IMG/VR virus record: IMGVR_UViG_3300037360_000100
Span: 1-50,558 of that record
Reading direction: 5' to 3' (one strand)
Length of the DNA: 50,558 nt
DNA from: a virus
Lineage: Duplodnaviria > Caudoviricetes
Shown here: piece by piece, positions 1 to 50,558 of the stretch
Layout of the letters: each line of letters opens with the position of its first letter
How positions within the stretch are numbered: position 1 is the first letter of the stretch
The notes under the pieces: model-generated
The model's database searches: none
What the model saw: the letters and a program-made list of their open reading frames with translations, nothing else
What the model was told of the DNA's origin: nothing
Program-made: the position numbers and the translations under genes

Positions 1-95
1 CAGCACTATCAAGCTGGTCGGAGAATTAGGTCCAGGGTACCCAGCGCCGTTGTCAAAGTTTGCGGCCGACCACTGGTACTTAACACCAGTCACAG
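1..95. repeat. Terminal direct repeat (circularisation overlap); also one unit of an internal 147-bp tandem repeat
   Basis: 1-95 is identical to 50464-50558 and to 50317-50411. Confidence 0.95.
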
Positions 96-123
96 TGTCC
101 ACAGCTTGGTGCACAACTGTCAT
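1..123 (-). CDS. 5' end of the beta-propeller tail/receptor-binding gene that continues at 50463 across the circular junction
   Basis: ATG at 123 overlaps the TGA of 120..497 (ATGA). It reads MTVVHQAVDTVTGVKYQW..., in frame with ORF 49381..50556. Confidence 0.85.
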   Translation of the reverse strand, partial: MTVVHQAVDTVTGVKYQWSAANFDNGAGYPGPNSPTSLIVL

Positions 124-497
124 GCGACTAGGCTCACTGTACGTATGGCCGAAACGCCGCTATCCCCTACAAATTGGGCAACAACCTGGTACAGCACACC
201 CGAAGCGAAGGCGTAGAACGCTGTGAGGTAAATTTGCTCTGTCGCGGCTGTGACGTAGACTTCGCAGTCCGTCGCGATGCCGTCGGCGAACAGTTGGACC
301 AACAGTGTAGCCGTTCCGAAGTTGCAGGCAGACACAGCGAGCCGAGCGGTCACCGGGGTGGGCACGGTAAATGCGCCGAACACCACAAATGGGGCGTTCG
401 AAGTGTACAGGACGGGCTCGTATGCGCCAGACGCATAAGCGCAAACTATCTCGTTCACAGGTACGACGCTGGTCGCGTATCCGGTAAGCGTGGTCAT
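120..497 (-). CDS. Hypothetical beta-rich virion protein
   Basis: 125 aa, start/stop overlaps with both neighbours, directly after baseplate J. Confidence 0.65.
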   Translation of the reverse strand: MTTLTGYATSVVPVNEIVCAYASGAYEPVLYTSNAPFVVFGAFTVPTPVTARLAVSACNFGTATLLVQLFADGIATDCEVYVTAATEQIYLTAFYAFASGVLYQVVAQFVGDSGVSAIRTVSLVA

Positions 498-1672
498 GGT
501 GTCACCGTAATGTTGGCCGCGGCAAAGGTTGCGATTTGGAATGCGCCTAGTGCAATGTTTGTGGTGCCTGTGGGAGGCGAGCCAACGTCTAACGCGAAAG
601 AGTTCACATCAACCACGCCGCCCAAAGCCAGGGCGGACGCCTCGGCCTTCAAGGCGCGAACCGGCGTACCCGGCGCCGCAAGCTGGGTCAAGGCCGTGGC
701 TACAGCTTCGGCCACGGCGGTCGAACCGACGTAGCCCGTCGTAGTTATAAGGCTATACGATAGGTAGATTGGAACCTGCTCGACGGGCGTGTAGCTGACC
801 GTGCGAAGCACGCCGGTCGTATCCGTGTAGCTGATTGCTGTGGTGCCATAGGTCCCTACACCAGCAGGCTTGCCTTCCCAAATAGTCTGAGCCAGGGCTG
901 GTATACTCACCAGGGCAGATGCGTAAACAACGGGCGCAATCGTGTGCGGCGGTAGGCCATTTGCGTCCGTGGTTGCACCGGTGTTTTCGAGCACGTAGCT
1001 CGAAACAACCTCGGGCAGTGCGTCAATGTCGGCCTGCAGTGCAAGTGTGGTCGTGCTGCCGGTGCGCGCCAGCTCGGATTCGCGCAGCAGTCGTGTCTGT
1101 GTGTCGTCGAAAACCAGATGGCCGAGCACGCCCGGGGCCGTGTTGCCGATCGAAGTCCAGCCCGAAATAGGCGCGGAAATCTGCAGACTGCCAACGGGTA
1201 CCGAAATCGGACTGCTATCCACGCACGCAAACGTAACGTCAAATGTGCCGTCACTTGGCGCCGTAAAGTCTGCCGCGGGCGTAAGCTGAACGTCCGGGAA
1301 GCCTGCCACGTTGGCCAGCGCCGTACCCGCCGCAAGCACCGTACCCGACGTGAGCGTGCACTGAGCAACCACGACGGTCGGGGCCGCGCCTGGACGCACG
1401 GTGCCGTCGAGTTTGCAAATATCGTCCAGAAGGTCGGCTTCCGCGTTATCTGGATTGTTCGCGTCGTGAACAACTTGTAGCGCTTCCCAGGCCAATGCGT
1501 ACTGGCGTGCGCGGATGCCAGCGGTTTGGCCCTCGGGTGCATCAGCGTCGAGATCAAGCCCTGGGTCCACAACGGCAAGCAAATCAGCGGTTTCGTCCGC
1601 TAGAATGTCCTCGATTGTGGGGGCGTAGAAACCGCTTGGCTGCACGCCCCAAAGGCTTTTGTCTACCGTCAT
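494..1672 (-). CDS. Baseplate J-like (Mu gp47/P2 gpJ) wedge protein
   Basis: 392 aa with J-like features (G-F-x-x-P N-terminus, PEGQ, NPDNAE..LD, EN.TG.TD.NGLPPH, IWEGKPAGV.T.G); position in the baseplate cluster. Confidence 0.88.
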   Translation of the reverse strand: MTVDKSLWGVQPSGFYAPTIEDILADETADLLAVVDPGLDLDADAPEGQTAGIRARQYALAWEALQVVHDANNPDNAEADLLDDICKLDGTVRPGAAPTVVVAQCTLTSGTVLAAGTALANVAGFPDVQLTPAADFTAPSDGTFDVTFACVDSSPISVPVGSLQISAPISGWTSIGNTAPGVLGHLVFDDTQTRLLRESELARTGSTTTLALQADIDALPEVVSSYVLENTGATTDANGLPPHTIAPVVYASALVSIPALAQTIWEGKPAGVGTYGTTAISYTDTTGVLRTVSYTPVEQVPIYLSYSLITTTGYVGSTAVAEAVATALTQLAAPGTPVRALKAEASALALGGVVDVNSFALDVGSPPTGTTNIALGAFQIATFAAANITVTP

Positions 1673-2034
1673 ACTGGCACCGGGCTAGAAACTACTTCAC
1701 TTAGCTTAGCACCGGTCTGGTAGATGGCCACATAGGCGAGGGAAAGCGTCCTAGTGGCCGGAGTGAAAGCTGATTCGACGCTGGTTACACCCACAATGCC
1801 GGGGACTTTGAGGAGCTCGGCTCTAAAAAGCGCCCGGATGAGGTCCAGATTGGGGTTCTTAACGAATACTTCGGTGAACCACGGGACGCCCAGGCTTTGG
1901 TCGAGGAACCACTCGCCTAGGAAAAGTTTGAAGCGCTGGCGGATTTTCTGCGCGGCGTACTCTGGACCCGTAAGGGTCTCGAACTTGCCGGTCGAAAGGT
2001 CCAGGTCACCAGCGGGAACGGTTCGGCCAATCAT
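1669..2034 (-). CDS. Sheath initiator / gp25-GP46-like baseplate protein
   Basis: AQKIRQRFKLFLGEWFLDQSLGVPW motif; lies between spike and J. Confidence 0.82.
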   Translation of the reverse strand: MIGRTVPAGDLDLSTGKFETLTGPEYAAQKIRQRFKLFLGEWFLDQSLGVPWFTEVFVKNPNLDLIRALFRAELLKVPGIVGVTSVESAFTPATRTLSLAYVAIYQTGAKLSEVVSSPVPV

Positions 2035-2570
2035 TTCGCTTCCACCTCAGCCGTGCCGACCAGGGTCGGGGCTACAAATGTAAGGGGGTTTCCGCCAGCC
2101 GTCGCGGTTTGCAGGGCCGTGACAAGGGCTTGCACGTCGCTCAGCAGGGCCAGCGGTGCAGCGCCGGACGCCCTACCTGGGCGTACAAAAGGGAACGCTA
2201 GGCAAGAGGACAGTCCGAAACGCGATAAATCGCCAGGTTGCGTGGCGTCGGCGCCGTCCAGGAATTCCGCCGCACTGGCTTCGTTGACCAACAATAAGAC
2301 GCTGTCCCCCTGCTTGAGTGCGATTTGAACGAACGATCGCTCCGTTCCGTAAGCCAATACTGGAACTTTTGGAACAGCTGGCAGGGGTTCATAGGCTACC
2401 TCGTTGTCTACCGTCAACACGGCTCGGGAAGGTCCGGGTTGAATGTCGGCGGTGTTGTCGCTCGAATTAAATGCAATCACCGTGCCCACCAGCGCCGTGT
2501 GCACGTTCGTCAGCCGGGCGTCAAGGGCGCGGCGAATCAGCTCAGCTAGGTCTGGGTCTTGGGTGGGCAT
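2031..2570 (-). CDS. Baseplate central spike (gp138/gpV-like N-terminal OB domain)
   Basis: HTAL.G.V..F, ADIQP, LP.VP.VPV, GD.VLL, R..LS motifs; short C-terminus. Confidence 0.78.
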   Translation of the reverse strand: MPTQDPDLAELIRRALDARLTNVHTALVGTVIAFNSSDNTADIQPGPSRAVLTVDNEVAYEPLPAVPKVPVLAYGTERSFVQIALKQGDSVLLLVNEASAAEFLDGADATQPGDLSRFGLSSCLAFPFVRPGRASGAAPLALLSDVQALVTALQTATAGGNPLTFVAPTLVGTAEVEAK

Positions 2571-2576
2571 TTGTGC

Positions 2577-3458
2577 TCAGTAGCGCTTAGCTTCGATCTC
2601 GTGGTACCAATCGGGCCCGTGACTATGTCCCTCGGTGATGATCTTCTCTACTCTAAATTGACCTTGAATTTGCCTGGAGTCAACAACTACCAGTCGGCCG
2701 CAAGTCAGGCCTGGAATCATAAGGGTCTTGGCCTTCAGCACGCCGTTCCCATCTACGTTCGGGCTGCCAATCAAACCGGTGCCGGACGTAAGTTTGATGG
2801 CCTTTTGCGCCAGGGCCGTGTTCAAGTCCGTAAATTGCACCACACCGTCCTGAATGCTCCACTCAAGGTTTGCCGATCGGCAAATGTCGTTCAGCGCCAT
2901 GGCCGCGGAACCGCTCAGCACCAGCCCGCGCGTGTAGACGGTCGCGTTGCCCTGCAACTGCAGGGTGGACGCCACGCTGGCCAAGTTGCCGTTGCCGAGG
3001 CCAAGGGCCTTGACGGCGGCTGCGAGGGCCGTGCGCACCGGGGTTTTGTATCCGAACGCCTGTGAGATACGGGCGGTGCGGAAAGCCCGCTCCCCATCGC
3101 CCGATGTGATAGCTGTAATCCAATCGGGCCCGGTCAACTCGGAGTCAACCGTACGCAGATCCCCCAGAAAAATCAGGCTGGCGCCGTCCTCGGCGTACCC
3201 GGCCTCGAGACGCACGGAGACCGAGCCCTTGACGTTTGGACTGGTCTTACCCTTATGCTTGGCCTTCTTTCCGACGAGCTTGCCAGGGGCCAGTTCTTGA
3301 AGCTGGCCACGGTGGTTTTCGTCCAGGTTGTAGACCTCAATGAGAACCTTGTTTGGCTCAGGCTTGATTGACTTTTCGACCCTGAAATGGATCGCGAACG
3401 CGTCAACCTGAAGGGTTGAAACGGTCAAGGCCCAGCGGCGGTCGAAAAGGGCGCCCAT
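2577..3458 (-). CDS. Baseplate hub protein
   Basis: PN...IEVYNL, LEAGY, IF.GD, DGE, WSIQDG, TGLIGSP, G.S.G.DW motifs of myophage hub proteins. Confidence 0.82.
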   Translation of the reverse strand: MGALFDRRWALTVSTLQVDAFAIHFRVEKSIKPEPNKVLIEVYNLDENHRGQLQELAPGKLVGKKAKHKGKTSPNVKGSVSVRLEAGYAEDGASLIFLGDLRTVDSELTGPDWITAITSGDGERAFRTARISQAFGYKTPVRTALAAAVKALGLGNGNLASVASTLQLQGNATVYTRGLVLSGSAAMALNDICRSANLEWSIQDGVVQFTDLNTALAQKAIKLTSGTGLIGSPNVDGNGVLKAKTLMIPGLTCGRLVVVDSRQIQGQFRVEKIITEGHSHGPDWYHEIEAKRY

Positions 3459-3728
3459 TTAGGCCAACGTAAGGTTTTTTGATTCGATGTAGTACCGCAG
3501 ACCAGAGCTGTGCTCTTCAACTTCAAAGCTGTGCCCATGGTCTCTGCCTATCACGCGTCCTTCTATTCCCGTGTTTGACTTCACACGCATATTTGGCTTC
3601 AACGAGGCCTCGTGTGTAGCCTGCGCCAGGTAACTAGCCCGTTCGGTTGTGTGCCCTCTAACGCCTGAGCCTTCTCCGCCGTCAAGGTTCAGAGCCCGCG
3701 CCGCAATTTGTGCTTCCTGTCCGTTCAT
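3459..3728 (-). CDS. Small protein with NLD|GGEGSGVRGHTT tag and SH3/KOW-like C-terminus (putative capsid cargo)
   Basis: Start corrected to ATG 3728 (AAGGA RBS, ATGA overlap). Shares an 18-residue motif with 4901..5251. Confidence 0.7.
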   Translation of the reverse strand: MNGQEAQIAARALNLDGGEGSGVRGHTTERASYLAQATHEASLKPNMRVKSNTGIEGRVIGRDHGHSFEVEEHSSGLRYYIESKNLTLA

Positions 3729-4054
3729 GGTGTTCCTTCCGGTATATATTCTAGCACGCACCGAAGGCCCTCGCCAAGCTCCAAAAACCCTGGCGGGTCG
3801 TTTGACGCGCCTGAGGTCATGCACCAGATCTCGCCCGTCGGTACGCCCGCGCGGCCGTGGTAGTAGTGCAGCAGGGGCCAGTTAACGACTAGCTTCATGG
3901 GACCGACCAGGACGTCGCCCGTGGTGTTGAGCAATCGGAGGTACCAGCGAGCTTCCCGCGTGCTCCAACGGAAGTCAAGCTGGAAGTCCGTGCCGTCGAG
4001 GTTAACCCGTTGGCTGTAGAAGGCTGTGCCGTCGGAAAGTGTAGGGATAATCAC
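3725..4054 (-). CDS. Small baseplate protein (DUF6983-like plug)
   Basis: YSQRVNLDG..F.L.FRWS.R...W pattern; between Dit-like and hub genes; GAGGAG RBS. Confidence 0.72.
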   Translation of the reverse strand: MIIPTLSDGTAFYSQRVNLDGTDFQLDFRWSTREARWYLRLLNTTGDVLVGPMKLVVNWPLLHYYHGRAGVPTGEIWCMTSGASNDPPGFLELGEGLRCVLEYIPEGTP

Positions 4055-4063
4055 GAGACTCCT

Positions 4064-4894
4064 CTAAACAGCGCCAAGGCCGCCGTAACGTACCAGCGCC
4101 AAGGCCGCCGTAACGTACGCGCGTTGCTGCTCCTCGGTCACGTTCGCTGTTACCTTGGGGGATTTCGTGCCAGCGCTTTTCTTCAGCTGACCTGATGGCT
4201 CCAAGGGCTTGGGCGCTGTGACCGTCAGGCTGTTCACGATACGAACCTCTTTGAGACTCAAACCGAAGGGTGCGCCCTCGCCGTCGTCCGTCTTGCGGGG
4301 TACCTGCAGGCCGTTGTCCGCGAAAACCATGTTGTCGTAGACTTTCAGGTCAGTGCTTACCGTCATTAGAACGCCAGTGTCATAGGCTTTCTCGAGAAGT
4401 GCAAAGGTCTCGTTGACACGGCTGGTCCAGTTTGGCCACGCCCAGACGTTTGCTTGCACGGTCGTTTGCGCCGCGGGGTCCTTTACACGCAAATTGGCCT
4501 GCGTGCCTTGGTCGAACCCAAGGGCGCCGGCCAGGGCGTTGAAACCCGCGCTCACCAGGGCGTGTGCATTCGCGCGCAGAGGACTGCCCGGCACGTCTAG
4601 CTTGGTAAGCTCGCTGTGCCAGCTCGATTCGGCCGGCACGCTAAGGCCGTGCAACCCCAGCTCGGGTGCAGCGCCCGCGCCCAGAAGGTTCTGCGGCAAG
4701 GGTGTGTCTGAAACGTACCCCTCAATTTGAAGGGTCTTGGGCTTACGCCGGACGTTGTCTGAAATGTCCGGGCCGTCCTCGACCGGAAACTCGGTGACTT
4801 CCGTGGCCATACCGTGGGTCTCGGTGTCGTAGACGTCAAGCTGGACCACGTCCGTGGTGCCGTCCTTGTTTTGCCAGAGAATATTGAGGGGCAT
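4064..4894 (-). CDS. Tail tube initiator / Dit-like baseplate protein
   Basis: ETH....VTEFPVEDG..ISDNV...P..L.IEG.VSD motif; downstream of tape measure. Confidence 0.8.
   Translation of the reverse strand: MPLNILWQNKDGTTDVVQLDVYDTETHGMATEVTEFPVEDGPDISDNVRRKPKTLQIEGYVSDTPLPQNLLGAGAAPELGLHGLSVPAESSWHSELTKLDVPGSPLRANAHALVSAGFNALAGALGFDQGTQANLRVKDPAAQTTVQANVWAWPNWTSRVNETFALLEKAYDTGVLMTVSTDLKVYDNMVFADNGLQVPRKTDDGEGAPFGLSLKEVRIVNSLTVTAPKPLEPSGQLKKSAGTKSPKVTANVTEEQQRAYVTAALALVRYGGLGAV
4069..4118. repeat. Exact 25-bp tandem duplication
   Basis: cagcgccaaggccgccgtaacgtac at 4069-4093 and 4094-4118. Confidence 0.95.
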
Positions 4895-4900
4895 TAGACC

Positions 4901-5251
4901 CTACACGAAAACGCTGTGCTTATTGGCCAAGGCGCGCCGTCGGCTCTCATGTTCGCCGTGCGCTTCATTGACCATGCTTGAGCGCCAGCTTTCTGCACGC
5001 GACTGTGCGCTCTTGTCCTTGCCCGCCGCGGCTTTCAGCTCGTCGGCTTTTGCGTTAACTGCAGCGATCTTGGAATCGCGCTCCGATTCTGACTTTGCTT
5101 TACCTTTAGCGTAAGCCGCTAGAGCTTTCTCCCGAGCGGCCGCCAGCCCGCCTGACTTTTCTGTTGTGTGTCCTTTGACACCAGAGCCTTCCCCGCCGTC
5201 TAAGTTCAGGGCGTGAAACGCTAGATCGATTTCTGCTTGATTTTTGAACAT
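4901..5251 (-). CDS. Small Lys/Ala-rich protein with NLD|GGEGSGVKGHTT tag (putative capsid cargo)
   Basis: 116 aa inserted between tape measure and Dit-like genes; motif shared with 3459..3728. Confidence 0.72.
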   Translation of the reverse strand: MFKNQAEIDLAFHALNLDGGEGSGVKGHTTEKSGGLAAAREKALAAYAKGKAKSESERDSKIAAVNAKADELKAAAGKDKSAQSRAESWRSSMVNEAHGEHESRRRALANKHSVFV

Positions 5252-5255
5252 GTTC

Positions 5256-6851
5256 TTACTCTACCGCCGGTTCAAGGGCGTAAATGTCAGCTCTGTTGCC
5301 TGCGCTCTTTTGTCGGGCCCTTTCGACCGCGGACCCCACGGCTTTAGCCTGCGCGTCGGTCGAGCCGGGCATTAGGCTTATGGTCGTAGTTGACTTGTCC
5401 GTAAAGTACTGTGGCTGGCTCAGGTAACTGGGCATGTTGGTGGCTGCTGTTGCTACGCCCATACCCGGTCCGAGCTGCACCGCTTTACCAGCGCCTGAGG
5501 CTTGGTCTGCTTCCGCTTGCGCATTGTCCGCACGTGCCTTGGCGGCCGCGCCGCGAATTCGGTCAAAGTCTGACCCGTTGGCTTCGAACTGCGCCGCCAG
5601 CTCTGCGTCGGCTACGCCATATTCCGCGTCACGTTGGGCCGTAATCTTGGCAACCATCTTGTCGCCTGCGTCTGAGCCAGCAATCCCGGCCATAGCACGG
5701 GCCGGTAGAATGGCCAGCATCTTGGCGGCGTAAGCGATCCACGAGCCCAGGCGTTCAAACTGGCTAACAAGCCACGCAATCGCGGCCGCACCGGCACTTC
5801 CGGCGAACGTAGCCAGACCATCTTTGAAGAGCTGCCAGCTGGCCGTCATGGCCTGGACGTCCTCAACGAACGCCTTGGCCGCGCCCGGGCCAAAGAAGTG
5901 ATCAATCAGAGTACCGGAAAGGCTCTCATCACCCTGAAACAGGCCCATGAGATCTTCAGCCACGAGGGCCAGCAGAATGAACCCGGCAGTCGAAAGGGCC
6001 AGCTTTGCCAGCATGGGCCCGAACATGGTGGCAATGGCACGAAGGCCGCCAACCAGGACAGCAACAAATCCAGCCATGCCGATCCGGCCTAGGTCCAACT
6101 CCGAGCGCATTTCCGTGATTTTGTGGATCACGGCCGTGGCTTTATCGGTCAGCCACGTGAATGCAGGGACCAGTTTCTCTGTAATCATGACAGAGAACGA
6201 CCGCCAGCTCATCTGCAGGCGTACGCTGGCTTCGTGGTACTTGTCCGCGGCTTGGATGTACTCGCCCGTGAAACCGCCTCCAAGCTTTTCGACTTCTTCG
6301 CGCAGCTCGCGGATACCGGCCTCGCCCTTCTTCATGAGGGGCAGCAACTGCGCGCCGCCGCGGCCGAAGATTTTCATAGCCGTGGCGGTCTGTTCGGCTG
6401 GGTCTTTAATGTCCCCAATCGCGCCTGCGACCTCGATGAAAGCTTCCGTGGTCTCTTTTTTAGCTAGTTCTTTCTGGTCCAGACCCAGCTTAGCGTACGC
6501 GGCACCCGCGCCCTGTGCACCGGCGCCTGAGGCGAACATGCTGCGCTGCAGACGCATCAAGCCCATACTGAGGGCATCAACCGGTACCTCGCTGGCCTCG
6601 GCTGCGAATTGGAGACTTTGAAGCTTTTCGGCCGTGGTGCCCGCAATGATTGCGGCGTGATTCAGTTGTAACGCGCCCTCAATGGTCTTCTCGACAAACT
6701 CTTTGACCTCGTACGCGGCGAACGCTTCCCCGACGCTGCGCCCTAGGTGGCGCAGACTTTCGATCATATGCCCGACGCCCGCTTCACCCTTGTTAAGTTC
6801 AGCGTGGTCAATTTCGTACCCGAAGCTGGCGAGAATTTCCCTTAAAGCCAC
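5256..6851 (-). CDS. Tail tape measure protein
   Basis: MALREILASFG start, Ala/Gly-rich helical body, IFGRGG..LLP motif, hydrophobic middle; follows the chaperone. Confidence 0.88.
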   Translation of the reverse strand: MALREILASFGYEIDHAELNKGEAGVGHMIESLRHLGRSVGEAFAAYEVKEFVEKTIEGALQLNHAAIIAGTTAEKLQSLQFAAEASEVPVDALSMGLMRLQRSMFASGAGAQGAGAAYAKLGLDQKELAKKETTEAFIEVAGAIGDIKDPAEQTATAMKIFGRGGAQLLPLMKKGEAGIRELREEVEKLGGGFTGEYIQAADKYHEASVRLQMSWRSFSVMITEKLVPAFTWLTDKATAVIHKITEMRSELDLGRIGMAGFVAVLVGGLRAIATMFGPMLAKLALSTAGFILLALVAEDLMGLFQGDESLSGTLIDHFFGPGAAKAFVEDVQAMTASWQLFKDGLATFAGSAGAAAIAWLVSQFERLGSWIAYAAKMLAILPARAMAGIAGSDAGDKMVAKITAQRDAEYGVADAELAAQFEANGSDFDRIRGAAAKARADNAQAEADQASGAGKAVQLGPGMGVATAATNMPSYLSQPQYFTDKSTTTISLMPGSTDAQAKAVGSAVERARQKSAGNRADIYALEPAVE

Positions 6852-6854
6852 GGG

Positions 6855-7130
6855 TTAACGCCCCCTAGCCGCGTTCTGGACGGCTATTTTCTTAGCTTTT
6901 GCCTGTGCTGCCATCTCAAGGTCCTCTTGGAAATCTAGCACCAAATGAAATTGCAACAAGTCGGCCAGACTGTAAACAGTCCGCAGCTCGTGCAACGAGC
7001 ACAAGGGCGGCTCAGCGCGGCACGGGCGCCAGAGGTCCCAGTCGAGACCTGGTGGTACAGCTAGTTCTACAGTTTCGGCTGTGCGTCGGCTTTTTTGGCG
7101 CCTAGCCCGGCCAACATCCCGAATAAAAAA
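6855..7130 (-). CDS. Frameshift extension of the tail assembly chaperone (gpGT-like)
   Basis: The -1 frame after the slippery T-TTT-TTA (7130-7124) is open to TAA at 6855: ...LDWDLWRPCRAEPPLCSLHELRTVYSLADLLQFHLVLD... Not in the supplied ORF track. Confidence 0.7.
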   Translation of the reverse strand, partial: FFIRDVGRARRQKSRRTAETVELAVPPGLDWDLWRPCRAEPPLCSLHELRTVYSLADLLQFHLVLDFQEDLEMAAQAKAKKIAVQNAARGR

Positions 7131-7504
7131 TCAACCATTCCGTTGATGCGAACGAGCTCGACCAGCCATTCGGTGAGCTGCGTATAGCGACCCGTAAAGT
7201 GGTCGTCAAAGGCATCGCCTTTAAGGTGGTCCTCACCACCCGCGCGTAGGGCAAACGTCGCTTGGCCAAAGGCTTCGCAGAGCTCGTCCAGCAGGCTTTG
7301 GTCCAGCCCTTGAATCGCGCCTGCAACGAAGCCAAGCCCAGCCATGGCGCTGTTGTCCAGGCCAGCAGAAAGCCCGTTAAGGCCCTGGCCAAAAGCTTTC
7401 ATAAGCTTCAGGTACAAGGCACGGCCTTGTGTTGCCGGGAGTAGGGTCGTGCGGTACTTCTGTCCGCGGACCTCAAAGGTCTTAATTTGGGGTTTACCCG
7501 ACAT
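7067..7504 (-). CDS. Tail assembly chaperone
   Basis: Between tube and tape measure; FDDHF.G.Y motif; ends near the DFL slippery site. Confidence 0.8.
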   Translation of the reverse strand: MSGKPQIKTFEVRGQKYRTTLLPATQGRALYLKLMKAFGQGLNGLSAGLDNSAMAGLGFVAGAIQGLDQSLLDELCEAFGQATFALRAGGEDHLKGDAFDDHFTGRYTQLTEWLVELVRINGMVDFLFGMLAGLGAKKADAQPKL

Positions 7505-7938
7505 TAGTGCCCGCCAGTCAGTTGGTTAGGACTTGCGCAGATGATAACCCAGTCCACGTCGCCTTCTTCCGCGCCGACCTTCCACGGGGGCGCACCTTCA
7601 ATAAATGCCTCGGTATCCTCTATAATGTAATTTCCGTTGCGGTCTTTGCCCATGATGGGGGCTACGCAAATTCCGCCGGGGGTGTTGACGTCCAGGTTGT
7701 GCAGCACGCTAAGAGTCGTGTTCACGGCCGCGCACTGGCGCAGGTGGACGGTCAACTTGCCACCCGGTTTCTTCATTTGCGATCGGGTCGCCCCGCCGCC
7801 AATGCCCTTGCGCAGCTTGTAGTCAGGCGCCAGTTGCTCGAATTCGAAAAAGGAATCCGGGCCGATAGCATCTTCGTCGAGCTCAATGCCCGCAAAATTG
7901 AGGCTGAAATCCGCGGCGGACCAAACTTGCATCGTCAT
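7504..7938 (-). CDS. Tail tube protein (DUF3277-like)
   Basis: 144 aa after sheath; G..G...RS, G.LT..L.Q, D.NG, W.I motifs. Confidence 0.82.
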   Translation of the reverse strand: MTMQVWSAADFSLNFAGIELDEDAIGPDSFFEFEQLAPDYKLRKGIGGGATRSQMKKPGGKLTVHLRQCAAVNTTLSVLHNLDVNTPGGICVAPIMGKDRNGNYIIEDTEAFIEGAPPWKVGAEEGDVDWVIICASPNQLTGGH

Positions 7939-7940
7939 GA

Positions 7941-9308
7941 TTACACCAACACCGTAACGTTGACCGGGTCAACGAAGTTAATTGCGCCTGCGAGCATGAA
8001 GGTCACAGACACATCGGGGAAGTTTCTGGCGGCCTTGTCTGCGGCGGAAACGTCGGCCACAGCCGGGACGGTCACAACCGGAACAGGGTCCGAGGCAATC
8101 AGGCCGTTTTTGATGCCCTGCAGGTTTACGATCCGCAGAGGACCGACGATCGCGCGCTGGACGCCCGCGTCCGTGTAAGGGATCTTGCCGGGGGCTGCTG
8201 CCAGCATCTGGCCGACGATTGCACGCTGCGCGGTCGCGTACCACCAGTCGAGCCCGCGAACGGTATCCGCATACTCGCCGGAAACGGCCTTACCGCCTCC
8301 AAGCACGCGCGCGTCCGTGTCAACCGTCTGGTAGTAGGACACGTTCTTATTCGCCAGGTTGTTGACTTGGCTGGTCGTGAGCTGGTCGCTTGGAATCGCG
8401 CCCGAGACGACCGTGTACTGCCAGTTGTCTGAGCCCGGGGTCTGAGTAAGGTGCACACCGAGGCAACCAGCGGCGAGGGACCCGCTCAGGTTGAGCTCTT
8501 GGTTCCAGAACAGCACTGTTCGGTTGTAGCTGGAGGCCTTCAGTATGTCCGCAACGTCAGAACCGTCTGAGCTGTAGGTCGAGGCAATCACGGCCGTGTC
8601 AGCGCTTTGCGCGACGAACAGGGCGCGCTTGTTGGCCTCAACCCAAGTTGCTGTTGCAACGATCTCGGATTTGCTGAAGCTGTCAATTGCGAGCCCGTAC
8701 CAGCCGGGGTTTGCAGCGTTGACGGCTGCGAGGTCCGTTTCAATACCGGGGTTCGCGGTGTCATCCGACACGGTTAGCCCCGCGGTCATGCCCTTAAACT
8801 CTGCGATAACGCCCGCGGTTTGCGTGCAGGTAACGGCTGTGCCGGACGTGCCCGAGGCGACCACGCCACCCGGTGCGGCTGTGTTGATTGCCGAAGCAAT
8901 GCCCGTGCAGATGGCTGCCAGGTTGTCAGCGACCGTGTAGGTCCAAGTCTTAGAACCGGCCGTGCCAGCAACTGTACCGCCGTACACGTACCCGATGGTC
9001 GTGTTCGTAGGGGTCAGTGTGATCGTTTGTGTTGGCTTGAGTCCACGCTTGCCTACAACTACGCTAGGAGGGCAGGGACTCTGAGATTTGAAAGCCGAGA
9101 CCAGCTTGTACGCGGCGTCGTTGGCCGTGAAGCCGTCCGCGAGCATATCTGATGGTCGATTGTAGGTCCTCTGAACGTCTGGGCCCCAAACGGCAACGAC
9201 GGCGCTCGAAAGCGCGGCCATTACCAGCGGGGTGCCGAAGTTGGCCTTGCTTATGCCCGCCGATTGTAGCGTAATAACGATATTTACGAGGTCACCTAGA
9301 GATGCCAT
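7941..9308 (-). CDS. Tail sheath protein (DUF3383-like)
   Basis: FG.PL, PGS.NW, SGEY.D.VRG.DW, KIPYTD.G, LAGAI motifs; indicates a contractile tail. Confidence 0.9.
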   Translation of the reverse strand: MASLGDLVNIVITLQSAGISKANFGTPLVMAALSSAVVAVWGPDVQRTYNRPSDMLADGFTANDAAYKLVSAFKSQSPCPPSVVVGKRGLKPTQTITLTPTNTTIGYVYGGTVAGTAGSKTWTYTVADNLAAICTGIASAINTAAPGGVVASGTSGTAVTCTQTAGVIAEFKGMTAGLTVSDDTANPGIETDLAAVNAANPGWYGLAIDSFSKSEIVATATWVEANKRALFVAQSADTAVIASTYSSDGSDVADILKASSYNRTVLFWNQELNLSGSLAAGCLGVHLTQTPGSDNWQYTVVSGAIPSDQLTTSQVNNLANKNVSYYQTVDTDARVLGGGKAVSGEYADTVRGLDWWYATAQRAIVGQMLAAAPGKIPYTDAGVQRAIVGPLRIVNLQGIKNGLIASDPVPVVTVPAVADVSAADKAARNFPDVSVTFMLAGAINFVDPVNVTVLV

Positions 9309-9316
9309 GGTCCTTA

Positions 9317-9955
9317 CTACGGGGCCGTTATTGGGCCTGTGATCGGCCCTCCCGTTACGGCGCTATCGTGTGCAGTCAGTCCGCCCGCAACCGTCTCAAT
9401 CGTGCCCGTGTCTAGGGCGCCGTTTACGGTGTAGGCGAAATTGAGGTTTATGTCCAAGGTTCCGATCGAAGCCTCGCGGTCGTCTATGGGTGCGTCGTGA
9501 GATAGCACGTCCCCTGTATTTATGACAGACAAGCCGAGCCCGCGCAAGTACTGGTGAGCCGCTTCGGTCCAGATGTTTGACTGGATGTTCGAAAGGTACC
9601 AGATTGACCAGGAAACGTCGGTGCTTTCCAAACTCTTAACCTGAACCTGCAGTGTGGCCTTACCAAAGACCCGCTGGTCGAGCTGCAGGTTAGTGACAGG
9701 CACTCCGCCGACCGTGCGCGTAACTGGGCGCCAGGTGTTGCCGGTCTTGGACGTAAGCCGGATTTTGGTCCAACGCAGGTAGATGCCGGCCATTGTCTCA
9801 GGCGAGATGAAAGGGACCTGCCGGTTAAACCAGCAAACCACACCCGCCTGATACTGGGTGGTCATGTCCTCGCTCGGCAAGCTTCCGAAAAGCTCGACGA
9901 TGCTCGGCGCGATGGTTCCCCAGTAGTTGCTCAACGAAAGCCCCCCAGCGCGCAA
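9317..9955 (-). CDS. Tail terminator / neck protein
   Basis: Directly upstream of sheath; the real start may be TTG 9934. Confidence 0.62.
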   Translation of the reverse strand: MRAGGLSLSNYWGTIAPSIVELFGSLPSEDMTTQYQAGVVCWFNRQVPFISPETMAGIYLRWTKIRLTSKTGNTWRPVTRTVGGVPVTNLQLDQRVFGKATLQVQVKSLESTDVSWSIWYLSNIQSNIWTEAAHQYLRGLGLSVINTGDVLSHDAPIDDREASIGTLDINLNFAYTVNGALDTGTIETVAGGLTAHDSAVTGGPITGPITAP

Positions 9956-9968
9956 ATCAGAGCATCTT

Positions 9969-10694
9969 TCATATTACCTCTACCTTACTCCGAATTGAGC
10001 TCCTGAGCTGCCCAGTAAGTATCAAGGGGATTTCTTTTTGGCCTACCCCAACACTGGCTTTGTACTTCAGCGTAGCGGGCGCCAAGGGCAAGGGCGGAAT
10101 CCCAGCCGAAATGCGTTCTTGCATAACACCCACAACATAAAGGCCGAAGCGTGCCAGCTGCCTTTCCGGTCCCATACCGCCGGGCTTGGCCGCTTCGTGC
10201 ATGGCATTGGTGAGCTTGGCGTTAAGTTCGGCTTCGTTTTCGTCCACAGCTCCGGCCACGAAGGACCTTTGTGGAACCCCGAGGCCGAATTCGTGGAATT
10301 CTGCTACCTCGACCAGGGTCAGAGCCGAACCAGCTGGGCTGTGGTGCTCCGCGCCAAAGTTCTTGGCACGTTCTTGCATAAACGCGTGATATTCCTTGGC
10401 CCTTTCGATTTTAGCCGAAAGCTTCTCGCGGGTTTTTGCTTTCGCCTTAGGATCTAGAATCGCTTTGGATAGACGCGTGCGCAGGCTCTTAAGCGACCGA
10501 GCCGCTGAATTTACATCGCGTGTGCGGGACTTCAGTTCAGCCGCGTGCGCTTTTCTGCCCGCGATGGCGCCAGGCGTTTCCTTCTGCTCGCCACCCTCTT
10601 CTGCGTGCACACCTACGGTCACGCGGGCGTTGTGTTCAAACTTGCGCTTGTGCGCGGCCAGACCGTTGTCGTGGTCTGAGATCTTGACGGTCAC
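9969..10694 (-). CDS. Neck / tail-completion protein with a basic helical insertion
   Basis: VTVGV ... A.FHEFG..VP.RSF ... PLAP.T..K ... PLI.TGQLR.SI motifs. Confidence 0.8.
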   Translation of the reverse strand: MTVKISDHDNGLAAHKRKFEHNARVTVGVHAEEGGEQKETPGAIAGRKAHAAELKSRTRDVNSAARSLKSLRTRLSKAILDPKAKAKTREKLSAKIERAKEYHAFMQERAKNFGAEHHSPAGSALTLVEVAEFHEFGLGVPQRSFVAGAVDENEAELNAKLTNAMHEAAKPGGMGPERQLARFGLYVVGVMQERISAGIPPLPLAPATLKYKASVGVGQKEIPLILTGQLRSSIRSKVEVI

Positions 10695-10984
10695 AGCACG
10701 CCAAAGGCGTGGCAGAAACCCGAGCGAATCTCGAGGAGCCGCGCGCTATAGGTGGTTGTACCGTCCTTGTTCACCATGCGGCTCGATACGCCCGCAGGGC
10801 TGGTCGCGATCAAGTGCGCCGCCAGGTTTGCGTGCGCCTCGTCGTAGCCCAGGCCCAGTTCAGTCAGGCTCAAACGGTGCGCGGCCATGTCAAGGTAGCC
10901 CTGTGTGGTCACGTCCGGGACCAAGCGGAACTCTTGGAACATGTCCCGGAAGGTGTTCGCTTGACCGATGGCGCCTAGAAGCAT
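10691..10984 (-). CDS. Head-tail adaptor (DUF4054-like)
   Basis: FR.MF.EF..VPD, LAAHL, T.Y motifs; after the capsid gene. Confidence 0.72.
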   Translation of the reverse strand: MLLGAIGQANTFRDMFQEFRLVPDVTTQGYLDMAAHRLSLTELGLGYDEAHANLAAHLIATSPAGVSSRMVNKDGTTTYSARLLEIRSGFCHAFGVL

Positions 10985-10987
10985 GGG

Positions 10988-11242
10988 CTACTCCACAAAA
11001 AAGACGATTTTGCCTTCGGTCCTCAGCTTCTCGACCGCAACCGACTGGTCGTGTGTGAAGCGGTCAAATGGGTAGTTGGCCTGCTCATTTGGGTTCAGTG
11101 TGCGGGTAAAGGTCAGCCCGGTGTGCAGTCGCTCGACCTTAAGCCAACCGGCGGCTTCAAGAATCGCTTCAAGCTGCTCTTGAGCCGGCGTGATTGGAAC
11201 CGTGACGGGTGTGTCACTTACGTTAACAATGCGTACGCGCAT
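10988..11242 (-). CDS. Hypothetical protein after major capsid
   Basis: GAGG RBS before ATG 11242; 84 aa. Confidence 0.6.
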   Translation of the reverse strand: MRVRIVNVSDTPVTVPITPAQEQLEAILEAAGWLKVERLHTGLTFTRTLNPNEQANYPFDRFTHDQSVAVEKLRTEGKIVFFVE

Positions 11243-11256
11243 AGGGTACCTCAAGC

Positions 11257-11282
11257 AAAACCGGCGAGCCTGAGCCCGCCGG
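11257..11282 (-). terminator. Intrinsic terminator downstream of the major capsid gene
   Basis: Minus strand ccggcgggc-tcag-gctcgccgg followed by TTTT. Confidence 0.55.
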
Positions 11283-11307
11283 AACCGGATCATATAGACA
11301 CGGCGTG

Positions 11308-11345
11308 GAAAGTGAAGGGCTAGCCGATTTCAAGTCGGCCAGCCC
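11308..11345 (-). terminator. Hairpin/terminator immediately after the major capsid stop
   Basis: Minus strand gggctggccga-cttgaaa-tcggctagccc followed by ttcacttt. Confidence 0.55.
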
Positions 11346-11353
11346 TCAGTCTG

Positions 11354-12445
11354 TTAGGTGGTCGCTTGTGACATGTCCACATAAACCATTGCGGGTTCAC
11401 GATAGATTTTCACTGCGCCGACTAGCGAGCGGCAGGGTATGACGTAGCTCATGCCCTCGACCTGCGCGGGGAAAGTCTCGAAATCCATAGGATTTACGGA
11501 CTCCAAAATGTCCCGGTTCCTGCTGTAGCAGATGATCCGGTCCGTGTTCCCGCCTGTGCCTGCGTTGTCGAGGTAGATCCACTGGTCAACCTCGGTAATG
11601 TAGGGGTTATTGTCCAGGAAATACTTCAGTACGGTCACGGGGCTGGCTGAGCTCATCTTGGTCGTTGCGGCCAAGTTGTAGAGGAAAGTGGACAGCAACA
11701 TTGTCTTGGGCGCGAAGATGGTCTTGGTGTTGTAGTTGACCGCTTGCGCAATCAGAGCCAAGTCACCGGCCATTTGCTCTGGGGTCGTTGCAACCGCTCG
11801 CCAAGGGTGCATGGCTGAGTCAATGGTGTTCGTGCCGTCGTACAGCACGGTAGCGCCGGTTCCGACGTTCGGGTGGTTCACGAAACCGCCCAAGTTCCCG
11901 GTCGTCTGGATATCGCCAGTCAGTTTGCCGGTATCGTCGCGCGTCTGTAGGACGCCCGTGCGAGTGACCTCGTCAACGTCGCGCGCGAGTGTGTCGCGAG
12001 CCGCTTCGGCTTTCATCGACGGAATGTCCATTTGCAGCCGCGCCGCCAGACGTAGCTCGTCGATTTCCCAGCCGTAAGACCCTTCAAGCGAGTAGACGTA
12101 GCCTATGCGCTCCTTGGTCTTGATGTTGTCAACGCGCGGGAGGGGCCCTTTGCTCTTGCCGTTCTGCAGACGGCTTTGGCCGGCTGTGTCGCGGGCGTAG
12201 TAGATATACGGGCCGGTAAGCGCGGGAATGTCCGTCGCCTTGGGAATGAAGGTCGCGCACCGGTTTTCCGGATACATTCGCTTCATGATCTTGCTTCGGA
12301 CCGTCTGAATTTGGCGCAGTGTGAACAAGGTGGCAGCACCTAGATCGTCCGCGTCAATTCGTTGCTGCGAGCCCGAAGTACCAAGCATTTCAGCGAGGCG
12401 CATTGCCTCAAAGTTGCCGTCAAGTCTGGAATCTGAAAAGAACAT
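11354..12445 (-). CDS. Major capsid protein (DUF2184-like, HK97 fold)
   Basis: YP......IP, LPRVD, YGW.I.EL..A, K..AAR, GF.NHPN, P.T.LL, TVL.YF..NNP, G.V.IY.. motifs; follows the decoration gene. Confidence 0.9.
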   Translation of the reverse strand: MFFSDSRLDGNFEAMRLAEMLGTSGSQQRIDADDLGAATLFTLRQIQTVRSKIMKRMYPENRCATFIPKATDIPALTGPYIYYARDTAGQSRLQNGKSKGPLPRVDNIKTKERIGYVYSLEGSYGWEIDELRLAARLQMDIPSMKAEAARDTLARDVDEVTRTGVLQTRDDTGKLTGDIQTTGNLGGFVNHPNVGTGATVLYDGTNTIDSAMHPWRAVATTPEQMAGDLALIAQAVNYNTKTIFAPKTMLLSTFLYNLAATTKMSSASPVTVLKYFLDNNPYITEVDQWIYLDNAGTGGNTDRIICYSRNRDILESVNPMDFETFPAQVEGMSYVIPCRSLVGAVKIYREPAMVYVDMSQATT

Positions 12446-12458
12446 TTCTGAATACCCC

Positions 12459-13040
12459 TTACGCGCCAGTGGGACCAGTTGGACCGGTCGGGCCAGAAAG
12501 GCCTGCGCCTGCGGTGCGGTTAACTTCGAGCTCGGTCAACTGACCGGCACTTGCCCAGGTCGTGCGGAAAAGCAGCCCAGGAACTAGGACGTTCTTACCC
12601 GCGTCGCTTGAGTTGCTGAACGTGCCAAGCCGATCGCCGGGGGCGGTCGTGGTCGTGTAACGGACGTAGACGGGGTCTAGGTCGTTGACGGTGGTTTCGG
12701 GTCGAACCCAGATTCGGCCGTGTGCAAGGATGTTGACGAACTGGCCCACAGGGACGCCGATCGTGGGGTCGTTGGCGACGAATGAGCCAATGACGTTGTC
12801 GTCAAATTCGGACACACCAGCCATGCGCAGAGCTTCGGCCGACGTGGTCGGGAGCTTGGCAATCTTGGGGGTTGCGGCTGCCGAGCAAACGGCGCGGCCG
12901 AACGGAATCACGACGCTGGCAACTTTGTCGCCAATTTCGAGTCCGTCGGTGGAAGTCTGAAAGTCTACGACCTTGCCTTCGAACGCAACGGGCGGTCGAA
13001 AGTCAAAGGTGGACTGAACTGATTCGTTCGCTATGGTCAC
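12459..13040 (-). CDS. Head decoration / cement protein with a short collagen-like GPT tail
   Basis: IPFGRAV, G.IWV, PVYVR motifs; between scaffold and capsid; C-terminal GPTGPTGPTG. Confidence 0.8.
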   Translation of the reverse strand: MTIANESVQSTFDFRPPVAFEGKVVDFQTSTDGLEIGDKVASVVIPFGRAVCSAAATPKIAKLPTTSAEALRMAGVSEFDDNVIGSFVANDPTIGVPVGQFVNILAHGRIWVRPETTVNDLDPVYVRYTTTTAPGDRLGTFSNSSDAGKNVLVPGLLFRTTWASAGQLTELEVNRTAGAGLSGPTGPTGPTGA

Positions 13041-13041
13041 G

Positions 13042-14355
13042 TTATTTTCCCTTGCTCATTGCGAGCGGAGTCTTGTGTTGGTTGGCGCGAGCTTCCTCGG
13101 CATCCTTCTCGTCCTTGCGGGCCGCTTCGTCCAGGCTGTCCAGGTTGACGCCCGCGAAAGCATTCGCGAAGTTCGAGATTGTCTTGGACGCGCTGGCCGT
13201 TTCCAGGCAGGCGTCGAATCGAGCCGAGACGTAGTCGTCAGACTTGCCGTCCAGCTTCGCGCTGGGGTGTACTTTAGCAATCACCAGGGCTTGGATTTCG
13301 CGCTCGGTCTTGCCGTCGAATTTCGCGTCGGCTCCGAGGACCTTTGCGGCCGAAACCACAAGGGCAACGCGGTTCTCGACTGCGGAATCAATGCGCGCGG
13401 GGTCAAGTGCGGCTTTGAGGTCCGTGGTCAACTTGGTGACATCCGCGGTGCTGGAATCAAGCTTGGCTTGAAGCGTATCGCATTCGGTCGTGGCTGTTTT
13501 CAATGCAACAGCGTTCCCATCTAGGCGGGCCTGCATTGCATTGACGTGGACCTCGGAACCGAATTCGAATTCCTGGCCGTCAAATCTAGTTTTCATTCTT
13601 GCTGGTTGCTCCAAAATGGGTTCGGCGGTTTGCACGTCTATTGTTGCATACAAGCCGTCCAGGCGCAAGGCCACATCACCACCGGCGCGCCCCCAGCCCC
13701 TCGGGCCCATGCCCACATGGTTGTAGATAATTCCACGCTGGATGCAATCGAACTTTTCGTCCTGGTAGACGCCTGAACGCATTTCTGTGTGACACTTGTA
13801 CCCACAGGACAGCTCTTGGCCCTCGCCTGAATCCACCTTGGCAAGGCCGTCCGAGCGCTTGATTATCAGTTCACCGGACACGAGTCGCACCCCATCGCCT
13901 TTTGGTGTGCCCGATATGTGACCGATCTCATGTTCCCGAATGTTGGCCGGCGTGACCATGGCCGGGTGACCCCAGACCACAGGCGCGTCCCGCAGGCTAT
14001 CGAGGCTGTCTTGGGCGAAGACCTCTTCGGGCAACCGGAGCTCGCGCCGGGTTGTGCCGTCCGGGTTCGTGTACTTGAACACGCCCGTGCGCGTGAGGTT
14101 TGCGGGCATGCGCGCGAAGCCCTGAGACGTCCGAGAAACCTTGGCGCCGGCGAGCCGACTGAAGTCATAACGCTGCTCGGGCTCGCCGTAGGACTCCGCG
14201 CCGCCGTCGAAACGAAGGCCCTCAGCATTGCCGCCGTCGCCTCGCGCCATGCGTTCAGCGATCGCGACGGCTTGCTCTTGTGGGTGGCCCGCTTTAATTA
14301 GCTCGGCCACATTTTCGGATATGACCTCAGCCGATTTTCCTGTCTTCAGAGGCAT
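13042..14355 (-). CDS. DUF2213 prohead protease / scaffold fusion
   Basis: TRTGVF.Y, ELR..EEVF..DSL, ELSCGY, QR.I.YNHV, GRAG..V.LRLD, then a coiled-coil scaffold with SDDYV.ARFD. Confidence 0.88.
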   Translation of the reverse strand: MPLKTGKSAEVISENVAELIKAGHPQEQAVAIAERMARGDGGNAEGLRFDGGAESYGEPEQRYDFSRLAGAKVSRTSQGFARMPANLTRTGVFKYTNPDGTTRRELRLPEEVFAQDSLDSLRDAPVVWGHPAMVTPANIREHEIGHISGTPKGDGVRLVSGELIIKRSDGLAKVDSGEGQELSCGYKCHTEMRSGVYQDEKFDCIQRGIIYNHVGMGPRGWGRAGGDVALRLDGLYATIDVQTAEPILEQPARMKTRFDGQEFEFGSEVHVNAMQARLDGNAVALKTATTECDTLQAKLDSSTADVTKLTTDLKAALDPARIDSAVENRVALVVSAAKVLGADAKFDGKTEREIQALVIAKVHPSAKLDGKSDDYVSARFDACLETASASKTISNFANAFAGVNLDSLDEAARKDEKDAEEARANQHKTPLAMSKGK

Positions 14356-14361
14356 GGTTAC

Positions 14362-14370
14362 AGCTTAGCA
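14362..14370 (-). promoter_or_regulatory. Extended -10 element TGCTAAGCT, 6 nt before ATG (leaderless start)
   Basis: The same TGCTAnnnT-N5-9-ATG pattern occurs at 16907, 18375, 26024 and 31109. Confidence 0.55.
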
Positions 14371-14386
14371 GCCGGTCGGAGCTGCG

Positions 14387-15589
14387 TCAACCTGCGGTCA
14401 GGAGATCGCTAACGACGTGCGCGCACGTCTGCCACGAGTTTTGGTGGCTGTTGGATGTGTAGTCGATCGTGGTGCTGAAGGTGCCGGTACCGATCGCGGC
14501 GACTGCTGCCGCTATCTCACCCGACCAGTCGGCGATTGCCTGCTCATAGGTGAGGCCGTTGCACCGGACCCGCCCTGCCTCGACTAGCGCATATTGCGCG
14601 ACCCCAAACGTCCCGTCGTCTGCGTAGTTATAGATTTGCTCGTGGTGCTTGTTGTGGGTCGCAAGCATGTACAGGTCTAAATACCCGCACCCCTGATAAC
14701 ACTCGGGCCACACCTGCTCGGCGTCTCCAAGCGCGCCTGTAGCTGGGCGCATGTAGATCGGCTGAGTACCGGCAACCGAATAGCTCTTGGCGATACGCGT
14801 ATCTAGCGCGGCCATCCAAGTTGTTGACCATCCTCCTCCACTAATCCCAACGGCTGCATAGTCCGTAATGCGGCCGAGTGACGCCGCGTAATTAAGACAC
14901 AGCACGGGCATGGTCAAAAAGAATCGGTGAAAGCTCCCAATCGACCGATAGTGCGGCGTGAATTGCGCCAGCCACTCGTGAGCCTCAAGAGTGTACGGAA
15001 ACGGCACGTCACCGGTATCCGCGTGCCAATTGGGCTCAATGCCGACAACACCCGCGTCATAGGCAAACGCTGGCATGGGGTAGACAAATACATCAAATCC
15101 CGCCGCCAATAGCGACGAAATCATGCGCCACTCGCCCGAGCCGATGTTAGTCGGCGCCGCAGTGTGATCGTCGTCTAGCCCGATCGAAAGGTGCCCCGGG
15201 CAGTAGATTACCGCGCGGTTTTTGACCGTGGTTGAAGGGATTAGATGCCAAGCAAATAGGTGCACCTGAATCGCTAGCCCGGTTGTGCTGGTCGCCGGAT
15301 ATGCATACGAGAGTAGGTCCGTACGCCTAAGATTCGTTAACGCCGTCAGCGGGCACGTAACATTACGCGTAACGGTCGAGAACCAATTTGGGATGCCAGC
15401 AAAGCCGAAAATGTAGTAAATCAGCATCGCTCGCCACGCCACAACGTCAGCGGCCGTGCGAACTTTGCGCACGCTATCATCGACCATCCGGCGAGTGTTA
15501 TTCCAGACCGGGGGAGTATTCGGCACCCATCCGGATAGCGTCACACCTTCCCATGGCTGAGGCTGGCGGCGGGACAATAGGTCCAGCAT
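14387..15589 (-). CDS. Alpha/beta-hydrolase fold esterase-like protein
   Basis: IYCPGH, L..AGFDV, nucleophile elbow G-I-S-G-G-G, AALD.RI, C-terminal His (SHQ). Confidence 0.72.
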   Translation of the reverse strand: MLDLLSRRQPQPWEGVTLSGWVPNTPPVWNNTRRMVDDSVRKVRTAADVVAWRAMLIYYIFGFAGIPNWFSTVTRNVTCPLTALTNLRRTDLLSYAYPATSTTGLAIQVHLFAWHLIPSTTVKNRAVIYCPGHLSIGLDDDHTAAPTNIGSGEWRMISSLLAAGFDVFVYPMPAFAYDAGVVGIEPNWHADTGDVPFPYTLEAHEWLAQFTPHYRSIGSFHRFFLTMPVLCLNYAASLGRITDYAAVGISGGGWSTTWMAALDTRIAKSYSVAGTQPIYMRPATGALGDAEQVWPECYQGCGYLDLYMLATHNKHHEQIYNYADDGTFGVAQYALVEAGRVRCNGLTYEQAIADWSGEIAAAVAAIGTGTFSTTIDYTSNSHQNSWQTCAHVVSDLLTAG

Positions 15590-15590
15590 G

Positions 15591-16889
15591 CTAGATCATT
15601 GACGCGAGCTGGGTGTAGAGTTGCTGCGCCTCCAATAGTGGGTTAGCCGTAGCGGGCAATTTAACCCCGAACCGGCGCACCTGCGACGTGCCGGCAACCT
15701 CAAGCCGGTCCACCACGATACTCAACGCAGCACCCGCCATACTTGCGGACGTTCCGGTGGAATCAATCGCATATAACTTACCGTCCGTGTGCAGGCAAAA
15801 CACCGCTGTCTTGCGCGCGCTGGCTGCGACGGTCACCTGCTGGTACGGTATGTTGGTCCCGTCGTATTGGTAGGCGGCCAGCACGGTTCCGGACGGGTAT
15901 ACGATTTGACACACTCGGCTTAGATTGTTCGAGTTTTTTAGATTCATCACGGCTCCACTTGGTGCCGCCGGCGTAGTGATTTGTATCCCGAAAATGAATG
16001 TCCCGAGAACCCCGCCAAATGCGCCCCATTTCGGCGCGCTCACTTGGCTTAGCATTGCCGCCCCGACACAGCGAAGCACGCTCGTGGCCGTCAACACATC
16101 AATTTCAGCGACGACCGTCCCGCCCGACGTGGTGAGCACTGACGTGCCCTCGCGCGAGGTCCAGCTGGTGACGGCCGCTGGCGTGCCTGCAACACCATGG
16201 TCCGCATCCCAGATTCCACCGGTAGTCCACGTGCCTGCCTGAGGGTAGTCCGGATTGACCGCGATTGCCTCAAAATAGTTGGTGATCCAGCTACATCTAG
16301 CGGTACAGGCTACGGCGGCCGGGCGTGTGATTTTGATCGTGAATCCATTTGTTGATGCGATTGCCGTGATAGTGGCGCCCGCCAGCGGCGTGCCAACAAG
16401 TCTCGATAAATCTGGATTTATCGCACCGAAACTGCAAAACACTACGCCCGCTGTGTTGGTCGCCACGGTCAGGTCTAGGTCAAGATCGATCGACCCGAGC
16501 AAAGAAGGGAGCGCTGTCTCCCAGATGACAGCTCTGATTGAGACGACAGCCTGATAGATTTCGCTGCTTGCCAACCCCGCAGAGGCAAGTGACACAGCGA
16601 GCAGAGTTGTCGACGCATCCGTATTGATAACTACGTCGGATGCGGTTGACCCATTGGGCTGTATTTTGGGCAGCTGAATCGAATCATTAGCGCCCCACGC
16701 GTATTCGGTAGCACTCGTAGCTACGAGGGCTTGCCCGGCGACCGGCGCGGCCGAAGCCACGCCAGAAACCTCACCCGTCGAATTGCGCAGGGCTGACGCA
16801 CCGCCTTGGAGCACCACTTGCACAGGAGTTTGCGCCCTTCCGTCTTGCAGCGCCGTTGCTTCTGCCACGAGTGTAGGTGTATCAGTCAT
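15591..16889 (-). CDS. Putative virion appendage / fibre protein
   Basis: 432 aa, Thr/Ala/Ser-rich and beta-rich; GQALVA.S..EYAW linker; WDA..G....V.SW motif typical of LamG-like C-terminal modules. Confidence 0.5.
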   Translation of the reverse strand: MTDTPTLVAEATALQDGRAQTPVQVVLQGGASALRNSTGEVSGVASAAPVAGQALVATSATEYAWGANDSIQLPKIQPNGSTASDVVINTDASTTLLAVSLASAGLASSEIYQAVVSIRAVIWETALPSLLGSIDLDLDLTVATNTAGVVFCSFGAINPDLSRLVGTPLAGATITAIASTNGFTIKITRPAAVACTARCSWITNYFEAIAVNPDYPQAGTWTTGGIWDADHGVAGTPAAVTSWTSREGTSVLTTSGGTVVAEIDVLTATSVLRCVGAAMLSQVSAPKWGAFGGVLGTFIFGIQITTPAAPSGAVMNLKNSNNLSRVCQIVYPSGTVLAAYQYDGTNIPYQQVTVAASARKTAVFCLHTDGKLYAIDSTGTSASMAGAALSIVVDRLEVAGTSQVRRFGVKLPATANPLLEAQQLYTQLASMI

Positions 16890-16985
16890 GCTGTTCCAAG
16901 TCTAGCAGACGGCCGATCAAAAAGAAAGCCGTCTTTTTGGTCTAAATCGAAAGCTGAGACTCGGCCACGTGTCCGGGCTCTGGAT

Positions 16986-17171
16986 TCATTGCTTGGCCGC
17001 TGTCATTAGGCCCTTGGCGTTGATGCCTGGTAGTGACGCCAAAATCTTGGCGACGATTTCCGCCCAGCGCCAGCCGGTCTCGCTCGCCACGACCTGCATG
17101 ATCGCAGTCGCGTAGGTGATTGCCAGAATGTCGTTAACTGGATTGCTGAGCCAAGTGATAATTGTGTTCAT
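16986..17171 (-). CDS. Small membrane protein, holin-like
   Basis: 61 aa, hydrophobic, basic C-terminus; ATGA-coupled to the peptidase gene. Confidence 0.45.
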   Translation of the reverse strand: MNTIITWLSNPVNDILAITYATAIMQVVASETGWRWAEIVAKILASLPGINAKGLMTAAKQ

Positions 17172-18151
17172 GGCGTCACCGGGCAATCTGCGTCAAAGTC
17201 GAGTTTTGGAAGGTCACTCAATGCAATCCACGCGTAGCCGCACACCGAGCCGATGCACCAGCCCCAGGTGTTACCCCAGCTGTTGTGTATCCAAACGGCG
17301 TCAACGGGCGCGATTTTGTGTGTAAGGTCAAGGATAGCGGCGTTCATGTCGTGCCCGCCTTCGACGTAGCCGGTCACCTGCAACTGGCCTGTAGCGCTGG
17401 GTGTCTGCATGCCGGACCAGAAATCGACGCCAATGTCGGCGGGGCCATTAGCGAGGCACGCTTCAAGCTGCGCAGTCGTGTCTGCGGTCGTGTAAGCGCC
17501 GGCCCAACCCTCGGTGGTCATCCAAGTTGCGACCGAAGCCGTTTGGCTGCCGTTGTCGTTCGCGCCAGTTGCCGGATTGAACGCGGCCGGGCAAGTTTTG
17601 CTTGTGCACGGGATGGTGCAGCCGTTGTCAATGCATGTGCCGCCCTGGTAGGCTAGACGTGCATCGGTCTCGTTGCAATGCGTGCTGCCCTTGAACGGCT
17701 GCGTACTGATTGTCATCACATGGGCGTTGCCTGTGCAGCTTCCCGTTTGGCCTTGGTCAAGCGTTGCACAGTTCGCTAGGTGCGTGGCCGAGCACAATTG
17801 AGTGGCCGCTTCGGCCGTAAACGCTGCGCGCCCCGGGTGCCTGTGGTGTCGCTTGCCTATCTTATGGTGGACGGCCTTCGCAGTTACGTTGGCCTTAGTT
17901 GGCAGCACAATCGAGGCGCAAACCGTGGTCGGTGCAGCGCTGGACCCGCCGGTCGCAACTTGCCCGCCCGTTGCCTTGGCCCCACCAGTCGATGCCCTGC
18001 CTCCGGTTGAGCTGCGGCCACCCGTTGCGGGTGCGCCACCAGTGCAGCTACACTTGCAAGGTTTTGCGGACATTTCTGTGCAGGGCGTGGCCTGCTGACT
18101 ACCGCACGCATGCGCACAAAGTATAGCGAACGCAGCTAGAAAGCGCTTCAC
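17168..18151 (-). CDS. Exported/lipoprotein papain-family (C1-like) cysteine peptidase
   Basis: DQGQTGSCTGNA (Gln/Cys), GGH (His), NSWG..WG (Asn). Start GTG 18151 with signal MKRFLAAFAILCAHAC; TGG-repeat linker. Confidence 0.85.
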   Translation of the reverse strand: MKRFLAAFAILCAHACGSQQATPCTEMSAKPCKCSCTGGAPATGGRSSTGGRASTGGAKATGGQVATGGSSAAPTTVCASIVLPTKANVTAKAVHHKIGKRHHRHPGRAAFTAEAATQLCSATHLANCATLDQGQTGSCTGNAHVMTISTQPFKGSTHCNETDARLAYQGGTCIDNGCTIPCTSKTCPAAFNPATGANDNGSQTASVATWMTTEGWAGAYTTADTTAQLEACLANGPADIGVDFWSGMQTPSATGQLQVTGYVEGGHDMNAAILDLTHKIAPVDAVWIHNSWGNTWGWCIGSVCGYAWIALSDLPKLDFDADCPVTP

Positions 18152-18360
18152 TTTCGCACCGTGGCCTGAACGCCTGCGGCTTGCAGTTGTGCCAGGGCGG
18201 CTACTTGCTCGGCCTGCGAACCGTAGCAAAAGGCTATCGTTTGGCCATTGACGGGAACATCCAAACAGTACGCAAAGCACTGGCCGGACTGGGCGGAAGG
18301 TGTACCAAAAATGCCGCAACCAACTAAGGCTAGGGCGACCAAAGAGCTTAGGAACTTCAT
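18148..18360 (-). CDS. Small lipoprotein
   Basis: MKFLSSLVALALVG|C lipobox; GTGA-coupled to the peptidase. Confidence 0.7.
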   Translation of the reverse strand: MKFLSSLVALALVGCGIFGTPSAQSGQCFAYCLDVPVNGQTIAFCYGSQAEQVAALAQLQAAGVQATVRK

Positions 18361-18392
18361 GCCCTAAGGTTAGCACCGGCTAACCTTAGGGC
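18361..18392. promoter_or_regulatory. Perfect 14-bp inverted repeat containing an extended -10 (TGCTAACCT) and abutting the lipoprotein ATG
   Basis: gccctaaggttagc-accg-gctaaccttagggc. Confidence 0.7.
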
Positions 18393-18403
18393 AAGTCGGG
18401 GGC

Positions 18404-18760
18404 CTAGATCTCGTCTACGCGCTCGGCCAGACTCTCAAGGTACCCGCTAGATCGCATCCTGTTGCATAAAGCAATGCGCTCTTTGAGCTTGGCGAAAGCT
18501 ACCCTATGCGCTTGGCTATCTGCCCGTTTGGATGCGCAGCACTCGGTCTTACCTACGCAGCATCTCGGCGCGTAGAACGGGAGCCCAATCACGCCCTTGG
18601 GGCGCTCGTCCAGACTATGTGGTGTGTAGTCAGCCACTGTAGCAACCACACCCACATGCACGTAGCGACCCCAGCATTTGCTGGGCATTTTGGCAACCGA
18701 GATGACTACGCTGTAGCTTTGGTCTGACGCTGGGTCTGAGTAGGTGTTTACACTTGACAT
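18404..18760 (-). CDS. Hypothetical protein
   Basis: 118 aa with purine-rich upstream sequence; no recognised motif. Confidence 0.6.
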   Translation of the reverse strand: MSSVNTYSDPASDQSYSVVISVAKMPSKCWGRYVHVGVVATVADYTPHSLDERPKGVIGLPFYAPRCCVGKTECCASKRADSQAHRVAFAKLKERIALCNRMRSSGYLESLAERVDEI

Positions 18761-19024
18761 TTGGGATTTTCTACTTTCTAGGAGCTCAGCTCCTGACTGT
18801 ATCTATTGCACCCCGTGTGCCAACGAAGCCCCTAGAAGTACGCGCGCTTCTAGGCTATTTTTGGCTCCTTTGGTCCGCCGCTCTGCGAAGCACTTTGCGC
18901 GGTCTGCGCAACTTCGTTCGCGCTCTGTGTAATCCTTTGCGCGTCGCAGAGCAGCCCACCGCGTCGCGGCGCGTTCCACTGCTCAAATGGCAAGGCTGCG
19001 ATTTTCACTGGACAGCCTGTGCCT

Positions 19025-21811
19025 TCAATGTTTTCCTGTTTTCTCATAGGCTTTCAATTCCTTGGACTTAGGACCGAGCTCAAATTTGAGCCCTATTTCG
19101 TTGCCTACAGGCCTAGATTCGAGCCAAGCCTTGCCTAGCTTGGTCGTCTGGCCCTCGCGGTGCGCAAATGGCGTACTGGTCTGCACACGAGACAGATCGT
19201 GCATCGTTTTCGCTTTGGACAGATCTACCTTTAGTCCTTTCTCTTGCATAAAACGTGTCATTTCTTGCTTGTAGCCCTCGAACTTCGAAGGATCACGCAA
19301 ACTGAAACCGAGACGCGGCCACTGGTACTGACCAGTCCAGGCTGCATCCGTGGTTATGCGAGAAACCACACCCGTCTGCTGGTAGGCTCTGAGTTGCTCA
19401 TCAAAAAGCTTAGAACCGAGCCCCTTGCCTTGAATTGACTCATGCAGCATCATTACGTCGTGGTTCACCTCGATTTCCTTGTGTCCGGACTCCCACGATG
19501 TATTGAACTGTCGCTTAAGGTGTAACAGTACGTTTCCGGCCTGGTCCTTGACCTTGGCCTCTAGGTGTATGCTGTCCGACGTTGTCGGGCGTGCAAGGTA
19601 TTCCACTGTGTGCGCTCCTGGTATGTCCAGCTTGTGCACATTAAGCAGGCCCTGTATGTGCTCCGCGTCCAAGTGGTGACCGAAGATGCCTTGTGCGGCT
19701 GCCTGAAACTTGTCGTGGCTGGTGTAGTTGATACCGTTCGCGCTCATGCGCTCGCCTAATCCGGCGCCTTCAGTGAACTGGCCCTTTTCGTCGCGCGGAT
19801 GCTTTGACTCATCGAAATCCCCGCCGTCAAATTCCTGTGTTGGCAAATCGTCGGTCGCGTCGTCGAATTCCTCTAGGACTGGTATTGCAATGCAGCGACA
19901 CTGGAAATCTTGGCCAGGGTGATTTGTCGCGCCAGTGCGCTCACACGTAACCGGCGGATCGTCCCATCGGTGCACGGTGTTGTTCAAGATCTCGTGGTTT
20001 GGGTAGCCTCGGTCCTTGGGGTCGTTTCGCACGCTACCGTCGTTCGACGTGCTCCAGCGGTATCGGTCAACGCCTGCAGCCGTTTGTGCAGCCTGGTTCA
20101 TGCGCCCATTGAGTTTTAGGGTCTGGTCTCTGGCGATTAACTCGGCACGGGCTCGGGTTACCCCGAAAGTGTCCTCGAGGGCCGTGGCCATTTCCTCGAC
20201 CCGTGTCCCGTCGTAGTCCTCCAGGAGGTCGCCAATTCTGTCGCGCATCTCGTCGGATAGGTTCGTTATCAAATCGACGTTCTCGTTGCGCCAGGCTGCG
20301 ATTTCAGAGCCTAGAAATAGGTCTGTGTTCGCGAGCCCGGGCATGTACCTGGGCACGTCGTGCTCCACGTGCGAGCGCACAGTTCCGCCGACCTGGCTCA
20401 GGGGTACCCGATCCGCTGCTTCGCGCAACGGGGTCGTAATGCCCTGTAGGACCTTGCTGGCAAGGGCATCAAGACGGGCACCGTCTGCGCGTTGATAGCT
20501 TCCGCCGGGCTCGAAAATGTCTCGCGTTGCGTTAATTCCTAGCTCGTTGTGCTCGTGTGTAATGCGAAACCTACCAGGATTTTCCTTGTCCTTTTTGAAG
20601 TGCGCTCCTTGGTAGTCAAAGCCCGGGTGCTCGGTTGCGTGCTCGCTGATAGCAGCATACATGCGCTCTTTGGCTTCGCCCTCACGCGTTAGCTGGTCCG
20701 CACTCTTGAACTCATATGTATCGCGCTCTCCAGGCTTGTCCGTGAATCTGTGCGTCACACCCGCTGGCGTGGTCCACTCATACGCGCGAGGCTTAAGCGG
20801 CTTCCCCGAAGCGCTCACGCCGGCTCGGCTGACATCGCCTCCACCCGTCCAGCGACCATTCTCGTCTCGTGGCTCGTCGGGGTCAAAGGCGTCCTTCCGT
20901 GCGCCTTCTTCTACGTGTACCAAGGTCACAAGACCGTGCCTAGGGTGCTGTATATGCTCTATTCTGGTTATTTGCAGCTTCGCACTTCGTGGGACTAGTA
21001 CATCACGCTCAAAGCCGTGACCTCCCGGGAGCGGCATACCTCTGAGATTGCCTTTGAGCAGAACCGGGACGGTACCCTCTTTCTTAACTAGTGTGCCGGC
21101 TGCGTAGTGCGCAGCCGTTGCGGCTGAAGTTGAGAATGAGCTTGTTGACTGTAGTGCAAAGTTTTCTCCCACTTTCAGCTTGAGTGCATCTTCACTTTTT
21201 AGCTGCATTCCACGGAATAGCGTAATTGGCTGAGCGCCCTTTGACTCGCGCTCGACCATTTCTCGCACCACTTTTGAGTGTTCTGTGTCCTTGCCTTCAG
21301 CTTCTGCCTTAACTATTGTGTGGTAGTTGTGCAGGTACTGATAAGCCGCGTCCTTCTCAGCCGGAGTTACTTTAGCGTTAATTCGAGCCAGCGCCTGCTC
21401 TCTAAGCGCCTCGTGCTCCAACGTGCCTTGGTCTACGTCCAGTGCTTCACTCTCTTTTGTGCTTTCATAAATGCTTGACTTAACCTCTGGCTGAAATACA
21501 CCGAAAAGATCATTGCTTCCAGCCCACGGATCTGGTGCATTCAGAAAGTCGCTTGAACTGCTGCCAGTCCAGCGTCCCTGCTCGTCCCTCGGCTCGTCCG
21601 GGTCGAACCCGTCGTGCTTTGCCGCAAGCTCCGCCAGTTTCGGGTACGTCTCAGCAATAGCGCCCATGACGATAGTCTTGAACTCTGCTGCCCATCCACG
21701 CATTGCTCCGAGGTAGAGTCGCTCGGCCTCGTTCGGTGGCTTCGGGCGCTTGGCAAGCTTGCGCCCAAAGAGCTTTTTCCTTACCTCGGCCAGCCTAGAG
21801 TGCGTGATCAA
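19025..21811 (-). CDS. MuF / SPP1 gp7-like minor head protein fused to ADP-ribosyltransferase-like, unknown and GNAT-like cassettes
   Basis: MuF core: RAELIARDQT.K.N, Y.WST..D..VR..H, W.DPP, HPGQDFQCRC.A.P. ART: LFRG, SFSTS, FERDVLVPR. GNAT: QGKGLGSKL...W.RLGF. Confidence 0.88.
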   Translation of the reverse strand: MITHSRLAEVRKKLFGRKLAKRPKPPNEAERLYLGAMRGWAAEFKTIVMGAIAETYPKLAELAAKHDGFDPDEPRDEQGRWTGSSSSDFLNAPDPWAGSNDLFGVFQPEVKSSIYESTKESEALDVDQGTLEHEALREQALARINAKVTPAEKDAAYQYLHNYHTIVKAEAEGKDTEHSKVVREMVERESKGAQPITLFRGMQLKSEDALKLKVGENFALQSTSSFSTSAATAAHYAAGTLVKKEGTVPVLLKGNLRGMPLPGGHGFERDVLVPRSAKLQITRIEHIQHPRHGLVTLVHVEEGARKDAFDPDEPRDENGRWTGGGDVSRAGVSASGKPLKPRAYEWTTPAGVTHRFTDKPGERDTYEFKSADQLTREGEAKERMYAAISEHATEHPGFDYQGAHFKKDKENPGRFRITHEHNELGINATRDIFEPGGSYQRADGARLDALASKVLQGITTPLREAADRVPLSQVGGTVRSHVEHDVPRYMPGLANTDLFLGSEIAAWRNENVDLITNLSDEMRDRIGDLLEDYDGTRVEEMATALEDTFGVTRARAELIARDQTLKLNGRMNQAAQTAAGVDRYRWSTSNDGSVRNDPKDRGYPNHEILNNTVHRWDDPPVTCERTGATNHPGQDFQCRCIAIPVLEEFDDATDDLPTQEFDGGDFDESKHPRDEKGQFTEGAGLGERMSANGINYTSHDKFQAAAQGIFGHHLDAEHIQGLLNVHKLDIPGAHTVEYLARPTTSDSIHLEAKVKDQAGNVLLHLKRQFNTSWESGHKEIEVNHDVMMLHESIQGKGLGSKLFDEQLRAYQQTGVVSRITTDAAWTGQYQWPRLGFSLRDPSKFEGYKQEMTRFMQEKGLKVDLSKAKTMHDLSRVQTSTPFAHREGQTTKLGKAWLESRPVGNEIGLKFELGPKSKELKAYEKTGKH

Positions 21812-21984
21812 AATACACCAGCCGCGCGCACCTTAGTGCGAGCCCAAGAGCAGAAGGCCTCTATTTCCGCGCGTTCGACCTTATAGCGCACTCGCTCTAG
21901 GTCGTTGCAGCAAAACTCGTATTCAAGCGCGTCTACATTTGAAAGCATGCTCTCTTCGAGTGCGTCGATTTGTTCGCGTGTCAC
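21808..21984 (-). CDS. Hypothetical 58-aa protein (not in ORF track)
   Basis: GTG 21984 overlaps the glycosyltransferase stop, and its TGA overlaps the MuF TTG start: MTREQIDALEESML...AAGVF. Confidence 0.6.
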   Translation of the reverse strand: MTREQIDALEESMLSNVDALEYEFCCNDLERVRYKVERAEIEAFCSWARTKVRAAGVF

Positions 21985-22868
21985 TTGTACTTGTCCCTTT
22001 CAATAAACAGACCCGCTGTCGGGCACGGAATCCGGTCCGCAACGGCGGCCCAGTCTGAGCTTTGCAGCATGCGTGCCAGGTGGCGTGCGGGTTCGGCCCG
22101 GCCTCGGTTCAACTGATGCGCTTCATGATAGAAGTAGGCCGCATGCGTAATGTTATCCAAACGCTCGTGGCACATACCCTCGCGCATGGTCGCGTACCAG
22201 ACCTCTTCAGACCAGCCGCCCAGAACTGTGCGCAATGTATACAGGTCTAGGGCACGTGCGTAATTCCCTGCCGCGTAATGATTTTGCGCTGCGTAGAACA
22301 CTACGCGTGGATCGTCCGGATGGTCCACAAGGTCAAGGTCTGAAAGACGTGCGTAGCGGAGCCACTTGGCTTGGCTTTGGTCTCCGAGGTCTGAGAAAAC
22401 CTCCACACAGTCGAGAGACCCCACGGACCCGCCACCCTCGGCCGTCTCGTGCACGCGGTACTTCCACACCCAAGGCGCCCGCGCGCGGAAGATGCGCGTG
22501 CTCTTGAACGCACACGAGCCGTAACTTACGGGCACTTGGTACGCGTCCGCGGTCAGCTTGGGCAAAGGTCCGTCCGTGCCGATTTGCTCGCCCGCGTCCA
22601 AGTGTAGAAGGTACTGGTTCGACGCCTGGCACACGTACGCGCGCGCCGCGTCAAATGCGAAGTTGCGTGCGTCCGCGAAACTGTCTGTCCAGGGATAACG
22701 GACAACCTGCCCGGGTAGACACCCGACGGCCGTGCGCACGAATTCAATCGTGTCATCGGTTGAGCCTGTGTCGCAAATGGTGTAGCTGTCCACAAGGGGC
22801 AGCGCACTCTCAATTGTGCGCTGAATGCGGGCGCTTTCATTCCGGGATAAGACGACTAGGTGCATCAT
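21981..22868 (-). CDS. GT2-family glycosyltransferase with TPR repeats
   Basis: RNE...I.R.IES, DTGSTDDT, FA.ARN, LDA.E, RVHE, then TPR-like FY.AQ.H ... RAEP. Confidence 0.85.
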   Translation of the reverse strand: MMHLVVLSRNESARIQRTIESALPLVDSYTICDTGSTDDTIEFVRTAVGCLPGQVVRYPWTDSFADARNFAFDAARAYVCQASNQYLLHLDAGEQIGTDGPLPKLTADAYQVPVSYGSCAFKSTRIFRARAPWVWKYRVHETAEGGGSVGSLDCVEVFSDLGDQSQAKWLRYARLSDLDLVDHPDDPRVVFYAAQNHYAAGNYARALDLYTLRTVLGGWSEEVWYATMREGMCHERLDNITHAAYFYHEAHQLNRGRAEPARHLARMLQSSDWAAVADRIPCPTAGLFIERDKYK

Positions 22869-22896
22869 TCGAAATCGTCGGGTGCGTCGTTCAACT

Positions 22897-24417
22897 TCAT
22901 GTTCTTTTCTCTGCAGGTTTGGTGCCAAACGCCGGGTTTTCGGAGACCTCGGGCTGTGTAATCCCTCTCACGTCCTTGGGCTCGGGTGTGTTGCCTACGT
23001 CGCCTGCTTCGATCGAGCCGGGCGCGGAGCCCTCGGCTAGGTTGCGCATAACGTCCGCCAAAAGTTTCTCCCTGGTCTTAAGGTCCACCTTCCACGCGTC
23101 GGACCACGTGTCTTGGTCCGTGAAGCGACTGATGGCTACTTCCTCGGGCGTGAGAACCTGCGCGTCAATGTAGGTCTTGTCCGCCGTAGCCATTGTGCTG
23201 ATTTCTTGGGCGCGCTCCAAGGCAGAAGGCGTGTACAGGGGCTCGAACGTGACCACAACATCGGCGCAAAAGGCCTCTAAGCCCTCGACCTTCAAGACGA
23301 TTTTGGCCAGTTCTGCAATCCGCGGCCCGACCACGTTGATCTGATAGCTCTTCGTTTTATCCCAGAACCACCTCAGTGAAGCATCGCCCGTGCTGAAACC
23401 GGCTGGGTCTTGGCCAAAAAGGACCATCATTGGGATCTGCGCAGTCGCTGAAATGCGGAATGCAGCCTGTGAGAGCAGGTCTGGAATCCCCGCGAGCTGC
23501 ATCGGCTGGCGTTCGAAAGTCTCATCCTTATCTATCACAATCGCGCGCAGCATTGACCGATAAAAGTCAATCATTTGCAAGCGGGTCGTAAGCGCCTCGC
23601 CCTGGCCAGCCATGAGCTTGTCCGCAAAACCGTTCACTGTGTAGACGGCCTGAGGGCCCTCCACAATCAGAAGCTCCACGCCCTTCCACAGGGTCTCATA
23701 CATGCGCAGCTGGGGCCAGCACTTGTCCAAGATGCTGTAGTCGTATGACGCGTTCATGTTTTTTTCGCGCTGGGCCGTTCTCGCACCCGGCCAGCCAATC
23801 ATTCTAGATTCGTGAATCTCGTATGCGCCTTGGGACACACCCACCCACGTTTGCGAGAGCACGTACTTAGAGGGCTTGCCCGCCTTGGGCCCACTGTCGT
23901 ACCAGGTCATAGGCCACATAAATCGGCGGTCAACCACCTGAAGCCAGTCCAAGGACTTGGTCCGATCGAAGTCCAAGGGCTCGGACGCGTTTTGGCCATC
24001 ATCGGCCCCGAGCACGGACCAGCCGCCGCCAAACAGGCGACCCCAAACGCACCCAAGTAGCAGGTTCTCGCGCGCGTTTATTTCCTCGAACTTGCGTTCG
24101 ATTAGCTTGTCGGCTTTCTCGTTGCCCGTAGTGACCTTGTAGGGTAGACGGAATGCCTCATCAGCTTGCACGTCTATGATACGCGCAGCCAAGTCCGAGC
24201 CGTGATAGAGGTTGCTCAGGGATATGAGGTCAACAGGGGAATAGCCCCTGAACACACCATAGGAGGTCTTGTCACGCATGGTGCCCATGCCGGTGACGTC
24301 GTTTGACCACCCGACCCCAGGCCGCCCCGGGTTTGTTGAGTAGTTGCGCGTATCAAACCCCTGAAAGCCTGTGAGGCTGTCCAGGTGTGTGCTAACGGTT
24401 CCAAGGTATCCAGTCAT
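22897..24417 (-). CDS. Portal protein (DUF1073-like)
   Basis: W.N..TG.GT.RDK, LY....LA.RIID..A, WGRLFGG, IHESR, IP...LFGQ.P.G.STG, F.PL.TPS..E.A. Start set at ATG 24417 because a promoter lies at 24539-24566. Confidence 0.9.
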   Translation of the reverse strand: MTGYLGTVSTHLDSLTGFQGFDTRNYSTNPGRPGVGWSNDVTGMGTMRDKTSYGVFRGYSPVDLISLSNLYHGSDLAARIIDVQADEAFRLPYKVTTGNEKADKLIERKFEEINARENLLLGCVWGRLFGGGWSVLGADDGQNASEPLDFDRTKSLDWLQVVDRRFMWPMTWYDSGPKAGKPSKYVLSQTWVGVSQGAYEIHESRMIGWPGARTAQREKNMNASYDYSILDKCWPQLRMYETLWKGVELLIVEGPQAVYTVNGFADKLMAGQGEALTTRLQMIDFYRSMLRAIVIDKDETFERQPMQLAGIPDLLSQAAFRISATAQIPMMVLFGQDPAGFSTGDASLRWFWDKTKSYQINVVGPRIAELAKIVLKVEGLEAFCADVVVTFEPLYTPSALERAQEISTMATADKTYIDAQVLTPEEVAISRFTDQDTWSDAWKVDLKTREKLLADVMRNLAEGSAPGSIEAGDVGNTPEPKDVRGITQPEVSENPAFGTKPAEKRT

Positions 24418-24538
24418 ATTAGGTCGTGCGGCCGCCGGAAGTGTTTTAGCCGAGGTTACGTCCGGCCCTGAATTCGCCGGTTTGCTGGGCGGCGAACACT
24501 GGTCCGGAAAGGCTTGCTTGACGTAACGGCACGTCCTA

Positions 24539-24566
24539 AGTGTAGCGAACCTACGGCCTAAGTCAA
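24539..24566 (-). promoter_or_regulatory. Sigma70-type promoter upstream of the portal gene
   Basis: TTGACT-N16-TACACT. Confidence 0.55.
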
Positions 24567-24811
24567 GATAGGCATGGGTCAAACTCGATTCTAAACCATC
24601 CGACGTCAAGCATGGGTGGGTCGGGTGCGGCCGAACCATCAAGCATTTGCACTGGGCTTGCCTTGCCTGTGACCCATTCCCAGGGCCCGAACGTGCCCGC
24701 GTAGCGCGCAGGCAAGCGCATTAGAGGGAAACCGCACGCGAGATCGGCGCGCGTGGGCTGATACAGCTCGCCGATCGTCTGCCTGAATTCGATTACGTCT
24801 TGGAAGTTCAC
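24563..24811 (-). CDS. Hypothetical protein
   Basis: AAAGGA RBS, GTGA overlap with the upstream ORF. Confidence 0.55.
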   Translation of the reverse strand: MNFQDVIEFRQTIGELYQPTRADLACGFPLMRLPARYAGTFGPWEWVTGKASPVQMLDGSAAPDPPMLDVGWFRIEFDPCLS

Positions 24812-24942
24812 TTCTGATTCCTTTCACAAACCCAAACGCGAGCTCCACACCAGGCCTTATAGTACCAACCAGCCTCATCCGCGCGTGCGGTGCGAAGGCC
24901 TAGGTATTGGAGCTCACTGAGAAGGGCTTTGATTTGGAACAT
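24808..24942 (-). CDS. Hypothetical 44-aa protein (not in ORF track)
   Basis: MFQIKALLSELQYLGLRTARADEAGWYYKAWCGARVWVCERNQK; stop overlaps the next start. Confidence 0.45.
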   Translation of the reverse strand: MFQIKALLSELQYLGLRTARADEAGWYYKAWCGARVWVCERNQK

Positions 24943-24972
24943 GCTAGTATTAACGGACGTCACGGGGAAAGC

Positions 24973-25134
24973 TTAAGAGTAAATTCGAGTCCAAGCCACC
25001 ATTTTTCGGTCTTCAAGGCGCAGGAAATCCGCGAGGTCTGTGCGCAACCAAGCGCGCATGTGTGTGCGTGCGCCTTCTGGGTCGAGGCCTTTTTCGAGGG
25101 CGACCTGGGCGGCAAGTTCGATTAGCCAGGTCAT
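24973..25134 (-). CDS. Hypothetical protein
   Basis: MTWLIELAAQ...; ATGA-coupled to a 26-aa hydrophobic ORF (25131..25211). Confidence 0.5.
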   Translation of the reverse strand: MTWLIELAAQVALEKGLDPEGARTHMRAWLRTDLADFLRLEDRKMVAWTRIYS

Positions 25135-25210
25135 TGGAATAACCTCAGCACGATCCAGAGTGCTAGGCCTTGGCATACCATGTAGGTGACGAAGTTGATC
25201 AGAATTGACA

Positions 25211-25351
25211 TTAAGCTGCCCTCCGAATAAATACGCTATAGACCAGTGCGGTATTGTACTGCTTGCGGGCGTAGGTGAGGGCGTTGCTGAAGTTGGCGAA
25301 CAGCTGTTCGTTTTGTAGTCCGGTGGTTGTGGTGATTGTTACCTTGAACAT
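25211..25351 (-). CDS. Hypothetical 46-aa protein (not in ORF track)
   Basis: AAGGA RBS; MFKVTITTTTGLQNEQLF...; TAATG coupling to the next ORF. Confidence 0.5.
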   Translation of the reverse strand: MFKVTITTTTGLQNEQLFANFSNALTYARKQYNTALVYSVFIRRAA

Positions 25352-25392
25352 AGTAGTTCTTTCCTTGCACGAAGCGTGCGCGTCTAGAAGCT

Positions 25393-25599
25393 TCAGCGGC
25401 TTAGTTCCGTCAAAGATACATAGATCTGCTGAGCCTGCTCGGCCAGTGTCAAAGCTGTTGGTTTACACACATTCACCTGACGCACCCCGAAGCGCAAACG
25501 CTTGACTAAGGCGACGATTAAAAGGGCTTGGACTACTACTGTGATTGTGAGTGCGATCAGCATACTTGCTCCTGTGACACTTGGATCATACCATTTCAA
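25393..25599 (-). CDS. Small single-pass membrane protein
   Basis: Hydrophobic stretch MLIALTITVVVQALLIVALV followed by KRLR. Confidence 0.5.
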   Translation of the reverse strand: MKWYDPSVTGASMLIALTITVVVQALLIVALVKRLRFGVRQVNVCKPTALTLAEQAQQIYVSLTELSR

Positions 25600-25637
25600 G
25601 AAAGGCCGCTAAAACCCTATGACAGGCCTTGCAGCCA

Positions 25638-26009
25638 CTACGCAGAAAAGTCACGGTCGAGAACAATTGACCCAAAGTACCGTGAGGCTATCAATGCTAT
25701 GAGGTCCATTTCTGCCTGGTACTTCTGCGCCAGTGTCTCAAGATCGCAAATAGATAAGCCGAACGGGTTTTCGGCCTTGGTTCCTTCTGCCTTGGCTTTG
25801 AGCTCGTTGTATTCGAGTTGCTGGCGCTCGGCTCTCATCTGCTTTGCACGATTACTCGAGTGACTATAAGCGCTTTTGAGTGTGTCATGCTTACGCAAAA
25901 GATAACAGTAATCGTCAAGGCCGGTTTCCAAAATCGTTGCGCGCCTATATGTGAGCTGGGCTTCAAGCCAGTCTGTGTTTGATGCTGTTAGCTTCACTTC
26001 AATTTGCAT
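25638..26009 (-). CDS. Hypothetical protein with its own promoter
   Basis: 123 aa; TGCTAGGAT 6 nt upstream of ATG. Confidence 0.6.
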   Translation of the reverse strand: MQIEVKLTASNTDWLEAQLTYRRATILETGLDDYCYLLRKHDTLKSAYSHSSNRAKQMRAERQQLEYNELKAKAEGTKAENPFGLSICDLETLAQKYQAEMDLIALIASRYFGSIVLDRDFSA

Positions 26010-26026
26010 GGTTGTATCCTAGCACG

Positions 26027-27517
26027 TTAACGCCCGTCGAACGGACTCAAGAACCCGGGCTCGACTGGCGGCCCGTTGTCGTGGCGCAGCGTGCTCTGTA
26101 GGTAGGCCCACATCGTGGAACGGTTTTCTGCAAGGTAGGCCAAAGCCTGGGTCGAACTATCGACCTGGTCGTCGTGCTTCGTGCGAGGAAAACCAGTCAT
26201 CTCAGCCAGGTAGCTTGCTACCCAAGGCGCATAAGAATCAGGTGGGAAAAGCACATTACCAGATTTGAACAGATAAGTAATTGAATTTGCTCGGGCTATC
26301 TTGCCTCCAAGCGGGTTTACTTCAATAACGCCCGAGAAGTCCCGCTTAAGCGCTTCAATGACCGCGGCTCCGTTGGCCTTGTCTTCAATTAGTTTCTCAC
26401 GCACTTGGGGCCAAGTGCGAAGTAGCTGCTTGCATATATTCACAGTCTCACTGTAACCAGCAAGGCAGGTAACATTCGCCAAGGGACCGTAGAAGTTTAC
26501 CCCGTCTGAACCCCAAATTTGCGCGCTTATATTGTCGCACCCGACCCTGTCCTTGAACGAGCAGTCCACGCTCAAAATGACATTACTCATCTCGGGCAGG
26601 ACGGTCCAGCGCCTAAAGTTGGCGACCTTGAAGATTTCCCCTTCAGGGTTGGCGGGTTCCTGCTGCAACTGCGCGCTTGCGTAGATGCCTAGAGCGTTCT
26701 CGAGGGCTTGGACGCGCTCTTCTGTGTAGACTTCGGGCCAGAGCAGCTGCCCGTCAATCGTGCGTGGGTCGCCTCCCACAGGCGTGATGCATGGCTTGGC
26801 CGCGTTGTAACGCATGGGGAGGCGCAAGACGACGGGGTTGTCTGTAGTCTGGAGATACCCAATTAAATCATCCTCGTGGAGCCTCTGCATCACACCTAAA
26901 TAACGTGGCTGTTCCCCCGGAATGTTTCTAGTGGACATTGTTCCCCGCCACCATACAGTGTTGACATAATCTAGCTCTGTCTTGGTGGTCGAGGCGTTCC
27001 CCATGGCCTCGCTTGGCTTCAAAGGGTCGTCAAAGATACGTATGTGTGCGTGTTTGCCTGTGCCTCGGCCGTGAACAGTAGAGAAGTAACGAAATCCCCC
27101 TGCTGTGTTCGAAAAGAACTCGAGTGCGGGCTTCTTTGACACAAGCTTAACCGAGGGCCAAAGCGCTTGGTACCAGTCCGACTGAAGAATTTGCAGAACC
27201 CTGCCCGCGTCGCGGTTGCCGTTGGACTCATCAAAAGACCCGTTCATCATGCAATAAGCGGGGTTTATAGTCCAAGCCCAGGCCGCGGACATGGTCGAGC
27301 AAAGCACCGATTTTCCAGTTCCAGGCGGCACATTGACCAGCATCTTCGGACATGCACCAAAAAAGGCCGCTTCTATGTGCTTACATACCTCGAGAATATG
27401 CCAGTTATACTGAAATTTCTGACCGGGAAATAGTATGTGCCAGGCTCTAATGGTAAAGGCCATAAGACCGAATCGCCTTATGTACTCACGTTCTGCGGCC
27501 ACACTTGAGGTTCTCAC
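26027..27517 (-). CDS. terL: Terminase large subunit
   Basis: NWH, Walker A NVPPGTGKS, Walker B IFDDP, MQRLHEDD, nuclease SVD.SFKD, IEDKANG, HDDQVD; GTG 27517 coupled to the upstream stop. Confidence 0.95.
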   Translation of the reverse strand: MRTSSVAAEREYIRRFGLMAFTIRAWHILFPGQKFQYNWHILEVCKHIEAAFFGACPKMLVNVPPGTGKSVLCSTMSAAWAWTINPAYCMMNGSFDESNGNRDAGRVLQILQSDWYQALWPSVKLVSKKPALEFFSNTAGGFRYFSTVHGRGTGKHAHIRIFDDPLKPSEAMGNASTTKTELDYVNTVWWRGTMSTRNIPGEQPRYLGVMQRLHEDDLIGYLQTTDNPVVLRLPMRYNAAKPCITPVGGDPRTIDGQLLWPEVYTEERVQALENALGIYASAQLQQEPANPEGEIFKVANFRRWTVLPEMSNVILSVDCSFKDRVGCDNISAQIWGSDGVNFYGPLANVTCLAGYSETVNICKQLLRTWPQVREKLIEDKANGAAVIEALKRDFSGVIEVNPLGGKIARANSITYLFKSGNVLFPPDSYAPWVASYLAEMTGFPRTKHDDQVDSSTQALAYLAENRSTMWAYLQSTLRHDNGPPVEPGFLSPFDGR

Positions 27518-27762
27518 TCTAGCACACCTCCGCACGCCACGAAAATCGCGTTAGAGAGCATGCACCGCCCGTCGGGCCAAGCGAGCACGTGACCATCAGT
27601 GCCCCAAGGCAGCAACCCAGAAGGCCAAGCGCGCAGGCCTGTGGCGCCTGGCTCATGCGCTTCCTGCACTGTGCATAGGCGAGGCACCAGGTTGGCTGCT
27701 TCGCACTGGGCCGCAAACTCGGGTGGGGTCAAGATAAAGAAACCGTGGTCAGATTCAATCAA
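27514..27762 (-). CDS. Hypothetical 82-aa protein upstream of terL
   Basis: TTG ATT GAA TCT... (IESDHGFFILTPPEF...); the non-repetitive 3' part of track ORF 27514..28221. Confidence 0.5.
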   Translation of the reverse strand: MIESDHGFFILTPPEFAAQCEAANLVPRLCTVQEAHEPGATGLRAWPSGLLPWGTDGHVLAWPDGRCMLSNAIFVACGGVLE

Positions 27763-27769
27763 GGGAATT

Positions 27770-28336
27770 CTACTTTCTGTCATAGACCCGGGCGTTGTCA
27801 CAGACCCAGGCGTTGTCACAGACCCGGGCGTTGTCACAGACCCAGGCGTTGTCACAGACCCAGGCGTTGTCATAGACCTGGGCGTTGTCACAGACCTGGG
27901 CGTTGTCACAGACCTGGGCGTTGTCATAGACCCGGGCGTTGCCACAGACCCGGGCGTTGTCACAGACCTGGGCGTTGTCACAGACCTGGGCGTTGTCATA
28001 GACCCGGGCGTTGCCACAGACCCGGGCGTTGTCACAGACCCGGGCGTTGTCACAGACCTGGGCGTTGTCGCAGACCCGGGCTCTGCCACAGACCTGGGCG
28101 ATGCCATAGACCTGGGCGTTGCCACAGACCCGGGCGTTGTCACAGACCCGGGCGTTGCCACAGACCTTGGCGCCGCCATAGACCTGGGCGTTGCCACAGA
28201 CCTTGGCGATGCCATAGACAACAGCTTCTGGCCCTACATAGGCACTTTCTTGTATTTCTGCCGTGTCTGCAACCCAGCCTTCTCCGTTTATGTGCCTGTG
28301 CGCGTCAACTAACCCAAATCCGAAATCAAACTTCAT
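27770..28336 (-). CDS. Hexapeptide-repeat (left-handed beta-helix) protein, copy A, lacking the C-terminal domain
   Basis: 39-aa leader + 24 V-[YC]-[DG]-x-A-[QRKW] units + VYDRK; 188 aa. Confidence 0.8.
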   Translation of the reverse strand: MKFDFGFGLVDAHRHINGEGWVADTAEIQESAYVGPEAVVYGIAKVCGNAQVYGGAKVCGNARVCDNARVCGNAQVYGIAQVCGRARVCDNAQVCDNARVCDNARVCGNARVYDNAQVCDNAQVCDNARVCGNARVYDNAQVCDNAQVCDNAQVYDNAWVCDNAWVCDNARVCDNAWVCDNARVYDRK

Positions 28337-28396
28337 TTTGCTGCCTTTCGTTGGTGCCTGTAGTTGCATATACTACACCATTCAATTAAGGGAATT

Positions 28397-28963
28397 CTAC
28401 TTTCTGTCACAGACCCGGGCGTTGCCACAGACCTTGGCGATGCCACAGACCTTGGCGTTGACACAGACCTTGGCGATGCCATAGACCTGGGCGTTGCCAC
28501 AGACCTGGGCGTTGTCATAGACCCGGGCGATGCCATAGACCTGGGCGCTGCCACAGACCTTGGCGATGCCATAGACCTGGGCGTTGCCACAGACCTGGGC
28601 GCTGCCATAGACCTGGGCGGTGTCATAGACCCGGGCGTTGCCACAGACCTGGGCGTTGTCATAGACCCGGGCGTTGTCACAGACCCAGGCGCTGCCATAG
28701 ACCTGGGCGGTGTCATAGACCTTGGCGATGCCATAGACCCGGGCGTTGTCACAGACCCGGGCGTTGTCACAGACCTGGGCGTTGCCACAGACCTGGGCGT
28801 TGCCACAGACCTGGGCGTTGTCATAGACCCGGGCTCTGCCATAGACAACAGCTTCTGGCCCTACATAGGCACTTTCTTGTATTTCTGCCGTGTCTGCAAC
28901 CCAGCCTTCTCCGTTTGAGTGCCTGTGCGCGTCAACTAAACCGAATCCGAAATCAAACTTCAT
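28397..28963 (-). CDS. Hexapeptide-repeat protein, copy B, lacking the C-terminal domain
   Basis: Same leader (one substitution), 24 units + VCDRK; 188 aa. Confidence 0.8.
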   Translation of the reverse strand: MKFDFGFGLVDAHRHSNGEGWVADTAEIQESAYVGPEAVVYGRARVYDNAQVCGNAQVCGNAQVCDNARVCDNARVYGIAKVYDTAQVYGSAWVCDNARVYDNAQVCGNARVYDTAQVYGSAQVCGNAQVYGIAKVCGSAQVYGIARVYDNAQVCGNAQVYGIAKVCVNAKVCGIAKVCGNARVCDRK

Positions 28964-29013
28964 TTGTGCTGCCTTTCGTTAATGCCTGTAGTTGCATATA
29001 CTGCACCACTCAA

Positions 29014-29901
29014 TCAAGGGAATGCTACTTTCTGGTGCTGCTCGGCCATGGCCGCTATTAAGGGCATGTACGCGCGAACAGATTCGGATCGACTAAGGTC
29101 CTGTCTTGTACGCCAGCCATGCAGAGTATCTGTAGTACAGCCTATTGTGACCCGATCGTCGCAGATTGTCACAAAGAATTCTAGCCCTGAGATATGTATA
29201 GGAGAAACAGAGGCGATGCCATAGACCTGGGCTCTGCCACAGACCTTGGCGATGCCATAGACCTGGGCGTTGCCACAGACCTGGGCGTTGTCATAGACCC
29301 AGGCGTTGTCACAGACCTGGGCGTTGTCACAGACCTGGGCGTTGTCACAGACCTGGGCTCTGTCATAGACCCAGGCGTTGTCATAGACCCGGGCGTTGCC
29401 ACAGACCTTGGCGTTGTCACAGACCCGGGCGTTGTCACAGACCTGGGCGTTGCCACAGACCTTGGCGTTGCCACAGACCTGGGCTTTGCCACAGACCTTG
29501 GCGATGCCATAGACCTGGGCGTTGCCACAGACCTGGGCGTTGTCATAGACCCGGGCTCTGCCACAGACCTTGGCGTTGTCACAGACCTTGGCGTTGTCAC
29601 AGACCTGGGCGTTGTCACAGACCTGGGCGTTGTCACAGACCTGGGCGCTGCCATAGACCCGGGCGTTGCCACAGACCCGGGCGTTGTCACAGACCCAGGC
29701 GTTGTCACAGACCTGGGCGTTGTCACAGACCTGGGCGCTGCCATAGACCCGGGCGTTGCCACAGACCTGGGCGATGCCATAGACAACAGCTTCTGGCCCT
29801 ACATAGGCACTTTCTTGTATTTCTGCCGTGTCTGCAACCCAGCCTTCTCCGTTTATGTGCCTGTGCGCGTCAACTAACCCAAATCCGAAATCAAACTTCA
29901 T
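29014..29901 (-). CDS. Hexapeptide-repeat protein, copy C, full length
   Basis: Same leader, ~32 units, 64-aa C-terminal domain (VTI.D..V.IGC......W). Confidence 0.85.
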   Translation of the reverse strand: MKFDFGFGLVDAHRHINGEGWVADTAEIQESAYVGPEAVVYGIAQVCGNARVYGSAQVCDNAQVCDNAWVCDNARVCGNARVYGSAQVCDNAQVCDNAQVCDNAKVCDNAKVCGRARVYDNAQVCGNAQVYGIAKVCGKAQVCGNAKVCGNAQVCDNARVCDNAKVCGNARVYDNAWVYDRAQVCDNAQVCDNAQVCDNAWVYDNAQVCGNAQVYGIAKVCGRAQVYGIASVSPIHISGLEFFVTICDDRVTIGCTTDTLHGWRTRQDLSRSESVRAYMPLIAAMAEQHQKVAFP

Positions 29902-30520
29902 TTTTGCTGCCTTTCGTTAGTGCTTGTAGTTGCATATACTGCACCAATTGCTCGTCCGTGAGGAGCGAAAAGTCCTCCGCGGACCCGTCGCGCACAGAGA
30001 CGTTCTCAGTGCTAAGGCCATGCAGAAGGCGTGCCAACATGGCCACGTCCTTCACGATCGCAACCGTGTCCTTGACTGTCGCGCTTGGGTGCTCCGCGCT
30101 TTGGCTTGCGTGTAGATGCTTGCTCATCTCGTTCAGGCCCCACTGCAACGCCAGCTGAACGCATTGGGCCGAGACCTTCTGCAGAACCGCGGGGGCGACC
30201 AGTTCCAGGTCCGCGCCCATTGCCTTGGTTGCGACCTTACGCGTTTCCCAGCCCCTGCGCTGGGCCAGTGGGTGAATGGGGCACTTGGTGTCAGCTAGAA
30301 GCCAAGCCTGGAACGCGGCGTACTCTTGGGCGGTCTCACGTGGCTGGGGGCTCCAAGGTTGTGCCTGGCCGTTTGCGTTTAAGGCTGCCGGGTCAAAGTC
30401 CGCCAGCAGAACCTCGGCCTCAGTTGGCTCTGGCTCAGGTCGGAGGGCCGTCACTTCAGCTTCGGCGACCGCCGGGTCGGGTAGGGGCAGGGCGCGGCGC
30501 CAGCGTCTCAACAGGGGCAT
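29891..30520 (-). CDS. Putative terminase small subunit
   Basis: PW..QP.ET...Y.AF..W ... W..R N-terminal pattern, helical body, D.S.L.DEQL C-terminus; first gene of the late operon upstream of terL. Confidence 0.6.
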   Translation of the reverse strand: MPLLRRWRRALPLPDPAVAEAEVTALRPEPEPTEAEVLLADFDPAALNANGQAQPWSPQPRETAQEYAAFQAWLLADTKCPIHPLAQRRGWETRKVATKAMGADLELVAPAVLQKVSAQCVQLALQWGLNEMSKHLHASQSAEHPSATVKDTVAIVKDVAMLARLLHGLSTENVSVRDGSAEDFSLLTDEQLVQYMQLQALTKGSKNEV

Positions 30521-30525
30521 GAGGT

Positions 30526-30554
30526 AGTGTGGCCGGGATTTCGTGGCAGGTCAA
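30526..30554 (-). promoter_or_regulatory. Late-operon promoter, leaderless
   Basis: TTGACC-N17-CACACT-ACCTC-ATG; duplicated at 30805-30833. Confidence 0.6.
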
Positions 30555-30799
30555 GAACCGCGGGGGGCGACCTTACGCGTTTCCCAGCCCCTGCGCTGGG
30601 CCAGTGGGTGAATGGGGCACTTGGTGTCAGCTAGAAGCCAAGCCTGGAACGCGGCGTACTCTTGGGCGGTCTCACCTGGCTGGGGGCTCCAAGGTTGTGC
30701 CTGGCCGTTTGCGTTCAGAACCTCGGCCTCAGTTGGCTCTGGCTCAGGTCGGAGGGCCGTCACTTCAGCTTCGGCGACAGCCGGTTCGGGTAGGGGCAT
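30551..30799 (-). pseudogene. Truncated duplicate of the terS-like gene 5' end (82-aa ORF)
   Basis: 30567-30837 copies 30231-30558, lacking 27-bp and 30-bp in-frame segments, and retains the promoter. Confidence 0.75.
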
Positions 30800-30863
30800 G
30801 AGGTAGTGTGGCAGGGATTTCGGGGCAGGTCAAGAACTATATAGTGCATTGGTGTCCTGGTTA

Positions 30864-31038
30864 ACTGAACTATAGCACTATAGTAGTTCCGATCAGAATT
30901 CTGAAAGTGCGGGGGAAAGTGAACTTGAGTATGTATGTATGTAGTATCGTTAATGCACTATATACATACATACACAAGTTCACTTTCCTTAATATTTCCA
31001 AGATCTTGATCGGAACTACTATAGTGCTATAGTGCAGT
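30864..31038. repeat. Long imperfect inverted repeat (82-bp arms, 11-nt loop) in an AT-rich intergenic region
   Basis: Left arm 30864-30945 pairs with right arm 30957-31038; outer and inner ~32 bp are nearly perfect. Confidence 0.92.
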
Positions 31039-31087
31039 CCCGAAATCGTTGCGTATTTTGGGTCCTCGCATTTTCGCCCTCAGGCCC

Positions 31088-31117
31088 TTGACCAGACGAC
31101 ACCAGTAGTGCTACTAT
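31088..31117 (+). promoter_or_regulatory. Rightward promoter, leaderless
   Basis: TTGACC-N18-TACTAT with extended -10 TG, 5 nt before ATG 31123. Confidence 0.55.
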
Positions 31118-31122
31118 AGTGC

Positions 31123-31950
31123 ATGCAGAGCGCCGAAACTAAATGGTATTCAAGCCAGCTAACCGAGCCCGCGAAATTCAAAGTCGAGTACGACTCCTGG
31201 TGCCGGCGCTTGCGCCCGCCCCCAAGTGGTGACCTTATCGCGGATGTGCAAGAGACCAACCGATCGCTTAGCTGGACTTACACAGCAGAGATGTACGCCC
31301 ATACCGGCTACATGCTCGCCAGGCACTGGGGTGTGTTCAAGGCCGCGGAAGAATACCCGCTTTGGCTTCATGCGAACGACATACCGACCATGCAGGCGGC
31401 CCGAGACCGTGACCCCGACCTAGGCTCCTACCTCAGGGACCGGGCTCGCATCTGGTCCAGCAGCTACGTAGCGGCTGACTTGAGCGTTGACGTTTGGGCC
31501 GCGCGTGTGTGCTTGGACCTGTACGGAATACGGACGCCGCTGGACGCCTACCGCCCGCGCTCGCGCCCTCGGGGGGAAATCGGCTACGTGCACGACCCAG
31601 TGCGCATAAAGGCCCTCTTAGACCAAGGCCTCACCATGCGAGAGATCGCAACCGAACTGGCTGTTTCCGAGCGTTTTTTGCGCGAGAACTGGAAAAATCT
31701 AGGCATCACCCCCACCTTTGGCAAAGCCATGAACGCACCAACAGCGAACCACGCCGAATGGCTGGACGCCTTGCGCGGCGGTGTTACGCGCGGGCCAGGC
31801 CCTCGGCAGTTGGTTATCTCGGTTGGCGAGGCCGCCCAGGTCTGGAGTGTGTCCTACAACGCGGCCAAGAAACGACTGTTTTTGCTTGGCTGGGAGCCCT
31901 ACACCAGTGTTCAAACCGTTCTGACCGATCGCTTGGGAGATCAGCCATGA
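31123..31950 (+). CDS. HTH-containing DNA-binding protein
   Basis: GLTMREIATELAVSERFLR helix-turn-helix; second HTH-like segment SVGEAAQVWSVSYNAAKKRL. Confidence 0.65.
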   Translation: MQSAETKWYSSQLTEPAKFKVEYDSWCRRLRPPPSGDLIADVQETNRSLSWTYTAEMYAHTGYMLARHWGVFKAAEEYPLWLHANDIPTMQAARDRDPDLGSYLRDRARIWSSSYVAADLSVDVWAARVCLDLYGIRTPLDAYRPRSRPRGEIGYVHDPVRIKALLDQGLTMREIATELAVSERFLRENWKNLGITPTFGKAMNAPTANHAEWLDALRGGVTRGPGPRQLVISVGEAAQVWSVSYNAAKKRLFLLGWEPYTSVQTVLTDRLGDQP

Positions 31951-32165
31951 AACCCCCCAAGCAAACCATCAGGTCTCACAACCGAACAACCACACTTGAC
32001 GCCGCGGAGTACGCAGATCGCCTCGAGTCTTGGGCATCAGTTTCAATGCAGAACCTCTGTCGTGCCTACCGCGGCGCACCGCCCGAAGTTCAGGCTTTGC
32101 TCTTGGCCCGGCCGGTTTTTGTCGCGGCGTTAAGCTGGGACTCGAATCGGCCAGAGCAGCACTGA
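31947..32165 (+). CDS. Hypothetical protein
   Basis: GGAGA RBS, ATGA overlap; MKPPKQTIRS... (3' part of track ORF 31494..32165). Confidence 0.5.
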   Translation: MKPPKQTIRSHNRTTTLDAAEYADRLESWASVSMQNLCRAYRGAPPEVQALLLARPVFVAALSWDSNRPEQH

Positions 32166-32617
32166 AGGTAACGTGCGTAGGCCGCGGCCGTGTCACCGCC
32201 GTACAGGGGTGAGATCACCTTGCGCCAGAAGGCAGACTTGCGGGAATCTGGGGAGCGTTGCTTGCCGTGCTGGTTGCTGTGCCGGTGAAGCCAACGCAAG
32301 GCCTTTACGTAGTCCGAGGACGCTTGCTCCGCAACGCGAAAAGCCCGCGGGTGCATGTTGGTACCGACGGGCTTGTGCAGCAAGTGAAGCGCCTCGTGAA
32401 GCACCAGGTAGCGAAGCACGTACAGTGGCGCCCGTTGGTACTCGTCACTCACGACGACGGTGCGCGTGGGGATATAGCAGGCCGCGCACACAGCACAGCC
32501 GAAGTAGTCGGTGAGCTGGTCTTCGGAAATCCAGTCGATGCTGACCTCCGGTAGGCACTCAAAACGCACTTGCAGTTCGGCTAGAAGTCCGTGCAGTGTC
32601 TCTATGGTGTGGCGCAC
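32090..32617 (-). CDS. Zincin metallopeptidase-like (SprT/YgjP-like)
   Basis: P.YVL.YLV.HEALH ... H...F motif. Confidence 0.72.
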   Translation of the reverse strand: MRHTIETLHGLLAELQVRFECLPEVSIDWISEDQLTDYFGCAVCAACYIPTRTVVVSDEYQRAPLYVLRYLVLHEALHLLHKPVGTNMHPRAFRVAEQASSDYVKALRWLHRHSNQHGKQRSPDSRKSAFWRKVISPLYGGDTAAAYARYLQCCSGRFESQLNAATKTGRAKSKA

Positions 32618-32620
32618 CCT

Positions 32621-32839
32621 CTAGCGTGACCAACGCCGCGCGGCCAGTCCAGCGAGAAACGAGCCGGCCGCAAAACCGCACACGTATTGCCAAGGATGGC
32701 CGTTGATCGCGCCGCCCAGCCCAACGACCTGGCCCGAAGCTATGGCGGCGGAGACAACAGCAAGCAGCCACGGCCGCCTAGCCCGAACCCAGAGCAGGTA
32801 GAGGGCTTCGGTTGCGGCCGCGGCAAGGAAAACCTTCAC
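32621..32839 (-). CDS. Small membrane protein
   Basis: 72 aa, three hydrophobic segments; GTGA-coupled. Confidence 0.6.
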   Translation of the reverse strand: MKVFLAAAATEALYLLWVRARRPWLLAVVSAAIASGQVVGLGGAINGHPWQYVCGFAAGSFLAGLAARRWSR

Positions 32840-34023
32840 GCGCCCCGCTCAGCTGTCCAAACTTTGCGCGCGTCCGCGAGTGCAAGCTTTTCCTCACCAC
32901 TGGGGTCGTGAACCCAAATGGGACTGACCTTGGTCTTACCGCGTTCGGAATCAAGCAGGCAAAATAGCTGCTGTGCGACCTCAGGCCTGGCGTTGATTTT
33001 GCGGGCGAAAGCGTTGTAGCCAACCACCGAGCCATTTGCAAGGCCGTCGCCTAGGTCAAGCTGTGTGTGGTAGTGGCCGGTCAAGTGCAGGTAGCTCGGC
33101 TGCATTGTCTGCCAGGTAGCGTAGGCTTTGCGCAGCGGAATCGTAATTCCGCCAACACCGCCAGCATAATTGACCGTGTCGCCATGTGTGCCGTGAATTG
33201 TGCGGCCGAAGATTTCTGTGTACTGGTCGCGGGCTGTGTCCGTGATCACACGGATTGTTCGGTGCGACGCGAAGTGCCGCGCGATCCGCTGGTACAGGGC
33301 CCATTCGTGGCTGTGTCGCGCGGCCGTCTCGGCTCGTGGTTTGAGTGTGTCTCGGCCGTGGTTGCCGAATGTGCACATGATGCGAAGTTCTCGGCCGCCC
33401 AGCTCCGAGGCCAGCGCTTGAATCCGACCCAGCAAATAAGGCTCAAGCCAGTTCATTGTGACCAAAGGCGCTTCGCTGGTCTCTACCTGGTCGTCATGCA
33501 AATGACCATCAATGAGGTCGCCACCAAGCCACAGAAGGTGTCCAAGCACGTCAAAACTGCGTTCGTCCCTAATCAGCCACGCAATCGACTCGAAATAGCG
33601 GTCGAGCCTGTGTCGGCAGACCTCCGGGGTATAGCTGTTCATGCACGTGGAGCGCGTAGGCTCAACCAGGGCACCCGCATGCACGTCGCTAAGGCAACTT
33701 AGTCCCCAAGCCAAGCGCGAGCCCTTACTGAGGCGCCTAACGGTTGGCAATGCAGGCCGCGCCATCGGTGAGGACAGCCGAGCGATCGTGCCCTGCTGTT
33801 CAAGAATGCGAGCCTGCGCGGCTTTCAGCTGACGCTTGGCGGCTGTGTCCGCGGCCTGCGCTTGGTTGGCTTGCAGAAGGTAGTCAAGTGTCGGTTCGGG
33901 CTGCGCTGTGGGTGCTTGCTCGGGAACAGGTTTGGTTCCAAGCTTGCGGCAGATCCGGCAACGGTACTTGTTGCGGCGCGATCTTTCCTCGGTCGGGTGT
34001 AGCGTGCAAAATTGAACGGTCAT
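32836..34023 (-). CDS. Calcineurin-like metallophosphoesterase with N-terminal Zn-ribbon and coiled coil
   Basis: SDVH, GGDLIDG, GNHGR, HGD, GHYH motifs; ATG 34023 coupled to the primase stop. Confidence 0.85.
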   Translation of the reverse strand: MTVQFCTLHPTEERSRRNKYRCRICRKLGTKPVPEQAPTAQPEPTLDYLLQANQAQAADTAAKRQLKAAQARILEQQGTIARLSSPMARPALPTVRRLSKGSRLAWGLSCLSDVHAGALVEPTRSTCMNSYTPEVCRHRLDRYFESIAWLIRDERSFDVLGHLLWLGGDLIDGHLHDDQVETSEAPLVTMNWLEPYLLGRIQALASELGGRELRIMCTFGNHGRDTLKPRAETAARHSHEWALYQRIARHFASHRTIRVITDTARDQYTEIFGRTIHGTHGDTVNYAGGVGGITIPLRKAYATWQTMQPSYLHLTGHYHTQLDLGDGLANGSVVGYNAFARKINARPEVAQQLFCLLDSERGKTKVSPIWVHDPSGEEKLALADARKVWTAERGA

Positions 34024-36176
34024 TGAACTAGCCTCATTTGTGTCGCTTTCTTGGGTGCTTGCCAGCCCGGGGGTGTGGTCCACTCTTTGCCTATGCGCTT
34101 GAAACCGGCCCGAATCAGGCAGGCTGTGGCGCGTAGCTCGTCTTGCCGTGTCGCGTGGTCCAGCCCTAGAATGCGGACCATCGCGTACCTGGTAGTTAAT
34201 CGGGTGCTACCGTCGTATCCGGCTGGGTTCGCGAGCCACTCGTCAATGCAGTCTGAGAGGCTATCTTCGGTCTCGAATTTGCCGGCCTCGGCTGCAAACT
34301 CGGTAAGTTCTACACCTTCCGGCCAATACCTCTCGCCGAGAGCAACGTGGTAGGCAGCTTCGGCCCAAAGCTGATCGCGCACTGCGCGAAAGGCCTCGAA
34401 GTCTATAGGCTCGTCTTGCACCTTAATAGGCCAATATCGGCGGTTTCCGGTCCGGTCAACCAGAGGCATCGCATCGTTAGTTGTCCCGATGAAACAGCAT
34501 TGCCGAGGGAAAACGTCCACGAGTTTGCCATAAGGCAGGCGGAATTTGTCCGACTTGCAGGTAATGAAGCGCTTAACCGTGTCCGAGTCGGCTTTTCGAA
34601 CAGAGCTCAGTTCGGCCAGTTCGACAATCCACCGGCCCGCGATATTCATGTTTGCGTCTTTGCCGCCGATCTGCCCGGCCTCGTCAGTAAACCACGGTTC
34701 TGATGCAAGGGTTTCCGCCAGCGTGGATTTGCCCGCGCCTTGGTTGCTGACCAGCAAAAGCGCGTAGTCCGCTTTGCATCCCGGCTCTTGGATTCGCTTC
34801 ACACACTGCATCAGGAACCACGCACTCACTTTGCGTGTGTAGCTCGTGTCTTCACAGCCCATGTGGTCGCGCAACCACGTTTCAAGCCTTGGTGTTCTAT
34901 CCCACACCAGGCCCGCAAGGTACTCGCGCACAGGGTGACAGCTGTGGTTCCGCGCCTCGGCCGCAATGCCGGCGAGAATCTGATTGGTCTTAACGTTGAG
35001 CTTGTATTTTTCGTATACCCACACTGAAAAGTTCGTTAGGTCGTTGTCGTGCAGTTCGCGGGTAGACTCAACCTTGTCCCAAGGTACTGCGCCGACCAGG
35101 TAAATGCGCGCCGCAAACTCGTTGTAAGCAAAGCACTCTTTGAGCTCGACGTCACCACACAGTACGCGCTTAATGTTCGCGTCCGTGGCTGTTGGTGCAC
35201 CGTTGGCACTACGAATCAGCTCCACTTCGTCGGTCGCGCCGCCAAGGGCCACGACCGCACGTGCGAACTTGTACGCTACATCGGCCTCAGTGGGTGCGCC
35301 GCCGGCCTCCAAGGCCATGAAGCTCAGGCTGGACGCGAAATGCGACGCAACCGACTGCGGATCGGCGTTAGGCATGGCCGCGGCAAGTTCCGCGACCATC
35401 TGAAACAGGGTGTTGTCTCGCTCGCCTGGGACCGCGTAGGGCACGCCCTTAAGCAGGCGCTCGAATGCGGCCGCGGTCGGCTTGCTGGACTTGGCCAGGG
35501 CCTTGACCACGCGCTGAAATCGGCCCTCTGCCACTTCGTGCACGGGCCGCGCTTGGCTTTGATCGGACACGGCAGCGGCGGACGGACTACTGGGGAAATC
35601 CCTTACCCAAGTGGCGTCAACGTCTAAGGCGCTACCGTGACCGGTCAAAACCAAGCCCGACCCGTCAACAGGGCAGCTTGGAAGGTAGTAGAAGTGTGCT
35701 GGCTCCCTACACTTCGGATCCATTTCGGGAATCCACTGCGCGAAGACTCCCCAAATGCGGTCGTGAAGCTCCGGCGTTACTGGGCGTGTGTACGGAATCA
35801 CAACGCGGCAGCGGACCTCGCCAGCGACGGGTTCCTTGCCGAACCTTTCGCCCGTATACGGCTCGCGGTGTCGGCTTCGGTGGCTTGTGTAGAGAACGAA
35901 CGCAAAGGGTGCCAAGAGGGCAAGCACAGCGTCCGCACGATTGCCAGTCATGTGCTCAAGGTCAAGAACAAGAGCGTGAACCGCGGTAACGTTCTCTTTG
36001 CGGCGTAAGCCCGAAAGCTCCACGCAATTGAACAGCGAGCCTTCTTTGCTGGGCCGAACGTCGTGCTTTGAAAGTGCTTCTATGAGCTGCGACCAGGTGA
36101 CGTTGTAGGCCGTGCCTACGTTGTCGGTCGTGCCTCTGAAGACATTAACGCGGATTTGCTGGGGGATTTTTGACAA
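34020..36176 (-). CDS. Primase-helicase: AEP-like primase fused to a VirE/VapE SF3 helicase
   Basis: LVLDLE, YTSH, R.RVVIP (AEP); HPVREYL..L.WD, PGCKAD, QGAGKST, ELAEL, RLPY, GTTN, TGNRR.W. Start set at TTG 36176 below the promoter. Confidence 0.88.
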   Translation of the reverse strand: MSKIPQQIRVNVFRGTTDNVGTAYNVTWSQLIEALSKHDVRPSKEGSLFNCVELSGLRRKENVTAVHALVLDLEHMTGNRADAVLALLAPFAFVLYTSHRSRHREPYTGERFGKEPVAGEVRCRVVIPYTRPVTPELHDRIWGVFAQWIPEMDPKCREPAHFYYLPSCPVDGSGLVLTGHGSALDVDATWVRDFPSSPSAAAVSDQSQARPVHEVAEGRFQRVVKALAKSSKPTAAAFERLLKGVPYAVPGERDNTLFQMVAELAAAMPNADPQSVASHFASSLSFMALEAGGAPTEADVAYKFARAVVALGGATDEVELIRSANGAPTATDANIKRVLCGDVELKECFAYNEFAARIYLVGAVPWDKVESTRELHDNDLTNFSVWVYEKYKLNVKTNQILAGIAAEARNHSCHPVREYLAGLVWDRTPRLETWLRDHMGCEDTSYTRKVSAWFLMQCVKRIQEPGCKADYALLLVSNQGAGKSTLAETLASEPWFTDEAGQIGGKDANMNIAGRWIVELAELSSVRKADSDTVKRFITCKSDKFRLPYGKLVDVFPRQCCFIGTTNDAMPLVDRTGNRRYWPIKVQDEPIDFEAFRAVRDQLWAEAAYHVALGERYWPEGVELTEFAAEAGKFETEDSLSDCIDEWLANPAGYDGSTRLTTRYAMVRILGLDHATRQDELRATACLIRAGFKRIGKEWTTPPGWQAPKKATQMRLVQ

Positions 36177-36184
36177 GCAACTGA

Positions 36185-36248
36185 ATGGTGACCGATTTCG
36201 CTCTTGAGTGCAAGGGCACTTGACAAATTTCGCGATCGGCATCACAAT
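36185..36248. promoter_or_regulatory. Back-to-back divergent promoters
   Basis: Minus: TTGCAC(36213)-N17-CACCAT(36185). Plus: TTGACA(36220)-N17-CACAAT(36248). Confidence 0.62.
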
Positions 36249-36282
36249 GGGATGCGAAAGGACAATCCCACATGGCCGCGCT

Positions 36283-37740
36283 ATGACCCTGCTCTCAGAC
36301 CTGCCCATCGGCTCTCAAGTCCAGTTCCGTGATTTCCTAGCGGTAATCGATGGCGCCAACAATCACGCCGTCTACGGCCGAACGCAAGCTGGCGTCCGGT
36401 TCAGCGTTCGCGGGACGCACCCGGTCACAGACGGGACCGTCAACGCACGCGCCCTGCATGTAAGCCCCAGCCAGATAGTCCAGTACAACGCCTGCCCCCG
36501 CCAATGGGCCTTAGACAAGATCGCCGGCATCCAGCGCGGCGGGAACAAGTTCTCAGATCGCGGCGGGAAGGTTCACGCGGTGCTTGAGAACTGGCAACGA
36601 TACGCAACCCCGCCCGACCTGGCAGACCCAATCGGCGCCATTGCCTACCCCGCGCTGGCGGTCACGCCCGCGCCCGGCACGGCCACACCCGAGCGGTGCG
36701 TCAACTGGGATGTCGGCGGAATTGAAATCGAGTTCTTGAAGGACCTTGAAGAGTTTACGCCTTGGGGCGTGCATATCTACGACTACAAGACAACCTCTAA
36801 CTTGGCCTATGCACATACCGCGACGGACCTGCTAGAGACCGACCCACAGTCAATCACGTACGCGGCGCACGCCTTCAAGGAGTACAACGCCCCGATCGTG
36901 CGTGAGAGCTGGCTCTACCTCACCGCGAACAAGCCGCACCGGTGCCTTCCCGTGGTGGTTGACCCGCAGCGCGAAGACTGCCTAGCACGATTTGAGTTGA
37001 TTATTGAAACCGGACGTGAGATGATAGCGCATCGGATCGCGCAAACCGACCCCGAGAAATTCCCACAGAGAACCTCACACTGTTCAGCTTTTGGCGGATG
37101 CCCGTACAAAGGCACACACTGTCAACCAGATGAAGTAAGGAGCGCACTAGACCAAATGTCAGAAAACATTTTTACCAAAATTGCAGCCGAGGGCCAGCCC
37201 GCGCCCGCACAGCCCCCACCCGCACCCGCGCCCGCAATGGCTTGGCCTCCACAGCCAGCCTCAGCCGCACCCGTTGCACCGCCAGCCGTAGCGCCAGCCG
37301 CACCGCTCCCTTGGGTTACCGCGCAAGCTACGCCCCCAGCTGTGGCCCAGGCAGCCTTCCCGGCCGCGCAAGCTACGCCCCCAGCTGTGCCCGCGTCAAT
37401 GGCGCCCCCGGCCTGGCTTACGCCCGCGCCAGTTGCCTCTGCGCCCGCAGTTGCACCCGATGTGCAACAGGAGCCCGCGGAGCAACCAGCGCAGGCCAAG
37501 CGAACCCGCCGCACTAAGGCTATCGCAAACACCGACGGGCAAACGCAAGTAGCACCCGCGCCGGAGTACGCGCCGAGCGTGCCACAAGCCGAGCCCGCGG
37601 ACGACACCGAGGCACATTTCTGGGACCTTTTGGCGTCGTTGTCAATGAACCCTGGTTTCGCGGGATGCCCCGCCGTCGACCTAGCCGATCGCGCGCTTGC
37701 CCTCGTTGTAGCCGGGCAGAATGCGCTCGGCGGGGCGTGA
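36283..37740 (+). CDS. PD-(D/E)XK (RecB/Cas4-like) exonuclease with Pro/Ala-rich C-terminal tail
   Basis: SPS.I..Y..CPR.W, G..VH..LE, D...DYKT, Q...YA, C..FGGCPY...C. Confidence 0.85.
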   Translation: MTLLSDLPIGSQVQFRDFLAVIDGANNHAVYGRTQAGVRFSVRGTHPVTDGTVNARALHVSPSQIVQYNACPRQWALDKIAGIQRGGNKFSDRGGKVHAVLENWQRYATPPDLADPIGAIAYPALAVTPAPGTATPERCVNWDVGGIEIEFLKDLEEFTPWGVHIYDYKTTSNLAYAHTATDLLETDPQSITYAAHAFKEYNAPIVRESWLYLTANKPHRCLPVVVDPQREDCLARFELIIETGREMIAHRIAQTDPEKFPQRTSHCSAFGGCPYKGTHCQPDEVRSALDQMSENIFTKIAAEGQPAPAQPPPAPAPAMAWPPQPASAAPVAPPAVAPAAPLPWVTAQATPPAVAQAAFPAAQATPPAVPASMAPPAWLTPAPVASAPAVAPDVQQEPAEQPAQAKRTRRTKAIANTDGQTQVAPAPEYAPSVPQAEPADDTEAHFWDLLASLSMNPGFAGCPAVDLADRALALVVAGQNALGGA

Positions 37741-37842
37741 ACCCGGCCGAAACGAATCGCGCCCAGCGGGGCGTGAACCCGGCCGAAACGAATCGCGCCC
37801 AGCGACGCGTGAACCCGGCCGAAACGAATCGCGCCCAGCGAC
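37735..37842. repeat. Three 36-bp tandem repeats (12-aa VNPAETNRAQRx)
   Basis: gcgtgaacccggccgaaacgaatcgcgcccagcg(gg/ac) x3, contiguous. Confidence 0.95.
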
Positions 37843-38030
37843 GCGCCGCAGGTAAGACCAAGGTCCGCCCGGTTTACCGAGGGCGACCAATGCTGGGCCC
37901 GCCTATCTGCTTTCGCGAGACCTACGACGGCACGCCGTTCATGGCTGCGGAGCTAGGCAAGGCGTCAATTGGCCCGAGGCACGTGCACAACGCGTTCAAG
38001 CGCTTGCGCAGAGAAAGGTGGGCATCCTAG
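37737..38030 (+). CDS. Basic hypothetical protein with triplicated NRAQRR N-terminus
   Basis: GTG 37737 overlaps the nuclease TGA; fills the gap to the next gene. Confidence 0.55.
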   Translation: MNPAETNRAQRGVNPAETNRAQRRVNPAETNRAQRRAAGKTKVRPVYRGRPMLGPPICFRETYDGTPFMAAELGKASIGPRHVHNAFKRLRRERWAS

Positions 38031-38606
38031 GTGGCCGACGTCCTTCTCTGGGTTGATCTCGAAACGCCCGGGCTAACACCCGGGCCGGGCCACTGTGTGC
38101 TTGAGTGTGCACTGGCCGTGACTGACATCCAGTTCAATGTGCTCGGCACGACTAGCCAGCTTGTGACAGCGGACACCCGAGCGGCCTACGAAGTGGCCGA
38201 CGCGTATGTCAAGAACATGCACACAGAAAACAACTTGTGGGCAGAACACCACGCGTTCATGCACGCGACCAATGTGCCCACGATCGGCGAGCTGAGCGAC
38301 TACCTCATCACCTGGGCCGAGAGCTTCGGGATCTTTCCGGGCGACAAGTCCACACTCTTTTGCGGTCAGGGCACCGCGGGCGTGGACTTGGACTACCTCA
38401 CGGCTTACCTTCCGCGTGTGCGGCAGTTGTGGGGACACCGAGCCTTGGACCTGAGCGCCTGGAGAGACCTCGTAATGAAGTGGTACGGCTGTAAATACAC
38501 GGACATTCCCGCGCTTGTGGGTACCACTCATAGAGCGCTGGACGATGTGCTCCACACAATCGACGTGGCCCGCTGGATTAAAGAAAGGTTTTGGGTAGCA
38601 GCGTGA
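38031..38606 (+). CDS. Oligoribonuclease-like DEDDh 3'-5' exonuclease
   Basis: WVDLETPGL, MH..N.L, D..YL, HR.LDLS, HRALDD. Confidence 0.85.
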   Translation: MADVLLWVDLETPGLTPGPGHCVLECALAVTDIQFNVLGTTSQLVTADTRAAYEVADAYVKNMHTENNLWAEHHAFMHATNVPTIGELSDYLITWAESFGIFPGDKSTLFCGQGTAGVDLDYLTAYLPRVRQLWGHRALDLSAWRDLVMKWYGCKYTDIPALVGTTHRALDDVLHTIDVARWIKERFWVAA

Positions 38607-38612
38607 AAGAGT

Positions 38613-40340
38613 GTGGGATCTAACTGGATGACTCAGCCCCCTTTCGGTCAAGGTCGCGCTGTTATGGCTTCAGCCGAGTTTTATCGTATCTCGGCCATAC
38701 CTAGACGGGCTTGGACGCACCAAGAAGGCGAGGCACTCTCCGACCAGCTCAGTCCGATCTTCCGCCGCCCCGGGCGCACGTGCCGCTTGCTCCCACAGCA
38801 GGCCATCGCCGTGCGTGAGGTCCTACTCAACCGGGGCGGCTTCCTGCCGATGGGTGTGGGGTCGGGTAAGACCCTAACGTTCCTGATTTTGGGCGCGGCC
38901 CTTGAGATGAGGTTTCCGGGCATCAAAAGCCGCACCTACCACCTGGTCAAGGCGGGGCTCGACAACACAGGACGCAAGGCTGAGATCTCCCGCTACCTAG
39001 AGGACTGGAACGTCCCGGCTCCGCAGGTGATTCATTTTGACGCGATTTCGCCTGTGGGGGGCAAGTGCCTGCTGGAAAACCTTGACCCGCTGGCACTTCT
39101 GATCGACGAAATTCACCACTTCAAAAATCCGCACGCTAGTCGCACGGCGCGCTTTAGGCGCTGGCGCAAGGCAAACCCCGATCGCATTGTTGTAGGTGCC
39201 ACAGGGTCAATCACTAAGCGCTCTATCAAAGACTATTGTCACATCGTTCCCTGGTGTTTGCCGGCTAACCCGCCCGTCCCGACCCGCACTGATGTAATTG
39301 ACGAATGGGCTGATGCACTCGACGAACGCCTAGACATGGGCGCCCGTGCCGATCCGGGTGCACTCTTGGACTGGTGCACTGAGGCCGAGCTGTCCGAGTT
39401 TGAGCCCCTGCGCGCGGTCCGGAGAGCCTACCGACGGCGCCTGGTCGAAACCTCGGGCGTTGTCGTCTATAGCGTGCCGGCGAGCACGATCGGCGCGTCC
39501 CTGCACATTACAGAGCACGTCCAGCCTGCTGCGCCCAAGGTCGTGGAGGCCTTCAAGGCGTTGCGGAATTGGGCGCTCCCTGACGGTACGGAAATCATCG
39601 AAGCCCTGGACATGGCGCGGCACGTGCGAACCATGCCGCTGGGGTACTGGCTCCGATGGCGTTACCCTGCGCCCGTTGAGTGGCTCGAAAAGCGCAAGGC
39701 CTACATGGGTTTCATTCGCGCACAGCTGGGCGGGCGGTTCGACAGTCCCGACGAGGTCGCCCGCGCGTTCCCCAACGCGGCCGAGGTCTCGCAGTGGAAG
39801 GCAATCAAGAAAAGCTACGACCCAGAAACCGTGCCCGAGTGGATAGACGGCGCGGCCATCGCGTTTGCTCTGACTTGGATGCAACGCCCTGGGGTCGTGT
39901 TCTGCGACAACACCGTGTTTGGTGAGTTATTGGCACACGGCGCAGGGTGTCAGTTCTACGGCCCGGGCGGCCTTAACAGTGCAGGCCAAGCTATCGAACA
40001 CTGTGCCGCGCCCGTGTGCGTGGCCAGCGTGCGAGCCAACGGCGAGGGCAGAAACCTGCAACGATGGTCGAGGGGTCTTCTCATGCAACCCCCGCCGAAC
40101 AACCTGCAAATGCAGCAGAACCTTGGCAGGTGGTTTAGGATCGGTCAGAAAAGCGCCCGCGTTGACGTGACGGTCTTTGTCGGCTGCTTGGAGCACGCGG
40201 GCAACCTACGCCAGTGCGTCTCGGACGCCCAATACGCGACCGACGGTGCCATGGGGGACGACTCCCAGCTGCTCTCCACGGCCGAGATCACTTGGGGTGC
40301 ACTGCCCGATTCGTACCCGGTTTGGAGAAAACGCACATGA
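38613..40340 (+). CDS. Superfamily 2 (SNF2-like) helicase
   Basis: Q motif, GVGSGKT, DEIH, ATGS, EG.NLQ, Q.LGR..R.GQ. Confidence 0.88.
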   Translation: MGSNWMTQPPFGQGRAVMASAEFYRISAIPRRAWTHQEGEALSDQLSPIFRRPGRTCRLLPQQAIAVREVLLNRGGFLPMGVGSGKTLTFLILGAALEMRFPGIKSRTYHLVKAGLDNTGRKAEISRYLEDWNVPAPQVIHFDAISPVGGKCLLENLDPLALLIDEIHHFKNPHASRTARFRRWRKANPDRIVVGATGSITKRSIKDYCHIVPWCLPANPPVPTRTDVIDEWADALDERLDMGARADPGALLDWCTEAELSEFEPLRAVRRAYRRRLVETSGVVVYSVPASTIGASLHITEHVQPAAPKVVEAFKALRNWALPDGTEIIEALDMARHVRTMPLGYWLRWRYPAPVEWLEKRKAYMGFIRAQLGGRFDSPDEVARAFPNAAEVSQWKAIKKSYDPETVPEWIDGAAIAFALTWMQRPGVVFCDNTVFGELLAHGAGCQFYGPGGLNSAGQAIEHCAAPVCVASVRANGEGRNLQRWSRGLLMQPPPNNLQMQQNLGRWFRIGQKSARVDVTVFVGCLEHAGNLRQCVSDAQYATDGAMGDDSQLLSTAEITWGALPDSYPVWRKRT

Positions 40341-40939
40341 GCGACATTGCAGCTCTTTTTGTGGAAGCCAAAGGCATCTACAGCACCTTGCCCGGTGTGG
40401 ACGTGTGGGACTTCGGCCGAGATGCGCGCGACTATGCAGGGCCGCACCCAGTGGTCGCGCATCCACCCTGTCAACTTTGGGGCGCATTCGCTGAAATCAA
40501 CTTTCATCGATGGGGTGGCGAGCATAACCGGCCGGGCAATGATGGGGGTTGCTTCGCTAGCGCCCTAGCATCGGTGCGCAAGTACGGCGGCGTGCTTGAG
40601 CACCCAGCAGGATCAAAAGCTTGGCCCAAATACTGCCTTCAAAAGCCCGTGTTCGGTGTATGGCAACAGGTAGGGCCGCTACAGGGGTGGGTCACTGAGG
40701 TCTGGCAGTCAGCCTACGGGCACAAGGCGCGCAAGCGCACTTGGCTTCTTTACTCGGGCGATCGTCCGCCCCTTGAGTGCGACTGGCGCAGACTGCCCGG
40801 AACACACCAGTGTGGATACCACGACCAGCGCGGAGTACGAAAGAACAAGCCCACGCTAGGTAAACGCGAAGCTTCGGCCACGCCGATCACTTTCGCAAAA
40901 TTTCTGGTACGTCTTGCCAGGCACTCAAAAGCGGCTTGA
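40337..40939 (+). CDS. Minimal DNA cytosine methyltransferase-like protein
   Basis: VVAHPPC catalytic PC, VLEHP, K.TWL, TP..FA; start ATG 40337 (ATGA). Confidence 0.7.
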   Translation: MSDIAALFVEAKGIYSTLPGVDVWDFGRDARDYAGPHPVVAHPPCQLWGAFAEINFHRWGGEHNRPGNDGGCFASALASVRKYGGVLEHPAGSKAWPKYCLQKPVFGVWQQVGPLQGWVTEVWQSAYGHKARKRTWLLYSGDRPPLECDWRRLPGTHQCGYHDQRGVRKNKPTLGKREASATPITFAKFLVRLARHSKAA

Positions 40940-40964
40940 CACGCCCGCAGACTTCGGTCACAAT
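40936..40964 (+). promoter_or_regulatory. Promoter upstream of the SSB-like gene
   Basis: TTGACA-N17-CACAAT, same as 36220-36248. Confidence 0.62.
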
Positions 40965-41012
40965 ACTCGAAGTTCCACAGATAGTCAGTCAAATCCAACG
41001 AAGGACACACAC

Positions 41013-41528
41013 ATGAACCCATTTGCACAAGCAACACAAGCACCCGTAGCCGGTTTCGCGCCGGCCGCACAAGTACCCAGTTTTGACAAGCTTTTGAACG
41101 CGACTATGCACGGCGTAGGACGCCCCAAGCCCGAAGAAAATCACAACTACATTGTCGAGGTCACGGACTACAAATTCGTGTCTGGTACCTACCACGTCGA
41201 ATGTGTGATTGTGGAAGCACCCACCGGCGGATCGTCCGTCGGATTTGAGACCAGCGTTTCCCAGAACACTAAATCTAATTGCTGGGAGGGCTACTTCAAG
41301 CGCCAGATATTAGCTAACATGGGCGTTAGCGCCGACGACCCAGCCGCAGTCGCGGCCGCATTGCCGTTTTTAGTCAGATGCCTGACCGAAGCACTCACCA
41401 AGGTCGCAGACCCCAGCCTGCCCGTGCACTTAATCGGACGGCGCATGCAACTGGTAGTTTCGCCGGGCAAGCCGGCTCAACCAGGTAAGAAGTACTACCC
41501 CAACGAGGTATGCTTTCCCTGTAACTAG
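41013..41528 (+). CDS. Putative single-stranded DNA-binding protein
   Basis: AAGGA RBS; OB-fold-like beta pattern, position between helicase and polymerase genes (inference). Confidence 0.5.
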   Translation: MNPFAQATQAPVAGFAPAAQVPSFDKLLNATMHGVGRPKPEENHNYIVEVTDYKFVSGTYHVECVIVEAPTGGSSVGFETSVSQNTKSNCWEGYFKRQILANMGVSADDPAAVAAALPFLVRCLTEALTKVADPSLPVHLIGRRMQLVVSPGKPAQPGKKYYPNEVCFPCN

Positions 41529-41537
41529 ACACTTAAG

Positions 41538-41593
41538 CCGCGCGTTTGCCGGGACAAATTTGAAGGCGGGTTCGACTCCCGCCACGCGGCCCA
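41538..41593 (+). ncRNA. tRNA-like mini-RNA (acceptor stem + T-arm + CCA, no normal D/anticodon arms)
   Basis: ccgcgcg/cacgcgg acceptor (one mismatch), gcggg-TTCGACT-cccgc T-arm, discriminator C, CCA. Confidence 0.5.
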
Positions 41594-41598
41594 AAACA

Positions 41599-41630
41599 GG
41601 GGCGTGGCGTCCTTCTCCGCGCCACGCCCC
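41599..41630. terminator. Strong GC hairpin without a U-tract
   Basis: ggggcgtggcg-N10-cgccacgcccc. Confidence 0.45.
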
Positions 41631-41659
41631 GGCACACTCTCTGAAAGGAATCCCGCACA

Positions 41660-41830
41660 ATGTCAGAGTATGTTCGCGAATTGTTCGACCTCTTGCCATA
41701 CGAGGACCGCCAGGCCCTCTACCACGGCGATCTTGACCTAGATGACGTATTTGATGGGAACCTTAACCTGGCCGACAAGCGCGAGCTGAACCGCCTGATC
41801 AGATCGTGGGGTGATCGTGTTAACCTTTAA
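41660..41830 (+). CDS. Small acidic hypothetical protein (56 aa, not in ORF track)
   Basis: AAAGGA RBS; MSEYVRELFDLLPYEDRQALY... Confidence 0.55.
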   Translation: MSEYVRELFDLLPYEDRQALYHGDLDLDDVFDGNLNLADKRELNRLIRSWGDRVNL

Positions 41831-42020
41831 CTCTAAAAACGTTTTTGACCGAATTTCCGAGGCCTCTAAGCACGAGTGGCTGCGCCGAGAGGCGACCGCG
41901 GAGCAAATCTGCCCCGCACTCAAGCATGAGACCTCTGCAAACCGAGCCGAGGTCCTGCGGCTGCTGAACAACTGGGCCACACAGCTGGTGAACGGCGCCG
42001 GAAATCGGGTGAGCTCATGA
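41811..42020 (+). CDS. Hypothetical protein
   Basis: Fits the chain of small coupled ORFs; start uncertain. Confidence 0.5.
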   Translation: MIVLTFNSKNVFDRISEASKHEWLRREATAEQICPALKHETSANRAEVLRLLNNWATQLVNGAGNRVSS

Positions 42021-42205
42021 AAATCAAGCAAACACGACTGAAAGTGGATGTTACCCTAGAAATAGCGGCGTCTAACGTAGTCCCGATCGTACATGTGCAC
42101 GGAGACAACCTATCAGGCTGGGTGAATGAATTTGCGTGTAGCCCTCATCTGCCTTTCGCAATTGTTGAAGCGGTACGCGCGGCCGTGGATTGGGAGCATG
42201 TATGA
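42017..42205 (+). CDS. Hypothetical protein
   Basis: ATGA overlaps at both ends. Confidence 0.55.
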   Translation: MKIKQTRLKVDVTLEIAASNVVPIVHVHGDNLSGWVNEFACSPHLPFAIVEAVRAAVDWEHV

Positions 42206-42585
42206 GAATAACCATCGTCGAGAGCCCCTATACCACGCCTAACCGAAGCCGTTTGGAGTGCATCCGGTACGCATGCTGGGCGTGCTTTGACTGCATTGCC
42301 CGCGGGGAGGCGCCCTTTGCGAGCCACCTGCTTTACACGCAGATCTTGCCCGAGACGGATGGCTCCCGCGCCCTGGGTCTCAGAATGCGCGACCGTATTG
42401 CGTTCGCTACCGGCGGCATGATTGCGCGATACACCGACATAGGCGAAACGCCTGGAATGTATCGCGATCAAGACACCACTGCCAAAATTGAAAGCCGAAA
42501 GCTCATAGGCCCTGCGCGGCAGATGTGGCTGAATGGTCTTTGGCCAGCGGCAAGCGCGCGACTTGTGGAGGCACACGGAACATGA
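42202..42585 (+). CDS. Nucleoside deoxyribosyltransferase-like fold protein
   Basis: IVESPY, RGEAPFASHLLYTQ.L, YTD.G.T.GM motifs. Confidence 0.6.
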   Translation: MRITIVESPYTTPNRSRLECIRYACWACFDCIARGEAPFASHLLYTQILPETDGSRALGLRMRDRIAFATGGMIARYTDIGETPGMYRDQDTTAKIESRKLIGPARQMWLNGLWPAASARLVEAHGT

Positions 42586-42800
42586 TAGTAACAAAATACA
42601 AAACGATCGTGACTGAGAGTGGATCTGGTCAATTTGCCTGTGCGTTCACGCGCGATTCCAGAACGCCAGGCCTCGTGACACTATCCACCAAAAACGGATC
42701 TGTCAGTCTACCGGGCAATGCTGAAGATGCTGCGCGGTTGATCGCTGCGTACCGCGCTGCTGTAGAAGAAGACGTCGGTTATCGGAGCGTTGTCGTGTGA
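42582..42800 (+). CDS. Hypothetical protein
   Basis: GGAGG RBS; ATGA/GTGA overlaps. Confidence 0.55.
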   Translation: MIVTKYKTIVTESGSGQFACAFTRDSRTPGLVTLSTKNGSVSLPGNAEDAARLIAAYRAAVEEDVGYRSVVV

Positions 42801-43621
42801 TCAGCGATGCTGTATTTCCCTACCCCGGCGGAAAGTCCCGCGCAGCAGAAATTGTGTGGCAGGCTTTGCGCTCAGTGCATAGCTACGTTGAGCCTTTCTG
42901 CGGAAGTGCGGCCGTGTTTCTTGCGAGGCCAAAACGCCTGCGTTTCGAGACATTAAACGATGCTTCAGGCCATGTCGTGAACTTTCTGCGCGCGGTCAAG
43001 TATGCGCCCGATCTAGTTCTGCCCTGGACTCAAATGCTCCGAGCCGAAGCCGAGCTAGTGGCCTGCGGCAAGTGGCTTGCTTCGCTGGACCTCGCTGCAC
43101 AGCTTAAGGGCGGCCTCGGGTTTTATGACCCGGTTGCGGCGGGTTGCTGGGCTTGGTATCTGTCGTGCTCGATTACCGTCAAGGTTATCGGCAACGAGAA
43201 GCAACAGCCTAGGCTGATTCGCCAGGGTACATTGGGGGACAAACGTCGTGTCACGCTACCAGACGACCTAGCGCGCATAAGTGAAAGCCTTCAAGACACG
43301 CGTCTCTTGTGTGGCGACTGGAAAGCCTGCCTAGGACCAGCGAACCACCAAGACAGCTGGCACACAGACCCAGTGGGTGTGTTCTTCGATCCACCCTACA
43401 AGGGATTCGAATGCTACAACGACGGCGCGGCTGGTATTGCGGCTGATGTGGCTGGCTGGTGCAAAGAGCACGGTGCGGATCCTGCGTACCGGATTGTTCT
43501 GTGCGGCTACGAGGGCGAGCATGACTTGCCCGGCTGGTATCAGATACCGTGGGGGACACTTGGACGTGTCGCAAAGAAGCGCCAGGAAATTCTGTGGGCT
43601 AGCCCGACATGTGCAGACTAG
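42797..43621 (+). CDS. dam: DNA adenine methyltransferase (D12/Dam class)
   Basis: FPYPGGKS, YVEPFCGSAAV, LND, DPPY. Confidence 0.88.
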   Translation: MISDAVFPYPGGKSRAAEIVWQALRSVHSYVEPFCGSAAVFLARPKRLRFETLNDASGHVVNFLRAVKYAPDLVLPWTQMLRAEAELVACGKWLASLDLAAQLKGGLGFYDPVAAGCWAWYLSCSITVKVIGNEKQQPRLIRQGTLGDKRRVTLPDDLARISESLQDTRLLCGDWKACLGPANHQDSWHTDPVGVFFDPPYKGFECYNDGAAGIAADVAGWCKEHGADPAYRIVLCGYEGEHDLPGWYQIPWGTLGRVAKKRQEILWASPTCAD

Positions 43622-43633
43622 AAACGAGTACTT

Positions 43634-44179
43634 ATGGCCGCCGACGCAAGACACATGGCATCCGACGCACACCGCAGAACGCCCGATCACATATTGGCTG
43701 CTACGCGCTGTGTTCTGGGAGCGATCGACCTGGACCCGGCCAGCGACGCCAATGCAAACACACATGTGCAGGCCCAGGTTTTTTGGAGCGAAGAAGGACT
43801 TTTCCGTGACTGGTCTGGCTTCGATGGGTGCCCCTCGCGCGTGTGGCTGAATCCACCGGGCGGGATGCTGAACATGCCTAGTTACCGTGGGTCAAGTGCG
43901 GCCGCTTGGTGGGCCAAGCTTCATAGTGAGTTCAGTCTGGGCCACGTAGGCGAAGCACTGTTTCTGGGCTTTACTCTTGAAATAATGCGCACAGCACAGC
44001 GTTTTGCGTGCCCGCCGCCGCAGATGTATCCGTATTGCATACCTAAAGCTCGGCTCGAATTCCCGTCCAGCAATGGCGCCGGATCTAGTTCACCTGCGGC
44101 AGCAAGTGCGGTTTTCTATCTTGGTCCTAATACGGATCGGTTCCGCAAGGTTTTTGGCCTGATTGGCTGGTGTACGTGA
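43634..44179 (+). CDS. Phage N6-adenine methyltransferase-like protein, NPPG variant
   Basis: TP, IDLDPAS, GL..W, VWLNPPG, W..KL, R..F. Confidence 0.7.
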   Translation: MAADARHMASDAHRRTPDHILAATRCVLGAIDLDPASDANANTHVQAQVFWSEEGLFRDWSGFDGCPSRVWLNPPGGMLNMPSYRGSSAAAWWAKLHSEFSLGHVGEALFLGFTLEIMRTAQRFACPPPQMYPYCIPKARLEFPSSNGAGSSSPAAASAVFYLGPNTDRFRKVFGLIGWCT

Positions 44180-46215
44180 ACCAATATCTAGCCCTCGACA
44201 CAGAAACCTTTCTGATGCGTCAAGGATACATGGCGCCGCACGTGGTGTGCGTGTCTTGGGCCTGGCAAGGACAGTCCGGGCTGATTCACCACACCGAAGC
44301 CGAGGCCTGGCTACATGAGGCTTTTGACTCAGGTGTGGGGTTGGTTGGTGCGAACATGCCCTATGACATGTCTTGCATCGGCATGACTTGGCCTAGCCTG
44401 TGGCCGAAAATCTGGCAGGCCTACAACACCGAACGTGTGTTCGATGTGCTGGTCAGGCAGAAGCTCCAAGACCTGGCCCGCGGAATCTACCGAGGTTTCC
44501 GGTCCGACAAAGGCCTTTGGATCCCCCTTAACTACAGCCTGGATGCAGTACAACACAGGTACACCAAGACCCACCTGGATAAATCTTCAGACACATGGCG
44601 CCTTCGTTACAGCGAGTTGCACCCGGTACCGCTTGATCAGTGGCCCGAGGCCGCGAAAACCTACGCGGTAGACGATGCGATCACGACCCTGAAGGCCTTC
44701 GAAGGCCAAGAGGCTAGAGCCCTCGAGGACCGTCTTGGGTCCTGGTACCACGTGGATCAGCACGCACAGTTCCGCGCCGATTGGTGGTTGCACCTGGCGA
44801 GCGTGGTCGGTATCCACACCAGCGCCGACGCTGTGGCGAAACTGAAAGACGCGGCCGGCGCGGAAATGCAGCACCTGTGCACCTTGCTTGAAGACGAAGG
44901 CCTTCTTTTGGCGGGCATCAAAAAACGCAAGGCCGTGCAAGCTCGGTTCAAACATCTGGCGGATACCGAGGGCATTAAGCTACGTATGACGGTCGAAAAG
45001 CGAAGCAAGAAAGGCCGACCGATAGACAAGAAAACGGGCCTAGAAAAGCCTTTCATGCCGCAGATCTGCACGGACTCAGACGCCTGCATTGAATCCGCCG
45101 ACCCGATTCTAATTGCCTTCAGTGAGTACGTGTCAGCACAAAAGACTTTCGGGGCTGAGTGCGAGGCCTATGGTCGGGGCACCGAGTTACCCCTACATAC
45201 ACGTTTTGAGGTGCTCGCGGCTACCGGTCGAACAACGTCCAGCGGTCAGAAAGTGGACGGTCAACAGGTCGGAACCAACACACAGAACGTGAGAAGCCGC
45301 CCCGGCGTACGTGAATGCTTCGTTCCCAGGCCGGGTAACGCGTTCATTTGTTGCGACTACGATATGGCCGAATTGCGCGGCCTGGCCCAGGTCTGCATCT
45401 CGACCCTAGGCCAGAGCCGTCTTGGCGAGATGCTGAACGACGGCGCCGACGTGCACCTAGAGTTTGCCTCGCGCATGCTGCACATGAGTTACGAGGACAC
45501 GGTTAAGCGGTATAAGAAACGAAAACAAAACCCAGACGAGCCCATCGAACCGCGCACCGGCACGCCCGTTATCTACAACGCCAGGCAGACCGGAAAGGTC
45601 AATAATTTCGGACGCCCGGGTGGTATGGGCGATGCCAAACTTGTGTTTGCGGCCCGCAAGCAGTACGGGGTAGTTATCACGGTAGACGAAAGCCGCGCCT
45701 TGAAACGGGTGTGGCTGGATATGCTGCCAGAAATGCCTCACTACTTCCGCATGATCAACTCGTGGGGTCGAGATAATGACTACACGGTCGAACACCTGTG
45801 GACCAATTTACTGCGCAGCAACATCCCCTACTGCGCGGCCTGTAACAGCCCATTTCAAGGGCTCGTTGCAACCATGATGAAAAATGCCGGTTATCTGATT
45901 TCTCACGCCTGCTACGCAGAGCCGGATTCACCCCTATACGGCTGCTTGGTTGTGAACGAGGTTCACGACGAAATCGTGGTTGAGGCACCAATCGAACGCA
46001 TCGGTCTTGTTGCGCCCGAGGTCAAGCGTCTTTGGGTTGCAGGCGCAGCCCCGTACCTTCCCGACGTACCTCCGACGGCAAGCCCAGTGGCTATGAATGT
46101 GTGGAGCAAAAATGCCGAGGCTGTATTTAGTTCGGCCGGCGCTATGGTTCCGTGGCGTCTGCTAGGAGATTACAACGAGCCGACGTTCGATTTGAATGGC
46201 ACACAAATCAATTGA
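44176..46215 (+). CDS. polA: Family A DNA polymerase with 3'-5' exonuclease
   Basis: DTET, N..YD, YA..D (exo); TGR.SS, DY...ELR (A), R..GK..NFG (B), N.PFQG, VHDE (C). Confidence 0.93.
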   Translation: MNQYLALDTETFLMRQGYMAPHVVCVSWAWQGQSGLIHHTEAEAWLHEAFDSGVGLVGANMPYDMSCIGMTWPSLWPKIWQAYNTERVFDVLVRQKLQDLARGIYRGFRSDKGLWIPLNYSLDAVQHRYTKTHLDKSSDTWRLRYSELHPVPLDQWPEAAKTYAVDDAITTLKAFEGQEARALEDRLGSWYHVDQHAQFRADWWLHLASVVGIHTSADAVAKLKDAAGAEMQHLCTLLEDEGLLLAGIKKRKAVQARFKHLADTEGIKLRMTVEKRSKKGRPIDKKTGLEKPFMPQICTDSDACIESADPILIAFSEYVSAQKTFGAECEAYGRGTELPLHTRFEVLAATGRTTSSGQKVDGQQVGTNTQNVRSRPGVRECFVPRPGNAFICCDYDMAELRGLAQVCISTLGQSRLGEMLNDGADVHLEFASRMLHMSYEDTVKRYKKRKQNPDEPIEPRTGTPVIYNARQTGKVNNFGRPGGMGDAKLVFAARKQYGVVITVDESRALKRVWLDMLPEMPHYFRMINSWGRDNDYTVEHLWTNLLRSNIPYCAACNSPFQGLVATMMKNAGYLISHACYAEPDSPLYGCLVVNEVHDEIVVEAPIERIGLVAPEVKRLWVAGAAPYLPDVPPTASPVAMNVWSKNAEAVFSSAGAMVPWRLLGDYNEPTFDLNGTQIN

Positions 46216-46420
46216 CTCTGGGGCATTTCCCTGTCACACTGCAAGAGAGATCCAGATGTACTTTAATGCTGTGCGAGGGTGCGAGGGCTGTTGGTGCGAC
46301 GATCAAGGACGCGTGATCCAAAACTGTGCGATAGCAAGACAAAGGATGCTTTACCATTACGGGCCACCTGCATACTCTGTTGACCCGCTACGAACGAAGG
46401 ACAGCTATTGCGCACTATAG
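46196..46420 (+). CDS. Small Cys-rich hypothetical protein
   Basis: 74 aa with CxxCxC; fills the gap between polA and the RuvC-like gene. Confidence 0.4.
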   Translation: MAHKSIDSGAFPCHTAREIQMYFNAVRGCEGCWCDDQGRVIQNCAIARQRMLYHYGPPAYSVDPLRTKDSYCAL

Positions 46421-46965
46421 CCATCGACCCTGGCGCAATTGCGGGTGTAGCGTCTGCGATCGGGTCCACCTTGGTTGACGTCCAAGTCATGCGCCTAAAT
46501 CCGTCCTACGCGGCCTACAATTGGTGGAATGACCACAGACCGGTTCTTACACACACAGGCAGTGGCACGATCGTCGGCCGTGGTAACCGTTTGATCGCGC
46601 AGGCAATCGAGCACGGCAAGGAAGTACAACGTCGCTTTAGTTTGCTGCACCCCATGCCCTGCGACCGGGCAATCGGTGAAAAGCCCCTTCTGACTCAGCA
46701 CAGGCCGGTCAACTCAAGCCCGGACATAATCACCCGAGGCAACGACCTGATTCAGACGGCGATCCGCCTGGGTGTGTACCTGGAGGCCTGCCAAACCAGC
46801 GATGTGACCCTGGTTTACCCAGGCCAGTGGAAGGGCCAGGTTCCGAAAGACATCCACAACCGACGCGTCTTGGCCAAGCTTACGCCCGCCGAGCGGGCCT
46901 TGGTTCCGAACGACCACAACGCAATCGACGCAACAGGCCTACTACTGTGGGCTCTGGAAAGGTAG
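46408..46965 (+). CDS. RuvC-like (RNase H fold) Holliday junction resolvase
   Basis: AIDPG, E.P, P..WKG..PK, HN..DA.GL. Confidence 0.7.
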   Translation: MRTIAIDPGAIAGVASAIGSTLVDVQVMRLNPSYAAYNWWNDHRPVLTHTGSGTIVGRGNRLIAQAIEHGKEVQRRFSLLHPMPCDRAIGEKPLLTQHRPVNSSPDIITRGNDLIQTAIRLGVYLEACQTSDVTLVYPGQWKGQVPKDIHNRRVLAKLTPAERALVPNDHNAIDATGLLLWALER

Positions 46966-46971
46966 ACCGAA

Positions 46972-47538
46972 GTGCAAGTAAAAGAACACCCAGCAGCAGC
47001 CGAGCACAGGGCGAAAATCGCCCTGATTCAACCCTGTCAAATCACGGACCAGGAAAGCCTTGACGGTGCTACGGTCGTGCTTAAGCAGGTCAATGCAAGG
47101 CTTAAAGAACTTGAAGCCGAGCTTAAAAGCTTCACCGAGCCACACAGGGAGGCTGAGGCCAAGGTCCGCTCCTGGTTCCGCCCGGGGATTGACGCAGGCA
47201 AAGAGCTAGTGACCCTTCTGAAGGGCAAGATCGGCGCCTACCACCTTGAGCAGCAACGACTACAGACCGCCGCCCTGGCCGCTGCTGCAGAGCAGTTCAA
47301 GGCGGGCCAGGTCGAGTCGGGTACAACGGCCTTGGCAGCCGTGCCCGAGGCGCCTACCGCGTCCAAGGGCGTCGGCGTGCGCATGGTTGAAAAGTTCCGG
47401 ATTGTGAACCCCGACCTGGTACCACGTGAAGCTTGCAGCCCAGACGAATCCAAAATCAAAGCGCTGCGCGCACTAGGGAGCGAAGTGCCAGGCGTTGAAT
47501 TCTACCAAGATACCCAAGTTGCAGTGAGGTTGAAATGA
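46972..47538 (+). CDS. Coiled-coil protein with PGVEF C-terminus (phage recombination-module type)
   Basis: Long helical region, V..D.VPRE...PDE.KI, VPGVEF. Confidence 0.55.
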   Translation: MQVKEHPAAAEHRAKIALIQPCQITDQESLDGATVVLKQVNARLKELEAELKSFTEPHREAEAKVRSWFRPGIDAGKELVTLLKGKIGAYHLEQQRLQTAALAAAAEQFKAGQVESGTTALAAVPEAPTASKGVGVRMVEKFRIVNPDLVPREACSPDESKIKALRALGSEVPGVEFYQDTQVAVRLK

Positions 47539-47807
47539 AAGACCTAAACAGCGTCGGCTACGGCTCAGCGTACACAATGCCTGTTGCGACTGCGTGCGTG
47601 GACGACACCGTCGAGCACCCTGTGCACTACACCAGGCACCCGTCAGGCGTTGAGTGTATCCAGGTGACCGAACACATGAACTTCTGTCTAGGCAACGCGG
47701 TCAAGTACCTCTGGCGCGCCGGTCTCAAGGGACCCACTTTGGAGGACCTCAAAAAAGCACGCTGGTATATAGACCGCGAAATTGAGCGGCTTACGCCCAA
47801 GCCGTAG
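47535..47807 (+). CDS. DUF3310 (T7 gp1.7 nucleotide kinase-like) protein
   Basis: V.HP.HY, ECI, F.LGNA.KYLWRAG.K...EDL.KA.WY. Confidence 0.88.
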   Translation: MKDLNSVGYGSAYTMPVATACVDDTVEHPVHYTRHPSGVECIQVTEHMNFCLGNAVKYLWRAGLKGPTLEDLKKARWYIDREIERLTPKP

Positions 47808-48600
47808 AAGTGACCTTAGCGCGTGCATTGAAGTAGTACACGCCCGGGATATCATCAGATCCGGACACAGCGCCAGTAATAAGGGCGTAAAATCGGGTCT
47901 GGTGTGTCGCGTCACCTACGAAAGACGCTAGGCTAATAGGCATTGCCGGCGTATATGTAACGTAGTGTTTAAGCTGAAATTGGCCGTAGGTGGAGCTTGT
48001 GTCGGTCTGGTACCCCAGCTCGTCCACAACAACCGGATCAAGGTCGAGGCCTCCCGCACTGTGCACGGTCTGAAGCGAAAGGCGCGGAAGGCTCGATGGT
48101 AGTGAAGTACCCCACGCACCTGAGCCCATGACTTGAATCGAAAGCTCAGTTAACAGGCCATCCTTGGGGAGTATGTCACTCAGGTCTATGGCCCACACGC
48201 GGGCCGAGCCAAACTGAGCAAGCACGGGCTGGTAGTGGTTGCCTGAGCCGAAAATCGTTCCGGCCCCTACGACTTCCGACGTGTGCGCAGGGTTTTCGAT
48301 CGCCGGCGTGCCGTCGGTTACGTCAACTGCGCGCTCGATCGGGATCAGAACGACGCGCGGAGTTGCGCTTAGACTCAGGGGAATTGCCTCGCGCAGGTAC
48401 GCGAGCCAATCGCCAAAACCGCCTAGAATGAAGTTCATGACGCGGCCGCCAAACTTGCGCCCGCCGATCACGCCCTGGGAAATGGCCGTCGACGGGTCTA
48501 GGCGCGTGCTTAGCCCAGCTTCGGGCAATCCAGCCGTGACGGTTGCGTCTGTTGCGGGGAGTGGAAGGGCTTGGCTGGGGACTGGTAGGCCTGTTGTCAT
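47791..48600 (-). CDS. Tail fibre-like protein
   Basis: Follows the baseplate wedge gene; P......G....MNF.L....WL.YL N-terminal pattern; ATGA overlap. Confidence 0.6.
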   Translation of the reverse strand: MTTGLPVPSQALPLPATDATVTAGLPEAGLSTRLDPSTAISQGVIGGRKFGGRVMNFILGGFGDWLAYLREAIPLSLSATPRVVLIPIERAVDVTDGTPAIENPAHTSEVVGAGTIFGSGNHYQPVLAQFGSARVWAIDLSDILPKDGLLTELSIQVMGSGAWGTSLPSSLPRLSLQTVHSAGGLDLDPVVVDELGYQTDTSSTYGQFQLKHYVTYTPAMPISLASFVGDATHQTRFYALITGAVSGSDDIPGVYYFNARAKVTSTAWA

Positions 48601-49166
48601 AGGGAGTAGCTCCAAAGGCCGGCGGTGCTCAGGCCCGCGGCCGTGTCAAATCCACCTGGCACGGTCATGTCCGCGGTTGCGATTGCAAATTCAAAGGCCG
48701 GCGCGCTAGACTGTAGCAGGTAGATAGGCACGCCACCAGGCGCGGCCCGCTGCAACAGGGTGTGCGCGACTTCGCGAAATTCCGCGGTCATGGCGTCGGA
48801 CGTGTAAATCTGGATGGTCGTACCCCACTCGTCGTAAGTGAAGCTCGAAAAGAGGATACCAGCCACGGCCAGGAGGTCCGTGAACTTGCCTTGGCTCCGG
48901 TTGACCCGAATGCGGGCCTGAATTAAGGCTCGGTAAGTGGTGTCGTCGCCAAGTCTTGGCTGCCCGACCTTGCGACCAATCCAGTCAAGGCGAAACCCGG
49001 TGGCCGTGTCTGGGTTGAAGGCGTCGCGCACCGCGAAAATGGCGTCCTCAATGTGCTGTATTTGCCACAGGTAGCAGGCCAAACGCGCCAGGAACTTATG
49101 TCGGCCCCTGTACTGGGATACGACCTTGGAGGTCCCGTCAGTGATGTGATCGATGGTTGGAATCAT
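48597..49166 (-). CDS. Baseplate wedge protein (DUF2612 / P2 gpI-like)
   Basis: SQY, A.G..LD.IG..VG..R, DD..YR..I.ARI..N.S.G, P.GV. Confidence 0.82.
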   Translation of the reverse strand: MIPTIDHITDGTSKVVSQYRGRHKFLARLACYLWQIQHIEDAIFAVRDAFNPDTATGFRLDWIGRKVGQPRLGDDTTYRALIQARIRVNRSQGKFTDLLAVAGILFSSFTYDEWGTTIQIYTSDAMTAEFREVAHTLLQRAAPGGVPIYLLQSSAPAFEFAIATADMTVPGGFDTAAGLSTAGLWSYSL

Positions 49167-49384
49167 AGAAACTTCCAGAGGGCCAGACCGAAACTAGCCA
49201 AAGAAACCCCGATTGAAACGGCCCAGCGAACCCGGCTACGGCGCAGGGTTGCTTGAAACGACTTGGCCGCGTCGTACTCGGCCTGCGCCTTAACGTGTAG
49301 GTCAAACGCCGTCCTAAGGCTCGTGACGCCCTCAGAGATAGAGTCAAGCCGCTCCAAAATGTGCAGTTCAAGGGTTGAAGTCAT
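49163..49384 (-). CDS. Small coiled-coil protein with C-terminal transmembrane segment
   Basis: 73 aa; ATGA overlaps at both ends. Confidence 0.6.
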   Translation of the reverse strand: MTSTLELHILERLDSISEGVTSLRTAFDLHVKAQAEYDAAKSFQATLRRSRVRWAVSIGVSLASFGLALWKFL

Positions 49385-50558
49385 ATCGTCACGGCATCAC
49401 TGCAGATACCAAAAGATCCTACCCTACTTACACCAGATGAGCCACCCAAGTCGATAGCGGTTACCGCATTTGTTGCGCGATCAATCCGGTACACGTGGTT
49501 GCGGCCGGCGACTGCGCTTGCCCTTGTGTCGCACACGTACAAGTATTGGCCGCCATCCCAAGCGATTCCCTGTAGAGTTTGCGCCGTGCCTTCAAGCGTA
49601 ACCGCGCCGGCTGTCGTAAAAGCTGCTACGTTCTCAACTACGACCACACCGGAATAGTGTGTTGCCCATATATGGCCAGTATCTTCCCACGCCATCCAGT
49701 TTGACATAGGGCTGGAAGGCATTTCTCCGGCATAGTCATAAGTGGATATGGCAAGCCTTTGGGTTGCTTCTGGCGTGCTCTTGCAGTACCAGACAAACCC
49801 ATTGTGGTCCCATGTAATAGCCCGCACCGCTGGCGCACCGACCAAGTTGCCATCCACCGCACCGGTTGATACGAGAATGCGGCTCAAATCCAGCCCAGCG
49901 GCGTGGGTGACGTGCATATGCGCTGCGCCGTCCCAGGCCATACCGGTTCCGCAGTTGACAGAAATCACCAGATCAACTACTTTGGAGGTCACGCCAATAC
50001 GATGCACCGTGTTGTTTCCGCCGCACGCGACGTAAACGTGACTTGCATGATCCCAGGCGACGTCCACGGGGGTTGTGCCCACGCTAACGGTATCGGTCAC
50101 GGCACCAGAAAATACGTCGATGCGTGACACGGTGTTAGAACCGGAGTTGCATACCCAGATGCCAGCTGTGCCGTCAAAGGCCAGGCCTTTTGGCGCCGAT
50201 CCAACTGTGATATTACGCACGAGCGACCCTGAACGAATACTAACCTGAGATACCGTGCCGTCGTCTACGTTAGACACCCACATCGAACGACTGGCGACAT
50301 TGCGCTTCAAACCGGCCAGCACTATCAAGCTGGTCGGAGAATTAGGTCCAGGGTACCCAGCGCCGTTGTCAAAGTTTGCGGCCGACCACTGGTACTTAAC
50401 ACCAGTCACAGAATCCACAGCTTGGTGGAGGACTGGGCTGACACCCGCGCCTTGCAGTCCGGCCAGCACTATCAAGCTGGTCGGAGAATTAGGTCCAGGG
50501 TACCCAGCGCCGTTGTCAAAGTTTGCGGCCGACCACTGGTACTTAACACCAGTCACAG
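49381..50558 (-). CDS. Beta-propeller (YVTN/Vgb-like) virion protein; 3' part of the gene starting at 123
   Basis: Repeats of VG..P.G.A[WF]DG...[IV]WV.N....TVSRI; duplicated 49-aa N-terminal module. Confidence 0.78.
   Translation of the reverse strand, partial: VTGVKYQWSAANFDNGAGYPGPNSPTSLIVLAGLQGAGVSPVLHQAVDSVTGVKYQWSAANFDNGAGYPGPNSPTSLIVLAGLKRNVASRSMWVSNVDDGTVSQVSIRSGSLVRNITVGSAPKGLAFDGTAGIWVCNSGSNTVSRIDVFSGAVTDTVSVGTTPVDVAWDHASHVYVACGGNNTVHRIGVTSKVVDLVISVNCGTGMAWDGAAHMHVTHAAGLDLSRILVSTGAVDGNLVGAPAVRAITWDHNGFVWYCKSTPEATQRLAISTYDYAGEMPSSPMSNWMAWEDTGHIWATHYSGVVVVENVAAFTTAGAVTLEGTAQTLQGIAWDGGQYLYVCDTRASAVAGRNHVYRIDRATNAVTAIDLGGSSGVSRVGSFGICSDAVTI
50317..50558. repeat. 147-bp-period tandem duplication (49 aa)
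   Basis: 50317-50411 equals 50464-50558. Confidence 0.93.

What the first reader, a model, noticed from the sequence alone, without database searches (positions are those of the whole stretch)
3459..24417. Candidate capsid-cargo system: a genome-wide [RKHN]-x-D|[GAS] cleavage code followed by conserved N-terminal tags on effector modules
Seen: the motif is dense in head proteins. The DUF2213 scaffold tail has RLDG, RFDG, RLDG, KLDS, RIDS, KFDG, KLDG, RFDA and NLDS, and its N-terminus has RGDG and RFDG. The capsid N-terminus has RLDG and RIDA, the portal N-terminus HLDS, and MuF has KHDG, RKDA, RADG, RLDA and the variant EFDG. In five places such a site is immediately followed by a stereotyped peptide and then an unrelated domain: FDxxxPRDExG[RQ][WF]T three times in MuF, and GGEGSGVxGHTTE in two stand-alone small genes. 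Established: T4 gp21 and phiKZ gp175 prohead proteases cleave head and internal proteins after an acidic residue, and T4 Alt and the internal proteins are packaged, processed and injected. Inference: here an Asp-specific DUF2213 protease releases tagged effectors inside the head, and the newly exposed tags act as ejection or targeting signals. That would be a modular plug-in protein delivery system.
Basis: partly seen in the sequence, partly recalled or inferred. Interest (0 to 1): 0.9.

Follow-up and report, generated by a model that had tools for sequence, protein, structure and literature searches.

The report
Asp-cut cargo tags in phage head
An uncultured 50-kb phage probably uses a head-maturation protease that cuts after aspartate both to trim its own head proteins and to free small tagged enzyme modules loaded into the capsid, but no cut has been measured.

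Summary
The sequence facts hold. All listed motif copies and exactly five tags are present. Enrichment of [RKHN][LFIVM]D[GAS] is not genome-wide. The DUF2213 protease-scaffold has 11 copies against 0.38 expected. Other head proteins have 2.4 per 1000 aa against 0.56 in the other 44 ORFs.

The motif is conserved across the family. The median is 5 copies in 120 homologues, LRLDG is invariant at the protease/scaffold junction, and 64 of 71 neighbouring capsids carry it in their N-arm. The domain folds like T4 gp21. In Pbunavirus E217 the capsid model starts just after AMD64-S65. Cutting after Asp is therefore well supported but unmeasured.

The tags are real, widespread joint peptides and are not specific to DUF2213 phages. 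The residue before tag B follows the resident protease: K/R in 31 of 38 tags in S78 records, and Asp in 8 of 12 tags in DUF2213 phages. Four related MuF genes carry zero to three cassettes at the same xD[GA] joints.

The proposed role of the tags as ejection signals is untested. The scan has noted similar site-plus-tag systems on other DNA. I class this as a new variant of the T4 capsid-targeting/gp21 theme.

The parts
13042..14355 (-). DUF2213 prohead protease fused to a helical scaffold tail (437 aa). It comprises an N-terminal 38-aa helical module, two linker sites, the protease domain at about residues 60-230, the junction LRLDG, and a tail with 8 further sites.
   Evidence: PF09979 3.3e-28. 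phrog_530 'head maturation protease' 6.8e-79. AF2 model with mean pLDDT 77. The only significant PDB fold match is T4 gp21 5jbl, E 5e-4, prob 1.0. H130, S183 and L230-R231-D233 are invariant in 32 homologues.
13654..13665 (-). RLDG231, the junction site between protease domain and scaffold tail.
   Evidence: L230, R231 and D233 are invariant in alignment A2. The site lies at the start of the pLDDT<50 segment 230-250.
13045..13608 (-). Scaffold tail (residues 250-437) with RFDG257, RLDG277, KLDS298, RIDS321, KFDG345, KLDG367, RFDA379 and NLDS404, spaced 12-26 residues apart.
   Evidence: The same positions carry the motif in homologues down to 37% identity.
14203..14244 (-). RGDG38 and RFDG48, in the linker between the N-terminal helical module and the protease domain.
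   Evidence: The N-terminal extension is present only in the 7 closest of 32 homologues. Residues 1-38 match phrog_2423 at 8.9e-15.
11354..12445 (-). Major capsid protein (PF09950) with RLDG7 (12416-12427) and RIDA29 (12350-12361) in the N-arm.
   Evidence: 64 of 71 capsid homologues next to DUF2213 proteases have the motif in their first 60 residues, and R[LFI]DA is conserved just before the conserved core. The Pam3 capsid chain 8hdt begins about 5 residues before the position aligned to residue 30.
12459..13040 (-). Cement/decoration protein (E217 gp24/Pam3 gp6 type). It has no motif copy.
   Evidence: PF22758 5.7e-20. 0 motifs.
22897..24642 (-). Portal (PF06381). HLDS86 (24376-24387) lies upstream of the conserved core. 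The true start may be Met76.
   Evidence: The four closest full-length relatives have RFDN, RLDS, RLDS and RFDG at the same place. 20 of 53 portal homologues have a motif copy (the script's pattern also accepts Gln in first place) upstream of the core.
19025..21811 (-). MuF minor head protein (928 aa) built as: N-helix, cassette 1 (ART-like), cassette 2 (unknown), MuF core, cassette 3 (GNAT-like).
   Evidence: PF04233 at residues 534-642. Weak ART (E 0.0055) and GNAT (E 0.0067) hits, both below their cut-offs. Comparison with L006, G101 and L120.
21566..21619 (-). Joint 1: KHD-G followed by FDPDEPRDEQGRWT (residues 65-82).
   Evidence: The cassette-less relatives have RED-A (G101) and RSD-A (L120) at this point.
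20846..20899 (-). Joint 2: RKD-A followed by FDPDEPRDENGRWT (residues 305-322).
   Evidence: In L006 the same cassette (78% identity) follows RKD-G directly after the N-helix.
20465..20491 (-). RADG441 and RLDA446: the end of the cassette array, just before the MuF core.
   Evidence: L006 has RADG, HLDA plus a further tagged cassette here, closed by RTDA.
19772..19834 (-). Joint 3: EFD-G-GD followed by FDESKHPRDEKGQFT (residues 660-680), before the GNAT-like C-terminal cassette.
   Evidence: The joint is identical in L006. G101 has ELD-G-G-FDETLHPR with an in-frame TAG. L120's MuF ends before this point.
4901..5251 (-). Small cargo gene (116 aa) inserted after the tape-measure gene. Leader plus NLD-G plus GEGSGVKGHTTE lie at 5159-5251.
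   Evidence: The gene is absent at this position in sister genome G101.
3459..3728 (-). Small cargo gene (89 aa from Met at 3728) inserted before the baseplate hub gene. Leader plus NLD-G plus GEGSGVRGHTTE lie at 3642-3728.
   Evidence: The gene is absent at this position in G101. In relative L006 a gene with the same leader lies between the portal and glycosyltransferase genes.

Best explanation
The window is the whole genome of an uncultured myophage with a Mu-like tail module.

Protease and its sites. The head is built with a DUF2213 enzyme, a serine protease of the T4 gp21 fold fused to its own helical scaffold. This protease most likely cuts after Asp in [RK]-hydrophobic-D followed by G/S/A. 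Predicted cuts:
- it detaches itself from the scaffold at LRLD-G;
- it chops the scaffold tail into pieces of about 20 residues;
- it trims the capsid N-arm, most likely after D31;
- it perhaps trims the portal.

Cargo. The same site, with a looser P2 residue, stands at each joint of three extra modules carried by the MuF head protein. It also ends an 18-residue leader on two small stand-alone proteins. These modules are therefore loaded into the prohead, either as parts of MuF or through their leader, and cut free there.

Tags. Each released module starts with a conserved peptide: FDxxxPRDExGxWT or GEGSGVxGHTT. That peptide is a pan-phage joint element that sits immediately after whichever cut site the resident head protease uses.

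Shown: the motifs, their conservation, the fold, cassette gain and loss, and covariation with protease family.

Inferred: cleavage, packaging and injection.

The function of the tags is open. I put a packaging or retention contact inside the head at about 40%, a post-release or ejection role at about 20%, and a mere spacer at about 15%.
For: 1. Motif excess. The protease-scaffold has 11 copies against 0.38 expected (0 of 500 shuffles). In 120 homologues the median is 5 against 0.40 expected. The Glu version is absent in 95 of 120.
2. Position. LRLDG is invariant at the protease/scaffold junction, in a disordered stretch of the model.
3. Fold. T4 gp21 is the only significant PDB match. His130 and Ser183 are invariant.
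4. Substrates. 64 of 71 adjacent capsids carry the motif in the N-arm, with R[LFI]DA conserved at the edge of the core.
5. Independent structures. The E217 paper says residues 1-65 of the capsid protein are not visible and the model is 66-382 (passage). E217 gp25 reads AMD64-S65-N66, and AMDS recurs in its portal and its DUF2213 'scaffold'. The Pa193 paper reports a retained 41-residue scaffold piece 'possibly cleaved' and a portal lacking its first 93 residues in both map and LC-MS (passages).
6. Site-tag coupling. All five tags in the window follow xD[GA]. Before tag B, S78 records have K/R or [KR][AGS] in 31 of 38 tags and Asp in 2 of 38. DUF2213 records have K/R in 0 of 7 and Asp in 3 of 7 (Fisher p 7.6e-5 and 0.02). 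Adding the window (3 tags), L121 and L165 gives Asp in 8 of 12 against 2 of 38, p 3.5e-5.
7. Tag A behaves the same way. It follows NLD in this clade (19 of 19 rows). It follows K in an XkdF-type protease polyprotein. In 12 loci found by a pattern blind to the upstream residues it follows K or N in most and NLD in two.
8. Modularity. At the same MuF position L120 and G101 have no cassette, only RSD-A and RED-A. L006 has two cassettes and the window has two, sharing one at 78% identity.
9. Cargo type. ORFs with tag B carry ADP-ribosyltransferase, portal, zeta-toxin, MuF, Acb1, GNAT and ParB domains (86 ORFs scanned of 98 selected).
Against: - No cleavage, packaging or injection has been measured for this phage or for any DUF2213 protease that I could find.
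- MuF and portal are not individually enriched for the motif.
- P2 at the MuF joints is H, K, A or F rather than the family's L/F/I.
- Four scaffold sites (277, 298, 321, 379) lie inside predicted long helices. The regular spacing could be structural.
- In many portal relatives the motif lies only 3-10 residues from the start. A cut there would remove almost nothing.
- Two DUF2213-positive records break the rule: G067 has R-x-L-[GA] before three tags, and G039 has N.
- Six of 119 tag-B copies sit directly after Met-Ala-Gly, so the tag does not need a cut.
- The records compared are mostly fragments and are not phylogenetically independent. 'None found' (65 tags) includes records that were never searched for every protease family.
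Confidence: 0.6

Rival explanations
1. The [RK]-hydrophobic-D-[GSA] motif is a structural or assembly repeat, such as helix caps or scaffold-to-capsid contact points. It is not a cut site, and the tags are uncut inter-domain linkers of a polyvalent head protein.
For: The spacing is regular at 12-26 residues. Several copies lie inside predicted helices. In portals the motif is almost N-terminal. In Pa193 a scaffold helix-turn-helix stays bound under the vertices (passage).
Against: The motif also sits in disordered linkers and at the invariant protease/scaffold junction. It is at the capsid N-arm edge where E217's visible model begins. The residue before the tags changes with the protease family, which a purely structural repeat does not predict.
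Confidence: 0.12
2. The cuts are real, but the tags have no function of their own. They are conserved only because cassettes spread by recombination at a shared linker sequence.
For: Cassettes move between the same joints in related MuF genes. Tags are followed by Gly-rich spacers.
Against: The two tag-A copies in one genome differ at 10 of 54 nucleotides with 8 synonymous codon changes. Twelve tag-A residues are invariant in 19 proteins whose remaining sequence falls into several mutually unrelated groups. Eleven tag-B positions are at least 90% conserved in 86 ORFs with 6% mean column identity. Selection therefore acts on the peptide, not on the DNA.
Confidence: 0.15
3. The two small tagged proteins are tail or tape-measure accessory proteins rather than capsid cargo. 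Their leader serves tail assembly.
For: Both genes lie inside the tail module, one directly after the tape-measure gene.
Against: Sister genome G101 has the same tail gene order without either gene. In relative L006 a gene with the same leader lies between the portal and glycosyltransferase genes in the head module. The leader ends in the head-protease motif.
Confidence: 0.08
4. Processing at the joints is done by another enzyme, either the papain-like peptidase at 17168-18376 or a host protease.
For: A papain-like peptidase gene (phrog_16701, 8.7e-18) lies between the MuF and protease genes. Iyer et al. 2017 propose peptidase domains that process polyvalent proteins (passages).
Against: That ORF was not examined further here. 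The joint sites match the motif that is enriched in the DUF2213 protein's own tail and in its capsid substrate. The residue before the tag follows the head-protease family across phages.
Confidence: 0.05

Closest known systems
Phage T4 capsid targeting sequence (CTS) on internal proteins IPI-III and Alt, removed by prohead protease gp21
   Same: A short N-terminal leader on unrelated proteins directs them into the prohead. It ends in the protease's motif, and the proteins are injected with the DNA. The CTS is described in passages of PMC9024508. The gp21 fold matches this protease.
   Different: P1 here is Asp, not Glu (the T4 L/I-x-E rule is recalled, not taken from a call). The protease family is DUF2213, fused to its scaffold. 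A conserved peptide follows the site and stays on the cargo. Cargo also comes as cassettes inside MuF.
phiKZ gp175 / SPN3US gp245 prohead proteases that cut many head and ejection proteins
   Same: One head protease processes many packaged proteins at a short acidic-P1 motif. I saw only search listings and abstract starts of the SPN3US papers.
   Different: Those are giant phages with Glu at P1 (recalled). No shared post-site tag has been described for them in what I saw.
Phage P1 DarB N-terminal capsid targeting signal
   Same: The N-terminal 30 residues are sufficient to carry a reporter into the capsid (passages of PMC9024508).
   Different: I saw no linked cleavage motif or conserved post-site tag for it. 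P1 has a different head type.
MuF- and portal-fused effectors: MuF polymorphic toxins (Jamet 2017) and polyvalent proteins (Iyer 2017)
   Same: Enzyme domains are fused to MuF or portal and proposed to be delivered with the DNA (passages of PMC5512222). The tag-B ORFs carry the same domain types.
   Different: Those papers do not mention these joint peptides or head-protease sites. 'Motif' and 'cleav' occur 0 times in PMC5576092, and 'linker' occurs 0 times in PMC5512222. Here two cassettes are inserted inside MuF, not only at its C-terminus.
Pbunavirus heads (E217, Pa193, PB1): DUF2213 'scaffolding protein', cement and capsid
   Same: The A2 profile matches Pa193 gp24 (9b40_G) at 1.2e-10. The cement family is the same. 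The capsid N-terminus is missing after an xMD-S site.
   Different: Their scaffold tail is acidic and lacks the repeated motif. The authors call gp24 a scaffold. The word 'protease' occurs 0 times in both papers.
HK97 gp4 protease C-terminal capsid-targeting tail, and encapsulin cargo-loading peptides
   Same: Short peptides load proteins into HK97-fold shells. This is recalled. Duda et al. 2013 was seen only as a reference entry.
   Different: Those signals are C-terminal and are not coupled to a cut site followed by a tag.

Membership tests
DUF2213 (PF09979) | Pfam model match above the gathering score | tested here: met
   99.2 bits against a cut-off of 22, residues 74-231.
Prohead serine protease of the T4 gp21 / HK97 gp4 / assemblin fold | Fold similarity to a solved prohead protease | tested here: met
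   Foldseek: 5jbl chains A-C at E 5e-4 to 8e-4, prob 1.0, TM (target) 0.54. The next hit has E 0.036.
Prohead serine protease of the T4 gp21 / HK97 gp4 / assemblin fold | Conserved His and Ser that could form the catalytic pair | tested here: inconclusive
   H130, H146, H213, S117 and S183 are invariant in 32 homologues. I did not map them onto the gp21 catalytic residues.
Prohead serine protease of the T4 gp21 / HK97 gp4 / assemblin fold | Proteolytic activity on capsid and scaffold | not testable with these tools
   Only indirect evidence: the E217 capsid model starts at residue 66, after AMD64-S65.
T4-type capsid targeting sequence system | The same N-terminal leader on otherwise unrelated proteins | tested here: met
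   19 small proteins share residues 1-30. Their C-termini fall into several mutually unrelated groups; the first five rows are 59-80% identical overall, and two other groups of rows share a C-terminus.
T4-type capsid targeting sequence system | The leader ends in the motif found at the protease's sites in capsid and scaffold | tested here: met
   NLD-G in 18 of 19 rows and HID-G in one. The motif is in the scaffold and in capsid N-arms.
T4-type capsid targeting sequence system | Leader-dependent packaging and removal in the prohead | not testable with these tools
   None. The complex prediction gave no verdict (reported only under Tried and rejected).
MuF (PF04233) minor head protein | Pfam model match above the gathering score | tested here: met
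   51.6 bits against a cut-off of 29.6, residues 534-642.
MuF polymorphic toxin / polyvalent protein | Recognisable effector or toxin domains fused to MuF | tested here: inconclusive
   ADPrib_exo_Tox E 0.0055 (16.5 bits, cut-off 23.4). GNAT E 0.0067 (17.2 bits, cut-off 27). Cassette 2 has no hit.
MuF polymorphic toxin / polyvalent protein | Cognate immunity gene next to the toxin | not tested
   Not examined.

The most novel reading that the evidence does not exclude
The two peptides FDxxxPRDExGxWT and GGEGSGVKGHTT are a pan-phage address label. It is placed right after the cut site of whatever head protease a phage uses, and it is read by something common to tailed-phage heads: packaged DNA, the portal channel, or a host factor met after ejection. 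If so, the injected protein set of any phage could be read from sequence, and any protein could be loaded by adding leader, site and tag.
Probability: 0.2. Interest if true: 0.85.

Novelty: new variant of a known kind. Interest (0 to 1): 0.65.

Why it matters
Three things follow if the cuts are confirmed.

1. A very common but unnamed phage family (DUF2213; 1014 of 50,697 phage records matched by tblastn) would gain a function and a cutting rule, with Asp at P1. That rule would help interpret cryo-EM maps of Pbunavirus-like therapeutic phages, in which the protein is currently called a scaffold.

2. The pairing of a cut site matched to the resident protease with a conserved tag gives a sequence-only way to list the proteins a phage packs and injects. 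These include anti-defence enzymes such as ADP-ribosyltransferases, Acb1 and GNATs.

3. Leader, site and tag form a small portable unit that could be tried for loading foreign proteins into capsids.

My searches found no description of the tags or of the Asp rule. The scan itself has noted similar systems in other genomes.

Tried and rejected
- Phage collection: tblastn of the small protein against 50,697 phage records found nothing at E<=1.
- PF03420 (T4 gp21 family) hit none of 34 tag-bearing records and none of the controls, so that search says nothing.
- Co-occurrence of tags with DUF2213 is rejected: PF09979 was found in 7 of 100 records.
- Complex prediction of the protease-scaffold with the first 45 residues of the small protein gave no verdict (score 0.00 in two runs, controls not run). 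It counts neither for nor against binding.
- Pfam found nothing for either small protein, for MuF cassette 2, for the extra L006 cassette, or for the protease's 38-residue N-terminal module.
- A double-glycine bacteriocin-type leader was considered for the small proteins. I rejected it by eye because the hydrophobic positions do not fit. That consensus is recalled, not tested.
- An N-degron reading (a new N-terminal Phe) was considered and dropped, because in this phage the predicted new N-termini are Gly or Ala.
- Literature: searches for DUF2213 (7 papers, none about cleavage judging by titles and abstract starts), for prohead protease with aspartate, and for CTS/polyvalent/MuF gave no description of the tags or of an Asp rule. 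The LC-MS tables of the Pa193 paper could bear on the cut sites.
- I did not use the search of protein representatives, the protein-atlas search, the third homologous-protein search, the genome-contig scan, or the sequencing-run tools.

Full report
WHAT THE WINDOW IS. The window is a whole virus record of 50,558 bases (header). Most genes lie on the minus strand. From right to left the annotated genes are:
- terminase 26027-27535 (so labelled from its translation; no family search was run on it);
- portal 22897-24642 (PF06381);
- a family-2 glycosyltransferase;
- MuF 19025-21811 (PF04233 at residues 534-642);
- a papain-like peptidase;
- two unknown ORFs;
- the DUF2213 protein 13042-14355;
- a cement protein of the E217 gp24/Pam3 gp6 type;
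- the major capsid protein 11354-12445 (PF09950);
- a Mu-like contractile tail module.

THE OBSERVATION. A six-frame scan finds exactly five tags: three in MuF and two in small genes. The strict form [RKHN][LFIVM]D[GAS] gives these counts against within-protein shuffles:
- DUF2213 protein: 11 observed, 0.38 expected, reached in 0 of 500 shuffles;
- capsid: 2 observed, 0.23 expected, both in the first 32 residues;
- MuF: 2 observed, 0.67 expected, not significant;
- portal: 1 observed, 0.40 expected, not significant.

Pooled, the four other head proteins carry 5 copies in 2065 residues. The 44 remaining ORFs carry 7 in 12,437 (Fisher p=0.019). The motif is therefore a head-module feature dominated by one protein. 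It is not a genome-wide code.

IS THE MOTIF FUNCTIONAL? A search of the large protein collection returned 470 relatives of the DUF2213 protein, and I examined the 120 listed.
- They hold a median of 5 strict copies against 0.40 expected. The Glu version is absent from 95 of the 120.
- In an alignment of 32 of them (35-88% identity to the window's protein), L230, R231 and D233 are invariant, right at the end of the protease domain. Later copies recur in the same columns. H130 and S183 are also invariant.
- The AlphaFold model (mean pLDDT 77) has a confident beta-rich domain at residues 60-230, a disordered stretch at 230-250 that begins at this junction, and then helices.
- The only significant PDB fold match is the T4 prohead protease gp21 (E 5e-4, probability 1.0).

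I fetched 80 loci around DUF2213 genes.
- 71 had a capsid homologue. 64 of those carry the motif within the first 60 residues. A conserved R[LFI]DA sits just before the conserved core, in the same place as RIDA29 in the window.
- The capsid protein of Pam3 (8hdt) starts about five residues before that point, so the first 30 residues here are an extension.
- Portals are less clear. 20 of 53 have a motif copy upstream of the core (the script's pattern here also accepts Gln in first place). In many the motif lies only a few residues from the start.

INDEPENDENT STRUCTURAL HINTS. The family profile matches PDB 9b40 chain G, Pa193 gp24 'scaffolding protein' (1.2e-10).
- Passages of that paper say that residues 286-326 of gp24 remain under the five-fold vertices and are 'possibly cleaved'. 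They also say the first 93 residues of the portal are absent from both map and LC-MS. The word 'protease' does not occur.
- Passages of the E217 paper say the first 65 residues of the capsid protein gp25 are not visible and the model covers 66-382.
- In the E217 record gp25 reads AMD64-S65-N66. AMDS recurs in the portal (70-73) and in the DUF2213 protein (410-413). PB1 shows the same pattern.

This fits a cut after Asp in distant family members. It is my inference, not the authors' statement.

THE TAGS. Tag A sits in a conserved 30-residue N-terminal block, MNxxDAxIAxRALNLD-GGEGSGVKGHTTE.
- 19 small proteins share it. After it their sequences fall into several mutually unrelated groups; the first five rows are 59-80% identical overall and two other groups of rows share a C-terminus. 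Twelve residues are invariant.
- The two copies in the window differ at 10 of 54 nucleotides, with 8 synonymous codon changes.
- A DNA pattern blind to the upstream residues found 6 viral and 6 metagenome loci. One metagenome locus (L205) repeats the ORF of three of the viral loci. Two of the 12 have NLD before the tag. The rest have a short hydrophobic leader ending in K or N.
- One of these loci is a Peptidase_S78_2 protease-scaffold polyprotein with one cassette carrying tag A and a second carrying the variant GGPGSGKTGH, both after VQK.

Tag B (FDPxxPRDExG[KRQ]WT followed by a Gly-rich spacer) matched 113 stretches of viral contigs, giving 136 occurrences and 119 distinct contexts.
- Of 98 selected ORFs I scanned 86, dropping the 12 longest to fit the size limit.
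- They carry ADP-ribosyltransferase (8), HK97-type portal (5) plus other portal families, zeta toxin (5), MuF (4), Acb1, GNAT, ParB and 2H domains.

The tags are thus joint peptides of head-associated multi-enzyme proteins. The general theme is known from Iyer et al. 2017 and Jamet et al. 2017. In those texts 'linker' and 'motif' or 'cleav' do not occur.

The tags are not tied to DUF2213. PF09979 was found in 6 of 50 and 1 of 50 tag-bearing records. Only 8 of 119 tag-B contexts have Asp at -1 or -2. However, the residue before the tag follows the resident protease.
- Peptidase_S78 was found over its cut-off in 15 of 34 and 20 of 50 records searched. In the S78-positive records that hold the 38 distinct tags (29 records), K/R, or [KR] followed by A/G/S, precedes 31 of 38 tags and Asp precedes 2 of 38.
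- In the 5 records with PF09979 over its cut-off, the figures are 0 of 7 for K/R and 3 of 7 for Asp (p=7.6e-5 and p=0.02).
- Adding the window's three tags and two tagged portals from the DUF2213 loci (KRLD-FDP and ERED-YNP) gives Asp in 8 of 12 against 2 of 38 (p=3.5e-5).
- Exceptions: G067 has R-x-L-[GA] before three tags, and G039 has N.

Caveats: most records are fragments, they are not independent lineages, and the 65 'none found' tags include records not searched for every family. That HK97-type proteases cut after Lys is recalled, not taken from a call.

MODULARITY. Relatives of this phage settle the plug-in question. Between the conserved N-helix and the MuF core:
- L120 has only RSD-A;
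- G101 has only RED-A;
- L006 has RKD-G + tag + cassette 2, then HLD-A + tag + a different cassette, closed by RTD-A;
- the window has KHD-G + tag + an ART-like cassette, then RKD-A + tag + cassette 2 (78% identical to L006's), closed by RAD-G and RLD-A.

At the C-terminus:
- L120 stops before the joint;
- G101 has ELD-G-G-FDETLHPR interrupted by a TAG;
- L006 and the window have EFD-G-GD + tag + a GNAT-like domain.

G101 is a complete sister genome with 69% protease identity. It has the same tail gene order but neither small tagged gene, and no intact tag. In L006 a gene with the same leader lies between the portal and glycosyltransferase genes. So these genes move, and their place in the tail module here is incidental.

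MECHANISM. The best reading is a head protease with Asp at P1.
- It frees itself from its scaffold.
- It dices the scaffold.
- It trims the capsid N-arm.
- It separates cargo modules that entered the prohead as parts of MuF or through an 18-residue leader.

Shown: the motif statistics, conservation, fold, cassette turnover and covariation. Inferred: cleavage, packaging and injection. The tags' own role is unknown. Six copies directly after Met-Ala-Gly show that no leader or cut is needed for them. Strong peptide-level conservation argues against a mere spacer.

COMPARISON AND NOVELTY. The system works like T4's CTS plus gp21, and like P1 DarB's N-terminal signal (passages). It differs in four ways:
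- Asp rather than Glu at P1;
- a DUF2213 protease-scaffold fusion;
- a conserved post-site tag shared across phages with different proteases;
- cassettes inserted inside MuF.

I found no description of these points in my searches. Earlier notes of this scan describe the same site-plus-tag theme in other genomes. They include an x-x-D plus EPR..G.W case and the protease-dependent residue before the tag. I reached the covariation result from my own data before reading them. My verdict is a new variant of a known kind, well supported by comparison and untested at the bench.

Noticed in passing
window 14242-14355 (-), residues 1-38 of the DUF2213 protein: A two-helix N-terminal module matches phrog_2423, a 52-aa stand-alone family of unknown function (8.9e-15). 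It is fused to the protease only in the 7 closest of 32 homologues, and two xDG sites separate it from the protease domain. It may be another released piece.
   Followed up: partly
L201 (G101:C1:44986-48174), local about 2380-2425: In the sister phage the MuF C-terminal joint reads ELDGGFDETLHPR, then an in-frame TAG, then a Gly-rich stretch and the GNAT-like domain. This could be a split gene, a read-through or an assembly error.
   Followed up: no
L114 and L115 (record G067): A phage with a DUF2213-like hit (33.8 bits) has R-x-L-[GA], not Asp, before all three of its tag-B copies. Its protease may have a different specificity.
   Followed up: no
L001:5870-8194 (-): A 775-aa polyprotein with an XkdF-type protease (PF14550, 2.5e-22). 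It is followed by two cassettes that each begin ...AVQK-GG[EP]GSG..., and then by a helical tail. Cargo here is inserted inside the protease-scaffold gene itself.
   Followed up: partly
L202 (E217) and L199 (PB1): AMDS occurs in frame in the capsid, the portal and the DUF2213 'scaffold' of Pbunaviruses. The published E217 capsid model starts at residue 66, just after AMD64-S65.
   Followed up: partly
window 17168-18376 (-): A 402-aa ORF matches phrog_16701 'peptidase' (8.7e-18). It has a Cys-rich, Gly/Thr-repeat N-terminal part and lies between the MuF and head-protease genes. L120 has a 29%-identical homologue at the same place.
   Followed up: no
window 27514-29901 (-): Three ORFs are made almost wholly of short repeats: TPRSV/TPGSV units, and N-A-[QKR]-V-[CY]-[GD] units in two paralogous proteins that share an identical 40-residue start.
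   Followed up: no
window 3725-4054 (-): The 109-aa ORF conserved in G101 (81% identity) has NLDG at residue 18. Its end overlaps the long upstream extension of ORF 3459-3824, which supports Met at 3728 as the true start of the small gene.
   Followed up: partly

What the first reader, a model, noticed from the sequence alone, without database searches (positions are those of the whole stretch)
3459..5251. Two unrelated small genes inserted in the tail module share the leader ALNLD|GGEGSGV[RK]GHTTE
3459..3728 and 4901..5251 share 17 of 18 residues in this block, yet 8 of those codons differ synonymously (GCT/GCC, CTT/TTA, GGA/GGG, TCA/TCT, GGC/GGT, GTT/GTC, GGG/GGA, ACC/ACA). This indicates protein-level conservation rather than recent duplication. 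Both have a similar 17-18-aa pre-sequence (Q..I..A...ALNLD) and completely different C-termini: an SH3/KOW-like barrel versus a basic Lys/Ala helix. Both interrupt otherwise conserved baseplate gene order. This resembles the shared capsid-targeting sequence of T4 internal proteins.
Basis: partly seen in the sequence, partly recalled or inferred. Interest (0 to 1): 0.8.

Follow-up and report, generated by a model that had tools for sequence, protein, structure and literature searches.

The report
Shared cargo tag on phage proteins
Two small add-on genes in a phage's tail-gene cluster begin with the same short tag, and that tag is a widespread, apparently undescribed label at the start of extra modules attached to phage head-interior proteins, so it probably marks proteins carried inside the virus particle.

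Summary
ORF A (3459-3728, minus) and ORF B (4901-5251, minus) share ALNLDGGEGSGV[RK]GHTTE: 17 of 18 residues identical, with 8 synonymous codon differences. Their remaining sequences are unrelated. A complete relative phage has TMP-Dit-plug-hub contiguous and lacks both genes, so both are insertions.

The same leader heads at least 38 small proteins whose cargo regions fall into 25 unrelated clusters. Its invariant core is the local form of a phage-wide 12-residue motif, [KD]-GG-x-GSG-[IV]-[KR]-GH-x-T.

In other phages this motif sits at the N-terminal edge of add-on modules fused to portal C-termini, MuF proteins and prohead protease/scaffold proteins. It also punctuates multi-domain polyvalent proteins, or begins tiny free-standing proteins.

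No tail protein was seen as a carrier. No Pfam, PHROG, NCBIfam or PDB entry covers the motif, and neither of the two papers checked mentions it.

Best reading (about 0.5): a tag for proteins packaged in the capsid. It would work like the T4 internal-protein targeting sequence but is unrelated to it. In this clade the pre-helix is probably clipped at LD|GG by the DUF2213 protease.

Packaging, cleavage and ejection are inferred, not shown.

The parts
3459..3728 (-). ORF A, 89 aa: tag plus an orphan cargo domain
   Evidence: The start overlaps the plug stop (ATGA) and a GGAAGGA Shine-Dalgarno-like site lies upstream. The 5 other database hits cover only 28-56% of the query, centred on the shared leader. 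GC is 0.537 against 0.583 for the genome.
3681..3728 (-). ORF A pre-sequence MNGQEAQIAARALNLD (16 aa), an amphipathic helix ending in L-D
   Evidence: Helix 3-12 in the AF2 model. The family consensus is MNxxDAxIAxRALNLD.
3645..3680 (-). ORF A core motif GGEGSGVRGHTT
   Evidence: (11 of these 12 residues invariant in 19 sequences, together with the preceding D; the R/K position varies).
3462..3644 (-). ORF A cargo region (61 aa, net charge 0)
   Evidence: No family match. Low-confidence fold. Small-barrel leads only.
4901..5251 (-). ORF B, 116 aa: tag plus a helical-hairpin cargo
   Evidence: Four full-length homologues at 55-83% identity (P0008-P0011). GC is 0.558.
5198..5251 (-). ORF B pre-sequence MFKNQAEIDLAFHALNLD (18 aa)
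   Evidence: Helix 5-16 in the AF2 model.
5162..5197 (-). ORF B core motif GGEGSGVKGHTT
   Evidence: Predicted disordered on its own: residues 17-25 and 27-33 have pLDDT below 50.
4904..5161 (-). ORF B cargo (86 aa, net charge +6), a two-helix hairpin
   Evidence: No significant structural match in BFVD: 0 hits at E <= 0.001.
5256..6851 (-). Tape measure protein, upstream neighbour of ORF B
   Evidence: PHROG tape-measure families, best E 8.6e-28.
4064..4894 (-). Dit-like tail protein, downstream neighbour of ORF B
   Evidence: PF21821, E 8.6e-24.
3725..4054 (-). Baseplate plug (Pam3 gp18-like), upstream neighbour of ORF A
   Evidence: PF22479, E 1.4e-13.
2577..3458 (-). Baseplate hub (E217 gp41-like), downstream neighbour of ORF A
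   Evidence: PF22759, E 2.7e-13; phrog_196, E 9e-57.
13042..14355 (-). DUF2213 head maturation protease plus scaffold-like C-terminal half, with six [RK][LF]DG sites; candidate processing enzyme for the leader
   Evidence: PF09979 and phrog_530. Site coordinates. Sites conserved in 45 homologues, with invariant H130, S183 and H213.
11354..12445 (-). Major capsid protein with RLDG at residues 7-10 and RIDA at residues 29-32
   Evidence: phrog_264. In 59 unique homologues R29 is kept in 55 of 59 and D31 in 58 of 59.
19025..21811 (-). MuF-type minor head protein (928 aa) punctuated by a different junction motif (FD..PRDE.G.[WF]T, three copies); a possible carrier or partner
   Evidence: PF04233. 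Motif positions.
22897..24642 (-). Portal protein; a possible docking partner
   Evidence: PF06381, E 2.1e-55.

Best explanation
ORF A and ORF B are accessory cargo genes. Each has three parts. The first is a 16-18 aa amphipathic pre-helix ending in hydrophobic-Asp. The second is an invariant 12-mer, GGEGSGV[KR]GHTT, that is disordered on its own. The third is an unrelated small cargo domain.

The 12-mer is the local form of a phage-wide short linear motif, [KD]-GG-x-GSG-[IV]-[KR]-GH-x-T. That motif marks the N-terminal edge of add-on modules carried by proteins inside the phage head: portal C-terminal extensions, MuF proteins and prohead protease/scaffold proteins. It also begins free-standing small proteins.

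I propose four steps. (1) The genes are expressed late with the structural operon. (2) The tag brings the cargo into the assembling procapsid. (3) In this clade the pre-helix is removed at LD|GG by the DUF2213 prohead protease, leaving a mature protein that starts with GG. (4) The cargo leaves with the DNA at infection.

Shown here: the shared tag, purifying selection on it, its modular distribution, its association with head carriers, and the insertion status of both genes. Inferred: packaging, the cleavage position, and ejection.
For: Tag shared with unrelated cargo. The 5 other hits for ORF A cover only 28-56% of the query, centred on the shared leader. For ORF B, 9 of 13 other hits do the same and 4 are full-length homologues. 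A 19-sequence alignment has DGGEGSGV.GHTT invariant. A profile search of 1.84 billion proteins gives 61 hits at E <= 1e-3. Of the 69 proteins held, 38 are small with a single motif. In 29 of those 38 the motif starts at residue 17. Their cargo regions form 25 BLAST clusters.

Selection acts on the protein. Seven genes keep 11-12 of the 12 core residues with 5-11 synonymous differences.

Wider motif. A degenerate DNA pattern finds 47 IMG/VR loci and 53 ORFs, 49 of which are 130 aa or longer. Across 143 unique instances, T12 is kept in 140, position 8 is K/R in 128, position 7 is I/V in 118, and position -1 is K or D in 114.

Carriers are head-interior proteins. Among 46 non-duplicate ORFs Pfam finds portal in 8, MuF in 5, and XkdF protease and DUF2213 in 1 each. 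It also finds NUDIX, ADP-ribosyltransferase, topoisomerase IB and GNAT cargo domains. None of the 25 PHROG families listed is a tail family. In five portal fusions the portal domain ends at residue 405-451 and the motif lies at 463-573, followed by cargo such as an ART domain at 773-868. The motif punctuates MuF polyvalent proteins 3-7 times.

Free-standing tagged genes often sit next to head genes. They lie directly after the portal gene in L003, L022 and L015. One lies two genes after the portal gene in L028. One follows a protease gene in L011. One lies between MuF and the DUF2213 protease in G002.

Three L015 ORFs start M-GGPGSGIKGHRT behind strong AGGAGGTG ribosome sites.

Insertions. G001 lacks both genes. 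The clade uses three slots: portal|GT in L003, TMP|Dit for ORF B, and just upstream of the hub for ORF A and L007.

Cleavage inference. There are six [RK][LF]DG sites in the 437-aa protease/scaffold, against 23 hydrophobic-D-G sites in 15,832 aa of the proteome. The sites are conserved in 45 homologues. R-hydrophobic-D-A is conserved near the major capsid protein N-terminus in 59 homologues.

Precedent: the T4 capsid targeting sequence (PMC3012670 passages).
Against: There are no virion proteomic, N-terminal or expression data for this uncultured phage. Both window genes lie in the tail module. At least two other tagged genes also lie in tail or neck regions (L021 after a tail fibre gene; G002 8523-9101 before the sheath gene).

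In fusions to portal or MuF a targeting signal would be redundant, which suits a processing-site role better. No partner that binds the motif was identified.

The leader has N or K where the protease and capsid sites have R or K. The repeated hydrophobic-D-[GAS] sites are not seen in the DUF2213 scaffold of the unrelated phage G002. None of the 120 listed DUF2213 homologues of this window's protease carries the motif.

Some tagged proteins have no pre-helix at all, so a helix-targets, motif-is-cut model cannot be general. The complete relative G001 has no tagged gene, so the system is dispensable.
Confidence: 0.5

Rival explanations
1. The 12-mer is only a processing or junction site with no targeting role. 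It marks where multi-domain head proteins are cut into separate effectors. ORF A, ORF B and their relatives are modules that became separate genes and kept the junction sequence.
For: The motif sits at every module boundary in polyvalent proteins: 7 copies in P0022, 5 in P0029, 3 in P0040. It lies between the portal, MuF or protease domain and the cargo. L009 has it between the DUF2213 domain and a helical scaffold-like region. Fused and split forms both exist: portal-motif-cargo in L013 and L020, against a portal gene followed by a separate M-x5-K-GG gene in L022. P0022 contains HExxH motifs (seen in the sequence). Iyer et al. propose metallopeptidase processing of such proteins (PMC5512222, abstract and passages).
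Against: Free-standing proteins that begin M-GG have nothing to be cut from. A 12-residue invariant block is long for a cleavage site. It is conserved across phages with different protease families: XkdF, DUF2213, and records with neither DUF2213 nor S78 detected. Stand-alone genes keep the motif under strong purifying selection.
Confidence: 0.2
2. ORF A and ORF B are tail or baseplate accessory proteins, such as tail-lumen or hub-associated cargo. The tag would dock them onto the tape measure, Dit, plug or hub assembly encoded by the neighbouring genes.
For: Both genes lie between tape measure, Dit, plug and hub genes and are tightly coupled to them. L007 has a tagged gene just upstream of the hub gene. 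G002 and L021 have tagged genes in neck or tail regions.
Against: No tail domain occurs among the carriers fused to the motif: 0 among the Pfam families matched in 46 ORFs and 0 among the 25 PHROG families listed. The closest relative with a tagged gene has it after the portal gene. Gene position is a weak guide for inserted accessory genes, and lower GC also marks these two as insertions.
Confidence: 0.1
3. The glycine-rich block is a phosphate or nucleic-acid binding loop. It would tether diverse small proteins to the packaged DNA, or to a nucleotide, rather than to a protein partner.
For: Composition: five Gly plus Ser, Lys/Arg, His and Thr, often followed by a basic stretch (position +14 is K/R in 87 of 143 instances). 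The block is disordered when alone. It is conserved across phages whose portal and protease families differ, which suits a universal ligand such as DNA. The three L015 tagged proteins are very basic. The resemblance to kinase P-loops is recalled from memory and was not tested.
Against: It does not fit the Walker A spacing: an I/V sits between the last Gly and the Lys. No NTPase family matches. No nucleic-acid binding test was possible.
Confidence: 0.08
4. The leader is a double-glycine secretion leader of the bacteriocin type, cut after GG by a C39 peptidase exporter.
For: It is a 16-18 aa N-terminal segment ending in hydrophobic-x-GG.
Against: Conservation is strongest after the GG: GEGSGV.GHTT is invariant. 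The motif also occurs internally, up to 7 times per protein, in head proteins. No peptidase or ABC exporter was seen among the roughly 30 window ORFs scanned, although not every ORF was scanned.
Confidence: 0.02

Closest known systems
T4 internal proteins (IPI, IPII, IPIII, Alt) with the capsid targeting sequence (CTS)
   Same: A short conserved N-terminal leader sits on a highly diverse set of small proteins. The leader directs encapsidation into the scaffolding core, and foreign proteins can be packaged with it (PMC3012670, passages read). In both cases the genes are accessory and variable between related phages.
   Different: There is no sequence relationship. This phage is not T4-like: its baseplate is E217/Pam3-like and its protease is DUF2213. 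The conserved element here is a 12-mer that also occurs inside portal, MuF and protease fusion proteins across many unrelated phages. That is not described for the CTS in the passages read. Removal of the T4 CTS by gp21 is recalled from memory and was not read here.
Polyvalent proteins of phages and conjugative elements (Iyer, Burroughs, Anand, de Souza, Aravind 2017, PMC5512222)
   Same: The large proteins carrying this motif have the hallmark domains: MuF, ADP-ribosyltransferase, RadC/JAB, NUDIX, topoisomerase IB, GNAT and SprT/zincin. The paper proposes that such proteins are packaged in the head, injected and proteolytically processed (abstract and passages).
   Different: ORF A and ORF B are single small modules, not multi-domain proteins. 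A text search of the paper found no occurrence of 'GSG', 'glycine' or 'linker', and none of the motif passages shown concerns this motif. Its supplements could not be seen.
MuF polymorphic toxins of temperate phages (Jamet et al. 2017, PMC5576092)
   Same: Both have a conserved carrier part plus variable C-terminal modules encoded in the head module.
   Different: ORF A and ORF B have no MuF domain. The text search found none of 'motif', 'linker', 'cleav', 'glycine', 'junction' or 'pre-toxin' in that paper.
Encapsulin cargo-loading peptides (recalled, not tested here)
   Same: Both are short, glycine-containing linear peptides on otherwise unrelated cargo. The encapsulin peptides load cargo into an HK97-fold shell.
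   Different: Encapsulin peptides are usually C-terminal and bind the shell protein. No binding to this phage's capsid protein was tested.

Membership tests
T4-type capsid-targeting-sequence internal proteins | Short N-terminal leader shared by otherwise unrelated small proteins | tested here: met
   38 proteins, 25 cargo clusters.
T4-type capsid-targeting-sequence internal proteins | T4-like head assembly machinery (gp21-type protease) | tested here: not met
   The only head protease candidate matches DUF2213 and phrog_530. The baseplate is E217/Pam3-like. Not every ORF was scanned.
T4-type capsid-targeting-sequence internal proteins | Sequence similarity of the leader to the T4 CTS | not tested
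   No T4 sequence was fetched. tblastn of ORF A and ORF B against 50,697 phage records gave no meaningful hit.
T4-type capsid-targeting-sequence internal proteins | Protein present in the virion, leader removed by the prohead protease, leader sufficient to package a reporter | not testable with these tools
   Needs virion mass spectrometry, N-terminal mapping and reporter fusions.
Polyvalent proteins (Iyer et al. 2017) | Two or more effector domains in one polypeptide | tested here: not met
   ORF A is 89 aa and ORF B is 116 aa, each with one small cargo region.
Polyvalent proteins (Iyer et al. 2017) | Shares sequence elements with bona fide polyvalent proteins | tested here: met
   The same 12-mer punctuates MuF/ART/RadC/NUDIX/topoisomerase IB proteins.
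MuF polymorphic toxins | N-terminal MuF (PF04233) domain | tested here: not met
   No Pfam family matches ORF A or ORF B at E <= 0.1.
Double-glycine leader peptides | Conservation confined to the leader and ending at GG; dedicated C39 exporter | tested here: not met
   Conservation is strongest after GG. The motif also occurs internally. No exporter was seen in the ORFs scanned.
Walker A / P-loop NTPases | GxxxxGK[ST] within an NTPase fold | tested here: not met
   The spacing differs: I/V precedes K/R and G-H follows. No NTPase family matches. The region is predicted disordered.

The most novel reading that the evidence does not exclude
GG-x-GSG-[IV]-[KR]-GH-x-T is a general address label for proteins that ride inside tailed-phage capsids, used across many unrelated phage lineages. 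Its working form would be a free N-terminal Gly-Gly peptide. That form could be exposed in three ways: by removal of the initiator Met (the M-GG proteins of L015), by clipping of a short pre-sequence (LD|GG here), or by cutting polyproteins at each junction. It would dock cargo to a conserved feature of the head interior or of the packaged DNA. Any protein given this roughly 13-residue tag would then be loaded and delivered by such phages.
Probability: 0.3. Interest if true: 0.85.

Novelty: new variant of a known kind. Interest (0 to 1): 0.7.

Why it matters
How most phages load non-structural proteins such as anti-defence factors, toxins and enzymes into the capsid is known in only a few model systems (T4 CTS, P1 Dar, N4). 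A short, portable and widely conserved tag would do three things. It would give a sequence handle for finding packaged effectors in metagenomic phages. It would explain how accessory cargo genes can be swapped between slots in structural operons. It would offer a simple tool for loading chosen proteins into phage particles in laboratory strains. The motif also gives the unexplained module boundaries of polyvalent, MuF and portal-fusion proteins a testable role.

Tried and rejected
- tblastn of ORF A and ORF B against 50,697 phage records found nothing meaningful. BLAST's low-complexity filter may hide the motif.
- Pfam, PHROGs and NCBIfam have no family for either protein, apart from one weak PHROG match to ORF B outside the tag (E 0.084).
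- A profile search of PDB sequences gave 0 hits at E <= 10.
- Complex prediction of the DUF2213 protease/scaffold (45-row alignment) with ORF A residues 1-40 (19-row alignment) returned 'no answer': score 0.00, controls not run. This is evidence neither for nor against binding. Only this one partner could be tried; capsid protein, portal and MuF were not.
- The AF2 model of ORF A had low confidence.
- Foldseek of the ORF B model against viral structures gave 0 matches at E <= 0.001.
- ESM Atlas gave leads only.
- I looked for a cultured phage with the motif by tblastn with four motif-bearing proteins and one annotated region. None was found. The phage collection cannot be scanned by pattern with these tools, so cultured examples may exist.
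- The strict DNA pattern gave 0 hits in 185,579 species genomes. The loose pattern gave 42 loci there. By my reading only 5 look real (L056, L060, L070, L072, L077). The rest are GC-rich non-coding frames. L005 from the metagenome scan is also spurious.
- TGA recoding in L015 was considered and rejected: long 'open' frames appear in all six frames.
- Hydrophobic-D-G as a general DUF2213 cleavage site was not borne out in G002's acidic scaffold region. I keep that inference for the window's clade only.
- A companion small ORF follows the leader gene in L003 and L007 but is absent from the window and from G001.
- Literature: literal motif strings in 8.4 million papers returned only unrelated hits. 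Three further keyword searches and text searches of PMC5512222 and PMC5576092 found no description. Supplements could not be read and subscription journals are not covered.
- Earlier notes of this scan: none.
Full report
**What the window is.** The window is a complete 50,558-bp virus record with direct terminal repeats. The structural genes lie on the minus strand:
- large terminase, 26027-27535
- portal, 22897-24642
- a glycosyltransferase/TPR gene, 21981-22928
- a 928-aa MuF-type protein, 19025-21811
- a DUF2213 head maturation protease with a scaffold-like C-terminal half, 13042-14355
- major capsid protein, 11354-12445
- neck, sheath, tube and chaperone genes
- tape measure, 5256-6851
- Dit-like protein, 4064-4894
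- Pam3 gp18-like plug, 3725-4054
- E217 gp41-like hub, 2577-3458
- spike and baseplate wedge genes

ORF A (3459-3728, 89 aa) and ORF B (4901-5251, 116 aa) share ALNLDGGEGSGV[RK]GHTTE. Seventeen of 18 residues are identical, with eight synonymous codon differences and one replacement. BLASTP gives E = 7e-12, and the alignment ends at residue 34 of A and 36 of B. No other full copy exists in the six frames of the window.

ORF B folds as an N-terminal helix (5-16), a disordered stretch that holds the motif (17-33), and a confident two-helix hairpin. ORF A gave only an N-terminal helix at low confidence. The small-barrel idea for its C-terminus rests on weak Atlas leads.

**Both genes are insertions.** The complete relative G001 (49,744 bp, terminal repeats) shares most structural genes at 50-85% identity. 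It has tape measure, Dit, plug and hub back to back, and no match to the leader profile. ORF A and ORF B have lower GC (0.537 and 0.558) than their neighbours (0.59-0.61). They are tightly coupled to the operon: a 4-nt overlap with the plug stop, and 4-6 nt gaps around ORF B.

**The leader defines a family of tagged cargo genes.** For ORF A, the 5 other database hits cover only 28-56% of the query, centred on the shared leader. For ORF B, 4 hits are full-length homologues and 9 share only the leader. In a 19-sequence alignment, D, GG, E, G, S, G, V, G, H, T and T are invariant, preceded by the consensus MNxxDAxIAxRALNL.

A profile search of 1.84 billion representative proteins gave 61 hits at E <= 1e-3. 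Of the 69 proteins collected:
- 38 are small with a single motif, 29 of them with the motif starting at residue 17
- 30 are larger or have several copies
- 1 does not match my regular expression

The 38 cargo regions fall into 25 BLAST clusters. In seven genes for which DNA is held, the 12-residue core keeps 11-12 identical residues with 5-11 synonymous differences. Selection therefore acts on the peptide.

**The tag is not tied to the tail module.** L003 is a close relative (terminase 93%, portal 92%, MuF 75% identity). It has its tagged gene, with a 145-aa product, directly after the portal gene. L007 (hub 83% identical) has a different tagged cargo plus a small companion ORF just upstream of the hub gene. 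Next to them are a duplicated 27-nt copy of the hub start and a remnant of the plug 3' end. One clade thus uses at least three slots for such cassettes.

**The core is a phage-wide motif.** The large hits carry 2-7 copies of GG-[PVE]-GSG-[IV]-[KR]-GH-x-T at domain junctions. Their domains are those of polyvalent proteins: MuF, DRAT-like ADP-ribosyltransferase, RadC/JAB, NUDIX, topoisomerase IB and DUF5661.

A degenerate DNA pattern found 47 IMG/VR loci with 53 ORFs, 49 of them 130 aa or longer. I dropped 7 near-duplicates. Among the remaining 46, Pfam finds portal domains in 8, MuF in 5, XkdF protease in 1 and DUF2213 in 1, together with NUDIX, ART, GNAT, SprT, topoisomerase IB and an intein. 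The PHROG tally shows one portal family in 8 members and another in 2. None of the 25 families listed is a tail family.

In five portal fusions the portal domain ends at residue 405-451, the motif lies at 463-573, and a C-terminal cargo follows. L009 has the motif between a DUF2213 domain and a helical region. L010 has two copies after an XkdF protease.

Over 143 unique instances the extended consensus is hydrophobic-x-[KD]-GG-[PVE]-GSG-[IV]-[KR]-GH-[TR]-T-x-[KR].

Three ORFs in L015 start M-GGPGSGIKGHRT behind strong ribosome sites and encode very basic 63-102 aa proteins.

Free-standing tagged genes lie in these places:
- directly after the portal gene (L022, L015)
- two genes after the portal gene (L028)
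- after a protease gene (L011)
- between MuF and the DUF2213 protease (G002)
- after a tail fibre gene (L021)
- before the sheath gene (G002)

The motif is rare in cellular genomes. The strict pattern gave 0 hits, and the loose pattern gave about 5 credible loci among 185,579 species.

**A candidate processing site in this clade.** [RK]-[LF]-D-G occurs six times in the 437-aa protease/scaffold. By comparison there are 23 hydrophobic-D-G sites in 15,832 aa of the proteome. It also occurs at residues 7-10 of the capsid protein and as NLDG in both leaders. Five of the six sites are conserved in a 45-sequence alignment that reaches down to 35% identity. H130, S183 and H213 are invariant in that alignment.

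In 59 unique capsid homologues from DUF2213 phages, R-hydrophobic-D-A near residue 30 is almost invariant: R in 55 of 59 and D in 58 of 59. Repeated identical short sites in scaffold and capsid N-termini are what prohead protease sites look like in studied phages. That comparison rests on general knowledge and is an inference here. The leader's [NK]-hydrophobic-D-G fits loosely. The pattern does not extend to G002's scaffold.

**Reading.** The distribution points to a label for proteins of the capsid interior, with the same logic as T4's targeting sequence on diverse internal proteins (PMC3012670 passages). Three things cannot be decided here: whether the 12-mer docks cargo, is a cut site, or both; what it binds; and whether ORF A and ORF B are in particles. 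The one complex prediction allowed gave no verdict.

I found no description of the motif. This rests on literal-string and keyword searches and text searches of the two most relevant papers. Supplements and subscription journals were not covered.

Noticed in passing
window 19025-21811 (-); motif copies at 21566-21607, 20846-20887, 19772-19816: The 928-aa MuF-type protein is punctuated by a second, different junction motif: FDPDEPRDE.GRWT twice and FDESKHPRDEKGQFT once. The copies separate an N-terminal segment, a region that by eye looks like an ADP-ribosyltransferase (not tested), the MuF domain and a GNAT-like C-terminus. L003's MuF has the same three copies. P0043 has the GG..GSG motif followed 8 residues later by a third glycine-rich motif. 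These may be functional equivalents.
   Followed up: partly
window 13042-14355 (-) and 11354-12445 (-): [RK][LF]DG sites are conserved in the scaffold half of DUF2213 proteins, and R-hydrophobic-D-A is conserved near residue 30 of the capsid protein across about 60 related phages. These look like undescribed maturation cleavage sites. H130, S183 and H213 are invariant in the DUF2213 domain. One homologue (P0175) also carries a Peptidase_S78 domain, so whether DUF2213 is itself the protease is open.
   Followed up: partly
window 14387-18376 (-): Three large ORFs lie between MuF and the protease: 400 aa with a GISGG nucleophile-elbow-like motif, 432 aa, and 402 aa with a weak peptidase PHROG match. 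The first two have no counterpart in the complete relative G001. The third matches elsewhere in G001 at 29% identity. This looks like an accessory island inside the head module.
   Followed up: no
L007 1040-1300 and 340-400: A 27-nt copy of the hub gene start is duplicated upstream of the inserted cassette, next to a remnant of the last 17 or so codons of the plug gene. This is a likely recombination scar showing how the cassettes move between slots.
   Followed up: partly
L003 5323-5559; L007 394-720: Homologous small ORFs of 78 and 108 aa, containing GVEK.AFG...GLPMAKHR.GHELRCEVV, follow the tagged gene in two relatives although the two tagged genes carry different cargo. No copy exists in the window or in G001. 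This may be a companion such as an immunity or chaperone protein.
   Followed up: partly
window 21981-22928 (-); L003 5559-6443; G001 45441-46325: A family-2 glycosyltransferase with a weak, sub-threshold TPR match is conserved between the portal and MuF genes in all three related phages. This is an unusual position that hints at glycosylation of a virion component.
   Followed up: no
L015 908-1099, 5437-5745, 8947-9141: Three tiny, very basic proteins in one phage fragment all start M-GGPGSGIKGHRT and have strong ribosome binding sites. One follows the portal gene and one follows an ORF ending in a MuF-like HPNC motif. They could be tagged DNA-condensing internal proteins.
   Followed up: partly
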